A DNA stretch of 64,000 nt from a virus. Positions 1 through 64,000 of this stretch are shown in pieces (position 1 is the first letter of the stretch; the number at the start of each line of letters is the position of its first letter). The notes under the pieces were generated by a model. That model saw only the letters and a program-made list of their open reading frames with translations, made no database searches and was not told where the DNA came from. The translations under genes and the position numbers were made by a program. The DNA lies in the IMG/VR virus record IMGVR_UViG_3300045988_072133, positions 32,001 through 96,000 of that record. One strand, written 5' to 3'.

Positions 1-575
1 CCAACTGCCCACCAGTAGTCTTGCTCAATCTTGCTGAATTTATTACCATCCAACTTATCATTTAAATAAAGTATTCTAGCATGCTCCTTCTCAATAAACA
101 TACGAAGAGCTCGTTGAAATACAGGATTATCAGGAATCATTGGATACCCATCTTCATCTACAGGAATAGCCTTGTAAGACATCTCAATCTTACCCTTCTC
201 CTTAGATAAATATATATAGCTATTATTAATAGTAAAGGTGTAATCTACAGACCTAGGTAACTTATCATTAATGCAATAATTACCTGTAGTCTTAGTATCT
301 CTATAAAGATTATGGAATGTATCTGTAGCCCATCTAGCTACACGATTATCAATCATTAATTGATTACATTCTACATAGTCTTCAGGAAGAGGAGCTCTAT
401 AATCTTCATACTCTATAGAGTAGTATTTGTCTATGAAATCCGCAGGAACTCCTACTATCTGTAAGAAATCTACAGTGTAATCTAAGATAGCTTCAAATGC
501 TATCCCATTCATTAAGGGATTTCGATGTAACTGGTCTGCAACGACCTTTAGGCTAACGTATCTTTCTGCTGCCAT
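1..575 (-). CDS. hypothetical protein, partial (3' end beyond window start)
   Basis: Minus-strand frame open from ATG at 573-575 to position 1; co-oriented with neighbouring operon; absent from ORF track because truncated. Confidence 0.4.
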   Translation of the reverse strand, partial: MAAERYVSLKVVADQLHRNPLMNGIAFEAILDYTVDFLQIVGVPADFIDKYYSIEYEDYRAPLPEDYVECNQLMIDNRVARWATDTFHNLYRDTKTTGNYCINDKLPRSVDYTFTINNSYIYLSKEKGKIEMSYKAIPVDEDGYPMIPDNPVFQRALRMFIEKEHARILYLNDKLDGNKFSKIEQDYWWAV

Positions 576-1119
576 CTTTCCAATAATTATATTCAAATGC
601 ATCGAGCTGTCCATCCCTAGCTGCTTGATGAACTTTCATCCTTAAAGCCCTATTAGGTTGAAACATATAGTAGGACTTCTTCTTAAAGCATGCCTTGGAC
701 TTGTTATACTCAATCTTATAATTGTCGTGCTTCTCGACCTTAATTGTAATCTTATTCCTATAAGCCTCAGGATTCTCATACCAGAATCTTAAGGTTGCTC
801 CCCAATCTACAGGAGCTTTGTAAATGAGCTCTCCCTTCTCATTAAGATATGGTTCAATGTGGTACTTGCGAATTTCTAAAAGGCCCATACGAGCCGGAAA
901 TTTCACTTCTTCTCCACGAACAAGGGCATCTGCCAACATATCATTTATAGTGCGTATAATCGCGTAAAACTGCCCTTCCTGAAGGACATACTTAGACTTC
1001 TTAGGTCTATGATTACGATACCACTTATAAGCACCTTTAATACTAAATGAATTGGTAATCTTAAACGTTCTTGAGCTACTTACTTTCTTAACCTGCTTTA
1101 GAAATTCACTGTACTCCAT
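553..1119 (-). CDS. hypothetical protein
   Basis: 188-aa ORF, start overlaps upstream gene stop (ATGA), operon-consistent. Confidence 0.55.
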   Translation of the reverse strand: MEYSEFLKQVKKVSSSRTFKITNSFSIKGAYKWYRNHRPKKSKYVLQEGQFYAIIRTINDMLADALVRGEEVKFPARMGLLEIRKYHIEPYLNEKGELIYKAPVDWGATLRFWYENPEAYRNKITIKVEKHDNYKIEYNKSKACFKKKSYYMFQPNRALRMKVHQAARDGQLDAFEYNYWKDGSRKIR

Positions 1120-1892
1120 TATTCATCAACAGTTGTTTTAGACCTAACCTTAGGAGGCTGATAACTACCCATAGGTATAGATAAGCCATCAGAAGAATTA
1201 TTCTCACCATCCTTAGGTAAGTATAGTACATTACCAAGTTCTTTGATAATAAGATCTATGATAGGCTGAACTAAGGCTTGCTCTACAGGGAAATACATAT
1301 CTAATTTACCATCAGTAGTATCTTGGAAGTCAGTAGGATTCTCAAAGATTCCCTGTATCCTAAAGTATTTACCATTGAGGAAATCAGCAGTAGAGCTTAT
1401 ATACAACTTATGGTCATAACCAATGGTAGCATACGGTTGGGATGTTAGCCACTTGTTATAACCAAGGTATTTGAATCTATCAGGATTTATAAAGTTAACA
1501 TCAATGTTATTCTCTACAAATGTAGATTGTGTATAAAGTTCTAGAGGGGTGCCATCAATAATACAGTGCTCTTCAAGAGGAGCCGTATGGTAAGAGACAG
1601 AAGTCTCTAATAAGACACCATGTAGATTTAAAATAGGTGGAACTGGTTTCTTAAAGCTAAATGTTCTACGAACATCAGTATTATTAGTAGGTAAATCTAG
1701 ATGACCCAGTTCCCAGATTTGGTAGTACTCAAGAGGGACATCTTTTTTAGCACCACCATAACGTTGTTTTGTTAAAATAGCACGATATTTATTAAGCAAG
1801 AATATGATGTGCTCAACTTCAATTCGAGAATCATCAGAATCTAACTTTAATTCATCAAATACTATATAAACGCATTCTCTATAGGTTTGCAT
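1119..1892 (-). CDS. hypothetical protein
   Basis: 257-aa ORF tightly packed in minus-strand operon. Confidence 0.55.
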   Translation of the reverse strand: MQTYRECVYIVFDELKLDSDDSRIEVEHIIFLLNKYRAILTKQRYGGAKKDVPLEYYQIWELGHLDLPTNNTDVRRTFSFKKPVPPILNLHGVLLETSVSYHTAPLEEHCIIDGTPLELYTQSTFVENNIDVNFINPDRFKYLGYNKWLTSQPYATIGYDHKLYISSTADFLNGKYFRIQGIFENPTDFQDTTDGKLDMYFPVEQALVQPIIDLIIKELGNVLYLPKDGENNSSDGLSIPMGSYQPPKVRSKTTVDE

Positions 1893-1893
1893 A

Positions 1894-2625
1894 TTAATCT
1901 TTATAAAATATTTTACATTCTTTTACATGAGAGAGATACCCTGATAAATGTTCTGAAATACGACTAGGCCCAACTTTTAAGTATCGAGCAGCTGATGCTA
2001 TTGAAGGAAATTCTTTAGTTACTCCAGTAGGAAGAATCACTATAACCTCCTTATATCTCTTATTCTTAAAAGGCTTAATTTGATAACTTTTAACATAGGA
2101 GAATTGGTACCCCTTACAGGTACCAGATTCTCTATGATTTAGTAAGTCTCTAAGAGTAGAGTCGTGTACTCCTAGTGATCTAGCAGCCTCACAAATTGAT
2201 GAAAAGGATTGAATATATTTACCTTCTAATGAATATTGATGTACTTCTTTGCCTATAAAGGTATTACACTTTGCCACATCTTTTACAATATTATACTCAG
2301 GCAATAATAAGTTAATAAAGTCTTGTTCTTTACTTCTAATTAAATCACTAGTATAAGAAGGATCTTCAAATAGTATAATTAAATTAAAATTACTCAAACC
2401 ATATTTCTCAACTGCCTTTAATAAAATTGGGCAAGCACTTTCTTTAACATCTTTACTTGTAGTAAAAGTAAATAAGTGTTTACGAATTCTGCTCTTTAAA
2501 TTAATACTACTTCCTATGTACCTATGATTGTTGAGTTTATTTACAAACATGTAAACAGCAGGAACTTTTGGTAATGTTTTATAAGCAGATCTTAAATCTG
2601 TGAGAGCTAAATCAAATTCTCTCAT
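1894..2625 (-). CDS. GIY-YIG homing endonuclease with C-terminal HTH repeats
   Basis: N-terminal AVYMF..x10..YIGSSINLKSRIRKH matches GIY-(10-11)-YIG..R..H motif. Two C-terminal repeats (SICEAARSLGVHDSTLRDLL / SIASAARYLKVGPSRISEHL) resemble NUMOD/IENR-type DNA-binding helices of I-TevI/Seg-like enzymes. Confidence 0.75.
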   Translation of the reverse strand: MREFDLALTDLRSAYKTLPKVPAVYMFVNKLNNHRYIGSSINLKSRIRKHLFTFTTSKDVKESACPILLKAVEKYGLSNFNLIILFEDPSYTSDLIRSKEQDFINLLLPEYNIVKDVAKCNTFIGKEVHQYSLEGKYIQSFSSICEAARSLGVHDSTLRDLLNHRESGTCKGYQFSYVKSYQIKPFKNKRYKEVIVILPTGVTKEFPSIASAARYLKVGPSRISEHLSGYLSHVKECKIFYKD

Positions 2626-3554
2626 TAGTTCATATTATTATTAAGAATTACTTCCTTAACTTCAGGATCAACAGCTGAAGTTCTCATGCGAGAGGTTGCA
2701 CCACACTCACATCGGAAGACCTGATATTTATTAACCGAAGTATAGTAGAATCCTTCGGGCTTCAAATGCTTAGAACCACAGTTGGGACAAATAGGCTCAT
2801 CACACTCATAATATAGATTAAGGTTAGGATGATTCCGTACCCAAGGTCTAAGTCTGAGATAGACAGCTTCTAGGCATTCAACATCCCAATTATTATACTT
2901 AAACATATACTCTAGAGCCTCAGGCTTACCATCAACACAGTCTGACCATAATTGGAAATTAGTCTCTAACTTAGTATCAACACCAAGAATCTTAGCTAAG
3001 TAATCTAACTTATTTGATGTAAAGCCAAACTGCTTCTTAGCAACTTCTAAAGTATCAATATTCTGATAAGGTTTAACAGGAGGAAGCCGATGTATTAGCA
3101 TCCTAGCATTAATCTTTAATAAGTCAAACTTTTTACCATTGTGCGTAATGACAATATCTACCTCATTTAAAAGTTTAGCTAAGCTCATAACAATTCTACG
3201 ATCATCTTGAGCTTTCGCTTCCTCACTTGTAAGACAATCTCCTAGAACTTCTCTACCAAAGAGCCATTTAGCTGACCAACAGATAATATACCAATCTGCA
3301 AGAAGCTTGTCTAGATTTACTGAATCTTTCCATAGACTAAATACATAACCTTTCATAGGAGCAGTCTCAATGTCAAGAATAAGAATCTTAGGAGCTTTTA
3401 TAACAGACTTAGTTATTCCTGAGTTACGATAAAGTCTCTTTGCTTCAACAATATCTTCCTTAGAAGCATGAAGTCGTCTCGATAAGGATCCTTTACCCAT
3501 ACGTACTAGGTAAGGTTTAACCTTAAATACCTCTAAAATCTCATTAACGTTCAT
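2625..3554 (-). CDS. DnaQ-like DEDD 3'-5' exonuclease with C-terminal zinc ribbon
   Basis: ILILDIETAP (Exo I), VITHNGKKFDL (Exo II), YMFKYNNWDVECLEAVY (Exo III-like) motifs; CPNCG...CECG Cys cluster at C-terminus. Confidence 0.65.
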   Translation of the reverse strand: MNVNEILEVFKVKPYLVRMGKGSLSRRLHASKEDIVEAKRLYRNSGITKSVIKAPKILILDIETAPMKGYVFSLWKDSVNLDKLLADWYIICWSAKWLFGREVLGDCLTSEEAKAQDDRRIVMSLAKLLNEVDIVITHNGKKFDLLKINARMLIHRLPPVKPYQNIDTLEVAKKQFGFTSNKLDYLAKILGVDTKLETNFQLWSDCVDGKPEALEYMFKYNNWDVECLEAVYLRLRPWVRNHPNLNLYYECDEPICPNCGSKHLKPEGFYYTSVNKYQVFRCECGATSRMRTSAVDPEVKEVILNNNMN

Positions 3555-3600
3555 ATTAAATTAATTTAAATTATTAATTAGCTATAATAGCTTATAAACT

Positions 3601-3648
3601 AAAAGTCCTCAAATATACGAAAAATTTTTCATATATCCAAGGACTTTT
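3601..3648. promoter_or_regulatory. nested AT-rich palindrome (copy 1 of recurring motif) upstream of exonuclease gene
   Basis: AAAAGTCC...ATATACGAAAAATTTTTCATATAT...GGACTTTT; inner 24-bp palindrome with one mismatch, outer 8-bp arms. Confidence 0.4.
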
Positions 3649-3682
3649 GTAAAAAAATAATAATTTCTATTATTTTTGGTAA

Positions 3683-4138
3683 TTATCTATCGGAACTAAG
3701 GTAGATATAACGATTCATAGTTTGAGCAAAATCATCTAAGATATTTACAATACCAGCATATCTGCCAGCAGTCATGCCAGACTTTAAATACTCAGCTTTT
3801 GCAGCTAGAACCTTTAAGATCTCCTTAGGATCTGTAGTGTTAGGAATATTAGGATTGATAATGCCATAACCAAAACGACTGTCATTTAGACCCATAATAT
3901 TCTCAGTAATATCATCAACATATTCTAATAGGTCATCATTAATGTCATCTATAAGTAGATGCAATGATTTGCTATAGGTATTCCAATGTATCTCCTTAAG
4001 TTTAAAGTATGAGCCATAAAGTTCATTAATGAAGGTTATAACTCTCTCGAAATCCATTTCCATACTAGATATATAATTACTCTCTGCTTTTGTCAAGCAT
4101 AACCATAAGTACTTCTTCGTCCATATCACGGGCTTCAA
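3683..4138 (-). CDS. hypothetical protein
   Basis: 151-aa ORF, operon-consistent. Confidence 0.5.
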   Translation of the reverse strand: MKPVIWTKKYLWLCLTKAESNYISSMEMDFERVITFINELYGSYFKLKEIHWNTYSKSLHLLIDDINDDLLEYVDDITENIMGLNDSRFGYGIINPNIPNTTDPKEILKVLAAKAEYLKSGMTAGRYAGIVNILDDFAQTMNRYIYLSSDR

Positions 4139-4373
4139 AGTAAGCTTCGATTAGCTTAATGACATCAAGAAGTTTGCACTCTACAGTGCCATGCAGGTTC
4201 TCACGAATGAGTTCATGAAGATCTCGTGAGTTGGAATGTATAATTTCCTTATACTCTTCCTCACTCAGAAAGTGATCCTCAAGGCTTTTCTTCATAGCAC
4301 TATGAGCAGCTTCAGATATCATCTCAAGTATTGACTCTGCAGATAGATTAACGTGCAGGTGTTTCTTCATCAT
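4077..4373 (-). CDS. hypothetical protein
   Basis: 98-aa ORF overlapping neighbours; helical/charged. Confidence 0.4.
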   Translation of the reverse strand: MMKKHLHVNLSAESILEMISEAAHSAMKKSLEDHFLSEEEYKEIIHSNSRDLHELIRENLHGTVECKLLDVIKLIEAYFEARDMDEEVLMVMLDKSRE

Positions 4374-4614
4374 AACTACGAGATTTAAGTGATTTGTGCT
4401 TATTATCTCTACCGCTATGACTTCTTTTGAGACTCAGTATACTTACCTTCACATCCTTTAAAGTTTCGATTATTTCTTTCTGAGATGAATCAATATGACC
4501 AAGATAATGTTTTACGTCATCCTGGAGAACTAGAATCTCTGCTAAAAGAGCTTTAATCTCTCTGTTAGGAGTGAAGAAATTCTTCATCTTCTGAATAAAA
4601 GTTACACTAGGCAT
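4348..4614 (-). CDS. hypothetical protein
   Basis: 88-aa ORF. Confidence 0.4.
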   Translation of the reverse strand: MPSVTFIQKMKNFFTPNREIKALLAEILVLQDDVKHYLGHIDSSQKEIIETLKDVKVSILSLKRSHSGRDNKHKSLKSRSYDEETPAR

Positions 4615-4924
4615 TCTTACTCTTAATATTTAAGAACTCTCTCTTAAACAAGTCAATGTCTTCTGGCCCAAAAGTAATACCCAGCAAGGTCGGCTTATTA
4701 GGCATCAATCTCATCATATCCTTCAGAGCATTAGACAATGACTCAATGTCGATGTTATCATTCCCATCCGTTAAGGCGTCTATAATAAACTTATACTTAG
4801 GCTTGCTAAGTATGTTATTAGCGCCATACATTGCTACTGGTGCCAAATAAGGCACTCCTAAGTTCATGGCAATAGTACGAATCGACGAATTTAATGCGGC
4901 TTTTAATATCTCTAAATCAGACAT
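4607..4924 (-). CDS. hypothetical protein
   Basis: 105-aa ORF. Confidence 0.45.
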   Translation of the reverse strand: MSDLEILKAALNSSIRTIAMNLGVPYLAPVAMYGANNILSKPKYKFIIDALTDGNDNIDIESLSNALKDMMRLMPNKPTLLGITFGPEDIDLFKREFLNIKSKNA

Positions 4925-4926
4925 GT

Positions 4927-5367
4927 TTACTTAATTTTATCTAGTAACTCAGGATGCTTGTCCAATAGATCTGCTACTTTCTGGAGCTTCTCTTGCTTAA
5001 CAGCAATCTCTTGCTGTGCCTTGGATTTAACATCTTTAATCACACTTAATAACCGTTCACCGGCTATCCTTCCTTCAGGGGTAGTAATGTATTCATTACT
5101 GAATTTATTGCCTAAAAAATTCATAAACCCTGATTCATAGATATTCTTAGCCTCAGAATATTCAGGAGATTTCTCAATTAATTTCTTCTCATCCTCTGTT
5201 AAATTAGATGAGATATTATTAATCTCCTCAAGTAGTGAATATTGAGGAGTACCACTTCCCATAGACTTAAGCGCCTCTATCTGTCCCTCTAACATTCGTA
5301 ACTGGTTCTCCTTAGTCAACGGTGATTGGAAACCTTGATAAGCAGACCCTACTGGATATCCATACAT
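4927..5367 (-). CDS. hypothetical protein (coiled-coil)
   Basis: 146-aa ORF, heptad-like charged sequence. Confidence 0.5.
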   Translation of the reverse strand: MYGYPVGSAYQGFQSPLTKENQLRMLEGQIEALKSMGSGTPQYSLLEEINNISSNLTEDEKKLIEKSPEYSEAKNIYESGFMNFLGNKFSNEYITTPEGRIAGERLLSVIKDVKSKAQQEIAVKQEKLQKVADLLDKHPELLDKIK

Positions 5368-5388
5368 AGTTGTAAAGATTACTAATTA

Positions 5389-5850
5389 CTACGGAGTAGG
5401 AGCGGATGTCCCTTTCGTAGATACAGCATATACGAAGTAACCTCTGTTAGATGCTAACATAGCTGCAGTGGGAGTAGAGTTTATCACATTCTGAGTAACC
5501 TTGCATACACAAGGAGGAATTATCATCCCTATAATCTTCTCAGAAGTAATATCCTCAACAGTAGGAACTGTTGAACTCTGGATTACAGCAGCATTGCTAG
5601 AATGTACTGTAAAAGTTCTACTCATATTGGTTACGTCTGTATAGTTTACCTGTAAAGCTAGATCTACTTTCGTTAAATAGTAAGTAGTTGAATCCAACGT
5701 GAACTCACTAGTATAACGAATAGTAGGAATTAACGTAGACGTAGGTGCTACGTCAGTCCTAGCAGGAGTGGGTAAACATACATTAAATTCAACTACTTGA
5801 TTTAATGTAGTTCCCTCACCAAAGTTAGTTATTACTGTTCGTTCCATCAT
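5389..5850 (-). CDS. hypothetical structural protein
   Basis: 153-aa Thr/Val-rich ORF in morphogenesis block. Confidence 0.5.
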   Translation of the reverse strand: MMERTVITNFGEGTTLNQVVEFNVCLPTPARTDVAPTSTLIPTIRYTSEFTLDSTTYYLTKVDLALQVNYTDVTNMSRTFTVHSSNAAVIQSSTVPTVEDITSEKIIGMIIPPCVCKVTQNVINSTPTAAMLASNRGYFVYAVSTKGTSAPTP

Positions 5851-5872
5851 GATCCCAATTAATTAGATTCAA

Positions 5873-6406
5873 TTACTGAACTACAGTAGTAGAGGAGCCA
5901 CATCCGAAACCAAAGGGATTGTTCATAGGAACAGCTACCTGCGGATAGGGCGGATAGCAAATCTCTCTGTAGGGAAGCCGGATCTCACCGTCAACTTTAT
6001 TCCAAGTTCGGGAATCCGTGTATCTCTCAGATTTAAGAGCTGAAATCTCTGCTAACAGAGGTTGTGTGGCTTCGATAGCAGCAACCTTCTTGTCAAGGTT
6101 TATAATACCCTGAGCCAGCTGGTTGGCATACTCACCAAGTCTCTGGTCAGCTCTGTTCGACTGAGAAATAATTTCTCTGTATAATTCTATGCCAACATTG
6201 TCAGCATATTTTTCAGCTGCTAAATTAGCAGCAGCGGCTTGGTATGCAGATACCAACTCCGATTGACCGTTGCAATTACCTCCGCCAAAGAGGCCACCCA
6301 ACAGTCCATTACCGCAACCGCTACCACGAAGGAGCCATCCTGCGGTACCTATAATGCCAAGAGTTAATCCGGCATTACCAACGCCTTTAGAAGCAAATTC
6401 TGCCAT
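5873..6406 (-). CDS. hypothetical protein with Gly-rich N-terminal segment
   Basis: 177-aa ORF; hydrophobic stretch then GGLFGGGNCNG Gly-rich region, then coiled-coil-like part. Confidence 0.5.
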   Translation of the reverse strand: MAEFASKGVGNAGLTLGIIGTAGWLLRGSGCGNGLLGGLFGGGNCNGQSELVSAYQAAAANLAAEKYADNVGIELYREIISQSNRADQRLGEYANQLAQGIINLDKKVAAIEATQPLLAEISALKSERYTDSRTWNKVDGEIRLPYREICYPPYPQVAVPMNNPFGFGCGSSTTVVQ

Positions 6407-6477
6407 AATTAGTGAAAGTTTTAAAAGTTAATTTGAACTAAATATAAATATATTTCGCGCAAAATATATATGTAATA

Positions 6478-6503
6478 GGACTACTGCCCGTAAGCAGTAG
6501 CCC
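6478..6503 (-). terminator. hairpin in 170-bp intergenic region
   Basis: GGACTACTGC-ccgtaa-GCAGTAGCCC 9/10 bp stem followed on minus strand by AT-rich run. Confidence 0.3.
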
Positions 6504-6576
6504 AATATTACTCTATTCAACTTTCACTAACTCTTATAAATATTACTTAATTATAGTAATTGCCCTAAACTATAAA

Positions 6577-7641
6577 TTAAGCTAAAATAGCTAAGATAAC
6601 TTCATCCAGTCCATTAGCAATAGTTCCTAAAGTCAGGGTCTCTTCCGTACCTTCCTGGGTAGTTGCACACAGAATTAGAAGCTGCTTTTCAGAAGCCTGA
6701 GGCGAAGTAGCTTCACCACGATAGAAGAACGCAAGATCTAATGAATCGTACTTATTCTCATAGTTAACCTTATATTTCGTCGTAATGTTCAACGGATAAT
6801 TGTTCATACGATAGAAATCACCAATTTCACCGTGATAGAAGTACTCAAGGTCAGCAGCAACCTTACCATTACCATCGCCAAGTGAACCACCTACAGTCTT
6901 CGTAAAGAGACCATTGTCTACATCCGAAGTATCAATCCAATCAAACGACTCAAAGTTGGTATTACCAGTAGATGAGATTGAAAGAACAGGATTAGGATAG
7001 ATATCGAAATTATAGGAACGAAGCTGTACTTTACCCATAATCCAAGGTTTCAGATTATCAGCAACTTCCTCAATAACAATCGTATCTGCAGTGCCTCCAG
7101 TTTCACCTTTAGCTGTAAGAACCGGCCAGTCAAGCTTATTGTACTTCTTGCCAGATACACCATACATCTTGTTAATCTGACTTGCAAGACCATCCGTAAG
7201 TTCTTTCGACAGAGTAGCAGCTTCAGTTGCAGAACTTGTAGTATATGATACTACTCCAACCATCTGATCTTCCTGTGAGCCAGACATAACTTCACGAATC
7301 ATAACACGGAGACTATACTCCGTATTAGGAGCAAGTTCAGCCTTATTAACCTTAATAGTTACTGTACGCGGTATGCCTACCTTAAAAGGCCTCTTAGCAT
7401 ATTGTCGAACCTTATCCTTTTCGATAATATCCGACTTCATTATGTCGGTATAAGCATTAGTGTACTGGATATAAAATTTCTCCACATCGCTAGCAAGCAC
7501 CTCACCAGCAGCAGGTTTACCTTGATCCCCAGTACCAACCTTAACAACTTTATTGCCAGTCTTTAGATCAATAACTTTGATATCGTTTGCAGAGTTTGCA
7601 ACAATGATCTGCCGAACAGCATTTTCAGTAAAATTTGCCAT
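6577..7641 (-). CDS. hypothetical virion protein
   Basis: 354-aa ORF in structural block. Confidence 0.5.
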   Translation of the reverse strand: MANFTENAVRQIIVANSANDIKVIDLKTGNKVVKVGTGDQGKPAAGEVLASDVEKFYIQYTNAYTDIMKSDIIEKDKVRQYAKRPFKVGIPRTVTIKVNKAELAPNTEYSLRVMIREVMSGSQEDQMVGVVSYTTSSATEAATLSKELTDGLASQINKMYGVSGKKYNKLDWPVLTAKGETGGTADTIVIEEVADNLKPWIMGKVQLRSYNFDIYPNPVLSISSTGNTNFESFDWIDTSDVDNGLFTKTVGGSLGDGNGKVAADLEYFYHGEIGDFYRMNNYPLNITTKYKVNYENKYDSLDLAFFYRGEATSPQASEKQLLILCATTQEGTEETLTLGTIANGLDEVILAILA

Positions 7642-7659
7642 ATTATAACATTAATTAAA

Positions 7660-8433
7660 TTATTCTACTCTGCGATTCAGAGCTATTTGTGTATTCAAAC
7701 TATTCTCTTTATAATCACGTGTAGCTAACTCTACAGCACGATTTATAATCAACTCCCAAAGGGTGGGGGAGATCTTATTATCTAAATTCCCATCAACATT
7801 TGCCTTACGTTCTCCCATGATAGAGAGGTTTCTGATACTAATCCATTCTGCTGAATCTAAGTCTACTAGTATAATAGGCTCAGGTTCTTTCATGTAAGTA
7901 TAAATGTATTGAAACTCTTTAGATACAAGATCTTCATTAGATATTAATGTGATTTGACGTACCGTTGTATCTTCATTGGTAGTCTCATCAACACGCCATA
8001 CTCTTAGATCTGAAGGTCTCCTAAAAGGATTCCTCATAAGCCTATAGGCTTCATCAATATCAATAGGTTTAACTACTATATTACGAGTCTTTAAAGTGGG
8101 GTCATTAGGACCCTTAATACGCTCGGCTAATAGCTGAAGTACGTTAGCATCTAAGTCTATAACATAGGAATTAAGCCCCTCAATCTGATTGGGAATAAGT
8201 GTTGTAATAACAGCCGTTCCTGTAAGAATATAACGTGGAAGGAGCGATTTAACAGCTTCAGTACTGTCGATGGTATCACCACCCATAGTACCGTTATAAT
8301 AGCCTGAAACAACCTCTCTATGCGCTTGAGTTAAGAATAATGATATTTCATACTCATTAAGACCTGGTGCAGCTGCACTTAAGATATTATCATAATGTAG
8401 ATTAAATTTCTGAATCAGTTCCGCTGCAGTCAT
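7660..8433 (-). CDS. hypothetical virion protein
   Basis: 257-aa ORF. Confidence 0.5.
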   Translation of the reverse strand: MTAAELIQKFNLHYDNILSAAAPGLNEYEISLFLTQAHREVVSGYYNGTMGGDTIDSTEAVKSLLPRYILTGTAVITTLIPNQIEGLNSYVIDLDANVLQLLAERIKGPNDPTLKTRNIVVKPIDIDEAYRLMRNPFRRPSDLRVWRVDETTNEDTTVRQITLISNEDLVSKEFQYIYTYMKEPEPIILVDLDSAEWISIRNLSIMGERKANVDGNLDNKISPTLWELIINRAVELATRDYKENSLNTQIALNRRVE

Positions 8434-8441
8434 AATGTAAA

Positions 8442-9440
8442 TTATTTCTTAGAAGCCTTGATCTTAGCCTCAAGCATTAACTTATACTCTTGATTCTTGA
8501 CAGCGTTGATATACCTAGCAGCATTTGCAATAGTAGGATCATCCATACCTTCACACAAAGGAGTATTGTCAGCTTTGTAATAAAGGTCTCCTCGCTTCTT
8601 AATAAGACCTGCATAAATTGCATCCTTAATCATTACCTTAGTTTCAAGATACGGATCCTGAAGAATCTGTATGAACAATTTAGGATTGCTCTGCATATTC
8701 TTAAATGCCTGTGCCTGGAGCCAATCAAGAGTACTAGATTCTGAAACAGGCTTACCCTCAAGAGTCTCTACTGCAAACCGCAGTACAGGTTTATTCTCTA
8801 GGAATTTGCCTAATTCAAAGGATGCTTGCATAGCTACATTCATCTCCTTATTGAGAGTCTTAACCTCTTCTCCCTCTCTGATAAGCACATACCTATAGGT
8901 TGCTTTAGGACTGGTCTTAAGAGTATCAAGACTAGGAGCAATAGTATCAGAATTAGCTAGCAGAATCTTATATTTAATATAACCATCAGGAGTGGAAAGA
9001 TCTAGAATAGTATCCATCTTACCAAGTCTAACAATAGCATTATCAGACTCCCAATAGTTATCTTCTTTTCGATAGATAGAAAGAGCATTATCCTCAAGAC
9101 CCATGGTCATTTCTAAGAATTTCTTCTCAGCTTTAGTAAGAGCATTCTTGTATGAACCCGACATCAGAAGCGGTAGCGTATAGATTTTTACTGCGGTTTC
9201 AGCCATTCCTCCATAGAGAGCGTGAGAGGGTTTGTCAATATTACCAGTAGGCTTAAGAATACACCTTACAATAACTTTCTCATTCCTGAGACAATTTACT
9301 ATCGGCTCATCCTCTACAGACGTTGTAGAACTCTTCTTATCTACTTTAGAACTTTTCGTAGGTTTAGGTACCTCAACTTTTACTTCCTCAACTGAGGTGT
9401 CAATATCAATATCACCAATATTGCTAAAATTTTTATCCAT
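8442..9440 (-). CDS. hypothetical virion protein
   Basis: 332-aa ORF directly downstream of putative capsid gene. Confidence 0.5.
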   Translation of the reverse strand: MDKNFSNIGDIDIDTSVEEVKVEVPKPTKSSKVDKKSSTTSVEDEPIVNCLRNEKVIVRCILKPTGNIDKPSHALYGGMAETAVKIYTLPLLMSGSYKNALTKAEKKFLEMTMGLEDNALSIYRKEDNYWESDNAIVRLGKMDTILDLSTPDGYIKYKILLANSDTIAPSLDTLKTSPKATYRYVLIREGEEVKTLNKEMNVAMQASFELGKFLENKPVLRFAVETLEGKPVSESSTLDWLQAQAFKNMQSNPKLFIQILQDPYLETKVMIKDAIYAGLIKKRGDLYYKADNTPLCEGMDDPTIANAARYINAVKNQEYKLMLEAKIKASKK

Positions 9441-9463
9441 AACTTCTCCCTTTATTTAAATGA

Positions 9464-9493
9464 AGGTAAGTGGGATTTAACTCCCACCTACCT
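9464..9493 (-). terminator. hairpin downstream of putative capsid gene (attenuator/terminator-like)
   Basis: AGGTAAGTGGGA-tttaac-TCCCACCTACCT, 11/12 bp; on minus strand followed by AUUUAAAUAAA. Confidence 0.35.
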
Positions 9494-9505
9494 ATAAATG
9501 AGTTA

Positions 9506-11020
9506 TTACTCAGTAAGAATATTCGGAATCATACTCATGGTACGAGTAGGATCCAGGATTAATACACCCAGAGTAGCCATCTTGTGGATCTGTGCAGAAT
9601 CCTCAGGATACGACATATACGGGTTGTTCATACCACCAGTAAAAGGATTGCGCAGGCCCCACATGTAACCACGATACTCTTCCTTACCACGAACCTTAGC
9701 TAGCTGAATATTAGGCTCCTCAGTAGTACCAATGCACATAATGTCATAACGGTACGACTCTGCAACACCGCCATTCGGGTGCATGATCTTGTTACGTACC
9801 TGATCGTCGTAGAGAGGATTAACATCAATCTTAATAGTTACACCATTAGGAGCTTTGTACTCTACGAACTGGAAACCTGCACTCAGAGCATTCTCATGAA
9901 GCTTGCTCGAAGTCTTTGAAATAATAGCAGGATTAGCTGCATTACCACCAAGATACTGGAATACAGTCCATCCAGATACTACATCAAGAACTGCCTTATG
10001 GAACTGTACAGCACCACGAGAACCAGTCTCAATAACAAAGGTACGATCCGAGTAATCAAGCTTCGACTCTGACAGCTCGAAGAGAGCATCCTCAAGAGTC
10101 TTCAGACTAAACTTAGTGTAATAACGAGTATTACCTACAGACATCTGAGCACGGATACCATCGCCCATCTTAATGACATTACCGGACTTACCAAAGTTCA
10201 GATACTCACCGTTCTTATTACGGTTCGAGCGGCCAAACATTATAATGTTCGACTTATATTCTGAGAAGGTTTCCTCCAGCTTATAGTCTACATGGTGAAT
10301 CCATGAATTTGCTACTTGCTTGTTACCAGCCTTATCTACAAAAGGTATACCAATAGCCAGCTTCTTATCAAGAATATTTCCAGGAACCTTAGTCTGGATA
10401 CGAATGTGTGACCATTCATTACGCATAGCAGTAGAGCTAGTATAACGAACATCACCTACTTCCAGCGACATCGTATCCTCAACAGGAGCATATTCCCAGC
10501 TGAACCGTTTACCAGCAACAAGCTGACTTACGGGCATGCCATCAAGAACGCCTCCCATAAGTTCTACGGTATAAACTGCATTCGAACCTTCAAGTCTCGG
10601 CTGACCCAGAATACGCAGGGGATAAACCTCATTAAGTTCACCTACGATTACCTCGCCATCAGCAAACCAGTCTTCGGGGAAAACAACCTTGAAGGGCTGT
10701 CCGTTGGCACCAGCAAAAGTCTCGGTATCCCCAGTATTCTCAAGAACTTGATCACTCATATCACGAGCCTCTACAAGGGGAATATTACGACGAGAACTGC
10801 CAATGACTTCCCAAGTGTACTCATCATCAGTTTCAAAGTACTTAACAGGGAATCTCTGGAGATAACTATCGAGGCTCTTACCACGATGCTGAGCCAGAAG
10901 CTGTACCATAATATTAGTAGCTTTCTGAGGCGCACGACCAAAAATAGCTCCGATGTGGTTATCTCGGGTTAAGCCTTTCCACGAAGTGAAGGCTTTCATT
11001 TGAAATTTACCTAGTTGCAT
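9506..11020 (-). CDS. putative major capsid protein
   Basis: 504-aa ORF immediately after an acidic helical scaffold-like gene (classic scaffold-then-MCP order); followed by a hairpin; assignment by position and size only. Confidence 0.45.
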   Translation of the reverse strand: MQLGKFQMKAFTSWKGLTRDNHIGAIFGRAPQKATNIMVQLLAQHRGKSLDSYLQRFPVKYFETDDEYTWEVIGSSRRNIPLVEARDMSDQVLENTGDTETFAGANGQPFKVVFPEDWFADGEVIVGELNEVYPLRILGQPRLEGSNAVYTVELMGGVLDGMPVSQLVAGKRFSWEYAPVEDTMSLEVGDVRYTSSTAMRNEWSHIRIQTKVPGNILDKKLAIGIPFVDKAGNKQVANSWIHHVDYKLEETFSEYKSNIIMFGRSNRNKNGEYLNFGKSGNVIKMGDGIRAQMSVGNTRYYTKFSLKTLEDALFELSESKLDYSDRTFVIETGSRGAVQFHKAVLDVVSGWTVFQYLGGNAANPAIISKTSSKLHENALSAGFQFVEYKAPNGVTIKIDVNPLYDDQVRNKIMHPNGGVAESYRYDIMCIGTTEEPNIQLAKVRGKEEYRGYMWGLRNPFTGGMNNPYMSYPEDSAQIHKMATLGVLILDPTRTMSMIPNILTE

Positions 11021-11035
11021 AATTTATTAATTTAA

Positions 11036-12196
11036 TTAAACGTCAATTCTATCAATGAAGTCAAAGGATTCTTCCTCAGGCTCCATATTAAAGTTAACGC
11101 TACCATCATCCAAAGTTCTAGTATTGTTGAGTTTATGCTCTAATTCTCGTAGAGCACCTTTCTTAGCTTTAGTTAACTTCTGATTAACTAACTTATCAAT
11201 ATTCTTAAAGCCATCCGTAAGTGTATACATTAGAGAAAGGTAGTATTGAGCATCCAAAGAATTCTCTCTAATATACTTCTGAATAGGAGTCATAATATGA
11301 CCATCCTCATCTTTGTAACTAGCCTTAGTCATATTATTATAGACCTTCTCTCTAGTACCCTTATCAAGGTTAATACCATCAAAAGGTTTATCAGTATTTA
11401 GTACCTTAGCTTTAAACTCTTTAAGCTGTTTTTCCTGAGCAGCTTTTGCAGCAGCAGCAGCAGCTTTTCTTTCCTCAACAATAGAATGATACTCTTCTTT
11501 ATAGAAGTCTAAACAGCTTTCAAGAGCTGCCTTAGCATCTTCAATATCTGTACCAGCATTAATAGATCTCTCTACTTCTCGCTGAGCACGTTCTTTCTTA
11601 AATCCACGATTAATATAATCACTATATATAATCTTCTTACGAAGTGTTTCTGCATCATCAGATTCAGCTTCAAGCTCCTCTTCAGATATATCAGAGAGAT
11701 ACTGAATAGCTCCCTCATAACGCTGAATAACATCAGGTTCCACACCGGCATTAAGCATATCTCGGATACGTTTCTGCTCAGCATCTAGACCTGCATCTAT
11801 CTGCTTCTTTAAAGCTGCAGCGAAAGATTCACTATCCTTTATCTCTTTGATTTCATCTTCGCTTAAGTCCGGGAAAATACCATCTTCGTAACAAGCCAGT
11901 GCGACGGAAGCAAGTATTGGTGTATTGGGAGAAGTTTTATCGCTAGGATCCTTGTCCTTAGTGGTATCTTCCCCGCTTAAGCTAGGATAAGGATCTTCTC
12001 CTTCTCCTTCCTCAGCACCTCCGCCCTCTTGCTTACCCTTAAAAATCCCTTTAGGATCAGGGTCCGCATCTGTACTGGTATCTGTAGGAGGATCATTATC
12101 GGGAGCTCCAAACTCCAGATCTTCCTCCTCAATTTTAATATCAATAGCGTCGTCTCCGAACGCATTGAGTAAATCCATTGATAAAGTTTCTTCCAT
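11036..12196 (-). CDS. putative scaffolding protein
   Basis: 386 aa, highly acidic low-complexity N-terminal region (EEGEGEDPYP, DTSTDADPDPK) and Ala/Lys/Glu-rich helical repeats (KAAAAAAKAAQEKQLKEFKAK). Confidence 0.45.
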   Translation of the reverse strand: MEETLSMDLLNAFGDDAIDIKIEEEDLEFGAPDNDPPTDTSTDADPDPKGIFKGKQEGGGAEEGEGEDPYPSLSGEDTTKDKDPSDKTSPNTPILASVALACYEDGIFPDLSEDEIKEIKDSESFAAALKKQIDAGLDAEQKRIRDMLNAGVEPDVIQRYEGAIQYLSDISEEELEAESDDAETLRKKIIYSDYINRGFKKERAQREVERSINAGTDIEDAKAALESCLDFYKEEYHSIVEERKAAAAAAKAAQEKQLKEFKAKVLNTDKPFDGINLDKGTREKVYNNMTKASYKDEDGHIMTPIQKYIRENSLDAQYYLSLMYTLTDGFKNIDKLVNQKLTKAKKGALRELEHKLNNTRTLDDGSVNFNMEPEEESFDFIDRIDV

Positions 12197-12252
12197 ACTT
12201 CTCCAAAAATTTTAATCTTAATTAGTTAATCTCTTTACATAGATTAATGCAA

Positions 12253-12276
12253 ATATATGAATATTTTTTCATATAT
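12253..12276. promoter_or_regulatory. AT-rich palindrome (copy 2) upstream of scaffold-like gene
   Basis: ATATATGAA-tatttt-TTCATATAT perfect 9-bp arms; shares ...TTTTTCATATAT core with 3613-3636 and 35814-35835. Confidence 0.4.
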
Positions 12277-12331
12277 AAAATACTTTTAGAAATTCACTAA
12301 TAAATTACACCAATAATTACTACTTTATTTC

Positions 12332-12775
12332 CTATTTAACAGTAATCCATATCTGCTCTCCAGCAGCTACAGCTTTGTCAAATTTATCTAGTAAAGCTAA
12401 GAAAGTTACCTTGCTGTTAGATATTCTTCCACTAAAGTAATTCTTTCCAACTAAGATACAGCCTGACGAATCAGCCGCACTGTTACCCCAATGTATTAAT
12501 ATACCGGTAAATGAAGGAACATTATTTAGCAGAGGCATGTTCCTATTATTTACCTTAGGACTAAACTTGGGAGAGTTTACCAGTGTAATTCTATATCTAC
12601 CATTAGGTATAGCAGTTTCATGCATAACCTTCTTCTCATCTCCATCAAAAATACCATTAGAATTCTTATCTCTATCAGTATCTTCAACGGTATCGCACTC
12701 GTATACTCCATTTACGTAAAGTTTCCCACCTGTATACGAGCTTTGTCTATCTATACGCTGTAAGAGTAATTCCAT
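12332..12775 (-). CDS. hypothetical protein, possible YkuD-like (L,D-transpeptidase fold) cell-wall enzyme
   Basis: IHWGNSAADSSGCILVG resembles H-x(8-10)-[ST]-x-G-C-[IV] catalytic motif of YkuD domains; weak. Confidence 0.3.
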   Translation of the reverse strand: MELLLQRIDRQSSYTGGKLYVNGVYECDTVEDTDRDKNSNGIFDGDEKKVMHETAIPNGRYRITLVNSPKFSPKVNNRNMPLLNNVPSFTGILIHWGNSAADSSGCILVGKNYFSGRISNSKVTFLALLDKFDKAVAAGEQIWITVK

Positions 12776-12777
12776 AA

Positions 12778-13044
12778 CTAAGGGATTTCTGGACGATTAG
12801 TAGTCTCCTCCCTAGCCTTTTTAAGCTCCTGTAACAGCTCATTTACTGTTGTATGAAGTTCCTCATTAACCTTCAGAAGACGTGCTATTTCATCTCGGTA
12901 GAACTCTCGCATTTTAACAAGAGTTTCTATCTCAACAAGAGTTGCATTAGCATCTGAAGTTCTCTTGCCACCAAGTTTCCAGGTAACAATTATTGAGAGT
13001 AAGTTAGATACTCCTAGAGCGCCCAGCAATGTAAACCAATCCAT
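12778..13044 (-). CDS. small membrane protein (holin-like candidate)
   Basis: 88 aa; N-terminal TM (WFTLLGALGVSNLLSIIVTW) then charged coiled-coil tail. Confidence 0.4.
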   Translation of the reverse strand: MDWFTLLGALGVSNLLSIIVTWKLGGKRTSDANATLVEIETLVKMREFYRDEIARLLKVNEELHTTVNELLQELKKAREETTNRPEIP

Positions 13045-13655
13045 TATTCGATTACTTGAATGTATCTCTCAGTCTCGGAGTAAATGTAGGGACTCTCCTC
13101 AACTACATCGACCAATAGAACCTTATGTTTACGTTGAAACCACCTACACAAGAAGAACTTCTTAGGAGGCTTAATAGTCTCCTTCTGAAGATGCCCTACA
13201 ACGGTTCGTTCACTCCTAAACTTAGGTTCTACAACTACCTTATTAGGATATTCTAATCCAAGCCTAAGGCTGTACCACTTATCCCTAATAGTAGTATCAA
13301 TCTTAACATCAGGTTGAAATATTGTATCCCGTAAAATCACAGTGTCCTTCTTAGATGCAATACTTAGTTGATATTCTAAATATCGAACATCCTTATCTCT
13401 AATCTTGAGCTTTTTTTGAACTTCTAATAACTTCCTATTAATAGAATCTTTACTAGATTTAAGCTCTTCAATCGTAAACTTAAAGGCTCTTTTCTCGTTA
13501 GTAAGAGAATCGTTCTCCGCCGCATACGCTTTTATATTAGTATATGCCGCAGAGACTTCTTCTCGTAAACTATTAATTTTATTATAAGCTCCGAAGCATA
13601 TCCCACCAAGGGCTAGTATTACTAATCCTTGAATTGCTATTATTTTCCATCTCAT
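13044..13655 (-). CDS. type-II membrane protein with coiled-coil (spanin-like candidate)
   Basis: 203 aa; N-terminal TM (IIAIQGLVILALGGICFGAY) followed by long helical region; start overlaps upstream stop. Confidence 0.4.
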   Translation of the reverse strand: MRWKIIAIQGLVILALGGICFGAYNKINSLREEVSAAYTNIKAYAAENDSLTNEKRAFKFTIEELKSSKDSINRKLLEVQKKLKIRDKDVRYLEYQLSIASKKDTVILRDTIFQPDVKIDTTIRDKWYSLRLGLEYPNKVVVEPKFRSERTVVGHLQKETIKPPKKFFLCRWFQRKHKVLLVDVVEESPYIYSETERYIQVIE

Positions 13656-13662
13656 AATCTCA

Positions 13663-15978
13663 TTACGAAGTAAGGGCTGTTCTTATAGCTCCTGTAGTAT
13701 TTTCATTCTGATCCGCTAGCTTAACTAGGGAAGGATATGCTACATAAAACGTACCCCAATATACTTCCTTACTGTTTACTGTTAAAGTATTTAAAGGCTT
13801 AAAATAATATTCAAAAACGGCTCCGGGAGGTATTAAAATACTTGTCAAGTTTACTGAATGATCTCCCCATGTTACTCCACATTTACACACGGAGCTACTA
13901 TGAATATTCACAGTAATAATAGCACTTCTTGATACATTCAATATAACTCCTCTATAAATAGAAGCATTATCTAATACTCCATTTGATTTGGCTATCAATA
14001 GCGTAGTTGATGCGTCTGCATCACTTGTGGTATATGCATTAAGGGAGTGAATGTTAGCATCTAATCCTGACAAGAAAATCTCTTGTAATTCTTGACGAAT
14101 ATTACCAGTAAGAGAAATATTACTAGCTACTAAATTATCCGCTGTAATATTTCCACTAGCATCAAACCTAATTTTACCAGCTGCTAAAAATCCTTCTCCA
14201 GTTTTAAAGTTAAATGCTATATTGGGAATAAATACTCCAGCAGTAGGATTAGTAGGCTCAAATGCTTCATAATTAGTAGAAATTTGACCACTAGCATCAA
14301 TACCTTGCTGGCTAAACATCCAATCTCCGGTAAATACAGCAGATCCTATAAGTCCATTAGATATAATACCAATCTTAGTAAATAATGCTTCAAATGCTTC
14401 TAATTTAATCCAACTACCACTCGTGTCAGTACTAGGAGTCTGATTATTATGTGCTGTACCAAGCCAAGTACCAACCTTATTTAGGACGTAATAATTATCA
14501 TCCCCAGAATCATATACATAAGGAGTTTTATTCGCATCACATATATATGTAACAGTTGTAGAATAAATCCCCTCAGGATATATTATTTGACCTTTAGAAC
14601 CAGGAGCACCAGGCATGCCAGGAGCTCCTTCTAAACCATTAGTACCACTTAGTTTAGCAGGGATAGACCATGCTCCATCTACAGAACCAACTCTGTCAGA
14701 ATTGTCTACATAGTTAATACGAGCCTGTATAAACCATATATAAGGATTAGCTTCAGTAACAGTAGGAACATTAGTACTCCATCCAGTCGGATTCCTATTA
14801 GATCCTAAATCTGTACTACCAGTATATGTAGATTCTGTACCAAGACAGTACTGTACTTCAATACCTACTCCAGGAATTCCTGATACACCATTTTTACCAG
14901 CAGGGCCAGGATCACCAGCTGGTCCAGTAGCTCCATCTTTCCCATCTTTTCCCGGAGGACCTTGTGGCCCTTCTGGACCGGCTTCTCCACTAATAACAGT
15001 AGGAGTAGACCAATTGGTATATAAGGTATCATTAGGATTAATAGTAGCTACAATCATCCATATAAACTCCTGGGTAGCCTTAACGGCAGGGATCATAGAC
15101 CAGCCTGTAGGAGTCCTCATAGTATTATCAAGAGCAGGAGGAGTAATATTACTGAAGTTTATTGCAAAGCGAAACTCTGTATATTTGCCATCCTGAGCAG
15201 TACCATCACGACCATTTACAGGTAATACTTCAGACCATTCAGATACTAGGCCTGTAGATCCTGTAACAGTACCTATACACTGCCACCAATTACCACTGGT
15301 AGTAGGATAGTCTTCCCATCCCTCAGGATTGGGATTTGTACTAGTAGGAGGCTCAGGTTTAGAGCTACTTAACTTATAGACATAAGTCTTGTAGTTGGGA
15401 ACACTTCCTGCAGGCCCTTTAGGACCTTCAGGCCCAGGTTCTCCTGGGTCACCCTTATCTCCTTTGGTACCAGTCATAAGAAGGGGATCACTCCACTCAC
15501 CTATTAATACTGTATCTTTAAAGGTTGCAGTAATAGACCAAATACTATCTGAAGTAGTATGAATTGGAACTACATTTCCCCAGATAGACCCTGGGTTAGG
15601 GTTGTCCTTAACAACAATAGGAGGAGTATTTGAAGTGCTAGTTTTCGAATACATTATTCTAATACTAGTACCATCAGAGCCCTTTGGTAATCCAAAACAG
15701 AATTTAAAGATATTTCCATCTAATGTTACAGAGGCGTCTGCTTGACTAGTAGATTCTACTTGATCTACAGTAGCTTCGAAATTTTCAGGAGTACTTCCAC
15801 CCTGACCTCCTACTAAAACCCACTTATCTTGAATACAATCAAAGGCTAGTAGTTCCCACAAAGGAGAACCACTAGTTGTAGGATGTAACCAAGTAAGATT
15901 AAGAGCTTCTTCAGGGGGGGGCTCAATACCTACCCAAATTTTTCCAAATCCATTTATATAATGATACATAATTATCAA
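13663..15978 (-). CDS. tail fibre protein with collagen-like Gly-X-Y repeats
   Basis: 771 aa; three G-X-Y blocks (GTKGDKGDPGEPGPEGPKGPAG; GEAGPEGPQGPPGKDGKDGATGPAGDPGPAGKNGVSGIPG; GTNGLEGAPGMPGAPGSKG). N-terminal domain is shared with the 19096-19971 product. Confidence 0.7.
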   Translation of the reverse strand: MIIMYHYINGFGKIWVGIEPPPEEALNLTWLHPTTSGSPLWELLAFDCIQDKWVLVGGQGGSTPENFEATVDQVESTSQADASVTLDGNIFKFCFGLPKGSDGTSIRIMYSKTSTSNTPPIVVKDNPNPGSIWGNVVPIHTTSDSIWSITATFKDTVLIGEWSDPLLMTGTKGDKGDPGEPGPEGPKGPAGSVPNYKTYVYKLSSSKPEPPTSTNPNPEGWEDYPTTSGNWWQCIGTVTGSTGLVSEWSEVLPVNGRDGTAQDGKYTEFRFAINFSNITPPALDNTMRTPTGWSMIPAVKATQEFIWMIVATINPNDTLYTNWSTPTVISGEAGPEGPQGPPGKDGKDGATGPAGDPGPAGKNGVSGIPGVGIEVQYCLGTESTYTGSTDLGSNRNPTGWSTNVPTVTEANPYIWFIQARINYVDNSDRVGSVDGAWSIPAKLSGTNGLEGAPGMPGAPGSKGQIIYPEGIYSTTVTYICDANKTPYVYDSGDDNYYVLNKVGTWLGTAHNNQTPSTDTSGSWIKLEAFEALFTKIGIISNGLIGSAVFTGDWMFSQQGIDASGQISTNYEAFEPTNPTAGVFIPNIAFNFKTGEGFLAAGKIRFDASGNITADNLVASNISLTGNIRQELQEIFLSGLDANIHSLNAYTTSDADASTTLLIAKSNGVLDNASIYRGVILNVSRSAIITVNIHSSSVCKCGVTWGDHSVNLTSILIPPGAVFEYYFKPLNTLTVNSKEVYWGTFYVAYPSLVKLADQNENTTGAIRTALTS

Positions 15979-16802
15979 ACTTTATTGTGTGCAGATTTGT
16001 ATATCCTCTTCACCGTTATTCTGCTACCGATAGGATAAGATTCACCACCACTTACTGTCATAGTTAATTTACTTTCTGTGCAACTAATAGTCATTACCCC
16101 TACATCAGATATTACCTCTGAATTAGACCCGCCAGAATTATAAAACCCACTAAATTTGATATCTGATCGGGATTCCCCTACTTTGAAATTAAAAGTACGG
16201 TTAACGTTAATGCCAGAGACAAAATATGTATTAGGATCACTTGGGTCCATTAAATCATATATTACAGTAATTAAATCTCCACTCTGTAAACTTTTAGAAA
16301 AGTCAAACATATCCGGAGCGTTGTCACCTAATTGAACGCTTCCTTCCCAAAGAGTAGTTCCAACAGGAACACCTGCCTCATCAGCAGGTAACTTTTGCCA
16401 TGAAGTATCGTAAAGACTTGTGGACTTAAATACGTACAATGTAGGGGTACCGTTAACCTTGTTATTAAGGTCCGTACCTATGTATAAAGCCATGAAAGAG
16501 CTTATCTTTATAGCGTACCCTTTTAAAGGCACATCGGGGCCGTTTGTTGCTGTCTTAGCACTTTCAAAAGTAACGAATTCTCCGACTTTTATATCGGAGC
16601 TGAATGTTATACTCTGGCCATTTAAAGTCCACGAGTTATTCCTAAAGTTAGTGACAACAACATACTTGACTCCTTCAACAGAAGCAAGATCAGCTATTTG
16701 TTGGGCAGTAATCTTCTCTGTGGCAGAGACCTGAAATTCCTCGTTACCAGTAGCAGCAGCTTTCTTGATAAACTCAGAAATATCTTTGTAAACATTTGCC
16801 AT
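15975..16802 (-). CDS. hypothetical tail/structural protein
   Basis: 275-aa ORF overlapping upstream gene by 4 nt. Confidence 0.5.
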   Translation of the reverse strand: MANVYKDISEFIKKAAATGNEEFQVSATEKITAQQIADLASVEGVKYVVVTNFRNNSWTLNGQSITFSSDIKVGEFVTFESAKTATNGPDVPLKGYAIKISSFMALYIGTDLNNKVNGTPTLYVFKSTSLYDTSWQKLPADEAGVPVGTTLWEGSVQLGDNAPDMFDFSKSLQSGDLITVIYDLMDPSDPNTYFVSGINVNRTFNFKVGESRSDIKFSGFYNSGGSNSEVISDVGVMTISCTESKLTMTVSGGESYPIGSRITVKRIYKSAHNKV

Positions 16803-16820
16803 ATTTAATAATTATTTTAA

Positions 16821-17117
16821 TTAAAAACCAGCTTTATTTTTAGAGTATGCACTACATATATCTGCATAAGTGGCTATTACTAAGTTATCAGAGGTCTGAA
16901 TAACTTTAAGTGTTTTTGATGCTTGAGATCCAGAAGATCCTGTAGTTCTAAACGTAATAGTCTTCTCCCTATCTTCTCCAGTGCGGTTATAATCAGAAGT
17001 AATTCCTGTAGGGATTATAACTAAATTATCTTCAGTAATCTCACTATCATCCCACTGAAGATAAATAGAATCTGAAGCATCTATAGACCAAGGAATTGAA
17101 ATTGTCTGGATACTCAT
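16821..17117 (-). CDS. hypothetical protein
   Basis: 98-aa ORF. Confidence 0.45.
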   Translation of the reverse strand: MSIQTISIPWSIDASDSIYLQWDDSEITEDNLVIIPTGITSDYNRTGEDREKTITFRTTGSSGSQASKTLKVIQTSDNLVIATYADICSAYSKNKAGF

Positions 17118-17140
17118 AATACAATTTTACTAAGTTAAAA

Positions 17141-17172
17141 TAGGGAGGGGTGGCAGTTTCCCCCCCCCCCTA
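17141..17172 (-). terminator. poly-G hairpin terminator-like element
   Basis: Minus strand reads G11-aaacugcca-CCCCUCCC-UAUUUU; DNA has a C11 homopolymer (17160-17170). Confidence 0.45.
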
Positions 17173-17189
17173 TTAATAATCCTAATTTA

Positions 17190-17813
17190 CTAGGATACCG
17201 TAAACGTTGTGTTGGTTGTAACGTCAATGGTAACAGAACCAGTCTGCGGAACTGTAATGGTAGCGGTAGACAGGTTAAGATAAGCATCTCCAGCAGCCTG
17301 CTTAAGCTGAATAGTAGCAGTTTTGCTACCTGCAGAAGTAACTGTAATTTGCTGCGTACGTTCGCTAATAGTTGTATTAGCAGCGGCAGAAAGTGTCAGC
17401 TCAAAAGTATACTTAGCTACAGCACCAGGGTCACCAGTAATAGCAACACCATTGGTTACCTCTGTAGATGTGTTAACCTTATACTTAACCGAAGTAATAT
17501 CTGCTGTAATAACATTACCAGATCCTTTAGTAAAAGTAAGTTTATCCGAGTTGGAAGTACCTGTAATAACTACAGCTCCTCCACCCTTGACAACAGCCAT
17601 TTCAACTCCATCATCAAATGACACAAATTCAGCTGCAGCTTCAAGAGTTGCAGTGATTGTTTTATTCGGGGTAACGTCCTGAGCTGTGACTGTGAAGGTT
17701 GCATTCTTAGCAACACGATTACCTAAACTAGCGGGGTCTGCTGTAAAAGTCAGAGTAGTATTACCCGAGCCAGATGTAGGGTTAACAGAAATGTTTTGTT
17801 TAGTAACTGCCAT
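17190..17813 (-). CDS. Ig-like/beta-sandwich repeat protein (decoration or fibre-associated)
   Basis: 207 aa, Thr/Val/Ala-rich with repeated TxTA..VT.T segments typical of Ig-like (BIG-type) domains. Confidence 0.45.
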   Translation of the reverse strand: MAVTKQNISVNPTSGSGNTTLTFTADPASLGNRVAKNATFTVTAQDVTPNKTITATLEAAAEFVSFDDGVEMAVVKGGGAVVITGTSNSDKLTFTKGSGNVITADITSVKYKVNTSTEVTNGVAITGDPGAVAKYTFELTLSAAANTTISERTQQITVTSAGSKTATIQLKQAAGDAYLNLSTATITVPQTGSVTIDVTTNTTFTVS

Positions 17814-17818
17814 AATTG

Positions 17819-18211
17819 TTAATCAATTGTAAATGTTAAATTAGTATATATTGTATTAGTATCAGTATAATTATTAAGTGCATTGAGAATAACATGTTCT
17901 TTCTCAATAGTTAAATAATCTTTTTCACCTAACCTAGTCCATAGCTCTTCACCATTATATAAAACTCTTCGTATAGTCCACGAAGGGGAATTAGCTTTTG
18001 AAGAAGACTCTTCAGCTAGATGACCTGCCTTAGTCTCGTCATAAAGACTATATACCCCATCATCATAAGTTGCAACAACTAAGTCTGATGTTACAGGTGG
18101 AGAGTAAGGCCATATTACTACTCCATTAAAGATAACTCTCTTAATAAGAGCATTATCCTTTGATGCTATTGTCTTACCATTAAAAGTAATAGTCTTTATC
18201 TTATGCCTCAT
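17819..18211 (-). CDS. hypothetical protein
   Basis: 130-aa ORF. Confidence 0.45.
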   Translation of the reverse strand: MRHKIKTITFNGKTIASKDNALIKRVIFNGVVIWPYSPPVTSDLVVATYDDGVYSLYDETKAGHLAEESSSKANSPSWTIRRVLYNGEELWTRLGEKDYLTIEKEHVILNALNNYTDTNTIYTNLTFTID

Positions 18212-18213
18212 AA

Positions 18214-19092
18214 CTACGTAGTTTCTTCCAACTCTATATATAGGATGTTATCTTGTTGCATGGGAGCTGTACCTTGTACTACTTCAACACCTTTGACTGT
18301 GTTAGATGCAACACTTTTAAATATGTTTATAGTTCGCCGTAATGTGAGTCCTGTGGGCAATCTATCATTATTTACGCTGATTTCATACTCCGAAAGATCC
18401 CCAGTAATACTCATTACAGAGAATATATAATCTTCTCTCCAGGCAACTATCTGGTAGACCTTATAAATAACAGGGGAGGTTTTACTGTCTGAGTATACCC
18501 AGAATACTGGGCTGCTTTTGTCAATTGTACCCATGAATCCTATAAGGTGACTCAGAAAATTATACATTGGCCCACCTTCAGACATATCATATTGCGAAAA
18601 GTCATCATCACCTTGGCCAATATACATGGGAGTTATTACATCATACAAGAAATTATAAAACTCATTGCCGCTTATAGCATCAATATTAATTCTCGCCTGC
18701 ATCTTCTGTGCCGTAGATAAGTTTTGCCGGACATATTTAATAGATTGAGCTCCCGAACCACCAAACGAAGCCCACGAGTTATCAATCCACATTAAAGCGT
18801 CATAAGCTACTGGGTCACTTCCTTCATTCTTAACAAGGTAGATTTTATTGGCCTTACCAGTCTCAGGAAGCATGGCTACAATCTCCACAGATGTAGCATT
18901 TTGAAGCGGTTCCGGAAGTAGATCAATAGGTAGCTTACCCTCCTTGTCAAGCTGGGGAGTTGCCTTATTGATGTCGGATTGAAACTTTTGTAGCTGTTCG
19001 TCGTAAATCTGACCTGTAAATGCAAGTTTACCGTCAGCAGTCTTAGCGAAAAGCAGGCCATAAATATTAATATAATCTTCCATGATAATCAA
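18214..19092 (-). CDS. hypothetical tail protein
   Basis: 292-aa ORF. Confidence 0.5.
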   Translation of the reverse strand: MIIMEDYINIYGLLFAKTADGKLAFTGQIYDEQLQKFQSDINKATPQLDKEGKLPIDLLPEPLQNATSVEIVAMLPETGKANKIYLVKNEGSDPVAYDALMWIDNSWASFGGSGAQSIKYVRQNLSTAQKMQARINIDAISGNEFYNFLYDVITPMYIGQGDDDFSQYDMSEGGPMYNFLSHLIGFMGTIDKSSPVFWVYSDSKTSPVIYKVYQIVAWREDYIFSVMSITGDLSEYEISVNNDRLPTGLTLRRTINIFKSVASNTVKGVEVVQGTAPMQQDNILYIELEETT

Positions 19093-19095
19093 AAA

Positions 19096-19971
19096 TTATG
19101 CTATAACACCAACAAAAGTACCAGCTACAAACTTATTAGCACTCCTATAGCACTTATAGTTTCCCTTACCATTAACAGCAACTGTTACAGGAGCAGCCAT
19201 AGGTACATCGAAGCCTCCTGACTTCACGCTATTGATAGTCATATTCGACGGAACACACAGCCAAATATACTCATTAGCTTCAACCTCAATAGTAACATTG
19301 CCTGAAGGGGACGCTTTAATAGGCTGCTTCGTAAGAGATAGAACCTCGGACGATACTAAAGCATCCTTTATGGATGCACCAAAATACATTGGATAGTAGG
19401 CATTAACCGTAACTGAAGCGGTCTTGGTGATGCCTTTAATCATAGCCGTCATAGAATATGTTTGGGTATCCGAAATTGAATCCTTGATAGTCTTGAGCGC
19501 TTTATCAGAGGTAAGAACTTGACTACCTTTCTTTACAGAGATAGAATCAGGTTCGATTTCTTGATTATTAAACTTAGTAGACCAGTTAAGAGTTACCTGC
19601 GTTGAGACCCCTTTTTCAAATAAAGTCGGAGTACGGCTCATTGTCAAAGAGGTGTATTGAGTGAATAAAATTTGATTAATTTCATTAACATCCTCTGTAA
19701 GAGATTGTATTTGATCGTAGAGTACTACTTTTAATTCTTCTAAGGAATCTACCTTCTTCTCAAGTGAATATATAAGCTTTAATAATCCTTCTGCAGTAAG
19801 AGCTGCACTAGTAAGTACCTCCCATTCTTCTTTATAAATATTGAAAGTCCTAATCTCCCAAAGTACTCTTTTATCATCAGAAGGTTTTAGCCAAATTATA
19901 TTAGTACCATGAGAGGGTGGGAGTTTTGTTCCCACCCAAACTTGGCCTAGTCCAGTTCTATATTGATACAT
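19096..19971 (-). CDS. tail fibre-related protein sharing N-terminal anchor domain with collagen-like fibre
   Basis: N-terminus YRTGLGQVWVGTKLPP..IIWLKP...VLWEI....EEWEVL parallels YINGFGKIWVGIEPPP..LTWLHP...PLWEL....DKWVLV of the 771-aa fibre. Confidence 0.5.
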   Translation of the reverse strand: MYQYRTGLGQVWVGTKLPPSHGTNIIWLKPSDDKRVLWEIRTFNIYKEEWEVLTSAALTAEGLLKLIYSLEKKVDSLEELKVVLYDQIQSLTEDVNEINQILFTQYTSLTMSRTPTLFEKGVSTQVTLNWSTKFNNQEIEPDSISVKKGSQVLTSDKALKTIKDSISDTQTYSMTAMIKGITKTASVTVNAYYPMYFGASIKDALVSSEVLSLTKQPIKASPSGNVTIEVEANEYIWLCVPSNMTINSVKSGGFDVPMAAPVTVAVNGKGNYKCYRSANKFVAGTFVGVIA

Positions 19972-19982
19972 ATATTATTTAA

Positions 19983-22175
19983 TTATATTGTAGGAGTATA
20001 AGCATCTATTGCCGTTGCAAGTGCTGTATTAAAAGCTGATTCAGTAGTATATTTAGTACCACCACCTAATTTATAAGCATTGAAAGCAGATTGTAAATAC
20101 ACGTCTTGACTATTTAACAAATTAGTGGTAGTATTAAATTGTACTCTGGTAGCTGTTATATTATCAGCATTTGCATTTTGTAGATTAAAGAAATAAATCG
20201 AATTAGTAGAAACAAATCCTCTAATACATACCTTATAACTATTATTAGTAGAATCTTCAATAATTAGAATATTAGCTTTACTAATACTCTCTCTAATATT
20301 TGTATCTGTTATAGTAGTATTTAACAATGAACTATCTATGACATATAAATTATTGTATAAAGTAAGGAAGCTTTTATTAAAACCAACAGTACTGTTTTTA
20401 CCTCCCTTACCTATATAATAGGTTGCCGGATCAGCATATGCAACCCTTATGTTACTACACTTTTTTACGTTTACATCAAAAATAATGCGGTTCATAGTAA
20501 TACTTCCATCTATACAGGACTCCATATTAAAGAAGTTAAGACTATTTCCTTTTAAAGCTCCCCTATTAAACACTAAAATGTTATTTTCTGTAACAACATT
20601 AGTAACAATAAGAGTAGTAGCATTTTGAACAGAAGAAGCTTCTGCATCAGTAAGAACAGTATTTAATTTAGACGAATCTATTACATAAGTATTTTCTGTA
20701 AGTTGAGCAACAAGCTCTTTATACATTGAATCTTTATTAGTTCTGGTACCACCTTTTATTCTATAATTAGTAAACATTATATCATCAAAATAAGCATTTT
20801 CAATAGACGACAATATATTAGATTCCAGTCTCAACAAAATATACTTCACTGATCCACTATTATTTATACAATTATAGTATATTATAGCAGTAGATTCATA
20901 ACCTCTTATAAAAATCTTGGTCTTACCATCACCTTCATCCAATATAAGGAAGGTAGCATTCTTAATATTCTCTAACTTATCACCACTATGTACTTTATTT
21001 AAATCAGAAGGAGTGATATAACAAGAATTCATGTTAACTAATCTTGCTACTTCTTGATTAACAGCATCAGCGTTTTTACCAGTGAAACCAAATTGAGAAT
21101 AAGCTCCATAAGGTAGAGTATAGTTCTTGGTATTTATTACCCATTTTTTAGTAGAAGTATTTACAGATAGTTCTTTATAGATTATTTTCTGGTCAGAGCC
21201 ATCTATAGCCCCAACCATAACAAACTGCAAATATGTATTTGTTTTTGATTTAACAACATAAATAAATTTACTATTAGGATAATTAGCATTGTCATTTACT
21301 AAAATTATAGATGCTTTTTTTATCTGTTCAATAGTTTCGTCATCTAAAGTTGTCCCTAAAGTACTATAATCAAGATATACAAAATCAGGAAATTCCTTAA
21401 CTTTTACAAGACTATAATTATCATCTTCTTTAAGAACTTTATAGGTTTGTAAGCACCCTTGATTATATATCCTAAAACTTCTTTCAACAGGATCTACATC
21501 AATTATAGGAGAATCATATTGAACATTATTATAAACCCAAAGTAAGTTAATCAATTGAAATTTATGTCTTTGATTAAGATAAGTATATAATACATTAGCC
21601 TTTGAAGTATTTGTAAATACAGATAAATCAAGAGGATCTGTAATAGTTCCTAAATTTACTGAAAGCGTCTTTGATTCAAGAAACGTTATTTTATCAGACC
21701 AAGTTTTATCTAAATCAACTAAAGTAGTGCCAGTCCAACGATAACTATGGTTTTGAGTAACACCCTCACCAATTTTTACGTATATCTTACCTTCTTCAGG
21801 ATTAATAATCGTCCAATCTTCTTCAGAAGTATTAGCTCCAAAGTCTACAAATTTCTTCGTATAATCAATTGTAGTCCCAAGAATAGCATGTTCAATATAC
21901 CAAATTTTATTAGTAAAACTTGGTTCATTTAATATCATTTCTACACTTGCACTTCCGGTAGTTATGGAATCAAATTCTATAACATCATCTACATAACTCG
22001 GTAATTGTTCGGCAGGAACTTTACTTCCTACAAGGTCAGCTTTAGTTCCCATAGCTTCTGTAAACTCTTCCTTAGTCACTCCATTATTCTCAATGTTCGT
22101 AAGTACTTGAGCTAGTTGAGGATTTTTAATATCATAGCCCTTTTCAAGCTGTAAAATAATTTTTTCGTTAGTCAT
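19983..22175 (-). CDS. large tail protein with three internal ~70-aa tandem repeats
   Basis: 730 aa; repeated segments beginning CYITPSDLNKV / YVIDSSKLNTVLTD / YVIDSSLLNTTITD each followed by ...ILI..D......I..RG. Confidence 0.5.
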   Translation of the reverse strand: MTNEKIILQLEKGYDIKNPQLAQVLTNIENNGVTKEEFTEAMGTKADLVGSKVPAEQLPSYVDDVIEFDSITTGSASVEMILNEPSFTNKIWYIEHAILGTTIDYTKKFVDFGANTSEEDWTIINPEEGKIYVKIGEGVTQNHSYRWTGTTLVDLDKTWSDKITFLESKTLSVNLGTITDPLDLSVFTNTSKANVLYTYLNQRHKFQLINLLWVYNNVQYDSPIIDVDPVERSFRIYNQGCLQTYKVLKEDDNYSLVKVKEFPDFVYLDYSTLGTTLDDETIEQIKKASIILVNDNANYPNSKFIYVVKSKTNTYLQFVMVGAIDGSDQKIIYKELSVNTSTKKWVINTKNYTLPYGAYSQFGFTGKNADAVNQEVARLVNMNSCYITPSDLNKVHSGDKLENIKNATFLILDEGDGKTKIFIRGYESTAIIYYNCINNSGSVKYILLRLESNILSSIENAYFDDIMFTNYRIKGGTRTNKDSMYKELVAQLTENTYVIDSSKLNTVLTDAEASSVQNATTLIVTNVVTENNILVFNRGALKGNSLNFFNMESCIDGSITMNRIIFDVNVKKCSNIRVAYADPATYYIGKGGKNSTVGFNKSFLTLYNNLYVIDSSLLNTTITDTNIRESISKANILIIEDSTNNSYKVCIRGFVSTNSIYFFNLQNANADNITATRVQFNTTTNLLNSQDVYLQSAFNAYKLGGGTKYTTESAFNTALATAIDAYTPTI

Positions 22176-22197
22176 AGTTAGGATTAATTATAATAAT

Positions 22198-22224
22198 AAA
22201 GGGAGGAGCTATTGCCCCCCCCCT
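22198..22224 (-). terminator. poly-G hairpin terminator-like element between portal and tail gene
   Basis: Minus strand reads GGGGGGGGG-caauag-CUCCUCCC followed by UUUAUUAUUAU; DNA has a C9 homopolymer. Confidence 0.45.
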
Positions 22225-22230
22225 AACTGT

Positions 22231-24627
22231 TTATTTACTAGTACTAGATGGTTTAGGCTTGGCTTTCTTAATAGCAAGATCTTTTTCTTTAATGTCTATC
22301 TCCTTTGATAACTTAGTCTTATCAAAAGCTAATCTTTCATTAAACTGCCTTATCTGTTCATCTAACTTCGCTCGTTCCATAGAGTTGTCTTGAACTTCTG
22401 GGACTTCATTCTCTGCATTTCCAGATTGTTTAATATGCTCAATAAGAATCTTAGTGTCATTATCGCGCTGATTAAGCATATCTTGGAAATTCATCTCAGC
22501 CTGCTTCATTTCCATCTGAGTCTGCATTTGCTGTTGTGCTATTTCTTGTTCCTGCTGAGCTTGTTCAGCTTGACGTTCTTGAATAGCTTGCTCGTCTTTC
22601 TCAATAGTCCTACGAATCTCTGACAGAGATGATGACGTATAAATCTTCATTATTGAAGAGAATGAGAGAGTTTGATTCTGCAAAGCAGCTTGTGCTAAAG
22701 CATCAAGTTTTGAAGCGAGATTCTGAGTTTCAGGAGAGGCATCTACTACAATTCCATAGTCGCTATCTGCAAAAGTGTCTCCATCAATTTCAAGAGATTT
22801 TATAGCTCCATCAGAGGTGATATACTGGAATTTCTTATTTCTACCTCTCATAGCTATTTTAGCTGTCTCTAAGAAACATTCAAGGGCTCTCCTTTTAACA
22901 TCATCGTGCATTGTAAATAACCATTCTGTAATATGAGAAGATTGTAAATTTGATCTTTCAACACCACCAACAGTTTCACGGTTACTAATCTGACCCTCTC
23001 GCTGTCGAGTAATACCAGCAACCTCTCCCATCTCATTTTTAATAAATTCTAGGAGATTAATGTGTTCCTGAATATAATTACCCTGTTCAGCATCTATAAC
23101 TCCATTAGACTGAATATTTAGAGCTCCTACAACCTTACCTTGAGCAGCTCCTCCATTTCCCTCCTTAAAGCTATCTGTAACAGCAACATGATTTACTTTT
23201 GCATAGTATAACCACTTGTCTATCTCCCAGCCTTTAGGAACCATAGCAAGATCTAGTTTTACAATTTTACCCCAGTTAGCAGCAATAGCTTTATTAAGCC
23301 TATCGTAGATAACGTCGTAAAAATAAGCAAAAGGCTTCATCATATCTACTAAAGAGAAAGGTCTAGAATCATTAAGGTTATACATAGATCCTACAATACC
23401 AAAATGACATCTAGATGGATTAGAAAGTCTATTATACTGTACTATCCTAGGTCTCATATTAACATAAATATCTGGACCTATTTTAGTACCTTCCCATGCT
23501 TCATTAATCCAAAAGATCTCTTCTTCTTCACCAGCTTCTTTATCTATAATGTAGGTTTCTGGATAAAAATCAAAGAGCTCTTCGCCAGTCTCAGGATCAT
23601 AAGATTTTACCTTCTTGATCTTTCTCTTACTCTTCCAATAAAGTCTTAATACTCTAATATTACCTTGGAGATCATAGTAGTTACTCGTTGCTGAAAATCC
23701 AGATTGTCCCATCAGTAGAAAATTCTCTATTACAGTACCTCCTGAAATATCTGTGCCATCGATCTCAGCAGTATTAATAAAGGCATTTCTTTCATCAATG
23801 TTGTACATAGAATCACTACTAAAAGTACTAGCTAGTTTATCTATACTATCAACATCTTTTTTAGATAGAACATCAAAGTAAGTATCTAAGATTCTACCTG
23901 GACTCCAAAAGTCTATAAGTATTATTAGATCTGCATCCTCAACTTTATTAGAAAAACCATTTTTGAAAATATGAACTTTTAAAGGATTAAGTCTTTCAAA
24001 AGTAGGCTCGCCCCCAACAATATCACATTGATAGATTTCCTCACCACAAATCATTGCATCCATAAACCCATCATTAAATATTCTGGGTATATTTAGCTCT
24101 TTCATGTAATGAGAAAGAACAGTACTAGCTCTCATTTCGATAATATCTTGCCATTGATAATCAAAATAGTAAGATAACTTATCTAGTTCTTTATTAAACT
24201 CCTCCTCTGACAAGTTCTCATCTTCTATCATAGCCTGAACTTGTTCTTGGAGCATTGCTAATTTACTATTCTCTATCTCTGAAATAGAATTGGGATTAGT
24301 TACAACAACTTTAAATTCAAATCTTCTCTTCGCTTCTTCTCCTTGGAGAACATGAAGCTTTGAGTTCATAATAGGGAAATGCTGAATAGATTCTGGAACA
24401 TATAGTGCATTGACATTGTCTGGATTAAGAATTAACTCTACATCTCTCATATCTAAAACACCATTTATGAGATTATAGTTAATTCTCTTCTTCAACAGAG
24501 AATTCCGCACCATATTGCCAAAATAGTAAGTTCTTTTGTCGGCCCAATCAAGATGCTGTTTTCTCCACTCCTTAGTTTTTTTACTATAAGACAACATCTG
24601 CGGGGGTAAGTTCTTTAAATCTATCAT
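22231..24627 (-). CDS. putative portal protein
   Basis: 798-aa ORF immediately downstream of large terminase gene (canonical TerL-portal order); Gln/Glu-rich C-terminal tail. Confidence 0.6.
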   Translation of the reverse strand: MIDLKNLPPQMLSYSKKTKEWRKQHLDWADKRTYYFGNMVRNSLLKKRINYNLINGVLDMRDVELILNPDNVNALYVPESIQHFPIMNSKLHVLQGEEAKRRFEFKVVVTNPNSISEIENSKLAMLQEQVQAMIEDENLSEEEFNKELDKLSYYFDYQWQDIIEMRASTVLSHYMKELNIPRIFNDGFMDAMICGEEIYQCDIVGGEPTFERLNPLKVHIFKNGFSNKVEDADLIILIDFWSPGRILDTYFDVLSKKDVDSIDKLASTFSSDSMYNIDERNAFINTAEIDGTDISGGTVIENFLLMGQSGFSATSNYYDLQGNIRVLRLYWKSKRKIKKVKSYDPETGEELFDFYPETYIIDKEAGEEEEIFWINEAWEGTKIGPDIYVNMRPRIVQYNRLSNPSRCHFGIVGSMYNLNDSRPFSLVDMMKPFAYFYDVIYDRLNKAIAANWGKIVKLDLAMVPKGWEIDKWLYYAKVNHVAVTDSFKEGNGGAAQGKVVGALNIQSNGVIDAEQGNYIQEHINLLEFIKNEMGEVAGITRQREGQISNRETVGGVERSNLQSSHITEWLFTMHDDVKRRALECFLETAKIAMRGRNKKFQYITSDGAIKSLEIDGDTFADSDYGIVVDASPETQNLASKLDALAQAALQNQTLSFSSIMKIYTSSSLSEIRRTIEKDEQAIQERQAEQAQQEQEIAQQQMQTQMEMKQAEMNFQDMLNQRDNDTKILIEHIKQSGNAENEVPEVQDNSMERAKLDEQIRQFNERLAFDKTKLSKEIDIKEKDLAIKKAKPKPSSTSK

Positions 24628-24727
24628 AGCATTAACTTAATTACATAATTTGTACAAAGATAAGTAATTATCTTCAAATTTCCAAGACGTTCAAAAGTTT
24701 ACTAATAGTTTTCATAAATATCTACTA

Positions 24728-27031
24728 CTAATTATCCTTATGTAGATATTTAGCAAACCTATAATCATAATTCCTAGTAAAGAAATCATCATTACCTAAG
24801 TAATCTGCTTGATCTACATTGATAACTTCAGAAGGAGATAAATTACCACAAAGCATGAGTTTTTGCTCTCGTAGCAACATGAGCATTAATAAGGCATCGT
24901 AACGGTCAAAGTTGCTATCGGGATTCCACATAGATAACTCTTTCATGAGAGCTCTATAATAGCACCTATTAATGTTATTTATAGTGATTTCTGCCTCTTC
25001 TTCATGTCCATCTATAGTAACCTTCGTTACAACTTTAAGAGGCTTTAAAAGCCAGTCTCTGATGCGTGTACGGCCATATGTTTGAACTGGTTGTGTAGCA
25101 TTAACTCCTTTAGCCTTATTACCAAAGAAATTTCCCTTAACAATCTCTTTATCTTTTAAAAACTCAGGAATGTCAGATAGTAAATACAAACAGTTTGTTT
25201 TAGAAAAATATGTGAATAAACCCTTCTTATTATTCTCATAGAGTAATTCAGCATTATAGAATAAACAAATACGTCTACAGGTTTCATAGTAATCCTCTGC
25301 AAACATAGGTCTACCTACATATTCACAAACTAGTTCATCAGTAAATAAATCTAGTACATAGATTGATCCAAGAGACATAGTGTCAGATACATCATCATCA
25401 TAAGGGTCAGCACCTGCTATATAACGTCCCCAAGGTACTTTGCCATCAGGACCTTTAATGGGCATCTTATTAATATGTACAGCTCCTTCAAGCTTGTTAT
25501 CTTTATGAGGATAATCTAAAATAGGCTTTACATCCGCATCTGGAGTAAATTCAACTTTCCCTTCTTTAGTCTGAACAAGTCTTCCAACCCACATATCGTC
25601 TAAACTCTTAGGATTCTGATCTAATTCTAGAATACGATCATTTAATTTATCAGAAGGAAAAATATTACTATCCCTACGCATAATAGCATCTGTGATAGTA
25701 AATGCATACTCAGCTTTACGACGTGTGAGCTGAATAGGATCAGATGAGTTATACTTTAGGATTACACGATGTTTAATCTCTTCTAAAATAGCTCCTACAA
25801 CATCAGATACACCATCTTCATTGTAAAAACCTTTAGAATTAAGGTAACTAGGGAAGAAGAATATTGTTCGCCTAGCTCCTACAGCTCCTTTATCGAAAAC
25901 ATTTGGGAGAGAGTATACTGAATAACCATCCGGATAATTAATCATCTCAAGAGCTCCCATAAAATCTGAACCCTCAGAACCTCCTGTACCAAAGGCTATT
26001 GCTTGTCCAAAAGCCGCAGCTGCATTCTCCTGAACATTAGGTAAAGCTGTCTGCCATACATCTAGAAATTTCGGGAAAGTACCAAACTCTTCATAAAGCA
26101 TTCTATTCGAACGTTTACCACGAATCTTGTCAGGATCATCTTTAACAGCTACCCCTAATACTTCATTTTGAGAACCCCTAGGAATCATTGAATCCTTATC
26201 GATATACCCCGAAATCCACTGCATCTCTGAAAGAGAGTTCTTAAGTCTAGCACGAGGAAATTGAGTGTTTTTAGCACAGAAATCTATACCATCAATAAAT
26301 TTGTTAAGAGTACCGTCCTTAATAAGATACTCCTTCTGATATGCCGTTACAAGACATTTAACCTTATCATAAGAAATAGAATTCTCTCCTAAGAGGAAGA
26401 ATTTACATAGAATGGCAGCTGCATAATATGACTTCGATTTACCACGAGAAGCAATCTCAACAGAATGCTTTCCTCCTACAAAATCATCATATAAACCACC
26501 ATTACGGGCTTGATATTGATAGTGAGCCCTAAGATAAACACCTTCCCAGCATTCAGGAAAGTCTACAACACGATCACCTATGCGAGTACCTTTACGTATC
26601 TTAGTCTGAATAATAGGTAAATAATTTAAGTAGAAATAAAAATCTCCAGGAATCCATTCCCCATCTTCAGGTCTAACCATACCATCTAAGCACCTACGAA
26701 CTTCTCGTGTTAACCACATACCAAACTCTGATTTAGGATTTGCATCAGGACGAAGCTTAGTATAGCAACCATATTTTTGATAGTGTATAGCAGCTGGCCT
26801 AAAGTAGTCCATATTCTCTAATATATGTGGCTTACAAATATCTACGATAATCCTGCCAAAAGAGTCACGAGGTCTATCTTTAGCTCGTTGACGATCTGGT
26901 GAGATAAGATTCTTAATAAATTCTACATTAGTGATAATTTCTAAGAAATCATTCCATACTTCTGTAGATAAAGAATCTCTAAGTTCTTCTGTAATAGGTG
27001 TCTGATATTTATTAGTATCTATAAGTACCAT
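24728..27031 (-). CDS. terL: terminase large subunit
   Basis: 767 aa; Walker-A-like SVEIASRGKSKS ATPase motif in N-terminal half; acidic D-rich C-terminal half consistent with RNaseH-fold nuclease; start overlaps upstream stop (TAATG). Confidence 0.75.
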   Translation of the reverse strand: MVLIDTNKYQTPITEELRDSLSTEVWNDFLEIITNVEFIKNLISPDRQRAKDRPRDSFGRIIVDICKPHILENMDYFRPAAIHYQKYGCYTKLRPDANPKSEFGMWLTREVRRCLDGMVRPEDGEWIPGDFYFYLNYLPIIQTKIRKGTRIGDRVVDFPECWEGVYLRAHYQYQARNGGLYDDFVGGKHSVEIASRGKSKSYYAAAILCKFFLLGENSISYDKVKCLVTAYQKEYLIKDGTLNKFIDGIDFCAKNTQFPRARLKNSLSEMQWISGYIDKDSMIPRGSQNEVLGVAVKDDPDKIRGKRSNRMLYEEFGTFPKFLDVWQTALPNVQENAAAAFGQAIAFGTGGSEGSDFMGALEMINYPDGYSVYSLPNVFDKGAVGARRTIFFFPSYLNSKGFYNEDGVSDVVGAILEEIKHRVILKYNSSDPIQLTRRKAEYAFTITDAIMRRDSNIFPSDKLNDRILELDQNPKSLDDMWVGRLVQTKEGKVEFTPDADVKPILDYPHKDNKLEGAVHINKMPIKGPDGKVPWGRYIAGADPYDDDVSDTMSLGSIYVLDLFTDELVCEYVGRPMFAEDYYETCRRICLFYNAELLYENNKKGLFTYFSKTNCLYLLSDIPEFLKDKEIVKGNFFGNKAKGVNATQPVQTYGRTRIRDWLLKPLKVVTKVTIDGHEEEAEITINNINRCYYRALMKELSMWNPDSNFDRYDALLMLMLLREQKLMLCGNLSPSEVINVDQADYLGNDDFFTRNYDYRFAKYLHKDN

Positions 27032-27603
27032 TAATCACCTCCTCCTAAGAATGACTTCATCCCATCTTCAAGGATCGCCTTTTGCTTCATACCTCTCATA
27101 GTACCCATATCTTCAATTTCTTTAGATACAGCTTTTTCAGCATCCGCAAGCTCCTTAACAAGACTAGGGACTTGTTTTACTGCGGTCATAACTTGACCTA
27201 TATTAAACACTAGTTTACCATTAGCGTCTTTCTCTGTTAAATCTATAGATCTAAAAGTATTACGAATATTATCAATAATAACTCTTGTATCTTGTAATAG
27301 TAAAGAAGAAGATGTTGTAGTTAGGTATTTATAAAGTTCTATAGCTTCTAAAACCTGCTTATCTGGTTTCCAATCAGCTTCTAATCCTATACTATCTTTA
27401 ACACGTAAATCTCTGTCTGCCTCTATAATTTCGAAGGAAAAATCTGACCTTGGATCATACATAAAGTATAAGTAAGCTAACTCTTTCATAGCCCTTGTTT
27501 TATCCTTAGTCCTGTCCCTATCTACAAGTTTCTTAAATGGTCTTAGAGCATAAGCCTCTTCAGAAATCTTTAAATTATAGTCCTTATATGTAAATAGCTT
27601 CAT
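27031..27603 (-). CDS. hypothetical protein (terminase small subunit candidate by position)
   Basis: 190-aa ORF translationally coupled to terL; preceded by intrinsic terminator hairpin; no motif support. Confidence 0.3.
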   Translation of the reverse strand: MKLFTYKDYNLKISEEAYALRPFKKLVDRDRTKDKTRAMKELAYLYFMYDPRSDFSFEIIEADRDLRVKDSIGLEADWKPDKQVLEAIELYKYLTTTSSSLLLQDTRVIIDNIRNTFRSIDLTEKDANGKLVFNIGQVMTAVKQVPSLVKELADAEKAVSKEIEDMGTMRGMKQKAILEDGMKSFLGGGD

Positions 27604-27604
27604 A

Positions 27605-27635
27605 TCAAAAAAGCTCCCTACTTGTGATAGGGAGC
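27605..27635 (-). terminator. rho-independent terminator immediately upstream of the terminase-module start
   Basis: Plus strand AAAAAA-GCTCCCTA-cttgtga-TAGGGAGC: on the minus strand a perfect 8-bp hairpin followed by UUUUUU, abutting the ATG at 27603. Confidence 0.6.
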
Positions 27636-27641
27636 GTTAAA

Positions 27642-28121
27642 TTAACATACTAGTTTCTTAGCCTTCGGAGGAGTAACTTCTGTTACTTCCCAATCAAAGT
27701 CATCCACTTTAAAGAAGATATTGGCACTGTCAATAAGTAGTGCAATCTTACCATCTATCTCAAACATGGGGATCTCAAAATCTAGAGTTTCATTATAAAA
27801 CTCATCCGGCATGTCTGCTTTGGTCTCATCTTTAGTGAAACGCTTCCGAGCGTACTTTGAGAAGTCAATCTGTACCAGATCCCCAGGTTTATATTCTCGT
27901 ACTCCAGGTCCTACAGCAATAACTTCCTGTACTTCTTTAAGCATACCTACAGAGTCTTTTTCAATAAGACCTGCTTCACTTACACACTCTTCCTCAGTGT
28001 AAGTATTAGATGTCACTATCATCTTCGTGAATGGAGGTGTCACCTTCTTTATCTTGAACTGCTTTCTTTGCATATTCTTTAAATCGCTTATTAAGGAATT
28101 GAGCTCGGGAATATGTTGCAT
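27642..28121 (-). CDS. hypothetical protein
   Basis: 159-aa ORF. Confidence 0.45.
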   Translation of the reverse strand: MQHIPELNSLISDLKNMQRKQFKIKKVTPPFTKMIVTSNTYTEEECVSEAGLIEKDSVGMLKEVQEVIAVGPGVREYKPGDLVQIDFSKYARKRFTKDETKADMPDEFYNETLDFEIPMFEIDGKIALLIDSANIFFKVDDFDWEVTEVTPPKAKKLVC

Positions 28122-28329
28122 AAAACTTGCCTAAGCTAGGAACATTAATGCTAGTCTGCATCTTTGTAAACTCTTCTTCTGTCATTTCCTCATTTACAGG
28201 AACATTTTCCAATGTATTCTTAACCCAATTCCAATATTCTCTATAAGCTATTTCTACTACGTCATCTGGCATATCTAATTTCTTAGCAGCAGCCAAAATT
28301 ATATCTTGGAGAGTCTTATTATTTATCAT
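28006..28329 (-). CDS. hypothetical protein
   Basis: 107-aa ORF; long overlap with downstream gene suggests one start is mis-set. Confidence 0.35.
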   Translation of the reverse strand: MINNKTLQDIILAAAKKLDMPDDVVEIAYREYWNWVKNTLENVPVNEEMTEEEFTKMQTSINVPSLGKFYATYSRAQFLNKRFKEYAKKAVQDKEGDTSIHEDDSDI

Positions 28330-28732
28330 AACTAATCCTAAAATTTAGTAATAGCCTATAAGAGTCCTCTTCATATTCTAAAGAGGGAATGTATCTTTTA
28401 CTAATTGTATTATTAGTAATAACTCCTGCTTTTCGTAGATTTGTTAATACTGACTGAAAGTTTCCCGGAGATATGCCTAAGCTTCCTACAATACCTTTTT
28501 TAATCTCATCAGTGAACAAAACTTTGTCCAGTATATCATCATCTGTAATTGTTCTAGATAATTCAAATCTACGTTGTAATAGTGCTGCTAACACTGCGAC
28601 TTCCCTACCAGGTAATCTATGTAAAGGCTTAAGAAACTCTAGCCAGAGCTTAAAAAAGTTGAGACTAGAGGTCTTTAAATTGGTAGAGATAGACACAATG
28701 TCAGTATTCTTAGTCATATCCCGCTTACTCAT
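28319..28732 (-). CDS. hypothetical protein
   Basis: 137-aa ORF. Confidence 0.45.
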   Translation of the reverse strand: MSKRDMTKNTDIVSISTNLKTSSLNFFKLWLEFLKPLHRLPGREVAVLAALLQRRFELSRTITDDDILDKVLFTDEIKKGIVGSLGISPGNFQSVLTNLRKAGVITNNTISKRYIPSLEYEEDSYRLLLNFRISYDK

Positions 28733-29040
28733 TATTCTACATCTTTATCTGCTTCACAAGTTTCACATGAATCCGGTTCAGGAATTGTGAGCATATTCTC
28801 AATATTAATAACCGCTTTACTTACAAAATCTTCACTAAAGAGATCCTTATACTTAAGGACGTTGAATAAACTATCAAGGCGTTTACCCATAACAACTTCC
28901 ATAGCTCGATTGTACTCTACTAATAGCTGCTGATACTCTTTATGCTTATTCTGTAGCTGTACCTGTAGGTTATTAGCGATATCCTTAAGTTGCTCATAGT
29001 TTAACTTCTCCGGCTGTTTTGCTTCCATAGCTTTAGTCAT
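28732..29040 (-). CDS. hypothetical protein
   Basis: 102-aa ORF, coiled-coil-like. Confidence 0.45.
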   Translation of the reverse strand: MTKAMEAKQPEKLNYEQLKDIANNLQVQLQNKHKEYQQLLVEYNRAMEVVMGKRLDSLFNVLKYKDLFSEDFVSKAVINIENMLTIPEPDSCETCEADKDVE

Positions 29041-29042
29041 AA

Positions 29043-29300
29043 TTAAAATTCTTTACCATATTTAGCTCTGTAGAGAGCATTCCATTCATTAATAGACGTT
29101 GTAGATATATCTGTACTACCACAATCATTACAATATTCAGAGATGCCTGATTCATTATAGGCCATAATTGCTAAACTAAGGCACTTTTTACAGTAGAATA
29201 CAGGCTCTCTATTATAGTCCTCTTTACTCCACTTAACCTTCTCAAAATCGGAAGGAGACTCTAAAGGAGGACACTTAGGCTTAATTAATTCTCCTTCCAT
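29043..29300 (-). CDS. zinc-ribbon protein
   Basis: 85 aa with CKKC...CNDCG Cys pairs. Confidence 0.45.
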   Translation of the reverse strand: MEGELIKPKCPPLESPSDFEKVKWSKEDYNREPVFYCKKCLSLAIMAYNESGISEYCNDCGSTDISTTSINEWNALYRAKYGKEF

Positions 29301-29569
29301 TGTTTAAGATATTGATTAAAATCTATTTTTCTAAAAGCGTCAATAATTCTTAATTCAGTAGAACTAATATTTTTCTCTGTCATATCCTCAGATTCATCAC
29401 TTACTATAAAAAGTGTCTGAAATCCTTTATCATATAAGAGCTGAAGTTCTAGACCAATAGATACTTTATTATTTTCAGCTGAGAATGGACCCCATAATAT
29501 TAACTTATAGGGAGGAGTATAAGCTTCATTAAACGCCTCAATATAAGCTGTTAGATGCTTCATTCTCAT
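29285..29569 (-). CDS. hypothetical protein (not GroES-like)
   Basis: 94-aa ORF directly downstream of chaperonin gene; lacks GroES mobile-loop or beta-barrel signature. Confidence 0.4.
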   Translation of the reverse strand: MRMKHLTAYIEAFNEAYTPPYKLILWGPFSAENNKVSIGLELQLLYDKGFQTLFIVSDESEDMTEKNISSTELRIIDAFRKIDFNQYLKQWKEN

Positions 29570-31052
29570 TAATTATTACACATTTAGTAGATAAGAACAT
29601 ATATGCTACAGAAAGCGCATTCTCTATAGAGACTCTTGTTACTTTAGCAGGGTCTAAAATATTAGACTCTAAAGCATCTTCATAATAGATAGGCATAGTG
29701 TCAAGAATAAGCTTTCTACATGCCATGAGAGCTTTAGCTAAAATATAATATCCTTTCTTCTCTAAAGTCTTAGAGATGTCTTCCTGTATAATGCCTGCTC
29801 CTACAACTACTCCTTCTTCAATAGCAGCTCTAGTAGCACATACTGCATCCTCAATCCTATCTTTCTTCTCAGACATTTCAATTTCTGTAGGTGCTCCTAC
29901 ATAAATAACAGCTACTCCACCAGATAATTTAGCAATTCGAGATTTAATATCATCTATAAGATATTTAGGATAATCGTTTTTTAATGACTCCTTAAGCATC
30001 TCTACTCTTGCTTTAATTGATTCATTAGCTTCAGTTGAACCAATAATAGTAGTATTGTCTGAAGTCACTACGACTCTTTTAACTGTACCTAACTTAATAT
30101 CATCTGTTGATGATGGATATCCCTTTAAAGGTATAATAGGTAGTTTATCATATACTGGAGATCCTGTAATTATTGAAATATCTTCTAAAAGATCTTTCTT
30201 ATATTCACCTACACCAGGCGCTCGAATTGCTGCTATTTTAAGCAATCCTCTTTGGACATTCCTAACTATAGCATTAATTACTTCAGGTGAGTAGTCATTA
30301 GCTATAAGTAGGATTTCTTCATTGTCTTGTACTATATATTCAAGGATTGAGAATAGCTCCTTAATATTATTTAGGATACCATTGTAAATTAGTACTCTAG
30401 GATTATTTAATACTACTGCTCTATTAGCAGGGTCATTAATAAAATAAGGAGAGATATATCCCTTATTAATTTGCATCCCTTCTACGGTTTCGGCATATGT
30501 ATCAAAGCCATTAGACTCTTCTAGAGTAATAACACCATCATATCCTATCTTTGATATAACATCTGCAATTAGCGTACCTATAAATTCATCCCCATTAGCA
30601 GAAATAGTAGCTATATGCTTGATGCTATCCGGAGTATCACCAACTTTGGTGGCTAGGGATTTAATAACCTCCCTAGCGACCTCGTTGGATTTCTCTAACT
30701 CTGCTCTTATAGCTTTAGGATCTGCACCTGCAACAAGTTGCTGATAGATGAGATTGATTAAAGCTTGAGCGATGATAGTTGATGTTGTAGTCCCATCTCC
30801 TGCCATATCTGCTGTCTTAGCAGCAGCTTCTTTGACAAGCTGTACACCTACATCATATAGTGGCTCTGAAGAATTTATAGCTCTGGCTACAGTAACACCG
30901 TCCTTCGTAACCTTCGGATAGTTATCCTCATATATAACTACTGTATTACCTTTAGGTCCGAAGGTAACCTTTACAGCATCTGCTAAAAGGTCAACTCCTT
31001 TCTTAACCTCAGAAAGAGCATCTAAACCAAATACTATATCCTTACTCTTCAT
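29538..31052 (-). CDS. groEL: GroEL-like (Cpn60) chaperonin
   Basis: N-terminus LADAVKVTFGPKGNTVV..TKDGVTVARAI parallels GroEL VLADAVKVTLGPKGRNVV..TKDGVSVAREI; equatorial ATP motif MAGDGTTTSTIIAQAL present. 504 aa, C-terminus lacks the GGM repeat tail. Confidence 0.85.
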   Translation of the reverse strand: MKSKDIVFGLDALSEVKKGVDLLADAVKVTFGPKGNTVVIYEDNYPKVTKDGVTVARAINSSEPLYDVGVQLVKEAAAKTADMAGDGTTTSTIIAQALINLIYQQLVAGADPKAIRAELEKSNEVAREVIKSLATKVGDTPDSIKHIATISANGDEFIGTLIADVISKIGYDGVITLEESNGFDTYAETVEGMQINKGYISPYFINDPANRAVVLNNPRVLIYNGILNNIKELFSILEYIVQDNEEILLIANDYSPEVINAIVRNVQRGLLKIAAIRAPGVGEYKKDLLEDISIITGSPVYDKLPIIPLKGYPSSTDDIKLGTVKRVVVTSDNTTIIGSTEANESIKARVEMLKESLKNDYPKYLIDDIKSRIAKLSGGVAVIYVGAPTEIEMSEKKDRIEDAVCATRAAIEEGVVVGAGIIQEDISKTLEKKGYYILAKALMACRKLILDTMPIYYEDALESNILDPAKVTRVSIENALSVAYMFLSTKCVIINENEASNSLY

Positions 31053-31053
31053 A

Positions 31054-31446
31054 TTAAAGAAGTTTACTAATAAGTTTATTCATTTCAGTAATAGCGTCTG
31101 CCAGTTCCTTAACTAAGGCTTTTGAATCAGCAGGACTAAATTCATCTTCTGTTAAATCTTCAGGAACTTTCTCATCCTTTCCCTCATTAATACATTCTCT
31201 ATGAAGAATAAACCAAGACATACTGTGAATATCCTCTTGTGAGGGAACATATTCTACTGCTCCAATGGGAGTCACCAACATTAGCAAAGGTTTCTTAGGA
31301 TACCCATAATCTACATGAGGTAGGACTTCCATAATTACACTGCCATTTGAGGCATATTTGGATTTTGTCATGACTAGATTATCAGGATCCTCCATAATTT
31401 TACTTAAGGCTTCACCAAAGGTGTAATACTTTCTTCTTGCTTCCAT
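31054..31446 (-). CDS. hypothetical protein
   Basis: 130-aa ORF. Confidence 0.45.
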   Translation of the reverse strand: MEARRKYYTFGEALSKIMEDPDNLVMTKSKYASNGSVIMEVLPHVDYGYPKKPLLMLVTPIGAVEYVPSQEDIHSMSWFILHRECINEGKDEKVPEDLTEDEFSPADSKALVKELADAITEMNKLISKLL

Positions 31447-31459
31447 AATTAATTATTGA

Positions 31460-31642
31460 TTATTTCTCCTTATTTACTACTTCCTTGCCAAACTTATCAA
31501 TAGCCCAGTAGGAAGCGATACCTGCAGCATAACTGCACAGACTCAACAATGTCCCATAAAAAGGGACAATTTTAATCATTGCGACAATAGCTAAAACAAC
31601 AGCTGTGCCAATCCCAATTTTAATCCAAGTTTTCTTGCTCAT
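31460..31642 (-). CDS. small membrane protein
   Basis: 60 aa, two hydrophobic helices. Confidence 0.4.
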   Translation of the reverse strand: MSKKTWIKIGIGTAVVLAIVAMIKIVPFYGTLLSLCSYAAGIASYWAIDKFGKEVVNKEK

Positions 31643-31661
31643 AAAAGTTAAATTTAATTAG

Positions 31662-31734
31662 CTGGGAGAACAGGGTTCGAACCTGCGTTACCTTGATTAA
31701 CAGTCAAGTGCCTAAACCATTCAGCCATCTCCCA
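31662..31734 (-). tRNA. trnN: tRNA-Asn (anticodon GTT)
   Basis: Minus-strand 73-nt cloverleaf: acceptor TGGGAGA/TCTCCCA, U8, anticodon stem CTTGA/TCAAG with loop CTGTTAA (GUU), T-loop TTCGAAC, discriminator G. Confidence 0.75.
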
Positions 31735-31882
31735 AAGAAAGGGTTTTATGGACTTTGTAAAGAACTTTACATTACCAAGGGTACACCCTTACCCGTGCCA
31801 GCAGAGAACCTGCTGCATTTGACATGAATAATAGTATTTATTGACAACTACCCTTGTAGGGTTACACAAGCTAAAATAATAC

Positions 31883-32131
31883 CTATAAATACAAACTATA
31901 GCTTAGTAAACTATTAAAGGCTAGGAATTTAATTAGAAACCCAATACTACCTCCTAGTACTGTTAATATCCAATCAATCCAATCCCATTTACCTCCATGC
32001 TGTTTATCTTTAAATTCCATTCCGCTAGCTACCCCTATAGCTAATCCCAAATCAATAAAGCCTACAGGTATAGCATAAATAAAATGCTTTCCTCTATTCG
32101 AGGCTTTAAACCATTCTAATATTCTTTTCAT
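31883..32131 (-). CDS. two-TM small membrane protein (holin-like candidate)
   Basis: 82 aa with two hydrophobic helices and charged linker. Confidence 0.4.
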   Translation of the reverse strand: MKRILEWFKASNRGKHFIYAIPVGFIDLGLAIGVASGMEFKDKQHGGKWDWIDWILTVLGGSIGFLIKFLAFNSLLSYSLYL

Positions 32132-32186
32132 CTTAAATGTGATACAAAGATAAGTAAAATTTCCTATATTAGGAATGTTATAAGTA

Positions 32187-33041
32187 TTATTTTAATTTAT
32201 TCCCAATAAAATCACTTATATTTTTATAAATTTCTGCTGGATAGCATTCAGTTCTACCGTTAAAGTAAACTAAAGGCATCTTTCTTATAGGTCTAAACTG
32301 TTTATGGATTAATTTCTCTAGGTTATATATTTTTGAAGCATCTCCTTCAAATACATCTATTACTTCTACAGAATAGATTTTAGGTATTTGAATTAATCTG
32401 GTATTAATATTTTTATGAGAAGTGATTCCTACTTTTAAGAACTCCCCTTCTATTTCAGATTTTAACTTTACAATATATAACTTTCCTATACCATTATTTT
32501 TTGAACACTGCTTCTTAAAAATATGTCGAGAATATCCTTTATATTCTAATGCACACTCTGGACATCCTGAGTGATTATGAATAGCATTAGAAACACTTAC
32601 TTCAAAATCACCATGTATAGGACAAGTAATTATTACTTTATCTCTACTAGAGATAGGGTTACATTTTTCATAAGTATAGAAATTACCTAAAGAATCTTTA
32701 ATCTTTTGTAAATACTTAGATTTCTTAGTAGTAAGATTTAAGATAGTCTCTACATTAGGTGAGTACTTTTGTACTCTACAAAATTGGGCAGTTTCCTTAT
32801 TTAAGACTACAATTTTAGTTCCTTCCAACTCAATAGCTTCTAAAGAGGTTTCCTTAAAAGTATTTTCATTAAGATACTTTAGATAAGAACTAGAAATCAT
32901 ACTTTGTACTCCAAAAGTAAATCTACTAACTGAACCTTTTACACATCTGTAAATGTAACCATCTTTCTCTATAAGAAACTCTATATCAGATTCTCCTATA
33001 ACATTGAGATTGTATCTTTCTTTATATAAATTGTAATTCAT
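32187..33041 (-). CDS. GIY-YIG superfamily (T5orf172-like) nuclease with zinc finger
   Basis: GKLYIVKLKSEIEGEFLKVGITSH...TRL resembles GIY-x10-YIG..R core in C-terminal half; CPIHGDFEVS..HNHSGCPEC zinc-binding motif. Confidence 0.4.
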   Translation of the reverse strand: MNYNLYKERYNLNVIGESDIEFLIEKDGYIYRCVKGSVSRFTFGVQSMISSSYLKYLNENTFKETSLEAIELEGTKIVVLNKETAQFCRVQKYSPNVETILNLTTKKSKYLQKIKDSLGNFYTYEKCNPISSRDKVIITCPIHGDFEVSVSNAIHNHSGCPECALEYKGYSRHIFKKQCSKNNGIGKLYIVKLKSEIEGEFLKVGITSHKNINTRLIQIPKIYSVEVIDVFEGDASKIYNLEKLIHKQFRPIRKMPLVYFNGRTECYPAEIYKNISDFIGNKLK

Positions 33042-33126
33042 AGTATATTGTATTAATTTTTTACAATATACTAAAAATATTTGACATTTCCAAATATTTT
33101 AGCAGTTATTTTACAAATTTAATAAA

Positions 33127-34851
33127 TTAATAATCAAAAGGATTATAAAATCCTAATCTAACAGAGTCTAAATCTCTCTCTACACCTTTATTTCTACCAA
33201 GTTCTCTCTTATTTAAATATCTCTTAGAATGTCTCTTCATATTAGGAATATCTCCAGAATGTGCTGCCTTAGTTAAGAATTTATAATCTTTAAGTCCTGG
33301 ATTATATTGAACATCTCCTAAGACTGACTGAACCTTAAACCCTAAGCTATCAAAGGATCCTTCACTAAATCTGCTATCATAAATTTTTCTTGCCTTATCA
33401 AGATATACTCCAGCTATACTATCTAAAGTATTATTAACTTGCTCGTCTGTTAAATAACCTTGTTTTTCCACAATTTTTTGTAGAGGATCTTTCTTTCCCT
33501 TATTAAGTTTAAACCCATATCCTATAGTCTTTTTACCACCTTCTACACTATCGTGAGGATACCAACGATTAGTCTTTTTATCATACCCATTATTTGATCT
33601 ATCCTTGCCATTCTCTTCTTCTACAAATCTGCGAGTCATGTCAGCTCTAACTGCACGCTCCTTTTGGATATCTCTTCTTTCTACATAGTTAGTCATTGGA
33701 AAATCAGTATATTCAACTTTAGGTATAATAGAAATTCCGGTATATCCTCCACTATCAAAATTATTAACTCTACGAAGTGTAGGTTTATAAGGAGAAGTAG
33801 CATATTCCCCAGGTCTGAGAGTATAATATCTCCCTGTAGATGAATCAATATAAAGGCTATAACCATCAGCCTTATCCTCCCTTATAGCCATACCAAAAGT
33901 AGGATGTTTGGGATTTTTAAGAATCATACCAGTTCTCGGGTCTCGCGAAGCCCAATGCTTAGATTTAGGATCATACATATCACCTACTTCTTCAGCAGTC
34001 CTATAATCATAATACTGGTCAGGATTATCATACTCATCTCTTAAAGGACCTCCAAATGCAGCTAGTTTCCTACCATCCTTTTCAAGGCTAGACTTTGTAG
34101 AAGCTACATTATTAAGCAAGTGTAATAGATATTCATCAGTATAACGATTGACTATATCAGTGTCATCATACTTCTCACGCCATTTCTTAATATCTTCTAC
34201 TGAGTATTTCTTAGTAGGATCAAGCTTATTTAAATACCTAAACTGCATTAAGCGAGAGTAGATCTCATTAGCAGAATCTTTATAAGAATTATATTGCTTA
34301 CCCTCTTGCAACTTATCCCCCTCAAAGCCATACCTAATAGCATTAATTTGAGGATCAGCATTTAAAGAGTGTGTTAACTCATGGACATCAGTACCAGCAT
34401 AAGGACTAATGTATGATATAGCATGAGTAGAGGGATTATAAGCTCCTCCAGTATGATTAGATAGCTTCTTTATAGACTCAAATTCTGAGTCAGGAACATG
34501 TGGAAACTTCGTATTACCTAGTACATCATATTGCTTAACAGTACGTAAATTCTTTAGCTGATTCTGGTACTCTTTAAAAGCAGCTCTATCAGACCAACTC
34601 TTAGGCAATATACTATAAGGAATCATTGTAGAACCACTATTTCTAAAGTTCTCACGAAACTGCTCTTGCCTATTAGATAACCACGAAGCTATGAAATCCT
34701 GAGCTTGAGTACTATGAACATTATCTACTTCACCACCATCAGCAAACTTATTGTAATGATCCCTCATAGCACTAAGTTGGGTCACTCCATTTTGTAGATA
34801 GGTTTTCATTAAATTAGACCTATCTGACATTGATAACTCTTCCCACTTCAT
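33127..34851 (-). CDS. multidomain lysin: HExxH metallopeptidase-like region + C-terminal T4-lysozyme-like (GH24-like) domain
   Basis: TDVHELTHS (HExxH); C-terminal EGGKKTIGYGF..LTDEQVNNTLDSI..FDSLGFKVQSVLGDVQYNPG parallels T4 lysozyme E..[31 protein letters not shown]. Confidence 0.5.
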   Translation of the reverse strand: MKWEELSMSDRSNLMKTYLQNGVTQLSAMRDHYNKFADGGEVDNVHSTQAQDFIASWLSNRQEQFRENFRNSGSTMIPYSILPKSWSDRAAFKEYQNQLKNLRTVKQYDVLGNTKFPHVPDSEFESIKKLSNHTGGAYNPSTHAISYISPYAGTDVHELTHSLNADPQINAIRYGFEGDKLQEGKQYNSYKDSANEIYSRLMQFRYLNKLDPTKKYSVEDIKKWREKYDDTDIVNRYTDEYLLHLLNNVASTKSSLEKDGRKLAAFGGPLRDEYDNPDQYYDYRTAEEVGDMYDPKSKHWASRDPRTGMILKNPKHPTFGMAIREDKADGYSLYIDSSTGRYYTLRPGEYATSPYKPTLRRVNNFDSGGYTGISIIPKVEYTDFPMTNYVERRDIQKERAVRADMTRRFVEEENGKDRSNNGYDKKTNRWYPHDSVEGGKKTIGYGFKLNKGKKDPLQKIVEKQGYLTDEQVNNTLDSIAGVYLDKARKIYDSRFSEGSFDSLGFKVQSVLGDVQYNPGLKDYKFLTKAAHSGDIPNMKRHSKRYLNKRELGRNKGVERDLDSVRLGFYNPFDY

Positions 34852-35273
34852 CGTATAACTCCTCCTAATTTATCAGCAGATTTCTCTACAAAGAACTTGT
34901 AATAATCATAACTCTTATGATAATAATCCTTAATTCTACAGAGTATATTATGACATCCACTAAGCAATCCTACAGTGGGTAAATACAATGGTCCTAACCA
35001 CTTACTTTGGATCCCATGACCACTCTCATGCTTAATGGAATTCTTTAAACTAAGCCTAATATTCTTGTTATTCCAATCGTATCTATTATAGTCTAAAAGT
35101 ACATAGTATCCTAGGGATATTCCCCCAGGGAATTTATCATAAATGTATACTTGTTGATTACCATACTCAAAAGTCTTTAACCTTGTAGACTCATAGAAAG
35201 GTAGCAATATTGCCCCTAATAAACTCTGGGGAAACTCCCATGTCCATCTCCTAATCTTTACCCATGTGCTCAT
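34848..35273 (-). CDS. small HExxH-motif protein (putative zinc metallopeptidase-like)
   Basis: IKHESGHGIQS motif; start overlaps upstream stop by 4 nt (coupled to lysin gene). Confidence 0.4.
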   Translation of the reverse strand: MSTWVKIRRWTWEFPQSLLGAILLPFYESTRLKTFEYGNQQVYIYDKFPGGISLGYYVLLDYNRYDWNNKNIRLSLKNSIKHESGHGIQSKWLGPLYLPTVGLLSGCHNILCRIKDYYHKSYDYYKFFVEKSADKLGGVIR

Positions 35274-35467
35274 CGCTTCTTACGTTTACGCCTCTTACTA
35301 GGCTTTACTAAAACTCTATAATCTGTAGATACCTCTACTAAATTACCATCCTCATAGGTTAACCGTAAATCTAAAAAATCTTTGGACTTCTTAATCCTTA
35401 CGTAATCTATCGAAAGATCGTAGTCCTCAACCTTAATCTCTCCTACCTGAATGCTTCTTCTTCGCAT
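35270..35467 (-). CDS. small basic protein
   Basis: 65 aa, C-terminal KPSKRRKRKKR. Confidence 0.4.
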   Translation of the reverse strand: MRRRSIQVGEIKVEDYDLSIDYVRIKKSKDFLDLRLTYEDGNLVEVSTDYRVLVKPSKRRKRKKR

Positions 35468-35609
35468 ACTTCATGCCCTCCTTGACATATTCAAAAAACT
35501 TATTCAACGTCTCCTCACTTAGAGGATATTCATCAGGACTCTCAATAGGATGATCCCTCAAAAACTCTTCAAAATCTTCGAAGGTCAACACCTTCTTCTC
35601 GTTACTCAT
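35433..35609 (-). CDS. small acidic hypothetical protein (58 aa)
   Basis: Hand-translated ORF MSNEKKVLTFEDFEEFLRDHP... filling the gap between flanking ORFs; ATG overlaps upstream stop (ATGA); below track size cutoff. Confidence 0.3.
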   Translation of the reverse strand: MSNEKKVLTFEDFEEFLRDHPIESPDEYPLSEETLNKFFEYVKEGMKYAKKKHSGRRD

Positions 35610-35788
35610 AACTTTAGTAAATCATTAATCCTAGCTACTTCATGGATAACCTCACCTAAATGCTCAGCAATGCTATCGTAAAAGTAAAACTCACCGTTAG
35701 TGGTACTATGACCACATAACTCCCTAGCTCTAGACTGCTCCTTGCGTAAAGCATCTATAACCTTCTCTAAACTACTTCTCTTACTCAT
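35606..35788 (-). CDS. first gene of minus-strand unit, hypothetical
   Basis: 60-aa ORF adjacent to divergent promoter region. Confidence 0.4.
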   Translation of the reverse strand: MSKRSSLEKVIDALRKEQSRARELCGHSTTNGEFYFYDSIAEHLGEVIHEVARINDLLKL

Positions 35789-36112
35789 AAAGATAATTTA
35801 TAAAACTTTTGCAATATACAAAAAATTTCCCATATTTCCAAATTTTTAAATAATAAAATTTTTTACAAAATAAAATTTTTTCCGGAGAAAATGTTTGAGG
35901 GTGACATATTCCCCACATTGCCCCCACCCCCGCAACCTTTTGGGGTTCTCCCCCCGTCAGGTTTCTTAGGAGGGTTAAAGAAGGCGACCCGGCCAGCCTT
36001 CGGAGGACCGAACGGTCAGTGCATCTTGCACCGTAGTTACGGAAACCTCTCGGTATAATCGTAGCCTCACCGACACAAAGCAGGTTACAACGTATCATAA
36101 ACTTATCAAGTT
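35789..36112. promoter_or_regulatory. divergent intergenic control region (strand switch) with AT-rich half and GC-rich structured half
   Basis: All upstream genes are minus, all downstream genes plus. 35790-35890 is extremely AT-rich and contains an ATATACAAAAAATTTCCCATAT palindrome-like motif. 35890-36110 is GC-rich with a TATAAT hexamer at 36054-36059. Confidence 0.45.
35814..35835. promoter_or_regulatory. degenerate copy 3 of the ATATAC-A6-TTT-YYCATAT motif at head of minus-strand block
   Basis: ATATACAAAAAATTTCCCATAT, 26 bp upstream of the first minus-strand start codon. Confidence 0.35.
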
Positions 36113-36565
36113 ATGACAAAAGCTGATATTCTCGGCAAACTGTATGCGGTGAATCTCCGGAAGGACGAGACGGATCTGGACATCGTGATCTCTCGTATCG
36201 AGCCGGTCTTCAAGTCCACCGCAAAACTCGATGCCAATGGTGAGCCCACTGGTGATCGTGAGTTCATACGTGACGAGCAGGGCAATCCCGTTGAGGATCC
36301 TCGCCGGCGTCGTATCTTCTTCAAGGTTGAAGGGGATGACGTACCTCGCAGTCAGTTCGTGTTCACCAACACGTTCACCGACGGTAAGGTTCCGACCATC
36401 ACGGACTACAAGAAGGGTCTGAATGCCCGCATGACTGTCTGGACGGATGACGAGGATCGCATCCAGGTCTCGATGGTTGCCTACAATCCTGGCGATGCTG
36501 TTGTAGTCGCCACCAGCACTCTCGAAGCTCTGAATTCGGGAAAGGTCAACTTCGCTCTGAAGTAG
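36113..36565 (+). CDS. GC-rich early hypothetical protein (150 aa)
   Basis: Clean ORF with markedly higher GC than the rest of the genome; followed by a strong hairpin + T-run terminator. Confidence 0.6.
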   Translation: MTKADILGKLYAVNLRKDETDLDIVISRIEPVFKSTAKLDANGEPTGDREFIRDEQGNPVEDPRRRRIFFKVEGDDVPRSQFVFTNTFTDGKVPTITDYKKGLNARMTVWTDDEDRIQVSMVAYNPGDAVVVATSTLEALNSGKVNFALK

Positions 36566-36575
36566 GCCACTTCTT

Positions 36576-36617
36576 TCTCCTCACACTCATCATTTGGGTG
36601 TGGGGAGATATTTTTTT
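36576..36617 (+). terminator. rho-independent terminator
   Basis: TCTCCTCACAC..loop..GTGTGGGGAGA 11-bp stem followed by TATTTTTTT, 11 nt after stop codon. Confidence 0.6.
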
Positions 36618-36700
36618 GAATCTCTCCAAGTATGCATTACCGTAGGCCGAAGGCCAAAGATAGTTTAGTTTAATGAACATCATTTAAGCTATAAATTACT

Positions 36701-36796
36701 TGCCTTCCTCCCCCCTTTCTTCCCCCCTCTTTCCTCCCCCTTAACAATCCTCCTCCTATTACCCCCCTATAATCCCCCCTCTTTCCCCCTTTCTTT
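36701..36796. repeat. polypyrimidine C6-T-rich degenerate tandem repeat tract
   Basis: ccttcctcccccctttcttcccccctctttcctccccctt...acccccctataatcccccctctttccccctttcttt: at least six C5-6 runs separated by T-rich spacers, one strand nearly pure pyrimidine. Confidence 0.7.
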
Positions 36797-37452
36797 AAAT
36801 AGGTTTTCCCCATAAATTTACTATGTCATGAGGACTTATGTTATGGTCGGTTGGCCAGAAATTCAATTAGTCATGGAACATCCCAGGTGGAGTGAATGCA
36901 GATTCTGTATTGAAACTAATGCAAACCCTTGCCCTGACTCTACTTATGCTGTACCTGTAGATATCTACAAGGAAGTATTCAAACTACCCAAATCTCTGCA
37001 TAAGAAAGCAAAGTTGTGAGTTCAGAGTGAGAGATTATCTCCCAATACCCTCTATTTCGCATTTTAAGGGCCCAAATTTGGACGATCTATATAATTTGGA
37101 GTAACTGTCCATTCCCGATATTATCTCAAGTATTTGCTACCTTAAAATCCTTTTCTCGGAAGTCTTATGTAAATATGCGCTAAAGGATTAGGATATTAAT
37201 GTATCAGATACCGTTTCACTAACTCTTATTTGCATGTATTACGCCCTAATAATGCATGCAGTTGTTACATTTAGCCCAATAGATGTAGCAATCCTAGCCT
37301 GGTTGAGGTTGATCCCTTTACCAGGCACTAACACTCATAGACTCTAATGTAGATTATAGGCAAAAGCTTATAATTTCTCTGTCCCTATAGATGTATATTA
37401 CACAATAGAGTCTATGAGTTTTTCACAGAATATTCACATAATAACTTAAGTT

Positions 37453-37863
37453 ATGAACTCATATTTGGTTGAAACAGATGATTTCACAGCCCCTATAAAT
37501 TACAATATTTTAGTAGGTGGCATCAGGTCTAAATATGGTCATGGACAATATCAGAAGCGTTACTTTCACATCATAGTAACAAGTGGTTCTATGGTCATTG
37601 CGAGTACGAATCCTGCTATAAGTAAGACTTATCCTTCACAGGATATTATTGCTTATTATAAGCAGAAGACCCTGAAAGATTTACGAATATTTACCTTTGG
37701 TAAATACAAGTATAAGACATACTTAGAGGTTATCAAGAGTGATCCTTGGTATGTCAAATGGTGTCTCCGGAACATAAAAGATTTTAGTCTCACTGCAGAT
37801 GAGAATACTTATCTTAGTGATGCATACTATCAACGTTCTTTAGACCGTATTTGGCACTTTTAA
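37453..37863 (+). CDS. hypothetical protein
   Basis: 136-aa ORF. Confidence 0.45.
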   Translation: MNSYLVETDDFTAPINYNILVGGIRSKYGHGQYQKRYFHIIVTSGSMVIASTNPAISKTYPSQDIIAYYKQKTLKDLRIFTFGKYKYKTYLEVIKSDPWYVKWCLRNIKDFSLTADENTYLSDAYYQRSLDRIWHF

Positions 37864-38149
37864 CTGTCTCACATAGGCGGTATGCACAATCTTATATCAT
37901 CAAAGGCTGATTATAATGTCTAAGATGAATATTACCTGATAATATTAATAGTTTGCAGATATTAATGATAAACAGGTAGGCTAACTGCAATAGCTGGGCT
38001 TGAAATGCGGTCGGTGTATGACTAATTGTCATAGCTGCCTCATTGCCCGAGGTAATAATTTTGCCTTGACATAAGGATTCCTGATAGTTACTCACCCTTA
38101 ACTTTGAGTAATATAGGAGAATCATGTTATCACATTGTACCTATTTGTG

Positions 38150-38188
38150 GTAGCATGGACAGGGGAGTTCGAATCTCCCTACAGGAAC
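38150..38188 (+). other. tRNA 3'-fragment-like element (T-arm + 3' acceptor strand)
   Basis: GGGAG-TTCGAAT-CTCCC T-arm followed by TACAGGA; no matching D/anticodon arms or 5' acceptor upstream. Confidence 0.35.
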
Positions 38189-38195
38189 TAATTTA

Positions 38196-38269
38196 GGGCC
38201 TTTAGCTCAGTTGGTAAGAGCAGCGAGCTCATAACTCGAAGGTCATCGGTTCAAGCCCGGTAAGGCCCA
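38196..38269 (+). tRNA. tRNA-Met/fMet/Ile2 type (anticodon CAT)
   Basis: GGGCCTT acceptor/AAGGCCC, TAGCTCAGTTGGTAAGAGC D-arm, anticodon loop CTCATAA, T-loop TTCAAGC, discriminator A. Confidence 0.8.
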
Positions 38270-38286
38270 CTAAATTTTAATTCTAA

Positions 38287-38442
38287 GATGTTATTATTTC
38301 TATTCCTAATGTATTGTATACAGCTATGTGCGTTGATTAATTTAGCCGAGTATAACATACCTGACTGGATTAAATTTTGTGCATTTATTCCTGTAATAGG
38401 GTTAATAGCAGAAATTATAGCTGTACTATTCTACAGAACTTA
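38287..38442 (+). CDS. small hydrophobic peptide (51 aa)
   Basis: Hand-translated MLLFLFLMYCIQLCALINLAEYNIPDWIKFCAFIPVIGLIAEIIAVLFYRT; below track cutoff. Confidence 0.3.
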
Positions 38443-39018
38443 ATCTCTATTAAGAGATGAAATATTTCATTCATCACGGACTTGTATCAAGGATGCAAGA
38501 ATGTCGGCAGTTAGCCCACTGTCGTATCGAAAAGGGCATCAACCGTAACCATAATGGAACGATTGTGAGCCATGCGACCTCCTGTTAAGGCTAAATTAGT
38601 CTATTCCACAGTCGCAAAAAAGGCTTTGATACTAACCACACTCAGCAAGTATCAGCGAGGTAAGCGCCCTCGGATCAAAGCTGGTGAATACATCAGAGTC
38701 TTTGGCAAATTGGTAAACATCTCAGAGATGCCTGCCTTTTTGAGAAATTAGCAAATTATTACTGTCTAGATCCAAATTATTTAAACTTGCTTTGAATGTA
38801 GCAGTCCCTGGATAATGGCTCATAAGACATACAATCTGGAGTCAATGTAGAACACAACTCATTAGTCTATCAGCTCGGTATACTTCGTGAGATACCAGTG
38901 CCAGCGTCACCCCTTTAATGCGGCAGATAGTTCTAATGGGAAGCAGTTAACTAAGTCAGATGCAGTAATTTTTAATAATTTATCACACAATCGCTAACAT
39001 TTAATTACACAAATCATT

Positions 39019-39306
39019 ATGCTTACCATTATTCCCAATTCAGGAAAAGCATCGCCGAAGATGCGTTTTGACCTCAACATGGACCTTAAAGGTTGTTCTT
39101 ACAGCCACAAGGTCATCGCCAACCCCAAGACTAAGCAGCCTCTCTTTCAGGAGCTAATTGGCATTGACGAAACAAATACGGGGTTTCAGCGACTCTCCTA
39201 CAACTGCAAGTTTTTTGCAGGAAAGAAGCCTATCTCCTACAAGAAATTCATGGAGAAAACATTCAACAACTACGTTCTGAACCAGGCCAAGAAGATGGCC
39301 AACTAA
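39019..39306 (+). CDS. hypothetical protein
   Basis: 95-aa ORF. Confidence 0.45.
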   Translation: MLTIIPNSGKASPKMRFDLNMDLKGCSYSHKVIANPKTKQPLFQELIGIDETNTGFQRLSYNCKFFAGKKPISYKKFMEKTFNNYVLNQAKKMAN

Positions 39307-39318
39307 ATCATCATTATC

Positions 39319-39510
39319 ATGTCAAAAGCAAGAGGAGCAAGTGCAGCACGATCTGCACGACGTGGTACAAATATGTACAAAGTACGCCCCAGTAATGTAG
39401 GTAAAGGCAAACGATTCAGCCGTATACAGGTTATTTCCACGTGGGATACTCTGCATCATAAACCTATTATTACTAAGATTATCTATCACTTTAACGACCA
39501 GCACTATTAG
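39319..39510 (+). CDS. small basic protein
   Basis: 63-aa Arg/Lys-rich ORF; preferred over antisense 39322-39588. Confidence 0.35.
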   Translation: MSKARGASAARSARRGTNMYKVRPSNVGKGKRFSRIQVISTWDTLHHKPIITKIIYHFNDQHY

Positions 39511-39513
39511 TAT

Positions 39514-39786
39514 ATGACCATTGCTAAAGTAACTAAATACAAGGATTCTTCTGCCCGGAATGTATTCCGGGTGGGAGACCTTGTACAAAAGATTAACACT
39601 GGTGCAATAGTGTTAGTCACTCATCCTACTAACAAGAAGGGTAAATTTGGAGGTGTAGTAATAACTGTCGAGAACAACAGTAATGCTCTTATTGGAGCTC
39701 TTGGAGGTTATTCTCCTCTGGACTATCAACTTTTCTATGGATCTGTAACACTTAAATCTACGAGAGATGAGCAGAGTAAGTATTAG
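39514..39786 (+). CDS. hypothetical protein
   Basis: 90-aa ORF. Confidence 0.45.
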   Translation: MTIAKVTKYKDSSARNVFRVGDLVQKINTGAIVLVTHPTNKKGKFGGVVITVENNSNALIGALGGYSPLDYQLFYGSVTLKSTRDEQSKY

Positions 39787-40015
39787 TCCTCATGATAAAC
39801 CTAAGTTTAACATAGGAGATATTGTAACCTACAACTCAGCAGTTTTTATGGTTACAGATGAGTGTGAAGGTAAGGTTGACGTAGATGAAAGTGAGTTTAT
39901 AGGAGTAGTATTATACACTGGTTATTCGGACTATCAGATCGGAGAAGTTAGTGTATTAGAAAAGAGTGCATTCTCTGCCTTTCATGGCACTATCACCATT
40001 AATTCTGATTTATAA
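39767..40015 (+). CDS. hypothetical protein
   Basis: 82-aa ORF. Confidence 0.4.
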   Translation: MSRVSISPHDKPKFNIGDIVTYNSAVFMVTDECEGKVDVDESEFIGVVLYTGYSDYQIGEVSVLEKSAFSAFHGTITINSDL

Positions 40016-40239
40016 TGATTTGGATCGTTTTACTCCTTGCCCTGGTGGCAACATTTTGCTTCCTGGACAACTTGGTACAAACCTTAAACAACCCCAGGGA
40101 TGTCTATGAACCTGGCTTAGGTACAACAGCAACCTATGAGAAGTACCAAAAGAAGAAGAATGCTCTGGCTATAGATCGCATGCTTTACATGTGGGTTGCA
40201 GCCTTGTTCTGGATGATATTCGTATGTCTTTCGAATTAG
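40015..40239 (+). CDS. small membrane protein
   Basis: 74 aa, two hydrophobic helices. Confidence 0.4.
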   Translation: MIWIVLLLALVATFCFLDNLVQTLNNPRDVYEPGLGTTATYEKYQKKKNALAIDRMLYMWVAALFWMIFVCLSN

Positions 40240-40418
40240 TATCCATACTAGCTTTAATTATTATCCCATTATTAGTACTATTACTTATGAGAGTAATAGA
40301 TATTGTGATGGGATGGATTATTGCTTTTATTCTCAATCCTAAGAGTTTAATACTTACTCTTCTCGCTTCACATGAAAAAAATTCAGAATTTAGAGATAAT
40401 GAGCATACCGCTCCTTAG
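40191..40418 (+). CDS. small membrane protein
   Basis: 75 aa hydrophobic. Confidence 0.35.
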   Translation: MGCSLVLDDIRMSFELVSILALIIIPLLVLLLMRVIDIVMGWIIAFILNPKSLILTLLASHEKNSEFRDNEHTAP

Positions 40419-40632
40419 CTCCTATCTAGCGAAGCATAAGAATGTCTTCACTAGAGATTGTGTTCTTCAAGACATCGGTCGATTTCTGACATTCCGTGAG
40501 TTGCAGTTCCTCCATAAGAATCATGGTATCAGTGATGCTGAACTGGGATTCTACATGGATATGAAAGCTCAAAATTCTTTCACGGAGAATCAGTTCAAGA
40601 AGATCCAGGAAATTCACGCAAATCTGAAGTAA
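40372..40632 (+). CDS. hypothetical protein
   Basis: 86-aa ORF. Confidence 0.4.
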   Translation: MKKIQNLEIMSIPLLSSYLAKHKNVFTRDCVLQDIGRFLTFRELQFLHKNHGISDAELGFYMDMKAQNSFTENQFKKIQEIHANLK

Positions 40633-40634
40633 TC

Positions 40635-40883
40635 ATGAATCTCACAGATCTCTTACTTTCCTGTCCTGTACTCTATCCCAGTACTAAGGATGGTGAAGGT
40701 AATATTCTGGTTACTGATGACCAGGATAATGACTATTCAGTTGGTGTAACCCTGGATTACCTGCCTGAAGATCACAAGTGGGTTGCATCCTACAGTGATT
40801 TTATCGAATCAACACCTACGTCTGACCCTGAAGCTGCTGTAGTAGATCTACAGAATAAGCTGAAGGTTAGAGGTCTCATGTAG
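40635..40883 (+). CDS. hypothetical acidic protein
   Basis: 82-aa ORF. Confidence 0.4.
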   Translation: MNLTDLLLSCPVLYPSTKDGEGNILVTDDQDNDYSVGVTLDYLPEDHKWVASYSDFIESTPTSDPEAAVVDLQNKLKVRGLM

Positions 40884-41065
40884 GTATAAAGAAAGTGGTT
40901 GCTTGAAGCGTAACTAAGACAGCAACAGCCATTGGATAAATACGTAATTCATGAATGGCAGGTGAGGTGACGTAGCTACTGCAGGAAAATGGCAGAGTAG
41001 ATTGAAAGAGCTCCTCTTGATAGCAACCTGAGGCAAGAAGCTAAATAGCTATCTTTTTATTAACT

Positions 41066-41150
41066 GGAGAGTTGTCCGAGTGGTTTATGGTGACAGTCTT
41101 GAAAACTGTTGTACGGCAACGTACCGGGGGTTCGAATCCCTCACTCTCCG
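41066..41150 (+). tRNA. trnS: tRNA-Ser (anticodon TGA)
   Basis: 85 nt, GGAGAGT/ACTCTCC acceptor, anticodon stem ACAGT/ACTGT with loop CTTGAAA, long variable arm, T-loop TTCGAAT, discriminator G. Track ORF 41080 uses a GTG inside the tRNA and is spurious at its 5' end. Confidence 0.8.
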
Positions 41151-41205
41151 CATATTGGGAGAAGTGGAAGTATTTAGTAATATTAACTATTTAACTTTCA
41201 CTACT

Positions 41206-41349
41206 ATGAAAACAATTTCTGAAGAATTTGAAAGACTTCTACGTGAAACTGCAAGAATCCAAGAAGAATGCTTAGCAGTAGCTGAAGAAATTAAGCAGTT
41301 ACTCAAATCCTACAAGAGTAATTGTAACCACTCTGAGACCGAGGAGTGA
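41206..41349 (+). CDS. small hypothetical protein (47 aa)
   Basis: ATG-initiated portion of track ORF 41080-41349 downstream of tRNA-Ser. Confidence 0.3.
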   Translation: MKTISEEFERLLRETARIQEECLAVAEEIKQLLKSYKSNCNHSETEE

Positions 41350-41497
41350 AAAACTTGGTGAGTATAAACCAGTAGGTTTATTGCCTAGTAATGGCAAAGG
41401 GTTCCTATATACTATAAATAAAACCCTGAGATAATTACCAGCTAGTAACTGAGGATATATGTCGGTCTTATATCCTGAAGCACAAACACTTCCTTTC

Positions 41498-41529
41498 GAG
41501 GGGTAGGGTGTGAAAGCCCTACCCTTTTT
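41498..41529 (+). terminator. rho-independent terminator
   Basis: GGGTAGGG-tgtgaaag-CCCTACCC perfect 8-bp stem followed by TTTTT. Confidence 0.65.
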
Positions 41530-41549
41530 AATGAAAAATACTGTAATTT

Positions 41550-41963
41550 ATGAGAAAGATAGGAGAAGTTTTTAAACCTGCAGGCTGTAATACCTGGCTT
41601 AGAGTTGCAGAGGCACATCCAACTCTATGGTGCGTTGCAGCAGAAGATACTACAAATTATTGCATATTTAGGACAGGCACAGGCTGTATATGTACTGGGA
41701 ACTATAGGAGAGATGCAGGTGGATGTGGTAGAGCTATAGGAGTAGGTCCTAGTATAATATTCCTAAGGACTATAGCTCCTATTGAGGTTACTACACTAGG
41801 TCCTCGAAAGTGTATCAAATGTCCTAATTCTGTAACTACAGTAGGTAAGGAATATGAATTAGAAGTTATAGTAGGAAGCAATAACTTTCGTTATATCGAT
41901 GATATGGGAGAATATACCTATATTCTAAAAGAGGATATACATCTGTTCTTTGCACAACTTTAA
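41550..41963 (+). CDS. Cys-rich protein, RKIGEVF-family paralogue 1
   Basis: MRKIGEVFKPAGC.. N-terminus shared with ORFs at 49782 and 50201; multiple Cys. Confidence 0.5.
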   Translation: MRKIGEVFKPAGCNTWLRVAEAHPTLWCVAAEDTTNYCIFRTGTGCICTGNYRRDAGGCGRAIGVGPSIIFLRTIAPIEVTTLGPRKCIKCPNSVTTVGKEYELEVIVGSNNFRYIDDMGEYTYILKEDIHLFFAQL

Positions 41964-41970
41964 CAATCGG

Positions 41971-42044
41971 GCTCCCTTAGCTCAGTAGGATAGAGCAATG
42001 GATTTCTAATCCATGGGTCACAGGTTCGAATCCTGTAGGGAGTA
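41971..42044 (+). tRNA. trnR: tRNA-Arg (anticodon TCT)
   Basis: Acceptor GCTCCCT/AGGGAGT, T8 A9, D-stem GCTC/GAGC, anticodon stem ATGGA/TCCAT with loop TTTCTAA, T-loop TTCGAAT, discriminator A. Confidence 0.75.
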
Positions 42045-42065
42045 CAAACATTCAAATTTTACATT

Positions 42066-42410
42066 ATGGAACAATCAATTACATTCCTTTGTAAGGATGC
42101 TGAAAAGCACCTTAAGAAATCAGAGATTCTGACTGACGAAGCTCAACAGTTGATTCTGGACTCAATTAAAGAAGAAGATCTTGCCCCTGACACCGAGTTA
42201 ATCTTGGAGATTGACCTTAGTTATACATATGGTTGCGTTGCAAGACTTTTCATTAACAGTCCTGATGCACATGATGCACATGATGCATGTGACATAGGAT
42301 ATTACAAACTTCCTGACTGTTGGTATAAGTATTGTTCGAGCCACAATGTGGATCCTGATAACTTTGACTATCCTGCTGAATGGGCATCAGTATTTCTTCA
42401 ACGTAACTAA
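42066..42410 (+). CDS. hypothetical protein
   Basis: 114-aa ORF. Confidence 0.45.
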   Translation: MEQSITFLCKDAEKHLKKSEILTDEAQQLILDSIKEEDLAPDTELILEIDLSYTYGCVARLFINSPDAHDAHDACDIGYYKLPDCWYKYCSSHNVDPDNFDYPAEWASVFLQRN

Positions 42411-42411
42411 T

Positions 42412-42579
42412 ATGGAACCTTATTTAGCAGAAGATGAACTTACTGATCAGGAATGTTTAGTATCTCTCGTTAGTATACTTAACACTCCTATTGGTAAGTG
42501 TAAACACAATGAAACTGTGAACTACTGTGTTAAAAGAGTCCTTAAAGCAATTGAAAACGGGGCTGTTTTAACTAAATAA
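42412..42579 (+). CDS. small hypothetical protein
   Basis: Internal ATG (MEPYLAEDE...) of track ORF 42346-42579 that abuts the upstream stop without overlap. Confidence 0.35.
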   Translation: MEPYLAEDELTDQECLVSLVSILNTPIGKCKHNETVNYCVKRVLKAIENGAVLTK

Positions 42580-42623
42580 ACTCTTATGGGCTCGGATGGT
42601 GAAATAGGCAGACACGAGGGACT

Positions 42624-43148
42624 TTGAATTTAAACAAATGGATTATGGTTTATGAAAATTGTAGATTTTATGGACCATATTTAAATAAGAAGGATAATAG
42701 ATTGAGATGTGTTGTAGTATTTCCTGATGGAGTAAAACGCACTATATCTTATCCTAAATATTTAATGGAGGTCCATTTGGATAGATATTTAGAAGGAGAT
42801 GAAACTGTTGACCATATTGACGGAAATCCCTTAAATAATGAAATAAGCAATTTACAAATTTTGCCAAGAAAGTTACACTCATACCTTGACACTAAAAGGT
42901 ATAGAGATGCAATAGTTACTTGCCAAATGTGTAAAAAGCCTTTTCTTTTAAAGGGATCTAAACTACATGATTATAACAGAGGTGACCGCAATCAAAGTGG
43001 TTATTTTTGTTCAAAACAATGTGTAGGTCGATATGGAAGGTTAATTCAACTTGGTTTAATAAAACCTACTACTGTGGACAGAGTAGTACCTAGTATCTAT
43101 AAGGTAAAGAGTGCTCAGGAGGAAACTTCTGAAGTAGAAGTGGGCTAA
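42624..43148 (+). CDS. HNH homing endonuclease
   Basis: VDHIDGNPLNNEISNLQILPRKLHS = HNH core (D-H-x-D/N-G...N-L...H); C-terminal Cys-rich region CQMCKKPF...CSKQC. Confidence 0.7.
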   Translation: MNLNKWIMVYENCRFYGPYLNKKDNRLRCVVVFPDGVKRTISYPKYLMEVHLDRYLEGDETVDHIDGNPLNNEISNLQILPRKLHSYLDTKRYRDAIVTCQMCKKPFLLKGSKLHDYNRGDRNQSGYFCSKQCVGRYGRLIQLGLIKPTTVDRVVPSIYKVKSAQEETSEVEVG

Positions 43149-43293
43149 AACGGTGAATGTGTCAGCCTTATAAATGACAAGAACGCCGTGCTAAATTGAG
43201 TAAAACTCATAAATGTGTAGAGACTATATACCCACAACCTAAGTCAAGAGATATGGTTATAACATAGTCCGAGTATTTATATGTCACAATAAA

Positions 43294-43351
43294 TACTTGA
43301 AAATCCCTTGATCAGTAATGATCGTGCGGGTTCGATCCCCGCTTCGAGTAC
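43294..43351 (+). other. truncated tRNA-like element (acceptor + T-arm minihelix, no D/anticodon arms)
   Basis: ACTTGAA..(24 nt)..GCGGG-TTCGATC-CCCGC-TTCGAGT: acceptor strands pair 7/7 with one G-U and the T-arm is perfect; the 24-nt linker cannot form D + anticodon arms. Confidence 0.4.
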
Positions 43352-43460
43352 AACTTATTGTACTATAAGTTCTGTCAATGTTTCAAATTTCTTACCCTGG
43401 GTTAGCTGTGAAGCTTGTCCCAGGTTTTTAACCAGAAACTCTTTTTAACTTATATAAGTT

Positions 43461-43793
43461 ATGAAAATTTATCAAAAGACCAAATTCCACCAGAGTGGAA
43501 AGGTAGTAGTCTGTGTCATGACTGCTCACGTAAAGACCATGGGATTGAACTACAGCGCAGGTACTGTACGTGGTATTGCGCGATGTGCTCCTGAAGATCA
43601 ATTTGACCTTAAGAAAGGTCAGATGATTGCAGAGTCGAAGGCTACTCAGAAGATGTACAATCGCATCGGTGCGAACATGAACAAAGCTCTTAAGGTTACT
43701 GTCCAAGATCTCGATGAAATCAAGAGTGAACTTGCAAAACTTGCCAGCATGAAGGATGCCGAAGAGCGTCATTTCGATGAAATTTGTCACTGA
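43461..43793 (+). CDS. hypothetical protein
   Basis: 110-aa ORF, co-oriented with block; preferred over fully overlapping antisense ORF 43428-43811. Confidence 0.45.
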   Translation: MKIYQKTKFHQSGKVVVCVMTAHVKTMGLNYSAGTVRGIARCAPEDQFDLKKGQMIAESKATQKMYNRIGANMNKALKVTVQDLDEIKSELAKLASMKDAEERHFDEICH

Positions 43794-43858
43794 AAAATAA
43801 CTCTCGAACAATTCTAGTAATAACCACTCTTAGGACAGGAGTATAACTTGTCCTACCT

Positions 43859-43939
43859 GCGGGTGTGGTGAAATGGCAGCCACGCTAGACTTAGGATCTA
43901 GTGGAGAAATCCGTGGAGGTTCGAATCCTCTCACCCGCA
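43859..43939 (+). tRNA. trnL: tRNA-Leu (anticodon TAG)
   Basis: GCGGGTG/CACCCGC acceptor, anticodon stem CTAGA/TCTAG with loop CTTAGGA, 13-nt variable arm, T-loop TTCGAAT, discriminator A. Confidence 0.8.
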
Positions 43940-43961
43940 CTATTATTAACTAACACACAAG

Positions 43962-44213
43962 ATGCATTTATATGTAAGAATCATTCTACTCTGGATTATA
44001 CTCTGGGGTATCCCCTACATTAGCCTTAAAATCCAATGGAAATGTTACAAAGCTAGTGATGGACACATAATTTACAAATATTGGAAAGAAGATAAGGCTG
44101 CTTATGAGATATTTATAGCTATATTTAGTATAGGTTTAATACTTATAGGTTTAGCTGCATTCATGTTCTTCCTCCTATGGTTCTTTCCTGAATTTGAAGA
44201 GTTCGGCCAATAA
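43962..44213 (+). CDS. small membrane protein
   Basis: 83 aa, two TM helices. Confidence 0.45.
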   Translation: MHLYVRIILLWIILWGIPYISLKIQWKCYKASDGHIIYKYWKEDKAAYEIFIAIFSIGLILIGLAAFMFFLLWFFPEFEEFGQ

Positions 44214-44439
44214 TATAATTACCTACTTTCGAAGGTACTTACTAATTGAAAGGATTCTCCAGTAATGGGAGCGAATCCAGGTAGGTGTACATGGTATGAC
44301 CCGTTAATTAGAGTCTGATTCCACAGACGTTAAGTATTGTAGATTATATCAGAGAGAGAGTTCTTCTACTATAGATTACAGGTCTTGAGATATACCAGTT
44401 GGAAAATGCTGGAGTGGGTAATTTTTAATAGATCTAATT

Positions 44440-44709
44440 ATGAGAACTTGGTTTTGTAAAGATACACAAAGATGGGTATCAGAAATTCCGCGTGCCTTTT
44501 GGTTAGGAATATACGATTATAAAACTGGAGAGAAATTATATAGTGATGACACTATATACAGTGCTAACCCATTTTTGAGAAGTCTCAATAAAGATCTTTA
44601 CATAAAGGTGACTAATCTTCTAAATGACTATAGTAAGTCAGAATTTGGTAGAGGCAGATTTTACATGCCAAGACTCACTTTTCCTCCATATACTAAATAT
44701 AATAAATAG
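44440..44709 (+). CDS. hypothetical protein
   Basis: 89-aa ORF. Confidence 0.45.
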   Translation: MRTWFCKDTQRWVSEIPRAFWLGIYDYKTGEKLYSDDTIYSANPFLRSLNKDLYIKVTNLLNDYSKSEFGRGRFYMPRLTFPPYTKYNK

Positions 44710-44714
44710 AAATT

Positions 44715-45017
44715 ATGAAACTAAAAGGAATCGAAATCAAACCAGGAATGGTTATAATCACTAAGAGTGCAAGGTATGTTACATTCCCTACAGGGATGTC
44801 TGACTATCCTATAGCATTCGCTAACATCACAGCAGGAGAATAGACTTATAACATAACTGAGGCACTTGTAGAGAAGATCTATGATCTTATTACAGATTGG
44901 GTGTTAGATTCAGGTAAACTCCTATGGTCACAAAAATGGAACAGGGAGATCACTATGAGCGAGATTGCTGAGAAGTTCAGTATTCCTGTTGAACACTTAC
45001 GAATTAAAAAGGAATAA
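44715..45017 (+). other. 101-codon ORF interrupted by a single in-frame TAG at 44841-44843 (read-through candidate or fresh pseudogene)
   Basis: ATG 44715, 42 sense codons, TAG, then 58 more sense codons to TAA 45015. The downstream half has no usable ATG until 16 codons from its end and encodes an HTH-like segment (MSEIAEKFSIPVEHLRI). Confidence 0.4.
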
Positions 45018-45094
45018 ATCTCTCGCTCCTTCTAAATGGAGAGTGAATGCTGAAAGAAGACGTAAGTTGGGTAATTTTTAAACTAAACAGTTTT

Positions 45095-45214
45095 ATGAAA
45101 GTAGATTTTTCGAAAGTAAAGTATGACAATCCGTGTTTGTCATGCTCTCATACAGACATTATGTACTGTCACAACTGTATCCACTATCTGGGTAGGTACC
45201 GTAAAAAGGTCTAA
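45095..45214 (+). CDS. small Cys-rich (zinc-ribbon-like) peptide, 39 aa
   Basis: Hand-translated MKVDFSKVKYDNPCLSCSHTDIMYCHNCIHYLGRYRKKV; stop 3 nt before next gene ATG. Confidence 0.3.
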   Translation: MKVDFSKVKYDNPCLSCSHTDIMYCHNCIHYLGRYRKKV

Positions 45215-45217
45215 TCT

Positions 45218-45490
45218 ATGAGCAAATTATACGACGCACTTCAAGATCAGTTAAAGACTGAGCATAAGAAGGAAGCTGAAGATTGTATTAAAATATACAA
45301 TGTACTGAAAGCTATAAGTAGAGAAAAATATGGTGAGGAACATGTACGGTCTTCAGACTGGAATGTCCTAACTACTACTATGCTTGTTGGGAGTTATCCT
45401 AATGTAAGAAAGATGTACAAACCAAGCCCTATAGGAAAAGTATTTCTTATTGGAATATTATTCGATGAATCAGGAGAAATAAAGCTATGA
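45218..45490 (+). CDS. hypothetical protein
   Basis: 90-aa ORF. Confidence 0.45.
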   Translation: MSKLYDALQDQLKTEHKKEAEDCIKIYNVLKAISREKYGEEHVRSSDWNVLTTTMLVGSYPNVRKMYKPSPIGKVFLIGILFDESGEIKL

Positions 45491-45708
45491 AAATGCAAAA
45501 TACATATAAAGGATATTGGAGTATTGTTAAGGGCAAGACGCGGATTCTTGTACATCCTGGTCAGAGTAATCCTTACAAACCCCACATCCTTTATCTACAA
45601 CACAGATCCTCCTTGCAAGAGTAAAGTAGATTTCTACGAGATTAGGAAAGCTGTTAGATCTCTATATACAGAAGAATAACTTTTTGAATACTTTTATAGC
45701 ATTGCACA

Positions 45709-45933
45709 ATGAATCTGGAAACATACGCTAAAGCTACAGAGCTTTTAGAAGAGATTAAAGAGATAGAGCATATAGTACGCCTCTTAGAAACTGCAGAAAA
45801 TCACCGCCTCCTCTGTAATCCACGTGATAAATCAACTATACAAATATCAGTATCAGACAAACTTAGAGAAGCCTTAACTACACTGCTAACAGGTGAGAAG
45901 AAACAGCTTGAGAAAGAGTTTAAAGAATTGTAA
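45709..45933 (+). CDS. hypothetical coiled-coil protein
   Basis: 74-aa ORF. Confidence 0.4.
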   Translation: MNLETYAKATELLEEIKEIEHIVRLLETAENHRLLCNPRDKSTIQISVSDKLREALTTLLTGEKKQLEKEFKEL

Positions 45934-45954
45934 TTAAGTCAAAAAAATGTAAAC

Positions 45955-46191
45955 ATGTACTCAATTTATTACAAAGGAAAGGAATATGAAGTCTCAGAGA
46001 AGCTATTCCTTAATATATGTTTATGTATGCTTCAATTTGAGCAAGCGTCTATCATTGATAAGCCTGACCTTATCGAAGCTTTCCAAGAAAGATGTGTTCC
46101 TGAGATTCTTAAATCTCCTGATTTTGATTACTCAAGATTAGAAGATGAGAGTCTTGAAGGTGTAATTGATACAACCCCAATTTGCGAATGA
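45955..46191 (+). CDS. hypothetical protein
   Basis: 78-aa ORF. Confidence 0.4.
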   Translation: MYSIYYKGKEYEVSEKLFLNICLCMLQFEQASIIDKPDLIEAFQERCVPEILKSPDFDYSRLEDESLEGVIDTTPICE

Positions 46192-47186
46192 AAATCAAGT
46201 TCAATAACAACAAGAAATACTGGTATAAACCAGGGAAAATTTAATAGGCATAGAGTATGGTGCTCTACGCCCTATTATTCAACTCCAGAGTAAACAGGGA
46301 GTATAAATAAAGGTTGCCTCGGTAGATAGAGATTATCTATAATAGCTTTCAGGCTTAAGTAAAAGACCAAGTGAATCTTAGTGAGTAATGATTATTACAA
46401 AGCAGCTCAGCCAAAGCATTAAATGAGTAACGATGCTACCAGGTGAGTTAGGTGAAATTCCTACAACAGATGATGCTACGAATTGTAATGATATAACCTG
46501 GATCATTAAGTACTTGCCCAAATCGAGAGTCATATTTTTCATCTCCTCAATGACTTGGTAAGAGAGGAGATTTTTATTACTAAAGTAGTGAGCTTGGAGG
46601 TAGCTATCTTTAATGAGTAGATGAGTAGCAGTATGTGGTGAGGTATAAGTTTCACAGTTTACTCCTCAAATAAAAACTGTAGGTATACTTAAATAATGGT
46701 GAAAGACTAGACTCGAAGTCAGGAATCTGAAATATAAGAGTAAGTAGCTAGTGAAGTCAAGTTAAGAACCTGAAAAGCCGCAGCTGGATTCCCTACAATG
46801 AAGGTAAGTTAATGACTTACGGTACTATAACTAGCAATACTTATAGTACTTCTTTAGGTGTAACAACACGCTTTAGTAATATCTAGACTATAGGAGTTTG
46901 ATCGCTCCTATAGTCACCGTTTGCTTCAGAGGCTTAAGTCATACTAAGTAAATCTTGCCTGAATCTAATAAGCTGGAGTTCGAACCTATTCAATGACTTA
47001 GTAAAGAGAATAGGATTTTTATATAGTATATGAAAGAAATCAAAGAATATCAAGTGTTAGGAATAGGATTTTTAGCGATAGCTATTCTTGCAGGGTTAAT
47101 CCTAATTCTTATGTAGTTTTTATTTTAGGGCCTATAGTTAAAAGCTTTAAAAAGCTATTTCGTATTATTGTCAAATTAGATGTATA

Positions 47187-47528
47187 ATGGCTAAAGAGTA
47201 TACAGATCTTTGTGCATTTAAGAGATTCCTTAAATCTCACAAAATTTTTAATGAGTATAAGAAGGAACTAAGGAAACAGCATCCTCATGGATACTGGTCG
47301 AAAGAAATATCTGCACAAAGTAAAAAACATCCTACAGGGCTATATGATATCATCGGCTGTAGCCTAAATTGGATGAGCATTAGTGAATTCGAGGATCCTC
47401 CAAAAATCAATAGAGCGTGGAATAATTACTGGTTAGATCATTGTAGCATACGCTATTGGAAGAAATTCAGTAGCAGATTCCCTGACTATATGATACGAGA
47501 ATTACATAACAGAGGAAAAATAAGATGA
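47187..47528 (+). CDS. hypothetical protein
   Basis: 113-aa ORF. Confidence 0.45.
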   Translation: MAKEYTDLCAFKRFLKSHKIFNEYKKELRKQHPHGYWSKEISAQSKKHPTGLYDIIGCSLNWMSISEFEDPPKINRAWNNYWLDHCSIRYWKKFSSRFPDYMIRELHNRGKIR

Positions 47529-48037
47529 CATCATTTGCAAATCATTTAATCATTGCTACCTATATAGGTAAAAATGAACATACTTTTAAGGTAGGAAGTA
47601 GTTATCTATTGAGGGTAGAATTCAGAGGCACAGGAATGTATCCTATAAATGTCGTCTTAGACTATGCTCAACATTATACTTCTGTACCTTACAGGACTAT
47701 TATAGACTTTTTAAAAGAATGGACTGAGATAGTTACTGTCATAGATCCTAAACTCGTTGAAAAGAGCTCTAAAGTACTTTATATCGACGATTCTGGGGAC
47801 TCAGAGCTTCCTTTTGACCAGGAGGATGATGAAATCCTTAAAGACTATCGGAATCCTAAATCTAGCCTGCCTTCATTAGTTATGGATAAACCTTCCACAG
47901 ATCTTGTGAGAATTCATGGGAAAATAGTCCTATCTAATGGTGCATGGGTATGTGACAAATGCCGGCAGGTGAACTTCGATCCCTCAGCTGAAAGGTGCAA
48001 ATGCTGTGGTGGTAAAAGAATCTTATTCGATGAGTAG
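47525..48037 (+). CDS. hypothetical protein with C-terminal zinc ribbon
   Basis: 170 aa; WVCDKCRQVNF...CKCCGGK. Confidence 0.45.
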   Translation: MTSFANHLIIATYIGKNEHTFKVGSSYLLRVEFRGTGMYPINVVLDYAQHYTSVPYRTIIDFLKEWTEIVTVIDPKLVEKSSKVLYIDDSGDSELPFDQEDDEILKDYRNPKSSLPSLVMDKPSTDLVRIHGKIVLSNGAWVCDKCRQVNFDPSAERCKCCGGKRILFDE

Positions 48038-48542
48038 AGTATTCTTTGCAGCAGATATGCACTTCGGACATGATCGCTTAGCTATAAATAGAAGGAGAAT
48101 GGATCCTACATATCATAATGAACTTATCATTGACAATTGGAATAAGACTGTCAAAAAGAATGATCTTGTGATTATGGTAGGAGACCTAACCTTTGAAGCA
48201 CCTGAGCTTATTCCTATGTATCTATCGAAACTTCACGGAAATAAGCTTCTTGTAGCAGGTAATCACGATACAACACAATGCTGTGATGTAGTCCGCAGTT
48301 TAGGAATAAGAGTAGTAGGATGTATGAAGTATAAAGGATTTTTTGTATCCCACATACCTATTCATCCCCTGGAATTTTCATTCAGTCCTAAGGTTCGTGG
48401 AAATATACACGGCCATATTCATGATAGAGTTATCATGGATCCGAGATATTTTAATGTATCTATGGACAGAATAGATTTTACTCCGATACTCTTTGATGAT
48501 ATAGAACAAGCAATTATTTTAGCCAAATCAAACCTCATTTAA
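48006..48542 (+). CDS. calcineurin-like metallophosphoesterase
   Basis: FFAADMHFGH (D-x-H), VMVGDLT (GD), LVAGNHD (GNH[DE]) and GHIH motifs in canonical order; true start probably the MSRVFF Met at 48030. Confidence 0.6.
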   Translation: MVVKESYSMSRVFFAADMHFGHDRLAINRRRMDPTYHNELIIDNWNKTVKKNDLVIMVGDLTFEAPELIPMYLSKLHGNKLLVAGNHDTTQCCDVVRSLGIRVVGCMKYKGFFVSHIPIHPLEFSFSPKVRGNIHGHIHDRVIMDPRYFNVSMDRIDFTPILFDDIEQAIILAKSNLI

Positions 48543-48543
48543 A

Positions 48544-48912
48544 ATGTCAGAAATTTACTGGATTTCTCGATTAGACTACATTTGTAATCTATTCATTGCG
48601 CTCTCCATAATCTTTGGAACAATAGTAGCTGTAGGAGGATTTACTCTCGTAGTTTCGGATAGGTCAGATAATGACTATCCTACTATGCTCAAGATAGTAA
48701 AGAGATCAACCTTGATATTAGGATTTTCTTTACTTGGAGTTATATTTCTTCCTAACACAAAGCAAGCCTATATGATTTGGGGACTTGGAGGAACTATAGA
48801 TTATATCAAGAGTAACGAAACTGTTCAAAAACTGCCTGATAAAACTATCCAATGTTTGGATAAGTTTCTCGATAAATACCTCAACGAAGAAGATTCAACT
48901 CACAATCGATAG
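48544..48912 (+). CDS. membrane protein
   Basis: 122 aa, two TM helices. Confidence 0.45.
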   Translation: MSEIYWISRLDYICNLFIALSIIFGTIVAVGGFTLVVSDRSDNDYPTMLKIVKRSTLILGFSLLGVIFLPNTKQAYMIWGLGGTIDYIKSNETVQKLPDKTIQCLDKFLDKYLNEEDSTHNR

Positions 48913-48914
48913 TT

Positions 48915-49142
48915 ATGAGCCTCATAGGTAAAATCTTTAAGCTCCCTGCAAATCGTCAGAGAGCTCATGATGAGTACTTTAAAGTAGAACGTGAGAACTT
49001 TGGTATTCTCGTATGCACAATGTTAGTTCCTGACAGACCTCATCACAAGATAACTAATCTTGTATGTGATCCTTCAGAACTTCAGAATGCAGAAGAAATC
49101 ACTACTAAGGAGTACTTAGAAGCTATGGAGAAGACTGCATAG
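48915..49142 (+). CDS. hypothetical protein
   Basis: 75-aa ORF. Confidence 0.4.
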   Translation: MSLIGKIFKLPANRQRAHDEYFKVERENFGILVCTMLVPDRPHHKITNLVCDPSELQNAEEITTKEYLEAMEKTA

Positions 49143-49148
49143 TCAGGA

Positions 49149-49219
49149 TGCGGTGTAGTGTAACGGTAACACACATCACTTTGGATGATGTATTTCAGGT
49201 TCAAATCCTGACATCGCAA
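49149..49219 (+). tRNA. trnQ: tRNA-Gln (anticodon TTG)
   Basis: TGCGGTG/CATCGCA acceptor (one G-U), D-stem GTGT/ACAC, anticodon stem CATCA/TGATG with loop CTTTGGA, T-arm TCAGG-TTCAAAT-CCTGA, discriminator A. Confidence 0.7.
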
Positions 49220-49246
49220 CAATTATTAACTAATAATAATATTATT

Positions 49247-49591
49247 ATGAAGTACAAGAAATGGACTGAAAAACGCTGTATTGAGATTATTAAAGTAATG
49301 AATCAATTTCCTGATAATCTTACTGCAGGATTTGAAGAATGTGCTAAAAAGTTTGGAGGAACTCCTCTCTATTATAACACATCGTGGTACAAAAGTGGGC
49401 ATGCCCTCTGTAAATTACGCAAGAAAATGAATAGCCTCGTTTGTACAACTCTGTCGACTACGAGCCCGAACTACAAGAATTCTCCCAGAGTTAATGGAAA
49501 ATTTCGCTCCGAGAGAGCTGAACGAATAGTGCCCACTACAGCAGAATTCTTCAAAGGATGGATATCTAGCTGTACTAAAGTCTTTCAGTAA
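49247..49591 (+). CDS. hypothetical protein
   Basis: Internal ATG (MKYKKWTEKR...) of track ORF 49148-49591, whose 5' part overlaps tRNA-Gln. Confidence 0.45.
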   Translation: MKYKKWTEKRCIEIIKVMNQFPDNLTAGFEECAKKFGGTPLYYNTSWYKSGHALCKLRKKMNSLVCTTLSTTSPNYKNSPRVNGKFRSERAERIVPTTAEFFKGWISSCTKVFQ

Positions 49592-49781
49592 TGATACCTA
49601 AAAAGATTCTTGTAGACCTTACTGAGTATGAATTAACAATACTCATTTGGTGTTTAGAAGAGTGTGGAAGGGCTTATACTGAAAGTGCAGATACCTTACA
49701 GACAAAGCTAAGAAATCTTCGCAGTGTTGTTCAGACACAACCTAACTTAGAGGAATAGCAATACTCTTAACATTTATAATT

Positions 49782-50198
49782 ATGGCAATTACACGCAAAA
49801 TTGGAGAGGTCTTTACGATAACAGACCCTTACTATCCATACAACACAGTATGCCTCAAAGTAAAATTGGGGAGTAGGTGTGATGAATGCTTCTTTTATAA
49901 ACATTCTCTTTATAATACTTGTAATAAACCTCTCAAAGGAACAGGCTTCTGTAGTGCATCCTGTAGATCTGATAACAGAGAAGCTATATTTGTACAAGTT
50001 GCAAATAGTGTACCTGAGGATAAGACAACTATATCACAACCGAGCTGTGTCTTTTGTAGAGAAGTAAAGGAACTGAAGTATGATCTAAGTCGAGGTATTT
50101 CAACAATCTGCTCAGTACAAGGTCACCTTCCTGACGAGTTTACTATTCATCGACGATATTACTTCAAATATTGTCCAATATGCGGTAAAAAACTGTAA
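49782..50198 (+). CDS. Cys-rich protein, RKIGEVF-family paralogue 2
   Basis: MAITRKIGEVFTITDP... plus many Cys (CDECFFYKH, CSASC, CVFC, CPIC). Confidence 0.5.
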   Translation: MAITRKIGEVFTITDPYYPYNTVCLKVKLGSRCDECFFYKHSLYNTCNKPLKGTGFCSASCRSDNREAIFVQVANSVPEDKTTISQPSCVFCREVKELKYDLSRGISTICSVQGHLPDEFTIHRRYYFKYCPICGKKL

Positions 50199-50200
50199 CT

Positions 50201-50809
50201 ATGTCACTATCTATAGTAGAAAGAAAAATTGGGGAAGCATTCACATGTAAAGTACGCGGAACCCCTAAAAAAATAGTAGTTTACCCAGCTACTAAAGAAG
50301 GTGGTTGTGAAGGCTGTATTTTCCGAGGGCACGAGCCTAATCTTCAATGTACCATCTTAGAATATGATACAGGACCTTGTGATGCAGATCAGCGAGTAGA
50401 TCATAAGAATGTCATCTTCAAAGAACTGATTCCTGATCAGTTTGAACTCATGAGGACTATAATTTGCAGGTTAGCCTTAGAGTGGTGTTTAACTCAAATT
50501 AGTAGAAGACAATTCTACCAAGGGGTGTATATAGTGACTAAGAATCTATATCCTATGGAGATGAATATTATTCGAAATTCACCTGCAAATATCCTCAGGA
50601 ATAAGAATAATCTCACTCCTTTCTGGAATAAATTACGTGAATTAATTCAAAAGAAAATGAAGCCTATTACTGTCAAGGACATGATTGAGTATCTGGGGAC
50701 ATTAGCTCCAGATTACGAGCTCCATTGCTTCAACGATGGAGAGCCTATCAGAGTTAAAGACTCTACTACTGACCACGAGAAGAAGATCGTGGAGCTCCAG
50801 TTTGAATAG
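50201..50809 (+). CDS. Cys-rich protein, RKIGEVF-family paralogue 3
   Basis: MSLSIVERKIGEAFTCKV...CEGCIF. Confidence 0.5.
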   Translation: MSLSIVERKIGEAFTCKVRGTPKKIVVYPATKEGGCEGCIFRGHEPNLQCTILEYDTGPCDADQRVDHKNVIFKELIPDQFELMRTIICRLALEWCLTQISRRQFYQGVYIVTKNLYPMEMNIIRNSPANILRNKNNLTPFWNKLRELIQKKMKPITVKDMIEYLGTLAPDYELHCFNDGEPIRVKDSTTDHEKKIVELQFE

Positions 50810-50817
50810 GTAAAGGT

Positions 50818-50889
50818 GCTAGTGTAGCTTAATGGCAGAGCAGCTGATTTGTAATCAGCAGGTTGGGGGTTCGAGTCCCTTCACTAGCT
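50818..50889 (+). tRNA. trnT: tRNA-Thr (anticodon TGT)
   Basis: GCTAGTG/CACTAGC acceptor, T8 A9, anticodon stem GCTGA/TCAGC with loop TTTGTAA, T-loop TTCGAGT, discriminator T. Confidence 0.7.
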
Positions 50890-50903
50890 CTTCAAATCAC
50901 CAT

Positions 50904-51395
50904 ATGATGAAAGCTATACCTAAGATCGTAGGAGTAATCCTATTTTGTGGGCTTACAACGAAGCCTGCAAACGTTCTCAACAGAGGCAGTACTGATGAGT
51001 ATTCAGATACCTTAGTGCCTAAGTTTGAGATACCGCAAGAGCTTACAGTATGTGCTGTAAAGCAAGCTTGTATATACTATAACCTCCTTCATCCAGAGAT
51101 TGTAGTAGCTCAATCTATATTAGAAACAGGTTATTATACCTCAAGAGTCTGCAAGGATTACAACAATATACTTGGACTCTATGATTCTGCCAATAAGGAC
51201 TATTTCAAGTTCGAAAATTGGTGGGATTCTGTAGAAGGATATAAAAACTTAGTTCAGTATAAATTAGGCAAAGATTCCTGCACAGTAGAAGAATATTACA
51301 CTTTTTTAAGAGAACTGCCGTATGCAACGGACCCAGAGTACATTAACAAAATTCATACTATTGTTAGTAGGCATCAAAACACGGATGAAATATAA
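50904..51395 (+). CDS. secreted/membrane-anchored glucosaminidase (FlgJ/GH73-like) peptidoglycan hydrolase
   Basis: Internal start MMKAIPKIVGVILFCGL (hydrophobic N-terminus); AQSILETGYYTSRVCKDYNNILGL matches the AQA.LESGWG...NNLFGI glucosaminidase motif. Confidence 0.55.
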   Translation: MMKAIPKIVGVILFCGLTTKPANVLNRGSTDEYSDTLVPKFEIPQELTVCAVKQACIYYNLLHPEIVVAQSILETGYYTSRVCKDYNNILGLYDSANKDYFKFENWWDSVEGYKNLVQYKLGKDSCTVEEYYTFLRELPYATDPEYINKIHTIVSRHQNTDEI

Positions 51396-51567
51396 CTTCA
51401 CAGCTATGAGATGGTTAATTCATTACTTACGACAGGTATTCTGCAAACATACCTTTGTACAAGTGGAGACAGTAGAATACAAGAATCAGAAGGGATTTGT
51501 AGTTGTTGAGCATAATAATTACATATGCTCAAAGTGCTTATATGTTCGTCATGTAAAAATTAAGTAA
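51322..51567 (+). CDS. hypothetical Cys-containing protein
   Basis: 81-aa ORF, likely starts at internal MKYNFT Met to avoid overlap. Confidence 0.35.
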   Translation: MQRTQSTLTKFILLLVGIKTRMKYNFTAMRWLIHYLRQVFCKHTFVQVETVEYKNQKGFVVVEHNNYICSKCLYVRHVKIK

Positions 51568-51899
51568 TGATTCCACTGATAGTATTTTTAGGAATAGCTT
51601 TACTTTGGGTAACAGGAGCTATTATAGCTATGTGTGGAGGAGATCCCTCCCCAAGAAAGCTTAACAAGTGGTTTCGAAAAGCTCCACATCACCTTAAAGA
51701 ACAAGCTACTGGGATTTATAGAGGCTACTACAATGCTGGAAATGATTTTGAAGAATGGGACTATGTATGCCTTATTAAATGGCGCACAATGTCCTATAGA
51801 GACAAAATTATAGGCTATAGGAAAGCTATCAAAAGTCAGTCTCTGTCCCAAGTTACTCCTTATCGTAGGGATAACTTCAATTCATATGGAAGTGAATAA
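51567..51899 (+). CDS. membrane protein
   Basis: 110 aa, N-terminal TM. Confidence 0.45.
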   Translation: MIPLIVFLGIALLWVTGAIIAMCGGDPSPRKLNKWFRKAPHHLKEQATGIYRGYYNAGNDFEEWDYVCLIKWRTMSYRDKIIGYRKAIKSQSLSQVTPYRRDNFNSYGSE

Positions 51900-51906
51900 C
51901 TGCTGA

Positions 51907-52383
51907 ATGAATAAATTACAAGCAACCTTAGCAGAATTCCAAGGAAAGCTGCTAATTCCCCTCAACTATCAGACGTACAATTCGTCGCGTGTTGAGATGA
52001 TACCCCCTGAGGGGTATATGTACATTGTAGTCCAAGTGACTGAAAACTCTGTACAAATCCCGAGTGTCCAATTTGAGATTTCTAAAAGAGATCTTATGAG
52101 GTCTATGAATCGGGATAAAGACTCTCGAATCCCGCTGGTTATATTTCTGGCAAGATTCATTCAAAGTATCCCTGAACTTCTTAAAATTTGTAAGTATCAC
52201 CGCTTAGGTTATGATACCAGCAAGTATGAGAAACAGCCCTCCCTAAGTGAAGGGCCGTGGGTTGATCGTAAACGAGAGGAAGCGTTTATTATCAAAATTC
52301 TAAAGAAGAAACGGGATTGGAAGCACCTCAGAGAATATTTCAATGAGTTGAATGCTAAGAGAATGAAGTTTAAAAGAAAGTAG
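51907..52383 (+). CDS. hypothetical protein
   Basis: 158-aa ORF. Confidence 0.45.
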   Translation: MNKLQATLAEFQGKLLIPLNYQTYNSSRVEMIPPEGYMYIVVQVTENSVQIPSVQFEISKRDLMRSMNRDKDSRIPLVIFLARFIQSIPELLKICKYHRLGYDTSKYEKQPSLSEGPWVDRKREEAFIIKILKKKRDWKHLREYFNELNAKRMKFKRK

Positions 52384-52385
52384 CT

Positions 52386-52634
52386 ATGCAAATTATTGTG
52401 ACAGTGAACTTGCCTGTAGCATTTAGTTTGGGCAAAGAGGGTAAAGCATGTTATCGAAAAACTATCGTTGGAGATGATGTGCTAAGATACCAGATGAATA
52501 GGTCTGTAGATGATCGCCCTGCATGGATCCTAGACCCTAAAACCTGGAAGAAAATGAGTCCTCAAGATAAGTTAAGAGCCTTCGTAGAGACTTTTAATTT
52601 AGGCTGGGGAGTAAGTTACGAATGTGTAGAGTAA
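52386..52634 (+). CDS. hypothetical protein
   Basis: 82-aa ORF. Confidence 0.4.
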   Translation: MQIIVTVNLPVAFSLGKEGKACYRKTIVGDDVLRYQMNRSVDDRPAWILDPKTWKKMSPQDKLRAFVETFNLGWGVSYECVE

Positions 52635-52667
52635 CTGAAGAAACTAATTAGATGATAAGTACATTCA

Positions 52668-53216
52668 ATGGACATAACTATTAAGGAGAAAGCGTACGAA
52701 TCACAAAACCTATCCTTTAACCAAACTTGTTACTTATTATCTCTAAGGAATAGAATTACTAAGAGTGAGTTTCAGGAACTCCTGGATAAGCGTTATATCT
52801 TCATTAAGGATCACATGATTCAACTAAATGGTAAGGGATATAATGCTATTACGGAAGCAATGAGACTTTCTCGTATTGTTACAACCAATGAAGATGATGT
52901 CAAGGCTTTAGCTAAACAAATGGCTGAGAAATTTCCTGCGGGAAAGAAAATTGGCACCAACAAATATTGGAGAAGTAATTCTGCTCTTGTAGTAAAGAAG
53001 CTAACTAGCTTTTTGAAGAGATATGGTGAGTTTCCATCGGAAACTATCCTTGAGGCTACTGATGCCTATGTCAAAAGTTTTGGAATTGATACTTCCCTGA
53101 TGCGAATTCTACCATATTTCATTGAGAAAGATGGCGAATCTGATCTGTTAACTACTATCGAGAATCTCGAAAATCGTGGTGATGATGGAACAGCATTTGC
53201 TGAAACTATTCTTTAA
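52668..53216 (+). CDS. hypothetical protein
   Basis: 182-aa ORF. Confidence 0.45.
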   Translation: MDITIKEKAYESQNLSFNQTCYLLSLRNRITKSEFQELLDKRYIFIKDHMIQLNGKGYNAITEAMRLSRIVTTNEDDVKALAKQMAEKFPAGKKIGTNKYWRSNSALVVKKLTSFLKRYGEFPSETILEATDAYVKSFGIDTSLMRILPYFIEKDGESDLLTTIENLENRGDDGTAFAETIL

Positions 53217-54433
53217 TGAGCATATTTGATAGAGTATTTCAGGACTTAATACAGCGTAAGGAAAGGATCTCTAAAGGTCTCCTAAACTGTATACCATGTC
53301 CATTTCCAAGATTTAGAGAAGTATTTCCTGGTATTGAACAAGGCAAGTTCTTGTTATTTTCAGCAAATAGTAAAATTGGGAAAACTCAGATAGCAGATAG
53401 TATGTGCTTATATGAACCACTATTTTATGCTATAGAACATGATAACATTCACGTTCGTTGGCATTATTTTAGCTGGGAGATGTCTGCAGAACAAAAGTAT
53501 AGGCAATTCATTTGTCATCTTTTATACAGATTATCTGATGGTAACATTCATATAGATACTAAACAATTACGTTCTGTAGATATAAATAAACCACTGCCTG
53601 ATGAAATTTTACAATTATTACAAGAAGATAAATACCAAAAATATATTCGATATTTTGAGGAACATGTAACAATTATTGATGATATTCGAAATCCGACTGG
53701 AATAAAAATTTACCTTGAGGAATATGCTGAAAAAAATGGTAAGATACATTTTACGACAAAAACTTTTTATGATAATCAAGGTACAGAAAAATTCTCACGT
53801 AAGATTTTCGATTATTATGAACCTGATGATCCTGAACTTTATAATATAGTAATCTTTGATCATATATCTCTTATTTCTTTAGAAAAGGGATTAAATCTTA
53901 GAGATACTATAGAAATGTTCTCAAATAAGCATCTTGTATATTTACGAAACAGATTTAATTACACTTTCGTAGTTATCCAGCAGCAAGCAGCATCTCAAGA
54001 GTCCAATGAGAATTTTAAAATGGATAAATTGAGACCTACGGCGGATGGATTAGGAGATTGTAAAACAACGTTTAGGGATGCTGACTTATTCTTTGGATTA
54101 TATTCTCCGTATAGATACAAGATAGCGGAATATCTAGGTTATGACATCAAATTCTTTAAGGATAATATAAGATTCTTAGAGCTTATTGGTGGACGTGAGG
54201 GTGGAGGAGGAAATGTATGTCCTCTCTACTTTGATGGTGCAGTAAATTTCTTTAAAGAACTTCCTCTCCCAAAGGATGAGAAAGGTTTAGCAAAGGTATA
54301 CTCATTATTAAGGTCCCTCAGAGGTGGTGGAGCTTTAGTTGCAACAACTCTTAGCTCTCTTCATTCCAAATTTAAACTTTATGGCAAAAGTAGTAGGAAT
54401 CTTTGGCTTTTCTGGAGATGGAAAGACTACTAG
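53216..54433 (+). CDS. RecA-fold P-loop ATPase, DnaB-like replicative helicase candidate
   Basis: FLLFSANSKIGKTQIADSM Walker A; IVIFDHISLIS Walker-B-like; VVIQQQAAS (cf. DnaB motif H IQQLSR region); 405 aa. Confidence 0.4.
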   Translation: MSIFDRVFQDLIQRKERISKGLLNCIPCPFPRFREVFPGIEQGKFLLFSANSKIGKTQIADSMCLYEPLFYAIEHDNIHVRWHYFSWEMSAEQKYRQFICHLLYRLSDGNIHIDTKQLRSVDINKPLPDEILQLLQEDKYQKYIRYFEEHVTIIDDIRNPTGIKIYLEEYAEKNGKIHFTTKTFYDNQGTEKFSRKIFDYYEPDDPELYNIVIFDHISLISLEKGLNLRDTIEMFSNKHLVYLRNRFNYTFVVIQQQAASQESNENFKMDKLRPTADGLGDCKTTFRDADLFFGLYSPYRYKIAEYLGYDIKFFKDNIRFLELIGGREGGGGNVCPLYFDGAVNFFKELPLPKDEKGLAKVYSLLRSLRGGGALVATTLSSLHSKFKLYGKSSRNLWLFWRWKDY

Positions 54434-55097
54434 TACTATCATTAATCCTGATGGTTCTATAGATCTGTCTGCTGAAGGTTACAAAGGGATCGATCCTAAG
54501 AGTCATGGTATTCTTAATATCGATCAAAAAGCACTCCCCTTCCCTGCATCATTAACAAAACAATGGTGTAGCGCGAATAAGAACTATAGAGAGACTTGTG
54601 ATATTGACACAATCATCAAGACTCTTAAAGCATGGGCACAAGATCCCAATATTAAATCTTGTAGTGTTGACACTATTAATAGTTATATCACATTTAAGGA
54701 AATGCTAGACCGTCGTAAGATGAGTTTTGACGCATGGAGAGACATGGCAATTGATATTGTAGATCTTATCAATACAGCAAATGTTATTCTACGTGATGAC
54801 CAGATATGTTATATTATGGGTCATGTAGAATTAATAACTGATATTGATGGAGTAGATCGCAAAGCACTTGCTACATCAGGTAAAAAGCTGAAGAAGATTT
54901 TTCCTGAGTCAATGCTCCCTATAGTATTATTTACTCGTATAGAACCTGGTCTTGAAGGAGATAACAAATACTACTTCGAGACTAAGGCAAACCACAGTTC
55001 TGGCAAAACTCCTCTCGGAATGTTTAAGGATTTCTTAATCCCCAACTCTCTGAAATTGGTAGATCAAACAATTCGGGAATATTATGATATGAAATAG
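54381..55097 (+). CDS. AAA_24/Sak4-like RecA-fold ATPase
   Basis: Internal start MAKVVGIFGFSGDGKTTST parallels the N-terminal P-loop of AAA_24 family (M.KILIYG.SGSGKTT); track start 54339 overlaps upstream gene. Confidence 0.45.
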   Translation: MAKVVGIFGFSGDGKTTSTIINPDGSIDLSAEGYKGIDPKSHGILNIDQKALPFPASLTKQWCSANKNYRETCDIDTIIKTLKAWAQDPNIKSCSVDTINSYITFKEMLDRRKMSFDAWRDMAIDIVDLINTANVILRDDQICYIMGHVELITDIDGVDRKALATSGKKLKKIFPESMLPIVLFTRIEPGLEGDNKYYFETKANHSSGKTPLGMFKDFLIPNSLKLVDQTIREYYDMK

Positions 55098-55099
55098 CT

Positions 55100-55360
55100 A
55101 TGGTTAACATTCAGAAGATGCTTGAAAATTCCAAGAAGCCTTACTTAACTAAGTTAGGTACTTTGGAAAAGAAGAAAGCTGCATTTCTTGAAAAGATTGA
55201 TTCTGATATAAAAGAAGTGACAGCTAGACTTGAATCTATAGATAGTGCAATCGAAGCTCTCAATGGCTCACTGACTACTAAGATCAAGGAAGCTCCTGAG
55301 GAGCAAATTGTGGACCAAGAAATTGATCCTTTCGAAATTAAAGTAGATGACAATGAATAA
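55100..55360 (+). CDS. coiled-coil protein
   Basis: 86-aa ORF. Confidence 0.4.
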   Translation: MVNIQKMLENSKKPYLTKLGTLEKKKAAFLEKIDSDIKEVTARLESIDSAIEALNGSLTTKIKEAPEEQIVDQEIDPFEIKVDDNE

Positions 55361-56264
55361 GAAAGAACTCGTATTGATGGCTATTGCTGCAGGTAAGCCT
55401 GTTGCTGAAGGTAATGCATTTCCTGTGTACACTGGTGTGGTACCGATGAAAATTATTGCTATTAACCCTAACAAGAAGGAGTTGGAAGCAATCTATGGAA
55501 GACCCTTTGAGAACGATCCTGAGTATCTCGGTGTAGATCCTCGAACTGGTATTAAGCGTCTTCGTATAGATTTCATTGGTAAAACTATTCCTGAGAAATG
55601 TAATGGTATCGAGATGACTACTCGTATCACTACGTGGGTAAGTGATGCTGTTCAGTATAATGCTGACAAGTCTAAGGTTAAGGTAATTAATCCGTATGGA
55701 CAAACAACATGGCTCACTAAGGAAGAATTCAAGGAGAAGCGTTTACCTGATAATGTGCCTGCATCCATGTTCCTAATGGAGGACCCCCGCCCGTGTCTCA
55801 TAGGTGAGGAAAGACTTATGCGAATAGTGCAAGCCTCAGTAAATATTCCCAGAGTTGTAGCAGATTTTGCTACTGGGGAGCTTATCAAGAATAAAGCCGA
55901 TGCTAGCTGTAGATTTGATACCCTCAAAGATATGATAGGCAAAGGAAACCTTGTTGAGCTGAAGAGTATTATTCCGGCTATGAAGCTTTTCAAGATGGGT
56001 GCTGGAGCCAGAACTACGGATGATAATCGTGTCTATCAGGACTGGTTCATAGACTATCCTATGAAGGGAGGATCTAATGACATGAAGTATTATGATGCTG
56101 CCCTAAAGAAAGCTAAAGCCAATGGTGCTTATCCCAACACAGACTTTGGTGATATGCCTTATGAAGTTCAAGAATACGTAGTTAAACCTACGAACTTGAG
56201 AGCTGCAGTAGCAGAAGTACCTGTAGCAGTAGGTATGGATGATGACTTAGAAGCTGACTGGTAA
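55347..56264 (+). CDS. hypothetical protein (replication module)
   Basis: 305-aa ORF between ATPase and primase-like genes. Confidence 0.45.
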   Translation: MTMNKKELVLMAIAAGKPVAEGNAFPVYTGVVPMKIIAINPNKKELEAIYGRPFENDPEYLGVDPRTGIKRLRIDFIGKTIPEKCNGIEMTTRITTWVSDAVQYNADKSKVKVINPYGQTTWLTKEEFKEKRLPDNVPASMFLMEDPRPCLIGEERLMRIVQASVNIPRVVADFATGELIKNKADASCRFDTLKDMIGKGNLVELKSIIPAMKLFKMGAGARTTDDNRVYQDWFIDYPMKGGSNDMKYYDAALKKAKANGAYPNTDFGDMPYEVQEYVVKPTNLRAAVAEVPVAVGMDDDLEADW

Positions 56265-57301
56265 TGGCTATAGCGAGAGGGAAAGTAGTTGATGTTAAAG
56301 AAGAGGTCTTTTCGAAAGTCTCTGAAAGCGATATCCTATATTTCTATCTCGGAATAACACATTTGCCAATAGTAATTTGTAGCCCTTTGAGGAAGGATAC
56401 TAATCCTTCCTTGGGGTTACATTACAACAAAAGTGGTCATATAGTATATAAGGATTTTGCTACTGGGGAAGGAGGATCTTTGTATACTCTCCTTATGAAA
56501 ATACTTAATTTATCATTTGGAGAGCTTATGGAGAATATCTATTTAAACCTCGTAGAATCGACTAACTGCACTACTAGTACTCCTATATTACAATATGATA
56601 GAAAGAGTACTAAATCGGCTAAAAAGCCCTCTGTCGTGGATATTCAGGTTGCCCTTAGACCTTGGAAGTCTTGGGACAGAGAATACTGGAGTTCTTATGG
56701 TATAACCAAAGAATTTCTTAAGTTCGGAAAAGTTTTTCCCGTAAGTCACATCTTCCTAATACGAGAAGATGAGTCCTGTACTTCTGTACCAGCAGAAAAA
56801 CATGCTTATGTATACATTGAAGAGAAAGATAACAAGATTTCTCTGAAAGTTTATCAGCCATTTAGTAAAGACTATAAGTGGATAAATAAGCATACTTCTG
56901 ATGTGTGGGATTTATGGCAACAGTTACCACTGACTGGAGATTACCTTATTATTACTAGCTCCCGAAAAGATGCTTTGTGTATATGGTGTAATACAGGAAT
57001 TCCTGCCTGTAGTCTTCAAGCAGAATCATATCTCCCTAAAGAAAGTGTTATCAATGAGTTAAAAGGTAGGTTCAAGAATATCTTTATACTCTATGATAAT
57101 GATTTCAGTAAACCTGTGAATCATGGTAGGGAATATGGTAAAACTCTTGCTAGTACCTTCGGATTACCACAGATTGAGCTGCCTGAAGAACTTGGTGCTA
57201 AAGATAGCTCTGATCTATATCAGTTACATGGTAGAGAAGTTTTAAGGGACACAATATTTAAATTAACTGGTTATGAACAAGATCAAACTTGCCCGTTTTG
57301 A
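56264..57301 (+). CDS. primase-like protein (degenerate Toprim)
   Basis: YLIITSSRKDALCIW and FILYDNDFSKPVNHG resemble Toprim E/DxD blocks (acidic E replaced); weak. Confidence 0.3.
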   Translation: MAIARGKVVDVKEEVFSKVSESDILYFYLGITHLPIVICSPLRKDTNPSLGLHYNKSGHIVYKDFATGEGGSLYTLLMKILNLSFGELMENIYLNLVESTNCTTSTPILQYDRKSTKSAKKPSVVDIQVALRPWKSWDREYWSSYGITKEFLKFGKVFPVSHIFLIREDESCTSVPAEKHAYVYIEEKDNKISLKVYQPFSKDYKWINKHTSDVWDLWQQLPLTGDYLIITSSRKDALCIWCNTGIPACSLQAESYLPKESVINELKGRFKNIFILYDNDFSKPVNHGREYGKTLASTFGLPQIELPEELGAKDSSDLYQLHGREVLRDTIFKLTGYEQDQTCPF

Positions 57302-57515
57302 TGATCCGAAGTGGACATATAAGCAATTGTGTAAGTATGCTCTCAAGTATAGGAAAATGCTTGCTAGCAAGGCGATTTCTTATCGTAACAAAGATAAACT
57401 CGCAGAAGCAATAGAGGTAAATTATGTGTATGAAACTCTTTACCGGTACAATTCAATTCCCCGGTATTTACTCATTAAGAGATTAAAAGAAGCTCAAAAG
57501 TTGTTGTACAAATAA
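57273..57515 (+). CDS. hypothetical protein
   Basis: 80-aa ORF. Confidence 0.4.
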   Translation: MNKIKLARFDDPKWTYKQLCKYALKYRKMLASKAISYRNKDKLAEAIEVNYVYETLYRYNSIPRYLLIKRLKEAQKLLYK

Positions 57516-57537
57516 AATCTAAGTAGGTATCATTCCT

Positions 57538-58296
57538 ATGTTCTATCTAAAAATTCGTTCTAAAAATCACACTGCGAATGGTCTTCGTAGAGTGATCAGG
57601 AGTACTAAAAGAGCCCTTCTGAGGCTTGGAAGCACAACTCCTACAGCGGTAGTTTTCCCGTATTTACGCCCAGGAACTGAGGTCCTTGAGCTGAACTCTG
57701 TAGACGCATGTAAAATCTCAGGTAACAAAACTTTGATGAAGCAAGCTTTTGATGAAGCACAAGTTACCTCCTCTGAATGGGGCCCTGTAAATGAAGAATG
57801 GGATAAATTCCCTGCGATCATTAAACATAACCATTCAAGTAAAGGGAATGGTATCTACTACATCAAAGATCAAGAAGCTCTACGAGATTGGTTAGGATCT
57901 CATAATCCTGCTAATCACATCATAGAGAAGTATTACACGTACAACCGTGAATACCGACTTCATGTAACTAAGGATGGGTATTTCTATACCTGTCGGAAGA
58001 TGCTTCGGAGAGATGCAGAAGAACGTTGGCATCGTCATGATAATAACAGTGTATGGATTGTCGAGGAAAATCCTCAATTCGATAAACCTACTAACTGGGA
58101 TGCTATCGTAGCAGAATGTGTCAAAGCCCTCAACGCTGTAGGATTAGATATTGCTGCTATTGATGTCAAAGTTCAATCTGCTGATAAAGGTCAGGATCCT
58201 AAGTTTATCATCCTGGAAACAAACAGTGCACCCTCGTTGGGTGAAAGAACCACAGAAGAATATATCAACAAGTTAACACAAATCGTAAATGCCTAA
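57538..58296 (+). CDS. ATP-grasp ligase, RimK/glutathione-synthetase-like
   Basis: DKFPAIIKHNHSSKGNGIYYI (K..GS.G.G ATP-binding loop) and C-terminal FIILETNSAPSL (ATP-grasp Mg-binding E-x-N motif). Confidence 0.65.
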   Translation: MFYLKIRSKNHTANGLRRVIRSTKRALLRLGSTTPTAVVFPYLRPGTEVLELNSVDACKISGNKTLMKQAFDEAQVTSSEWGPVNEEWDKFPAIIKHNHSSKGNGIYYIKDQEALRDWLGSHNPANHIIEKYYTYNREYRLHVTKDGYFYTCRKMLRRDAEERWHRHDNNSVWIVEENPQFDKPTNWDAIVAECVKALNAVGLDIAAIDVKVQSADKGQDPKFIILETNSAPSLGERTTEEYINKLTQIVNA

Positions 58297-59272
58297 TACT
58301 ATTCTTACAGGTACTGCTCTCTGCTGTGAGGCAGCAATTTCGGTGAAAGTGCTTAAGGGAGATGGGAGCAAATCCCCTTCGTATAACTACGAGCTACACA
58401 ATAAGCCTTGCTTTGGAATATATTTTAACAGTGCTCCCAATAGCAATGGTCGAACTAAGACTTTAGTGGATATCAAAGCAGATGTCTATCAATATATTGA
58501 TCAAGACATGTTAGTTAAAAATCATGAAAATAACTACTGTTCTCTGGCTCCTGATCAACTGCATAAGTACCACCGAGAGCTCGAATTTGTGTTCGCTAAG
58601 TATTCTTCTAAAGAAGATACGGGAGTAAAACTTTCTGTAGAGGAGACTACAAGGTTGTATGATATGGATCGATGCAAGGACGGAGTTCTTTGTCCTGCTA
58701 TTAAGATCCATGTAGAAGCTAAGAAGATGAGTGCATATCAGTTTCTGTGTCTTCTTACTCTCATCAGATGTTCTTCTGAATATCCGAATGCTCTACTACT
58801 CAAAGAATGTTTTAACCTTCAAGAGAAAGGGTATTTCAGGGAGTTCTCTATCATGAGTCTCTTTGCTCTGCTGCAAAATCGTCTGCAATATTCTTACGAC
58901 CAAGGACCTATACAGTGGGTAGAGGATAGCAGACACTATTTCTACAAACCCTCGTGTCTAGAATTCCTTCAGAAGAGAATAATGTGTAATTCTGCAGCTT
59001 ATGTAGATACAAACTACAAGGTTCAGAATTTCTATGAAGTAGTTGAAAGAGGTCCTAGGAATAAGAGCAAATTTGTTTTGCCCAAATACACAATGGGCGG
59101 AGGTGATGCGACTGGTAAAGAAAAGCTCTTTGATACGAATGCAATCATCACAACTATCTTTGATGGAGACGTTCCAGAAGATCATGTAGAATGTTTTAAG
59201 AATATTCTAGCAGCTATCAAAGGCCAGTTTCCTAAACTGAAAGTGGACTATCCTCAAGAGTTAAAATCTTAG
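58289..59272 (+). CDS. hypothetical protein within amide-ligase cluster
   Basis: 327-aa ORF, Cys-rich, no recognised motif. Confidence 0.5.
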   Translation: MPNTILTGTALCCEAAISVKVLKGDGSKSPSYNYELHNKPCFGIYFNSAPNSNGRTKTLVDIKADVYQYIDQDMLVKNHENNYCSLAPDQLHKYHRELEFVFAKYSSKEDTGVKLSVEETTRLYDMDRCKDGVLCPAIKIHVEAKKMSAYQFLCLLTLIRCSSEYPNALLLKECFNLQEKGYFREFSIMSLFALLQNRLQYSYDQGPIQWVEDSRHYFYKPSCLEFLQKRIMCNSAAYVDTNYKVQNFYEVVERGPRNKSKFVLPKYTMGGGDATGKEKLFDTNAIITTIFDGDVPEDHVECFKNILAAIKGQFPKLKVDYPQELKS

Positions 59273-59275
59273 TAT

Positions 59276-60247
59276 ATGACCTTAGAAGAAATCCAAAGGC
59301 TTAATGTAGGATTACTGAATTTGAGGGCAAATTATTCTGTAGTTCTAGTAAAGGATAACAAACTATGTCGTAGAACCTTTAAGAATAGCGATGCTTGCTT
59401 CTCAAGTTCGTGGGCCTATATAAAAAACTCAAACTCTCCCAAAGAGTATGATAAGGTTAGAATACGCATTAGTGCTTGTACGGATGCTAATATTAATATA
59501 TTATTTGAGCAGGATAACCTAGTGTGCCTTAAGGAAGTTCAAGTTATAGAGTGGCTAGATCACCTGTGTGAAATATTTAGTAAATATAGTTTAACGTATA
59601 AAATTATACCAGCTACTATATATACAGGCTATGAGTATCATACAGGTGATGCTCTTAAAGGGATACACATAGTAGTTAAAGCTCAAAATATTCCAGGATT
59701 CTATGTCAAATGGATAATGAGCTATGTCAGACTAATATATGAAAGTTCGACTTCGCTAGTGTTAAGAGAAACTTTTACTCTGCGAAATCTTATTCCAGAG
59801 TTAAAATATCTCCCACTTCTATCAGCATTCATGTTTGTGAATACAACAGGAAGGGATACTCATGCGTTTACTGCAATGGTAACACGAACAGCTATGCAGC
59901 CCAAAACATGCATATTTACTCCCAGAACGTTGAAGAGTATCCAAAAAGTAGTAAATGCACATAACTTTCCTGATCCTACTGTATACATAGATAAATGGCA
60001 TGAGGAAGTATTTCTTCCTAGAAGCGTCTCTTATGAATCCGCTGAAAACCTAAGCTTTAGGGAAATGGCAAATAAGATATGGTACACTATATCACATACT
60101 GATGCACCTAAAACGAATGAGCTAGGACACTTTAGATTCAACGAGCCAATATATGTCAGAAAGTATGTATTTCAGGATAAGATTCCTGAATCTATTGTAG
60201 ATCTCTACAAAGCAATGTACAAAAAAATTTGTCCTTACATCAATTAG
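59276..60247 (+). CDS. hypothetical protein within amide-ligase cluster
   Basis: 323-aa ORF. Confidence 0.5.
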   Translation: MTLEEIQRLNVGLLNLRANYSVVLVKDNKLCRRTFKNSDACFSSSWAYIKNSNSPKEYDKVRIRISACTDANINILFEQDNLVCLKEVQVIEWLDHLCEIFSKYSLTYKIIPATIYTGYEYHTGDALKGIHIVVKAQNIPGFYVKWIMSYVRLIYESSTSLVLRETFTLRNLIPELKYLPLLSAFMFVNTTGRDTHAFTAMVTRTAMQPKTCIFTPRTLKSIQKVVNAHNFPDPTVYIDKWHEEVFLPRSVSYESAENLSFREMANKIWYTISHTDAPKTNELGHFRFNEPIYVRKYVFQDKIPESIVDLYKAMYKKICPYIN

Positions 60248-60251
60248 TTAC

Positions 60252-60884
60252 ATGAGAAAACCTATCAAAGTTTATGTTGTTGGCCATGATTGGTGCAACA
60301 TCACAAGCTTTTTATTGTTTGACTTCGAGAAAGTTGATAATATTAAAGAAGCTGATATCGTAATGTTTACGGGAGGAGAGGATATTAATCCTGCCCTTTA
60401 TGGAGATGTTCCTCACCCCACAACTCATTTCTCGAACAGAGATGACATGGAGGTATTAGCTTTCAAAGATGCTCCTAAAGAAGCCCTGCTTATTGGAGGC
60501 TGTAGAGGTGCTCAACTTTTAACAGCCCTCAGTGGTGGTAAGCTTTTCCAGCACGTTACTGGCCATAGTGGAAGTACTGGAGTTCATAATATTACAGCAT
60601 CTGATAATCGCACAGTGAGGATTACCTCCTGTCATCATCAGATGATGAATCCCTATGATCTTCCTGAAGAAGACTATGAGCTGCTAGCCTGGTCTACTGT
60701 AAACCTGAGCTCAGCATATTGTATCGGAGCAGGTCCGGTAGAAGTTCCGCAAAACTTCAAAGAACCTGAGATTGTCTATTATCCTAAGACACGTGCTTTA
60801 TGCATTCAAGGACATCCCGAATGGATGCCTAAGGATCAACCTGTAATTGCATATATTAACGAACTTATTGAAAAGTATCTGTAA
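60252..60884 (+). CDS. class-I glutamine amidotransferase-fold peptidase C26 (gamma-glutamyl hydrolase, PuuD-like)
   Basis: FTGGEDINPALYG (C26 signature GG.D..P..YG), nucleophile elbow IGGCRGAQ, catalytic CIQGHPE. Confidence 0.75.
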   Translation: MRKPIKVYVVGHDWCNITSFLLFDFEKVDNIKEADIVMFTGGEDINPALYGDVPHPTTHFSNRDDMEVLAFKDAPKEALLIGGCRGAQLLTALSGGKLFQHVTGHSGSTGVHNITASDNRTVRITSCHHQMMNPYDLPEEDYELLAWSTVNLSSAYCIGAGPVEVPQNFKEPEIVYYPKTRALCIQGHPEWMPKDQPVIAYINELIEKYL

Positions 60885-61687
60885 TGAAAATTAAAGAATT
60901 TTTAATCGGCTCAGATCCTGAGCTGTTCATCGTAGACAAATCTAAGGATAATAAGATTATCTCTTCCATTGGGTTGATTCCCGGTGTTAAGGGACATGCC
61001 TACAAACCTGCAGAGCTTCCTGAAGGATTTGGCCTGCAGATTGACAATATCCTCGCGGAGTTTAATATTCCTCCTACGTGTTATAAGGAGGATTTTATAG
61101 CTCACATGATGGTCATGAAAGACTATATTCGAGACTATGTGAAATCTAAGAATCCGAATTATGATATCTGTTGCAAAGCATCTGCTTTAGTAGATGAGGA
61201 TCAACTCCAGAGTGATGAGGCAAAATTGTTTGGATGTTCACCAGATTACAATGCATGGCTGGGAGAGCAGAACCCTCGTCCCCAGGGAGATACTACAAAT
61301 TTAAGAACGACGGGTTGTCATTTCCATATCGGATATGAGGGTCATGATCGTGACACTTCAATGGAATTAGTTCGCATTCTGGATTTGTTCCTTGGAGTGC
61401 CTTCAATTCTCATCGATGAGGATGATCGAAGACGACAGCTTTATGGTAAGGCAGGATGTTTCCGATTCACTTCGTATGGTGTAGAATATCGAGTTATGTC
61501 CGGATACTTCATCAACTCCCCCAGGCTTATTGGATGGTGCTTTGATCAGATCCTGGCAGCTATTGAATTCCTGAACAACGGAGATTCAGTAGATGAAGAT
61601 GCTGCAGATATTGTGGATGCTATTAACAATAACAACCGCAAAGCTGCAGAAGATTTAATTAAGAAGTATAAAATTAATTTAGTCTAA
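60884..61687 (+). CDS. COOH-NH2 ligase (glutamine-synthetase-fold, GCS2/phage type-2 amidoligase-like)
   Basis: N-terminal IGSDPELFIVD acidic metal-binding strand, HFHIGY and RFTSYGVEYRV blocks resembling carboxylate-amine ligase family; gene start overlaps upstream stop. Confidence 0.45.
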   Translation: MKIKEFLIGSDPELFIVDKSKDNKIISSIGLIPGVKGHAYKPAELPEGFGLQIDNILAEFNIPPTCYKEDFIAHMMVMKDYIRDYVKSKNPNYDICCKASALVDEDQLQSDEAKLFGCSPDYNAWLGEQNPRPQGDTTNLRTTGCHFHIGYEGHDRDTSMELVRILDLFLGVPSILIDEDDRRRQLYGKAGCFRFTSYGVEYRVMSGYFINSPRLIGWCFDQILAAIEFLNNGDSVDEDAADIVDAINNNNRKAAEDLIKKYKINLV

Positions 61688-61692
61688 GAATA

Positions 61693-63183
61693 ATGTGTGG
61701 AATATTTGGATTTGCTGGTAAACTCGGCAATCACGAATTTAATATTCTTAAGTTCTCTATACTTGGAGCAATTAACGATAGCAGAGGGGGTGATTCTGCA
61801 GGAGCGTTTATTGATGGTAAATGTGAATGGGGTATCAGCGATGAGAAACTCTTTGCTAATTTTGCTACCAAGAATAAGTTTCTAAAGGGTTACAGAGGAG
61901 TATCAGTACAACACGCACTTGGTCATTGTAGGAAAGCATCTGTGGGAGCTAAAACCATCAAGGAAGCTCAGCCTGTATGTATTCCTAATGATGAGGATTC
62001 GAAGATCGACTTCGCAATGATTCATAATGGTACTCTTTTGAATCATAACGAACTGAAGAATAAGTATCTCGCAAAGGTGCCTGATCATTTTACTGACTCC
62101 CAAATATTCGCCAATGTGGTTTACTATCATGGCTTCAAAGTATTAGAGGAGTATGATGGTGCAGGAGCTTTTGCATTCGTAGATTACAGGAAGAAAATTC
62201 CTACATTCTACTTATTCAAGGGAGAGAGTCCTCAGTACAGAAGTAGTGTTACTTCATCTGAGGAACGTCCTCTTTTCTGGGTTAAGACTCCTGAAGGAAT
62301 ATGGTTTTCTTCAATTAAGGAATCTCTTGAACTCATAACCTACGGAGATTATGACATTGAAAGTGTTCCTGGGAATACCCTTATCATTATCCAGAACGGT
62401 CGTGTTATATCTACAAGAAAGTATGATCGTAGTGGCCGATTTCAGGTCAGTTATGGCTCGAAATACTATGCTAAAGACTACGATAGGGAAGACTACTATG
62501 GATATGGGTCATATGGCTACAAGAACACATCGGCGGGGGCGACGACTCCGAAGAAGAACGAAGAGGAGCCGTGGTTCAAGGTAGGAGATACTAAAACTTT
62601 CGAAGCTACAAGTATTGTAGCAGGTGAAGCAGAGGCCCGCTATGATTATGTCAATAGCAATAAGGTTATCTTCAAACCTGATGGACGTTATTATAAGGGC
62701 AAAGTCCTTATGAGTGGTCCCTACAGAATTTCAGAATACGGCTTCGAGAATACCTACTCGAATCTCGGAACTGATGTTGTAGCACGTCCCAAGACATTCT
62801 ATTTCTTCCAGGGCTTCCTGATGAAAGATGCTCTTTGCATGCATATAGCACGCAGAATCTATGAAATGGCTGGGGACAAGTTTAAGGATACTATGCTTCG
62901 GAAGTTAACTATGGGATGTTTCTATGATCCTGAGTTAAAGAAGTTCTACACTCGGAAAGGTAAGTTATTTACAGGAACTTATCCTGTATATTTCACTCTT
63001 ACCAATCGGGTATACAAGATTCAGCGTGGAGAGATTTATCAATACACAGAGTCTTATAATCCGAATTCCTGTAGTGTATGGAAAACGTACTGTCCACAGT
63101 ATGAGGGTCCGGAGGTTCCGGTAAAGTTCGCTAACTTGATTGAAAAGTCAGCTAAGAAGATCATGTCTATTTACAACGTTTAA
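61693..63183 (+). CDS. Ntn-hydrolase class-II glutamine amidotransferase domain protein
   Basis: N-terminal MCGIFGF (Cys2 nucleophile directly after Met) and RGGDSAGAF (R-G-x-D-x-x-G) as in PurF/GlmS/AsnB GATase-II domains; 496 aa with Gly/Tyr-rich linker and non-GATase C-terminal half. Confidence 0.7.
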   Translation: MCGIFGFAGKLGNHEFNILKFSILGAINDSRGGDSAGAFIDGKCEWGISDEKLFANFATKNKFLKGYRGVSVQHALGHCRKASVGAKTIKEAQPVCIPNDEDSKIDFAMIHNGTLLNHNELKNKYLAKVPDHFTDSQIFANVVYYHGFKVLEEYDGAGAFAFVDYRKKIPTFYLFKGESPQYRSSVTSSEERPLFWVKTPEGIWFSSIKESLELITYGDYDIESVPGNTLIIIQNGRVISTRKYDRSGRFQVSYGSKYYAKDYDREDYYGYGSYGYKNTSAGATTPKKNEEEPWFKVGDTKTFEATSIVAGEAEARYDYVNSNKVIFKPDGRYYKGKVLMSGPYRISEYGFENTYSNLGTDVVARPKTFYFFQGFLMKDALCMHIARRIYEMAGDKFKDTMLRKLTMGCFYDPELKKFYTRKGKLFTGTYPVYFTLTNRVYKIQRGEIYQYTESYNPNSCSVWKTYCPQYEGPEVPVKFANLIEKSAKKIMSIYNV

Positions 63184-63191
63184 CATTAGTA

Positions 63192-64000
63192 ATGTTACAG
63201 AGAACAACTCGTATTACAACGGCTTCAGGTAAAAGAGTTCTGAAGTCGAACTGTTGCACCATCAATGGTGAGTACTACATCAAAGAAGAGGAAGCTGTTA
63301 AGATCGGAACATCATGGTATCTGAAGCAGGATCCGAGAATCTTCTATGATTATGGCTCACGATCCTGGAGGAAGACTCGTGGTGTTAACATCTGCAAGGG
63401 AGTTGTAGGATGGGATTCATCAAATACTCGTCCTATAATTGGAGCTTTTGAAGTAGACCACACTCGCAACATTGATGTTGCTAAGCTAGATTCCTGTGGT
63501 AATATTCAAAATATGGTTACGTATATGGATCGGTCTCTTCTCCAAGGGCTGGTCCATTATAACAAAAACCTGGGAATCTACGAAGACACTACTGCACTCA
63601 GTCCTATCCTTAAGAAGGTAGAAGGTGTTTTAGCTAACACTATAGGACAGGGTGTATACAACTATTCTTTTAATCAGGAGTATTCTTCAAGTAAACACAT
63701 GGAGAAGTTCCTCAAATATCCCCGCGATATGAGAATTGATAACCCTATCAATATCCCTGATGTAAAAGAATTTGGAGAGTTCTCCTTTGGTCTAGAGTTC
63801 GAAACTGCTGCTGGAAAGTTGAGCCAAGCACAATGTTTTAACTTAGGACTTATTCCTCTGCGAGATGGTTCTATCTCAGGTATTGAGTATACTACTATAC
63901 CTATGAAAGGACCTGAGGGATTTAATCTCTTAATCAATCAGGTGAAGACTCTACAAAAGAGTACTACCTTTGATAAGGATTGTTCCCTTCACGTACATTT
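63192..64000 (+). CDS. hypothetical protein, partial (continues beyond window)
   Basis: ATG 9 nt after upstream stop; open to window end (MLQRTTRITTASGK...). Confidence 0.45.
   Translation, partial: MLQRTTRITTASGKRVLKSNCCTINGEYYIKEEEAVKIGTSWYLKQDPRIFYDYGSRSWRKTRGVNICKGVVGWDSSNTRPIIGAFEVDHTRNIDVAKLDSCGNIQNMVTYMDRSLLQGLVHYNKNLGIYEDTTALSPILKKVEGVLANTIGQGVYNYSFNQEYSSSKHMEKFLKYPRDMRIDNPINIPDVKEFGEFSFGLEFETAAGKLSQAQCFNLGLIPLRDGSISGIEYTTIPMKGPEGFNLLINQVKTLQKSTTFDKDCSLHVH

Follow-up and report, generated by a model that had tools for sequence, protein, structure and literature searches.

Six probable host-type promoters in the late arm of a crAss-like phage, one of them enclosed by a terminator-like RNA hairpin

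We analysed a window of 64,000 nucleotides from a crAss-like phage of the Steigviridae, Asinivirinae, which shows 87% DNA identity to crAssphage cr108_1 (Pipoluvirus) and ~66% to crAss001. The window consists of a late arm, with the structural genes on the minus strand, and an early arm of 28 kb. Three palindromic strings, here called S1, S2 and S3, had been named by the original prediction as lying just upstream of minus-strand genes. All three are present at the places given, in gaps that precede the start codons of minus-strand genes (ATG 3554, ATG 12196 and ATG 35788, respectively). The gene downstream of S1 encodes an RNase-H-fold exonuclease (Pfam PF13482) and heads a block running to HU/IHF-like and tail genes. 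The S2 gene encodes a 386-aa homologue of phi14:2 g092 and is followed by the major capsid gene, and the S3 gene, encoding 60 aa, is the first ORF of the minus-strand block of the late arm. We also considered the S1 gene as a homologue of the phi14:2 g075 metallophosphatase, which the Pfam assignment ruled out. Therefore, S1 and the experimentally mapped phi14:2 promoter P075 are analogous in position only.

In the sense of the genes (minus strand), S1 reads TTGG-N19-TATATTTG, S2 reads TTTT-N19-TATATTTG and S3 reads TTGG-N19-TATATTGC, which is the -33/-7 layout of Bacteroidota sigma-A promoters. Together with three further sites described below, they share a common frame of TTG at -33, a 19-nt gap past the 4-mer and a -7 box TAnnTTTG, and this frame can also be read as a near-consensus sigma-70 promoter, TTGnnn-N17-TAnnTT. 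The bare regular expression TTGN-N18-20-TAnnTTTG was not enriched in the window (5 found versus 3.5 expected). Considering that such an expression carries too little information, we used instead a position weight matrix (PWM) trained with 23 sites from six other genera only (crAss001, DAC15, IAS, cr85_1, cr106_1 and phi14:2). At a threshold of at least 10 bits, this external PWM gave exactly six matches in the 64 kb on both strands (128 kb), where 0.87 were expected, and four of them reached at least 15 bits, where 0.09 were expected. All six are on the minus strand in the sense orientation, in intergenic DNA of the late arm, and the distance from the box to the ATG is 13-55 nt; at the 10-bit threshold, the scan returned no match in the early arm, none in antisense orientation and none in coding sequence. 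Accordingly, the claim that the motif is more frequent than chance and associated with gene 5' ends was borne out, with a wide margin over chance and a tight association. The promoter signal only emerges when the extended motif is combined with its location and orientation. A degenerate pattern covering S1 and S2 is expected 0.01 times by chance; S3 does not fit this pattern at up to two mismatches.

The top match is S1 (3610..3640, minus strand, TTGGATATATGAAAAATTTTTCGTATATTTG, 30.4 bits), with its -33 TTG at 3640-3638 and its -7 box at 3617-3610, 55 nt upstream of the ATG. S2 (12250..12280, minus strand, TTTTATATATGAAAAAATATTCATATATTTG, 24.8 bits) has its -7 box at 12257-12250 and lies 53 nt upstream of its ATG, and S3 (35811..35841, minus strand, TTGGAAATATGGGAAATTTTTTGTATATTGC, 12.0 bits) lies 22 nt before its ATG and occurs as exact copies in 11 IMG/VR contigs. 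The three sites first listed are all real, but the list was incomplete, as the PWM found three more on the minus strand. One is the portal promoter (24655..24685, TTGGAAATTTGAAGATAATTACTTATCTTTG, 23.7 bits), located 27 nt before ATG 24627 and conserved in cr108_1. Another (32145..32175, TTCCTAATATAGGAAATTTTACTTATCTTTG, 18.3 bits) is located 13 nt before ATG 32131 of an 82-aa ORF, after which a tRNA-Asn follows at 31734-31661. The last (33063..33093, TTGGAAATGTCAAATATTTTTAGTATATTGT, 14.3 bits) is located 21 nt before ATG 33041 of a DUF723/T5orf172 ORF (Pfam), and its cr108_1 orthologue stands ahead of a tiny ORF and tRNA-Asn.

The Bacteroidota sigma-A consensus, said to go back to Bayley et al. 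in 2000, is reportedly -33 TTTG / -7 TAnnTTTG. On the one hand, the sites agree with this consensus in their constant spacing of 19 nt, in the exact -7 box at S1 and S2 (TATATTTG) and at the portal and 32145 sites (TATCTTTG), and in the -33 element, where S1, S3, the portal site and the 33063 site have TTGG-N19. On the other hand, neither TTTG nor TTG is present at -33 in S2 (TTTT; TTTG in cr108_1) or in the 32145 site (TTCC), and the family has extra conserved positions between the boxes, with T10 invariant, G11 and A12 conserved and a T-run at 17-20. The -7 box of S3 and the 33063 site is TATATTGY, which is not TAnnTTTG but the described variant TAnnTTGY, also seen in Flavobacterium. In Bacteroidota, the sigma-A -7 box TAnnTTTG is located at -12 to -5 (PMC9723704). 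The family sites are conserved across relatives, with variable flanks.

This family of promoters is known from phage phi14:2, for which Drobysheva et al. described an extended motif of three parts, including -35/-10-like blocks, at the middle promoters (bioRxiv 10.1101/2020.03.07.982082). In the same study, middle and late transcription was rifampicin-sensitive, E. coli sigma-70 holoenzyme reproduced the in vivo 5' ends in vitro, and the early genes were served by the virion RNA polymerase (RNAP), with no common upstream motif. The promoters P070, P075, P108 and P110 defined the motif of 'beta-crassvirinae genus VI', now Steigviridae/Asinivirinae, and motifs resembling it were also reported for crAss001, IAS and relatives, ahead of g092, portal, IHF and RNAP homologues and of tRNAs (bioRxiv 10.1101/2020.03.07.982082). 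The late genes of crAss001 have likewise been attributed to the host RNAP. We judged the match to the phi14:2 motif via sites rebuilt from genome sequences and not via the published logo, and P075, P108 and P110 rebuilt in this way have the frame TTGS-N19-TAnnTTTG. The sites of the window show the same succession of TTG(S)ATAT..., middle block and TAnnTTTG, are likewise found in the structural arm only, and occupy the same places, ahead of the g092 homologue, the portal gene, the IHF and tail tubular block and a tRNA. Also, P108 (TTGCATATGTCAAATATTTTACGTAGTTTTG) and the 33063 site are nearly identical over 'ATGTCAAATATTTT'. In contrast to the experimentally mapped phi14:2 promoters, the sites of this Pipoluvirus-like genus, which is not among the genomes named in the preprint text (bioRxiv 10.1101/2020.03.07.982082), are predicted from sequence, and S1 and S2 differ from the phi14:2 promoters in that a GAA...TTC specific to the lineage makes up a full dyad of 24 bp. 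The idea of a phage-specific promoter element thus stands in so far as the sites belong to a promoter family, but their architecture is the host Bacteroidota sigma-A -33/-7 and the family is not new. The data show that the sites belong to this family by sequence, and they show where and on which strand the sites lie, the statistics, and the conservation of the structure. Our analysis makes it quite probable that the six sites, three of which are those first flagged, are promoters of the host primary-sigma RNAP and that S1 additionally sits in a terminator-like hairpin.

The sites had originally been described as near-identical palindromic cores. This description is valid for S1 and S2, which have 11/12 and 10/12 dyad pairs in their 24-mers compared with a late-arm intergenic mean of 3.7/12, but not for S3, which has 7/12 and no significant fold (z = -1.1). 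S3 belongs with S1 and S2 as a promoter and not as a palindrome. The other three promoters have 6-7/12 pairs (6/12 at the portal site), and the half-sites are common to S1 and S2 only. These two are identical at 26 of 31 positions and are more palindromic than the other family members (P = 0.023 in column shuffles for the maximum to reach 11). The mean dyad count of the family is 5.25 versus 5.31 for column shuffles, indicating no covariation, although it is the ortholog comparisons and not this shuffle test that carry the argument against a protein operator. We rejected the notion that the family consensus itself is palindromic, as the external consensus TTGTATAAGTGAATTATTTTACTTATCTTTG has 5/12 pairs only, and PWM score and dyad count of the external sites are uncorrelated (Spearman rho -0.02). 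Among S2 orthologues of close relatives, the dyad counts are 10, 10, 9, 8 and 7 of 12 with an invariant TATATTTG, and the G of GAA changes to C or A while its TTC partner remains unchanged. In six other genera, no palindrome is found at the S2 locus, and S2 itself is without a significant hairpin (RNA fold z -1.4 to -1.6). The unifying feature of the sites is the -33/-7 frame and not the dyad; judging from these comparisons, the promoter family as such is not characterised by dyad symmetry. The palindromic look of S1 and S2 would result from 'ATATAT' past -33, 'TATAT' within the -7 box and a spacer that passes from A-rich to T-rich, and the GAA...TTC pair would be a chance addition in this genus. 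The S1/S2 dyad may nevertheless have a lineage-specific extra function, such as that of a regulator site.

Around S1, the predicted nested palindrome of 48 bp was confirmed at 3601..3648 (minus strand; AAAAGTCC...GGACTTTT, then UUUUAGUUU). Its RNA folds at -24.8 to -25 kcal/mol (z -6.7 to -7.7), and none of 200 shuffles was as stable. The hairpin begins 34 nt past the stop codon of the upstream gene (3683), a terminator scan flags it with 20 pairs and a T-tail, and the layout is that of an intrinsic terminator, i.e., a stable stem-loop downstream of a stop codon with a U-tract directly after it. It is 100% identical in cr108_1 and in 10 of 11 IMG/VR relatives, and in the variant form of the eleventh the stem is changed in a compensatory way, from G-C to A-U, within the genus. 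Eight other gut genera have an equivalent hairpin at this locus (z -5.0 to -9.7 for the nine genera, window included); the stem sequences differ among the nine, and each stem is followed by at least three U. Since the promoter frame and the centre of the hairpin are offset differently, by 1 nt, from genus to genus, these hairpins were assessed by per-sequence folds with shuffles instead of an alignment-based pair count. The S1 hairpin has four G·U pairs and folds at -24.8 kcal/mol in sense versus -15.4 kcal/mol in antisense. In 7/9 genera, the sense RNA is 8-18 kcal/mol more stable than the antisense because of 2-5 G·U pairs, which are partly dictated by the fixed TTG/TTTG letters of the promoter, so that the strand asymmetry is weaker evidence than it appears. 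On sequence grounds, different stems combined with sense-only G·U pairs are the signature of a nucleic-acid structure and not of a protein-recognised dsDNA half-site. A hairpin that encloses or overlaps a promoter is common in the gut genera, and the phi14:2 promoter P075 shows a weak hairpin only (z = -2.3); hairpins, terminators and palindromes are unmentioned in the phi14:2 preprint (bioRxiv 10.1101/2020.03.07.982082). A small hairpin in the S1 5'UTR, apparently compensatory between relatives, was dropped because it folds weakly and without significance (z = +0.6; -0.3 to -4.8 kcal/mol).

Like intrinsic terminators, including bidirectional ones of the A-tract/hairpin/U-tract type, the S1 hairpin contains G/C at the base of its stem and is bordered by an A-tract on the 5' side and a U-tract on the 3' side (UUUUAGUUU). 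It differs from them in its unusually long stem (~24 bp), which is mostly A-U/G-U, almost loop-free and contains a complete promoter. Long duplexes are typical RNase III substrates, for example the T7 intergenic processing sites, and a stem as long, AU-rich and nearly devoid of a loop as this one, unusual among intrinsic terminators, could also be a target of RNase III. The S1 hairpin fits a putative intrinsic terminator (or RNase III-type site) that acts on read-through transcripts and overlaps a promoter.

An operator for a dimeric regulator had been proposed as another explanation of the repeated motif. In this case, the 24-bp dyad ATATAYGAA-N6-TTCRTATAT of S1 and S2, lying across the spacer and the -7 box, would be bound by a dimeric phage regulator that times or represses the two units, and the VpsT-like protein (28319-28732) or the DUF5856 DNA-binding protein (3683-4138), whose genes are nearby, would be candidate binders. 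The outlier position of S1 and S2 in the family and their mutual similarity are in line with such an operator, as is a dyad that comes as an extra, lineage-specific feature on top of a non-palindromic external consensus; moreover, some regulator must set the time of late transcription, and no such regulator is known. However, there are two such sites only, S3 and the other three promoters are without the dyad, and the sites are united by their frame. At S2, the symmetry falls to 7-9/12 in orthologues beside an invariant -7 box and is not seen in the six other genera. At the S1 locus, the stems of other genera keep complementarity but not sequence, and they use G·U pairs, which are mismatches in dsDNA. 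Also, the phi14:2 promoters of this family function with RNAP alone in vitro. MerR-type promoters, which have a 19-20-bp spacer and dyad operators, resemble S1 and S2 in the long spacer and in a dyad between the upstream and downstream elements, but a spacing of 19 nt is simply what Bacteroidota promoters normally have, the dyad here is without conservation, and no MerR-family gene was identified. Accordingly, the promoter reading is supported and the operator reading is not, and we regard an operator as unlikely.

Recognition by a phage-encoded RNAP, virion or other, perhaps through an extruded DNA hairpin as in the early promoters of coliphage N4, would agree with the hairpins at S1-type sites, with the virion RNAP carried by crAss-like phages, whose programme has been compared with that of N4, and with the speculation of the crAss001 authors that middle-phase RNAP subunits might act on late genes. 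We consider it very unlikely, as the virion RNAP of phi14:2 serves early genes without a common upstream motif, while the rifampicin-sensitive middle and late promoters are used correctly by sigma-70 holoenzyme. Furthermore, the motif fits the host -33/-7 consensus and is absent from the early arm of the window, whereas the short hairpin promoters of the N4 type stand ahead of early genes, and most members of the promoter family are without a hairpin. If the sites were instead products of chance, AT-rich low-complexity palindromes would simply be expected in AT-rich intergenic DNA, without a common function. The window indeed contains sixteen 24-mers with at least 10/12 pairs, and ATATAT is not over-represented (45 found versus 64 expected); the box pair ATATAT-N8-16-ATATAT, found twice versus 0.59 expected and equalled in 13% of shuffles, was rejected as a motif. 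Chance is nevertheless highly improbable, considering that an external PWM picks the three flagged sites and three more, all with the correct strand and position, together with the rarity of the degenerate S1/S2 pattern, the conservation of the sites between variable flanks and the z-scores of the hairpins. An invertible promoter of the Bacteroides type, switched ON and OFF at S1 by a recombinase acting on inverted repeats, can be practically dismissed. Inverted repeats directly flank the S1-locus promoter in the nine gut genera, window included, and Bacteroides hosts often have invertible promoters between inverted repeats, but the arms abut a 31-bp promoter in an element of ~48 bp in total, compared with 183-186 bp for host invertons. 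There is no -7 box in the reverse orientation, the late-arm annotations of cr108_1 and crAss001 include no recombinase, and the U-tracts after the arms and the G·U pairing fit an RNA element. Because of its near-perfect palindromy, an inversion of S1 would be almost invisible and pointless.

Returning to host-type promoters, we infer that all six sites would be recognised by the host primary-sigma RNAP and that, by analogy with phi14:2 and crAss001, transcription would start ~5-7 nt downstream of the -7 box. The units headed in this way would be the first late ORFs, the homing-endonuclease-like ORF, the small ORF with tRNA-Asn, the portal gene, the g092 homologue with capsid, and the exonuclease with IHF and tail/virion genes. 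The symmetry of S1 would be functional at the RNA level. Read-through RNA would fold the promoter region into a ~24-bp hairpin with a U-tract, which most likely terminates transcripts coming from the upstream operon (or gets them processed), whereas transcripts begun at S1 would start within the 3' arm, so that the hairpin could not form. Considering this difference between the two RNAs, the 48-bp cassette would end one unit and start the next.

The promoter motif was already known. What is new, to a modest degree, is the conserved promoter-in-hairpin cassette, which leaves the current picture of crAss transcription unchanged. The value of the result lies in a concrete late-arm promoter map of six sites for a crAss-like genus that is uncultured and to which the published phi14:2 model transfers, and this aids annotation and gut-phage engineering. 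In addition, in one of the most abundant virus groups of the human gut, nine gut genera have retained a promoter within a strand-specific hairpin at a single locus, and such an arrangement could explain the insulation of middle and late units and the tripartite form of the motif. Going further, it is possible, though rather doubtful, that host-type late promoters of gut Asinivirinae are systematically built into RNA hairpins of two forms. One form would enclose the whole promoter, at the locus preceding the block of IHF, tail and virion-RNAP genes, in nine genera including that of the window. Equally speculative is a form with the -33 element in the loop, in which the 'middle block' of the tripartite motif would be the 3' arm of a stem resembling that of a terminator. 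In that case, the cassette would be a dedicated device by which the end of one temporal class, or its processing by RNase III, is coupled to the start of the next, and the conserved middle block would reflect an RNA-structure constraint rather than an RNAP contact.

An uncertain member of the family, an AT-rich palindrome with a GCGC core that the original prediction had missed, is located at 6445..6475 (minus strand, TTACATATATATTTTGCGCGAAATATATTTA), 38 nt before ATG 6406. It scores -6 bits with the external PWM and is absent from cr108_1. It has the same TTxx-N19-TAnnTTTx frame with 10/12 dyad pairs at a shifted centre (17.5), and it is present as an exact copy in 12 IMG/VR contigs.

Three intergenic sites on the minus strand of the window, S1 (3610-3640), S2 (12250-12280) and S3 (35811-35841), are predicted from their sequence to belong to a known promoter family that was previously uncharted in this genus. 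All three strings were found where the original prediction had placed them, each in a gap just 5' of a minus-strand start codon. On the sense strand, S1 (ccTTGGatatatgaaaaatttttcgTATATTTGagg) lies 5' of an RNase-H-fold exonuclease gene, S2 (TTTTatatatgaaaaaatattcaTATATTTG) lies 5' of the gene of a 386-aa phi14:2 g092 homologue, followed by the major capsid gene, and S3 (TTGGaaatatgggaaattttttgTATATTGC) lies 5' of a 60-aa ORF opening the late arm. Their layout is that of the Bacteroidota primary sigma, a -33 TTG with a -7 TAnnTTTG; it also fits a near-consensus sigma-70 promoter (TTGnnn-N17-TAnnTT). A flavobacterial TSS atlas puts the -7 box at -12 to -5 and also reports a TAnnTTGY variant (PMC9723704), which the -7 box of S3 resembles. 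For the related Cellulophaga phage phi14:2, the preprint by Drobysheva et al. (10.1101/2020.03.07.982082) describes an 'extended tripartite motif' 5' of the middle genes g070, g075, g108 and g110, the same 5' ends with E. coli sigma-70 holoenzyme on the middle promoters as in vivo, rifampicin-sensitive middle and late transcription, and motifs resembling it in crAss001, IAS and relatives, 5' of homologues of g092, portal, IHF and RNAP and of tRNAs. We read the mapped middle promoters P075 (TTGCataattcaaatatttatatTACTTTTG), P108 (TTGCatatgtcaaatattttacgTAGTTTTG) and P110 (TTGGatatctcagaattaagtatTATCTTTG) from the phi14:2 genome. The suggested phage-specific promoter element thus holds as a promoter of a known crAss-like phage family, but its layout is that of the primary sigma of Bacteroidota.

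Judged by DNA identity, the window is a crAss-like phage: it shares 87% identity with crAssphage cr108_1 (Steigviridae, Asinivirinae, Pipoluvirus) over the tested segments and about 66% with Bacteroides phage crAss001. Minus-strand genes run from about 36 kb to 1 and are structural or 'late' (e.g., terminase, portal and major capsid), and plus-strand genes between about 36 and 64 kb comprise small ORFs, tRNAs and replication genes. The GC skew switches sign at about 37 kb, at the junction of the two arms. Two G/C-rich stretches at this divergent junction (35880-35960 and 36640-36830), which contain long C-tracts as well as short C-rich repeats (cctcccccc...), may mark an origin or terminus, or else the point where the early region starts.

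A weight matrix of 31 columns was built only from 23 external promoter-like sites in late-arm intergenic gaps of crAss001, DAC15, IAS virus, cr85_1, cr106_1 and phi14:2, and the window was scanned on both strands with a cut-off of at least 10 bits. Exactly six matches were obtained: S1 (30.4 bits), S2 (24.8 bits), the portal promoter at 24655-24685 (23.7 bits), promoters at 32145-32175 (18.3 bits) and 33063-33093 (14.3 bits), and S3 (12.0 bits). All six are minus-strand, sense and intergenic sites of the late arm, with an ATG 13-55 nt away. The shuffle null gave 0.87 matches of at least 10 bits, and 0.09 of at least 15 bits versus four observed. Considering this enrichment, strand and placement, the motif is real, more frequent than chance and tied to gene 5' ends, as originally predicted, although the three sites then listed are only half of the set. 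The 28-kb early arm contained no match of at least 10 bits, which is consistent with virion RNAP reading the early genes.

The -7 box reads TATATTGY in two of the six promoters (35811-35818 and 33063-33070, minus strand), with the gap from TA to TTG one base shorter. These boxes fit the 'SM5' TAnnTTGY class of Flavobacterium psychrophilum, and the two promoters might form a regulatory class of their own, for instance that of the earliest units in the late arm. The promoter at 33063-33093 precedes a 284-aa homing-endonuclease-like ORF with DUF723 and T5orf172 domains (32187-33041, minus strand), which is not in cr108_1, where the orthologous promoter precedes a 13-codon ORF and tRNA-Asn. This ORF appears to be a mobile element that inserted 3' of a pre-existing promoter.

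Near-identical palindromic cores had been proposed for all three sites. On the one hand, S1 and S2 form 11 and 10 of the 12 possible pairs of the 24-nt dyad, against a mean of 3.7 for intergenic 24-mers, and a degenerate pattern covering both has a chance expectation of 0.01 occurrences. On the other hand, S3 forms 7 pairs, does not match this pattern and has no significant fold. In 32 family sites, the columns T1, T2, T10, T24, A25, T28 and T29 are invariant and G3, T30 and G31 near-invariant, which makes the pattern asymmetric. On average, these sites have the dyad count (5.25/12) of column-shuffled ones (5.31), and only S1 and S2 reach at least 10 pairs. We rejected a palindromic family consensus, since the external consensus has 5/12 pairs and matrix score and symmetry are uncorrelated. 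The dyad is a lineage-specific extra, and at S2 it is not maintained. The S2 orthologues of IMG/VR relatives and cr108_1 (...ATATATGAAAAAATATTCATATAT..., ...ATATATCAAAAAA..., ...ATATGTCAAAAAA..., ...ATATATCAATAAA..., ...TTATATAAAAAAATAATTGTATAT...) have dyads of 10, 9, 8, 10 and 7, and their small hairpin weakens from -5.7 to around 0 kcal/mol, whereas TATATTTG is unchanged throughout. The S2 locus in other genera has no palindrome. Accordingly, two defining tests of the proposed operator for a dimeric regulator argue against a conserved one at the S1/S2 dyad; a very recent one may exist. Candidate DNA-binding proteins for such a site are a VpsT-like protein (28319-28732), a DUF5856 protein (3683-4138) and an HU/IHF-like protein (553-1119). 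An N4-type promoter is rejected on location, and an inverton on size.

The 48-bp palindrome at S1 was confirmed, with an RNA fold of -25 kcal/mol (z = -6.7 to -7.7); the hairpin is followed by UUUUAGUUU and was also detected by a terminator scan. It is invariant in cr108_1 and 10 of 11 IMG/VR relatives. In the eleventh, IMGVR_UViG_3300045988_048344 (region 985-1994), a 283-aa ORF is inserted between the cassette and the exonuclease gene, and the outer stem is changed from GUCC/GGAC to AUCC/GGAU, a compensatory G-C to A-U change that keeps the hairpin. A second, very stable hairpin with a U-run directly follows this cassette (-24.6 kcal/mol, z = -8.3). Long promoter-enclosing hairpins occur at the equivalent position, 5' of the block that leads to HU/IHF-like, tail tubular and virion proteins, in eight more gut genera (crAss001, DAC15, IAS, cr106_1, cr85_1, bajarodcaudo virus 1, cr126_1 and cr111_1), with outer stems that vary between genera (AAAACCC/GGGUUUU, AAACUG/CAGUUU, AAAACCA/UGGUUUU, AAACUC/GAGUUU and others), z of -5.0 to -9.7 and at least three U after each, whereas the hairpin of phi14:2 P075 is only weak (z = -2.3). 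G·U pairs in the helices (2-5 in most genera) stabilise the sense RNA over the antisense by 8-18 kcal/mol in 7 of 9 gut genera, although some of these pairs are forced by the fixed TTG/TTTG letters. Variable sequence with conserved pairing, strand specificity and a U-tract point to an RNA element. Most simply, the hairpin would act as an intrinsic terminator that stops transcripts reading through from the upstream unit. A transcript started at the enclosed promoter would begin within the 3' arm and, lacking the 5' arm, would escape termination. An RNase III processing site would also suit, as the 24-bp duplex is a suitable substrate.

In 12 genomes, a stable hairpin (z of -3.6 or lower) overlaps 17 of 42 non-redundant predicted promoters. 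Nine are the enclosing hairpins of the S1 locus, and the helix that encloses crAss001 9539 is weaker. In the remaining seven, from other genera (L026 17640-17704; L028 5312-5376; L029 2315-2379, 16014-16078 and 16982-17046; L034 306-370 and 11690-11754), the -33 TTG occupies the loop, preceded by a 5' arm (TCACTTAT...) upstream of -33, and the 'middle block' forms the 3' arm (ATAAGTGA), followed by the spacer T-run. Therefore, the 'middle block' of the published tripartite motif and the 3' arm of a terminator-like stem are here the same stretch. Within the window, such a hairpin occurs at S1 only. The available text of the phi14:2 preprint (10.1101/2020.03.07.982082) mentions neither hairpins nor terminators, and, as far as the literature searched shows, the promoter-in-hairpin cassette is undescribed, an elaboration of ordinary parts.

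Terminator-like hairpins with runs of 9-10 G against C/U-rich arms follow two structural genes (about 17130-17160 and 22199-22224, minus strand), a composition unusual for an AT-rich genome. A fourth AT-rich palindrome, ATATATATTTTGCGCGAAATATAT (6445-6475, minus strand; 10/11 pairs, GCGC core), lies after a terminator hairpin and 38 nt 5' of the ATG at 6406. It has a TTxx-N19-TAnnTTTx frame, but the external promoter matrix gives it -6 bits. Twelve IMG/VR contigs carry exact copies; cr108_1 lacks the whole segment.

Follow-up and report, generated by a model that had tools for sequence, protein, structure and literature searches.

The 64-kb stretch of viral DNA analysed here (the window) belongs to a crAss-like gut phage, with 81% DNA identity to cr108_1, and carries on its minus strand a gene for a GroEL-like group I chaperonin (29538..31052). 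This ATG-to-stop open reading frame (ORF) encodes a 504-aa, 54.7-kDa protein that matches Pfam family PF00118 (Cpn60_TCP1; 165.4 bits, 2.6e-48, cutoff 34.3), PHROG 5725 'chaperonin groEL' (1.4e-126) and GroELs of the PDB (1e-116 to 1e-105). It aligns with E. coli GroEL end to end, through the equatorial, intermediate and apical domains, at 41% identity, and cellular GroELs as a whole fall at 41-45%. These matches bear out the original prediction of a GroEL-like phage chaperonin, and both motifs that it named are present: the N-terminal block (LADAVKVTFGPKGNTVV...VTKDGVTVAR) and the nucleotide-binding loop, AGDGTTT at residues 84-90 (the GDGTTT codons, residues 85-90, occupy 30783..30800 on the minus strand and align to GroEL D87-T91). 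All ATPase residues are kept in alignment to GroEL (T30, K51, D52, D87-GTTT91, I150, S151, D398 and D495). The window holds no second GroEL copy. Phage chaperonins are not as rare as had been supposed, with 264 phage records matching at a threshold of E<=1e-10.

The protein is 44 residues shorter than GroEL. The original prediction had the product stopping about 40 residues early; the final conserved equatorial block (ILDPAKVTR...LSTKCVII) is in fact retained, and the shortfall stems from two gaps, of 9 and 22 residues, inside the C-terminal equatorial segment and from the missing GGM tail of 16 residues. The absence of that tail had been called correctly: E. coli and Bacteroidota GroELs have GGM repeat tails in the alignment, whereas the phage protein ends in ...VIINENEASNSLY. 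When the protein is aligned with GroELs of E. coli, Bacteroidota and phages, the 9-residue equatorial deletion (GroEL ~427-437, with loss of E434 and D435) has its junction at 29754..29759 on the minus strand, between K432 and K433, and the 22-residue deletion (GroEL 457-478, with loss of E461, S463, V464 and N467) has its own at 29700..29705 on the same strand, between L450 and D451. The second deletion adjoins nucleotide-contact residues 479-481, where the alignment is uncertain, and nucleotide handling may therefore differ. These losses, amounting to 31 internal residues and the tail, with the longer deletion abutting nucleotide-contact residues, would fit a captured host groEL decaying into a pseudogene-like remnant, in which the deletions are simply damage. 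Such a reading is scarcely credible, given an intact frame with every catalytic residue in place, identical deletion boundaries shared by every clade member as far down as 64% identity, a dN/dS of 0.05-0.18 (with dS >1) and the presence of ~15 clusters of the protein (90% identity) on genome-length contigs. It was rejected on the dN/dS values and the catalytic Asp residues, whose absence the original prediction had named as the mark of a degraded copy. The gene codes for a GroEL homologue that is intact and under selection, whose ATPase site is complete and whose apical groove is of GroEL type.

The chaperonin gene forms part of a string of co-directional, overlapping genes on the minus strand. 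A 130-aa ORF (31054..31446) ends 1 nt before the GroEL start and a 94-aa ORF (29285..29569) overlaps the GroEL stop; neither has a ΦcrAss001 homologue, and neither shows similarity to GroES, as originally predicted. The following genes are homologues of ΦcrAss001 gp11 (29043..29300, annotated as a putative zinc-finger transcription factor; blastp 52% identity, 1e-18), gp12 (28732..29040; a weak match, blastp 1e-3), gp13 (28319..28732, a VpsT-like putative regulator from the cr108_1 annotation; blastp 39% identity, 2e-31) and gp14 (28006..28329, HU-like, also by synteny; blastp 41% identity, 3e-21), all on the minus strand. An intrinsic-terminator-like hairpin with a 9-bp stem followed by T6 (27613..27635, minus strand) lies 7 nt past the stop codon of the next gene, and no other minus-strand site of this kind occurs between it and GroEL. 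Its position is conserved in cr111_1 and three related viral loci (L015, L016 and L017), with compensatory changes in the stem. A scan for sigma-70 promoters found 48 sites where 48.8 were expected and is uninformative, Bacteroides-type promoters being outside its scope. The packaging genes reported nearby were located as terminase (24728..27031) and portal (22231..24627), and the major capsid protein (504 aa, 56.6 kDa) is encoded at 9506..11020. The lysin reported with them was not recovered: the 574-aa ORF at 33127..34851 lacks a Pfam match and has only a weak PHROG match to 'minor head protein and DNA pilot'.

The gene that precedes the hairpin (27642..28043, minus strand) encodes a 133-aa, 15.2-kDa Cpn10/GroES-like co-chaperonin, an orthologue of ΦcrAss001 gp15, from a GTG start at 28043 (alternatives are ATG 28073 and ATG 28022). 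It lies ~1.4 kb downstream of GroEL, the sixth gene along with five between. The original prediction had the chaperonin without a GroES partner, a claim it tied to there being no GroES-like gene elsewhere in the genome; a divergent gene of this kind, with a predicted GroES fold, sits in the same co-directional string. The relationship is remote: the window protein alone has no match to Pfam Cpn10, and phmmer against the PDB found nothing. Within its family, PF00166 is matched by 25 of the 128 members (best 9.8e-8), the best 12 PDB matches of the family profile are all GroES/Cpn10, hhalign to GroES gives 96.4% (E 1.2e-9), and the canonical GroES SJC03 matches the family HMM at 3e-8. As family profiles reached GroES and the single sequence did not, homology rests on these profiles and on the predicted fold, which identify the protein as a remote Cpn10 homologue below the Pfam threshold.

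Structure prediction from the 128-sequence alignment yields a GroES beta-barrel for this protein (with a shallow alignment of only 11 sequences the prediction reached pLDDT 45 and was set aside). A mobile loop is present as A-G-L-I-E, within a family-wide pattern of (G/S/N)-G-(L/I/V)-(I/L/V); viral variants with a charged residue at the third loop position are known (PMC5649160). The roof beta-hairpin is missing, with AVGPGVREYKPGD at the GroES roof position, as is also reported for T4 gp31 and some viral GroES (PMC5649160). Relative to GroES, the protein further contains an insertion of ~20-24 residues and a C-terminal extension. Neither HMM found a second, canonical GroES in the 64-kb window, which is part of a ~100-kb genome.

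The proximity of the two genes is maintained among relatives. In a local HMM run on GroEL-anchored related loci, all 16 viral loci whose flanks reached far enough, as well as cr108_1, had the Cpn10-like gene ~1.4 kb downstream of GroEL. The order in cr111_1 is likewise GroEL...VpsT-like, HU, 10kDa chaperonin, terminase, and Cellulophaga phage phi14:2 carries both genes. The Cpn10-like family is also widespread in crAss-like phages without GroEL, among them ΦcrAss001, which has gp15 but no GroEL. This 'putative 10kDa chaperonin' and its Steigviridae homologues belong to the same family as the window protein (30% identity, E 1.6e-11), and gp15 likewise follows HU and precedes gp16 and TerL; the window phage differs in having GroEL inserted upstream. 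The GroEL gene is a lineage-specific insertion upstream of a conserved Cpn10-like module. Since ΦcrAss001 lacks its own GroEL, gp15 must use host GroEL, and the breadth of the family in GroEL-less phages means that its ancestral partner must equally be host GroEL.

The Cpn10-like gene is older than GroEL in these phages, so its only partner may be host GroEL. There would then be no dedicated pair: the Cpn10-like protein would act on the host chaperonin, which is the inferred situation in ΦcrAss001 and the known one for T4 gp31, and the phage GroEL would boost folding capacity with host GroES or in mixed rings with host subunits. Besides the distribution of the family, the five genes that separate the two ORFs agree with this arrangement, and a GroEL-like apical groove should in principle accept host GroES. 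It is nonetheless unlikely, as a single terminator-bounded string contains both genes in the window clade and cr111_1, phi14:2 also has the two, and phage subunits with the equatorial deletions would presumably fit poorly into a 14-mer shared with host subunits.

The apical domain bears on a further claim of the original prediction, that the protein is co-chaperonin-independent like the few characterized phage chaperonins, a type represented by EL gp146, OBP gp246 and AR9 gp228. A lidless chaperonin of that type would hold or fold phage proteins, for example an endolysin, unencapsulated. Its models are phage-encoded GroEL homologues from jumbo-phage genomes, single-ring in OBP and AR9, that function without a co-chaperonin (PMC9598537; PMC7185714), and the ±1.5 kb flanks of their genes contain no GroES. 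Phage origin, the lack of an adjacent groES and the missing GGM tail would all fit, and single-ring OBP gp246 is similarly shortened in the 457-478 segment affected by the equatorial deletions. However, when apical residues were mapped along with the ATPase residues, as had been proposed, the nine groove positions (Y199, S201, Y203, F204, L234, L237, L259, V263 and V264) were found to read YSYF-F-L-I-V-R in the phage protein: six are identical to GroEL and eight conservatively hydrophobic, V264 being replaced by Arg, whereas the degenerate groove of EL, OBP and AR9 chaperonins keeps 1-3 of the nine. These three proteins are also only 23-30% identical to the window GroEL, compared with 41-45% for cellular GroELs, and a Cpn10-like gene occupies the same string in every relative examined. 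A lidless mode of action is accordingly very unlikely.

The deleted equatorial segments include residues through which GroEL rings contact each other. Two conserved inter-ring bridges of GroEL, K105-D435 and E461-R452, are both missing in mitochondrial Hsp60 (mtHsp60), which is mostly single-ring and partnered by Hsp10, and the engineered single-ring GroEL-SR carries R452A/E461A/S463A/V464A (PMC5575113). The inter-ring residue mapping suggested with the original prediction shows that none of the contacts K105-D435, R452-E461, S463 and V464 is kept: K105 is Gln in the phage protein, and D435, E461, S463 and V464 fall in the deleted segments. With both salt bridges, S463, V464 and the GGM tail gone, the phage GroEL is most likely a single heptameric ring resembling mitochondrial Hsp60/Hsp10, rather than a 14-mer of GroEL type. 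Their loss is not in itself proof of a single ring, as mtHsp60 still makes double-ring 'football' complexes via other contacts (PMC5575113; PMC7174398). The single-ring part of the earlier claim remains plausible, though by way of internal deletions that it overlooked; the co-chaperonin-independent part does not stand. In mitochondrial Hsp60-Hsp10 and engineered SR1/GroEL-SR the contacts are substituted, whereas in the window GroEL whole segments are deleted.

With reasonable confidence, the locus can be read as encoding a two-component group I chaperonin system of a crAss-like phage of Bacteroidota, one that probably works as a single ring in the manner of mitochondrial Hsp60/Hsp10. From the sequences of GroEL and its Cpn10-like neighbour we infer an interaction between the two proteins: a Cpn10-like heptamer would cap the phage GroEL to form an ATP-driven folding cage, and would probably cap host GroEL too. 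The cage would be produced alongside the packaging and morphogenesis genes, and its likeliest client, by analogy with T4 gp31/gp23, would be the 56.6-kDa major capsid protein. A more specific proposal, which is tentative and somewhat more likely to be wrong than right, is that the short crAss-like GroELs (487-505 aa) are natural obligate single rings, made so by deletion of the interface segments and GGM tail, that cycle with a pre-existing, roof-less, insertion-bearing Cpn10 lid as a minimal mtHsp60/Hsp10-like cage that specifically serves the 57-kDa crAss capsid protein. If this is correct, a working single-ring GroEL/ES system would have evolved independently here, in a phage group among the most abundant in the human gut. 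Single-ring GroEL-SR holds GroES too tightly to cycle (PMC5575113), and for a single ring to function the two would have to bind less tightly; the half-life for GroEL-SR/GroES is 300 min. Should the phage proteins prove to be single rings, they would provide a natural, selectable answer to this known engineering problem, in which single-ring GroEL normally traps GroES, as well as a tractable system in which to study the folding of the large crAss-like capsid protein in Bacteroides.

Databases already contain phage pairs of GroEL and GroES as well as crAss-like genes annotated '10kDa chaperonin', so the gene itself is no discovery. The GroELs of cr108_1 (QOR58950), cr111_1 (QOR59211) and phi14:2 (gp117) are all annotated 'chaperonin GroEL', that of cr108_1 being an orthologue of the window protein that sits at the same position, shares its deletions and is 84-86% identical in amino acids. 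In contrast, the Cpn10-like gene is called only 'hypothetical protein' in cr108_1 and phi14:2, and as a result simple inspection of neighbours misclassifies these systems as GroES-less. A further point of note is that, in a whole clade of crAss-like GroELs, the residues altered in single-ring mutants are cleanly deleted while the GroES-binding groove and a Cpn10-like gene are retained. The equatorial deletions appear undescribed: searchable literature on crAss-like phages or Crassvirales together with GroEL or chaperonin yielded no paper on the crAss-like GroEL system or its deletions, though absence there is not proof of novelty.

Bacterial GroEL-GroES (E. coli; Bacteroidota) shares with the phage pair the three-domain chaperonin, the ATPase residues and the apical groove, and a partner with a mobile loop and, by prediction, the GroES fold. 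The window GroEL differs in lacking the inter-ring contact segments and GGM tail, and its partner in lacking the roof hairpin, in its ~20-24-residue insertion and C-terminal extension and in being encoded five genes away rather than adjacently; most phage GroES-GroEL pairs are likewise adjacent. The predicted fold of the partner is nearer to cellular GroES/Hsp10 than to T4 gp31, which sets it apart from gp31 and RB49 CocO, and T4 has no GroEL of its own. Among crAss-like relatives, the GroEL of cr111_1 is only 28.5% identical to the window protein and has another gap pattern, and the window protein differs from its cr108_1 orthologue in an extra apical insertion of ~9 residues (around 306-319).

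The minus-strand ORF at 29538..31052, with an ATG start and 504 codons, by sequence clearly encodes a group I chaperonin. Its product matches Pfam Cpn60_TCP1 (2.6e-48, 165 bits; gathering cutoff 34.3), PHROG 5725 'chaperonin groEL' (1.4e-126) and, by phmmer, solved GroEL structures (1e-116 to 1e-105), the top match being an ancestral Fibrobacteres-Chlorobi-Bacteroidetes GroEL. The protein is 41% identical to E. coli GroEL over 499 columns (pairwise MAFFT; reference from NC_000913) and contains the motifs quoted in the original prediction, namely LADAVKVTFGPKGNTVV...VTKDGVTVAR and AGDGTTT. T30, K51, D52, D87-G-T-T-T91, I150, S151, D398 and D495 are conserved; alignment of the ATPase residues, as that prediction proposed, found every nucleotide-binding and catalytic position checked to be retained, catalytic Asp included. 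A whole-database search placed the protein in a phage clade of approximately 15 clusters (487-505 aa, 63-99% identity, contigs of 94-105 kb), beyond which identity falls sharply to 41-45% for cellular Bacteroidota GroELs of 540-549 aa. Directly beneath this clade, and over the cellular GroELs, rank two unusually long metagenomic homologues, P0178 (663 aa; 45% identity over 83% of the query) and P0191 (622 aa), which may be fusions or gene-calling artefacts. Within the apical domain, an insertion of about 9 residues (30097..30138, residues ~306-319, PIIPLKGYPSSTDDI region) is common to locus L015 and homologues P0161/P0164; cr108_1 and several other relatives are without it and reach 494-496 aa rather than 504 aa.

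Three losses account for the short length of the protein: 9 residues are deleted internally at GroEL about 427-437 and a further 22 at GroEL 457-478, and the 16-residue Gly-Gly-Met tail is missing. The missing tail had been correctly predicted; the supposed C-terminal truncation is contradicted by the presence of the final conserved equatorial block, ILDPAKVTR...LSTKCVII. Identical deletion boundaries were obtained by four routes (HMMER local alignment to PDB, pairwise MAFFT, a 20-chaperonin alignment and a Bacteroidota GroEL alignment), and they are unchanged in related loci L007, L013, L015, L016, L017 and cr108_1, down to 64% amino acid identity. The nearest cellular Bacteroidota GroELs are all full length, with GGM tails. 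Pairwise comparison of relatives with the window gene gave dN/dS of 0.05-0.18 with dS >1. The shared boundaries and low dN/dS rule out a degraded pseudogene and, together with the discrete clade, indicate a stable, selected phage variant. The gene encodes an intact GroEL homologue under selection, whose ATP site and apical groove are both of the GroEL type.

What the protein has lost, besides the GGM tail, is its inter-ring contact segments: K105 is replaced by Gln, and D435, E461, S463 and V464 all fall within the deleted segments. The 22-residue deletion, which presumably takes out the helix at the equatorial-domain base bearing E461-V464, adjoins nucleotide-contact residues 479-481. Mitochondrial Hsp60, which lacks both inter-ring bridges (K105-D435 and E461-R452), is mostly a single ring and partners with Hsp10 (PMC5575113). 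Similarly, OBP gp246, a single ring by experiment (PMC9598537), is shortened at GroEL 457-478, with 11 of the 22 residues left in the 20-chaperonin alignment. The window's GroEL is thus probably a single ring, as in mtHsp60/Hsp10, though mtHsp60 remains able to assemble into double rings by way of other contacts (PMC5575113; PMC7174398). The single-ring mutant GroEL-SR (R452A/E461A/S463A/V464A) holds GroES with a half-life of ~300 min (PMC5575113), so the lid would have to bind less tightly for a single ring to function. The gene itself is of a kind already known and annotated; its sole feature for which no description was found in the searchable literature is that a phage GroEL accompanied by a co-chaperonin gene has had its ring-ring interface cut out, in a way conserved among relatives.

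The original prediction also held that no GroES partner is encoded nearby. This stands for the flanking 94-aa and 130-aa ORFs, but not for the ORF at 27642..28121, which weakly matches PHROG entries for 'co-chaperonin GroES' (1.5e-3) and 'head morphogenesis' (1.3e-4). Its homologues begin MTPPFTKM..., and their N-termini align with a GTG at 28043, so the product is likely 133 aa. Close homologues are few, but exhaustive profile search recovered 304 representatives; 25 of 128 aligned family members individually match Pfam Cpn10 (best 9.8e-8). The best 12 PDB matches of the family profile are all GroES/Cpn10, with alignments spanning the N-terminal strand, mobile loop, V-A-V-G and C-terminal dGe.l.l...Di..ie strands. 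Comparison with seven canonical GroES sequences by hhalign gave 96.4% probability (E 1.2e-9, 86 columns), and the canonical GroES of Bacteroides phage SJC03 matches the family HMM at 3e-8. An AlphaFold2 model from a deep alignment (pLDDT 88.6, pTM 0.74) retrieved Cpn10 structures as its best 29 Foldseek matches in PDB, and viral co-chaperonins from a viral structure library. Profiles and predicted fold thus point to a divergent Cpn10/GroES family, and the gene evolves at a dN/dS of 0.05-0.14. No second GroES-like ORF was found among window ORFs of at least 40 aa.

The mobile loop, A-G-L-I-E (family pattern (G/S/N)-G-(L/I/V)-(I/L/V)), fits the GroES rule, in which small hydrophobic residues come after a conserved glycine; its charged third position is a viral variant, shared with 23% of viral GroES (PMC5649160). 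Unlike GroES, the protein has a ~20-24-residue insertion after 'FSKY', a C-terminal extension and no roof hairpin, the last also missing from T4 gp31, CocO and some virioplankton GroES (PMC5649160). By tblastn, the gene is already a 'putative 10kDa chaperonin' in ΦcrAss001 (gp15), IAS virus, cr85_1, cr111_1, PhiCrAssBcn phages and others, but is left 'hypothetical' in cr108_1 (L001 6584..6964, QOR58956; family HMM 2.4e-47, BFVD structural match 1.7e-17) and phi14:2 (gp107, L024 7767..8156; 3.8e-10 and 7.5e-7, respectively). The start of QOR58956 is probably set too far downstream, because the model lacks the conserved TPPFTKM N-terminal strand.

In cr108_1, and in 16 of 16 related viral loci whose downstream flank was long enough, the Cpn10-like gene lies ~1.4 kb downstream of GroEL; both genes also occur in phi14:2. 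In cr111_1, whose GroEL is only 28.5% identical, the genes are arranged as in the window: GroEL comes first, then a pair of small genes, VpsT-like, HU, 10kDa chaperonin and terminase. From 31446 to 27642 the window genes overlap or lie at most 2 nt apart, and no minus-strand terminator-like site separates GroEL from the Cpn10-like gene. The region's strongest hairpin (27635..27613; 9-bp stem plus T6) lies 7 nt past the Cpn10-like stop codon and recurs at the matching position in L015, L016, L017 and cr111_1, where the stem carries compensatory changes. Spacing, lack of an internal terminator and the conserved hairpin support, without proving, a single GroEL-Cpn10 transcription unit. Further downstream are genes for the large terminase (24728..27031; PHROG 7e-89), portal (22231..24627; 1e-140) and, farther on, the 504-aa, 56.6-kDa major capsid protein (9506..11020; 2e-108), which identify the region as the morphogenesis arm of a crAss-like genome and bear out the predicted proximity to packaging genes.

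The original prediction likened the protein to the few characterised phage chaperonins, taken to work without a co-chaperonin. EL, OBP and AR9 are chaperonins of this type, and EL does not bind GroES (PMC9598537; PMC7185714). However, six of nine apical GroES/substrate-binding residues keep their identity (YSYF, L237, V263; positions 234 and 259 are conservative), compared with two in EL, one in OBP and three in AR9. This score resembles those of phage GroELs adjacent to canonical GroES (SJC03, 8/9; L021, 7/9). A neighbouring GroES is common for phage GroELs of the collection that come from outside the crAss-like group, and viral GroEL carriers often have their own co-chaperonin gene (Marine et al.; PMC5649160). 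Nor are phage GroELs very rare, contrary to the original statement, with 264 phage records matching (E<=1e-10). The protein is a genuine phage GroEL without GGM tail, as predicted; it appears neither partner-less nor of EL/OBP/AR9 type, and is not simply truncated.

ΦcrAss001 gp11-gp16 follow the order of the window's 85-aa, 102-aa, VpsT-like, HU-like, Cpn10-like and 190-aa genes (blastp 1e-3 to 2.5e-46), yet its complete genome yielded no GroEL (best tblastn E 0.13). The Cpn10-like gene is thus the older of the two and widespread, presumably partnering host GroEL by analogy with T4 gp31, and in the window lineage GroEL and two orphan flanking ORFs were inserted upstream of this module. The window's Cpn10-like protein may itself serve host GroEL only; here, a gene of predicted Cpn10 fold with a mobile loop shares a gene string with a phage GroEL. 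The two proteins probably act as partners, a Cpn10-like heptamer capping the phage GroEL during an encapsulation cycle powered by ATP, and the system would be made together with morphogenesis proteins. Its chief client could be the capsid protein, whose 56.6 kDa is near the roughly 60-kDa capacity of the GroEL-GroES cage. A roof-less lid might widen the phage cage, as proposed for gp31 (PMC5649160).

The window is AT-rich (~36% GC), with every gene from ~36 kb down to position 553 on the minus strand. The closest named relative, cr108_1, is an uncultured phage from human faeces (Crassvirales, Steigviridae), 81% identical in DNA across the 5-kb GroEL region; its orthologue is already labelled 'chaperonin GroEL'. 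The predicted neighbouring lysin was not confirmed: the gene taken for it is a 574-aa minus-strand ORF (33127..34851) with no Pfam match and only a weak PHROG match ('minor head protein and DNA pilot', 8.5e-4). In cr108_1 the orthologue carries the label 'morphogenesis protein', and a HELTH (HExxH-type) motif was spotted by eye in the window ORF. DNA similarity to cr108_1 ends at ~31849, and that locus lacks a counterpart of 31883..33041, where minus-strand ORFs of 82 aa (31883..32131) and 284 aa (32187..33041; PHROG 'endonuclease' 2e-29, Pfam DUF723 and T5orf172) lie. A homing endonuclease seems to have inserted here, between tRNA-Asn and the 574-aa ORF. Seven tRNA genes (Asn, Met, Ser, Arg, Leu, Gln, Thr) lie at 31661..31734 (-) and 38196..50890 (+), with tRNA-Asn directly upstream of the GroEL block, as in cr108_1; arrays at the equivalent place in ΦcrAss001 and cr111_1 are much larger. 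At ~36000..37500 the GC skew reverses and minus-strand genes give way to plus-strand ones, marking ~36-37 kb as the divergent junction where the structural arm meets the second arm of the genome.

Follow-up and report, generated by a model that had tools for sequence, protein, structure and literature searches.

The 64-kb window analyzed here (the whole stretch of 64,000 nucleotides) comes from a member of the Crassvirales, a gut crAss-like phage whose nearest relative is cr108_1. Positions 57538-64000 hold seven tightly packed genes on the + strand, with consecutive spacings of -8, +3, +4, -1, +5, and +8 nt from 57538 onward (negative values indicate overlap), and start and stop codons of neighboring genes overlap. 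The cassette encodes three amide-bond-forming ligases, two enzymes that cleave glutamine or gamma-glutamyl compounds, and two copies of an undescribed protein:

57273-57515, + strand: 80-aa ORF, overlapping the 3' end of the primase gene and directly upstream of the cassette; membership in the cassette uncertain
57538-58296, + strand: RimK/R2K-like ATP-grasp carboxylate-amine ligase, 252 aa (PHROG, NCBIfam, sub-threshold Pfam, motifs)
58289-59272, + strand: unkA, new protein family, 327 aa
59276-60247, + strand: unkB, paralog of unkA, 323 aa (hhalign)
60252-60884, + strand: peptidase C26/class-I GATase-type gamma-glutamyl hydrolase (C26), 210 aa (Pfam, PHROG, PDB matches, triad)
60884-61687, + strand: phiEco32-type COOH-NH2 ligase, GCS2-like, 267 aa (Pfam PF14395, PHROG 3815)
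61693-63183, + strand: class-II (Ntn) GATase (GAT-II) with a C-terminal domain (GATase_6 profile, motifs)
63192-64000, + strand: GS-like ligase of the Amidoligase_2 family, N-terminal domain lineage-specific, cut by the window end (269 of ~486 aa)

The six ORFs called in the initial annotation were all present on the + strand at its coordinates, and the motifs it quoted (ILETNSAPSL, FTGGEDINPALYG, GGCRGAQ, QGHPE, GSDPELF, MCGIFGF, and RGGDSAG) all occurred in the translations. Profile searches upheld its family calls (ATP-grasp, C26, COOH-NH2 ligase, and GATase-II), with ATP-grasp sub-threshold in Pfam. The 80-aa ORF, which matched no family in the profile search, is kept in cr108_1 (56% identity) and L009 (49%) and is missing from L011. 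Judging by spacing alone, the seven cassette genes are presumably co-transcribed; a promoter and terminator scan, run without a model of Bacteroidota promoters, gave results at chance level.

The ATP-grasp protein matched PHROG 2599 (2.5e-30), a family that PHROG names after RimK, and the NCBIfam RimK family (1.3e-5). In Pfam, the matches were to RimK (0.0023, 18 bits versus a cut-off of 21), TTL (0.0051), and R2K_2 (0.015). RimK (which glutamylates ribosomal protein S6), TTL, and the R2K clade were the best-scoring families, all below curated cut-offs; together with cyanophycin synthetase, these nearest families are amino-acid-adding enzymes. Residues K96, E130, D209, and E227-x-N229 (in ILETNSAPS) were found in the sequence. 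The ATP-grasp loop had been described as K..GS.G.G; an equivalent is there, but it reads K96-HNHSSKGNG, with the loop SSKGNG, rather than the literal pattern. Identity was 81% to the cr108_1 protein and 40% to that of phi14:2. Members of R2K.2 occur in phages and are predicted to modify proteins (PMC4431377).

The second ligase matched Pfam COOH-NH2_lig (PF14395; 1.2e-9, 38.3 bits versus 25) and, over its full length, PHROG 3815 (9.4e-71), and tblastn found matches in 315 phage records. Its acidic, His, and Arg motifs are D11-P-E13, E59-x-N61, H146-x-H148, and E201-x-R203. GAT-II matched GATase_6 (5.7e-12, 46.2 bits versus 27) and consists of an Ntn domain (residues 1 to ~250) joined by a low-complexity linker to a C-terminal domain (~210 aa) for which no fold assignment was obtained. 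It retains Cys2, R-G-x-D, H-N-G, and D-S-x, the motifs that mark the glutamine site in PurF and GlmS. The incomplete ORF at 63192, previously offered as a candidate substrate or carrier, instead encodes the third ligase. It is 73% identical to the full-length cr108_1 protein gp_22626, which matches Amidoligase_2 (PF12224; 2.9e-6, 27.8 bits versus 22); the fragment itself matched PHROG 2443, "amidoligase enzyme" (0.003), and contains the motifs FGLEFET, GIEYTT, and CSLHVH. GAT-II adjoins Amidoligase_2 in crAss-type loci, phiEco32, and PAA2, and OM43 phages carry this pair without the other cassette genes (PMC10580990).

Between the ATP-grasp and C26 genes lie unkA and unkB, which hhalign aligned with a probability of 97.3% (E = 1.9e-11) and which are paralogs within one previously undescribed family with 98 representatives among 1.84 billion proteins. 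Across 114 family sequences, an Arg and a Glu are invariant and a Cys and an Asn near-invariant. Such conservation is closer to what an active or binding site would show than to what a passive carrier would, at odds with the earlier suggestion that these two ~320-aa proteins supply the substrate or carrier. In every genomic context examined, the family was found solely in crAss-type cassettes adjoining C26, and it accompanied the C26 and COOH-NH2 ligase genes in seven of seven crAss-type contexts seen. unkB shares 32% identity with its cr108_1 ortholog, versus 75-83% for the enzymes, and the two proteins diverge at two to three times the rate of the flanking enzymes. Such rapid evolution is as expected for a subunit touching a variable partner, but it could mean nothing more than low constraint.

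The hydrolase matched Pfam Peptidase_C26 (1e-12, 48.7 bits versus a cut-off of 20.5) and PHROG 7218 (5.7e-33), and its Cys-His-Glu triad reads as intact: C84 (GGCRGAQ), H188, and E190 (QGHPE). Its PDB sequence matches were Lin1909 (1.4e-5), followed by 7d4r, a Pseudomonas "probable glutamine amidotransferase" that we take to be the polyamine-pathway enzyme SpuA; its nearest NCBIfam model was gamma-glutamyl-CDP-amidate hydrolase (5.7e-4). In the PuuA/PuuD and PauA/SpuA pathways, a gamma-glutamyl amide is made by an ATP-dependent GS-fold ligase and removed by a C26 hydrolase, and the usual substrates of C26 and GGCT enzymes are small gamma-glutamyl compounds. The cassette has matching logic, and the nearest solved relatives of its C26 are of that type, at the superfamily level only. 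The cassette might gamma-glutamylate and de-glutamylate an amine or cofactor (a polyamine, as in Puu/Pau, or a folate-type polyglutamate tail), tuning pools for DNA synthesis or packaging. The cofactor ligase MptN is among the RimK-family relatives in the profile matches, and nucleotide-metabolism genes surround the cassette (in cr108_1, those for RNR, dUTPase, and thymidylate synthase follow it). However, these similarities are superfamily-level and far under curated cut-offs, none of the phage ligases is a glutamine synthetase of the PuuA type, and the two extra ligases and GAT-II lack counterparts in the Puu/Pau pathways. Three ligases and two amidohydrolases are heavy equipment for a single metabolite, and a universal small substrate would not predict rapidly diverging companions, leaving this explanation improbable.

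The gene order of the cassette repeats in cr108_1 and four metagenomic contigs at enzyme identities down to 32-57%, which argues that the arrangement is not due to chance. Synteny persists in cr108_1, L007-L011, and phi14:2 despite divergence to 23-57% identity, and equivalent enzymes are clustered in phiEco32, LUZ24-like phiIBB-PAA2, Pseudomonas O4, and Sinorhizobium phiM6. In line with the initial annotation, which had proposed comparing neighborhoods in relatives, the genes are syntenic rather than scattered and form one cassette for amide-bond chemistry of a gamma-glutamyl flavor. The composition does differ by lineage (GGCT present or absent, one or two unknowns, C26 doubled in L008), as it might if independently acquired auxiliary genes had become neighbors by happenstance with no common pathway. 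Synteny largely refutes that view: the COOH-NH2 ligase, Amidoligase_2, GAT-II, and ATP-grasp genes remain together in unrelated groups of phages whose proteins share 25-40% identity, and the overlapping start and stop codons also speak against it, so it is very improbable.

In crAss-type phages, phi14:2, phiEco32, PAA2, and O4, the cassette adjoins a gene for a primase or primase-helicase, and this proximity to replication genes had been taken as a hint of a DNA- or nucleotide-directed role. Ligases that put an amino-acid-type group on a base or nucleotide could protect the phage from restriction, and Lee et al. reported viral contigs in which amidoligase and amidotransferase Pfam genes adjoin 5-HMUDK/aGPT-Pplase2 (PMC8989533). 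The positional argument is nevertheless weak. In crAss001 (Gp75-Gp79) and cr111_1, of the same subfamily, the identical primase-UDG slot carries an unrelated ThiF/JAB cassette, and the slot therefore accepts swappable accessory cassettes. Profile searches detected no DNA-modification families, and kinase, glycosylase-like, transglycosylase, and DNA-binding domains were absent from every cassette protein. unkA is an alpha/beta sheet protein, whereas aGPT-Pplases have a helix-hairpin-helix fold (PMC8989533). Moreover, many restriction enzymes digest the DNA of two LUZ24-like phages that have the cassette: 11 of 16 cut U17 DNA (PMC11945000), and tf DNA, which was also cloned, was cut with RsaI, HpaI, EcoRV, SmaI, and HaeIII (PMC3517423). 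A DNA-directed role is thus weakly supported, and hypermodification is quite unlikely.

The ThiF(E1)/JAB cassette of these sister phages likewise combines a carboxylate-activating enzyme, a hydrolase, and lineage-specific unknowns; carboxylate activation paired with a hydrolase is characteristic of the conjugation of proteins or peptides. Its proteins are not homologous to those described here, and its chemistry is adenylation, not the formation of acyl-phosphates; that the two cassettes are functionally equivalent is speculation.

This locus is the crAss-like-phage version of a widespread phage amidoligase cassette, a type that comparative genomics has described in many phages since 2009 and that is already in the literature as a "peptide-bond" or "putative peptidoglycan-modification" module of phiEco32, LUZ24-like, and PA11/RIO-1-like phages and Cellulophaga phi14:2 (PMC5498523, PMC6256558, PMC10580990, PMC11945000). 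Members include phiEco32, PaP3, tf, phiIBB-PAA2, PA11/O4, RIO-1/PSA-HP1, CW02, and phiM6. These papers credit the module, and its peptidoglycan interpretation, to Iyer et al. 2009 and Hardies et al. 2013 and give its function as a hypothesis alone. They bear out the earlier remark that similar ligase/GATase neighborhoods had been reported without a determined product, and no experimentally determined product, substrate, or phenotype of cassette members was found in the searchable literature. Like phiEco32/LUZ24-type cassettes, the one here has PF14395 (31-37% identity), PF12224, class-II GATase, and RimK-like ATP-grasp genes, clustered and co-oriented among early/middle replication genes with primase adjoining. 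In contrast to them, it lacks GGCT/AIG2 (absent from the 64-kb window and from crAss-type loci) and has unkA and unkB in place of the ~200-aa protein that follows their COOH-NH2 ligase; HMM and hhalign searches did not detect the unkA/unkB family in those phages. Its GAT-II C-terminal domain is of another type than the Cys-rich tails of phiEco32 and PAA2, and its host phylum is Bacteroidota. New here are the unkA/unkB family, its crAss-type contexts adjoining C26, its fast divergence, and the ThiF/JAB swap at the slot.

Under the published interpretation, the ligases would form unusual stem-peptide linkages (gamma-glutamyl or D-Ala-D-Ala-like) that the amidotransferases and hydrolases amidate or trim, and the altered wall would exclude superinfecting phages or ready the cell for lysis. 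Peptidoglycan occurs in all host ranges seen (Bacteroidota, Enterobacteria, Pseudomonas, Vibrio, and Rhizobia), the phiEco32 ATP-grasp protein weakly matches Dala_Dala_lig_C (0.005), and all cassette proteins look cytoplasmic, the compartment where stem peptides are built. However, the idea is purely inferential, profile searches of the cassette proteins detected neither a Mur-ligase nor a peptidoglycan-binding nor a transpeptidase domain, and the genes lie in the replication module rather than beside the endolysin. Precursor remodeling also leaves the fast-evolving unkA/unkB and the ThiF/JAB swap unexplained, and we regard it as improbable.

Most likely, the cassette uses ATP to assemble a gamma-glutamyl or peptide adduct in the cytoplasm, amidates it in a glutamine-dependent step, and trims it; we assign a probability of about 0.55 to this explanation as a whole, a crAss-like amidoligase cassette with an adduct-building mechanism. 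We infer four steps. The ligases would activate carboxylates as acyl-phosphates in the cytoplasm during phage replication, adding glutamate-type residues stepwise to give a short gamma-glutamyl or peptide adduct. GAT-II would then pass glutamine-derived ammonia to Amidoligase_2, converting a carboxylate to a carboxamide, and C26 would edit or take off the terminal gamma-glutamyl group. Finally, unkA and unkB may be subunits, specific to the lineage, that take part in catalysis or recognize the acceptor. A protein or peptide is our favored acceptor, tentatively; a peptidoglycan precursor and a small amine or cofactor come next, each a lesser possibility, and DNA is unlikely. The analysis turned up no candidate for a tag or an acceptor protein. 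In contrast to RimK with its substrate S6, it yielded neither an S6-like acceptor nor any other with an acidic tail; the idea of an acidic-tailed acceptor failed.

Within the Crassvirales, phi14:2 (Asinivirinae) carries its cassette in the same primase-UDG slot and shares the ATP-grasp (40%), COOH-NH2 ligase (35%), GAT-II (30%), and long-N-terminus Amidoligase_2 (27%) proteins. It has GGCT but neither C26 nor unkA/unkB, the reverse of the crAss-type cassette described here. Phages other than this one encode GGCT, with or without C26.

Seven successive plus-strand genes occupy 57538-64000 of the window. The six complete genes of the initial annotation have exactly the same coordinates in the ORF list, and every motif quoted for them is present in the translations; a seventh frame is open from 63192 and runs past the window end. 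These genes, and a small ORF in front of them, are as follows.

57273-57515, + strand, 80-aa ORF, overlapping the primase 3' end and directly upstream of the cassette
57538-58296, + strand, RimK-like ATP-grasp (PHROG 2599, 2.5e-30)
58289-59272, + strand, unkA
59276-60247, + strand, unkB
60252-60884, + strand, Peptidase_C26/class-I GATase (Pfam E 1e-12, 48.7 bits vs cut-off 20.5)
60884-61687, + strand, phiEco32-type COOH-NH2 ligase, PF14395 (Pfam E 1.2e-9, 38.3 bits vs cut-off 25)
61693-63183, + strand, class-II (Ntn) GATase, here GAT-II (GATase_6 5.7e-12, 46.2 bits vs 27)
63192 onward, + strand, Amidoligase_2 (PF12224), cut by the window end (73% identical to a 486-aa cr108_1 protein)

Successive cassette genes are spaced by -8, +3, +4, -1, +5, and +8 nt in the ORF list, a spacing that almost certainly marks one transcription unit. 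Consensus promoters and terminators were found at shuffle level by a scan whose models do not represent Bacteroidota promoters. The primase gene (56264-57301) is directly upstream, so that the cassette sits beside primase among early/middle replication genes, with a helicase, a Sak4-like ATPase, and the DnaG-type primase upstream. In orthologous loci, genes for UDG, a DUF1064 nuclease, an exonuclease, RNR, dUTPase, PolA, and thymidylate synthase lie downstream. The region shares 76% nucleotide identity with uncultured phage cr108_1 (Crassvirales, Steigviridae, Asinivirinae), the closest relative, whose annotation lists the same genes. An identical GAT-II protein, DAK96527.1, comes from a Crassvirales MAG, and the protein is found on ~100-kb contigs. 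The 80-aa ORF is kept in cr108_1 (56%) and in the related metagenomic contig L009 (49%) and is absent from contig L011; a family search with it returned no match.

Pfam and PHROG profiles place the C26, PF14395, GATase_6, and ATP-grasp proteins in the families that had been correctly read from their motifs, and the COOH-NH2 ligase also matches PHROG 3815 end to end (9.4e-71). Read from sequence, the C26 enzyme triad (C84, H188, E190) is intact, as are, on inspection, the glutamine-site motifs of GAT-II (M-C2-GIFG, R31GGD34, H111NG113, and D135SQ). No recognizable synthase (acceptor) domain, for example of PRTase, SIS, or AsnB type, was found in GAT-II. Its C-terminal domain is common to crAss-type proteins, differs from the Cys-rich tails of the phiEco32 and phiIBB-PAA2 (PAA2) proteins, and had no match in a structural search. 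The ATP-grasp protein falls below the Pfam thresholds (RimK, 18 bits vs 21; TTL and R2K_2 likewise) and the NCBIfam thresholds (RimK family, 1.3e-5; TIGR00768, 24.7 bits vs 143.4; also cyanophycin synthetase and MptN); its translation carries the signature residues K96, a Gly-rich loop at S100-G105, E130, D209, and E227-x-N229. The partial frame at 63192, initially proposed as a possible carrier, had been misread: its cr108_1 orthologue is an Amidoligase_2 (PF12224, 27.8 bits vs 22), which raises the ligase count of the cassette from two to three. The GAT-II gene lies immediately upstream of this third ligase gene. Both GS/GCS-like ligases retain the acidic, H-x-H, and E-x-R motifs on inspection. 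The catalytic, nucleotide, and Mg roles of the residues listed for the cassette enzymes are presumably those known generally for the families. PDB sequence searches returned no solved relative for the ATP-grasp, COOH-NH2 ligase, or Amidoligase_2 proteins. As a separate observation, the related metagenomic contig L008 carries two C26 genes (L008:466-1107 and L008:1939-2562), the second 41% identical to the first; this copy is probably a catalytically dead paralogue because Asn replaces the catalytic Cys (GLNRGAN) and His (QGNPE).

Cassettes of this type are widespread. A tblastn search with the COOH-NH2 ligase matched 315 of 50,697 phage records, among them model and therapeutic-candidate E. 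coli and Pseudomonas phages, marine podophages, and crAss-like lineages of the human gut. Sequence clusters that include the window's proteins hold up to 240 members. Comparison of annotated gene neighborhoods, as had been advised, revealed a core set (COOH-NH2 ligase, Amidoligase_2, class-II GATase, and RimK-like ATP-grasp) clustered both in crAss-type loci and in unrelated phages. The clustered core adjoins a primase or primase-helicase gene in phiEco32 and LUZ24-like PAA2, as in the window, and likewise in Pseudomonas phage O4 and Cellulophaga phage phi14:2; it is also clustered in Sinorhizobium phage phiM6. GAT-II and Amidoligase_2 genes are adjacent in crAss-type loci, phiEco32, and PAA2, and other phages carry these two genes on their own (PMC10580990).

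The literature labels the seven-gene set a "peptidoglycan modification cassette" or a peptide-bond synthesis module (PMC5498523, PMC6256558, PMC10580990), and these papers attribute it to Iyer et al. 2009 and Hardies et al. 2013. Since the cassette type is already described, the present finding is largely a rediscovery, and the window alone does not change the overall picture. The cassette was still termed "putative" in 2025 (PMC11945000). A full-text literature search found no experimental determination of its product, which agrees with the earlier remark that comparable neighborhoods had been noted without one. The literature's guess is that a peptidoglycan precursor is the acceptor, put forward as a hypothesis only (PMC5498523, PMC11945000); we consider it rather unlikely.

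The hydrolase component varies among carriers. GGCT is annotated in phiEco32, PAA2, phi14:2, and phiM6 and not in O4; phi14:2 has GGCT and lacks C26 and the unknowns, and phiM6 has both C26 and GGCT. A tblastn search with three phage GGCTs found no GGCT/AIG2 gene in the 64-kb window (best E 0.13) or in the related metagenomic contigs L007-L011. C26 as a strict non-orthologous replacement of GGCT holds only within the Crassvirales loci seen; phiM6, with both enzymes, shows that it is not a general rule. A small gamma-glutamyl amine or cofactor as acceptor would suit the compounds on which C26 and GGCT enzymes usually act, and we regard it as rather unlikely.

What is new in the crAss-type variant is the unkA/unkB family, its tie to C26 and COOH-NH2 ligase, and a cassette swap at the slot between primase and UDG. 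BLASTP aligns unkA with unkB colinearly (E 1e-3), the window's unkA matches cr108_1 unkB at 1.6e-8, and hhalign of the two family alignments gives a probability of 97.3% (E 1.9e-11); by sequence, the two are paralogues. A family profile run against 1.84 billion representative proteins retrieved just 98, and none of ten distant members tested carried a Pfam domain. To judge from these searches, the family is new. Its distant ~270-aa members with usable context (L007 and L008) adjoin Peptidase_C26 and COOH-NH2_lig genes, and on the longer of these two contigs GAT-II, Amidoligase_2, and UDG genes are also near. Longer relatives lie inside complete crAss-type cassettes (L009-L011), and each cassette has one or two copies.

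Across 114 family sequences, R160 and E164 (unkA numbering) are invariant, C41 is conserved in 98%, and F42 and N82 in 95%, a pattern that points to a functional site. Structure prediction, which had been called for on the unknowns, was run on unkA; AlphaFold2 modeled it with good confidence as a mixed beta-sheet/helix protein (pLDDT 85.6, pTM 0.89). Its good structural matches in BFVD were crAss-like only, again paired in one genome. Foldseek gave the one hint of a counterpart in other cassettes, a 319-aa PaP4 protein (E 0.011, TM 0.28), and this was too weak to use. Hypothetical proteins at equivalent positions in other cassettes (phiEco32 gp87/gp88, PAA2 orf18/19, O4 gp59, and phiM6 gp80) were considered as counterparts and rejected, hmmsearch and hhalign being negative for all. 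Also rejected was a role as acidic-tailed RimK-type acceptors: all 114 members examined lack such a tail, and their C-termini are mostly rich in lysine. Contig L008 (positions 3-473) also encodes a C-terminal fragment of a further family member (HMM E 1.7e-5), and this one has a poly-Asp/Glu end, ...DDYGDGDWDDDDDEYDDDDE. Divergence of unkA and unkB outpaces that of the cassette enzymes two- to threefold.

Amino acid identity of cassette proteins to those of the window
ATP-grasp: cr108_1 81%, L009 76%, L011 57%, L008 n/a
C26: cr108_1 78%, L009 73%, L011 62%, L008 43%
COOH-NH2 ligase: cr108_1 83%, L009 77%, L011 61%, L008 54%
unkA: cr108_1 55%, L009 39%, L011 28%, L008 23%
unkB: cr108_1 32%, L009 26%, L011 n/a, L008 n/a

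A different five-gene cassette lies between primase and UDG in crAss001 (Gp79-Gp75, L014:7023-12245) and cr111_1 (L015:9068-13614), sister genera of the same subfamily (Asinivirinae). It encodes a ThiF/E1-like enzyme (PF00899, 8e-16), a Prok-JAB-like metalloprotease (4.9e-4, below the cut-off), and three hypothetical proteins. Two non-homologous carboxylate-activating cassettes thus alternate at one Asinivirinae locus. In each, carboxylate activation goes together with a hydrolase and with unknowns particular to the lineage, and we speculate that their conjugation functions may be analogous.

The shared position means that the slot takes interchangeable accessory cassettes, which weakens the case for a DNA-directed role that had been drawn from proximity to replication genes. 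Thymidine hypermodification clusters encode a P-loop 5-hmU DNA kinase and helix-hairpin-helix aGPT-Pplase paralogues, and in some viral contigs amidoligase and GATase genes lie beside such genes (PMC8989533), as might be expected if DNA were the acceptor; cassette-bearing Gordonclarkvirinae also have unexplained RM resistance (PMC11990801). However, the cassette proteins of the window and cr108_1 gave no Pfam matches to P-loop 5-HMUDK or helix-hairpin-helix aGPT-Pplase, and profile searches of the cassette proteins found no kinase, glycosylase-like, or DNA-binding domains. The unkA model is not helix-hairpin-helix, unlike aGPT-Pplase (PMC8989533), and DNA of cassette-bearing LUZ24-like phages proved readily digestible with many restriction enzymes (PMC11945000, PMC3517423). 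We consider modification of DNA improbable.

A bolder reading, to which we give a probability of roughly 0.2, is that the cassette attaches a novel covalent tag to one particular macromolecule of host or phage. The tag would be a gamma-glutamyl group or short peptide, possibly amidated; unkA and unkB would be a new family of target-selecting enzymes or adaptors (conserved Cys, Asn, Arg, and Glu), and the crAss001 ThiF/JAB cassette would be a non-homologous equivalent. Independently of that reading, we infer that the three ligases work through acyl-phosphate intermediates, either adding glutamate-type residues or coupling a carboxylate with an amine. GAT-II would pass ammonia from glutamine to Amidoligase_2, which would amidate a carboxylate, and C26 would strip a terminal gamma-glutamyl group, other lineages encoding GGCT with or without C26. 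unkA and unkB would supply lineage-specific catalysis or acceptor recognition. A protein or peptide acceptor is slightly, and tentatively, favored because the nearest families of the ATP-grasp protein are RimK, TTL, and R2K, its companions evolve fast, and the cassette swaps with an E1/JAB cassette. If the bolder tagging reading is correct, abundant gut phages and model phages such as phiEco32 and LUZ24 would have in common an uncharacterized level of infection biology based on ubiquitin- or pupylation-like tagging.

Phages invest seven genes and ATP in this chemistry, first reported more than 15 years ago, and the question of its product is experimentally accessible. With the product identified, a widespread function in infection would be accounted for, and new specificities among ligases would probably come to light. 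Three testable handles come from the crAss-type variant: a new conserved family linked with C26 and COOH-NH2 ligase, its four candidate functional residues (two invariant and two near-invariant), and the natural ThiF/JAB swap at the same locus.

Several features of the surrounding sequence were also observed. The RNR genes downstream of the cassette in L009 (18684-20990) and L010 (18010-20882) are interrupted by NUMOD4 and LAGLIDADG homing-endonuclease genes, and the RNR annotation of cr108_1 is also split. Three called genes of L010 (4954-6240, 10001-11011, and 13262-14743) have a TGA in frame 7-14 codons ahead of their called ends and were probably over-extended by the source's gene caller using an alternative code; the window's own genes require no recoding. 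Seven tRNA genes (Asn, Met, Ser, Arg, Leu, Gln, and Thr) are scattered over 31661-50890 of the window, and GC skew changes sign near 37-38 kb, where the genes switch between two transcription orientations. Within 44314-47149, six short pieces match a cr111_1 hypothetical protein gene at 95% identity, compared with ~76-81% identity to cr108_1 over the rest of the window, and may reflect recent exchange between crAss-like lineages.
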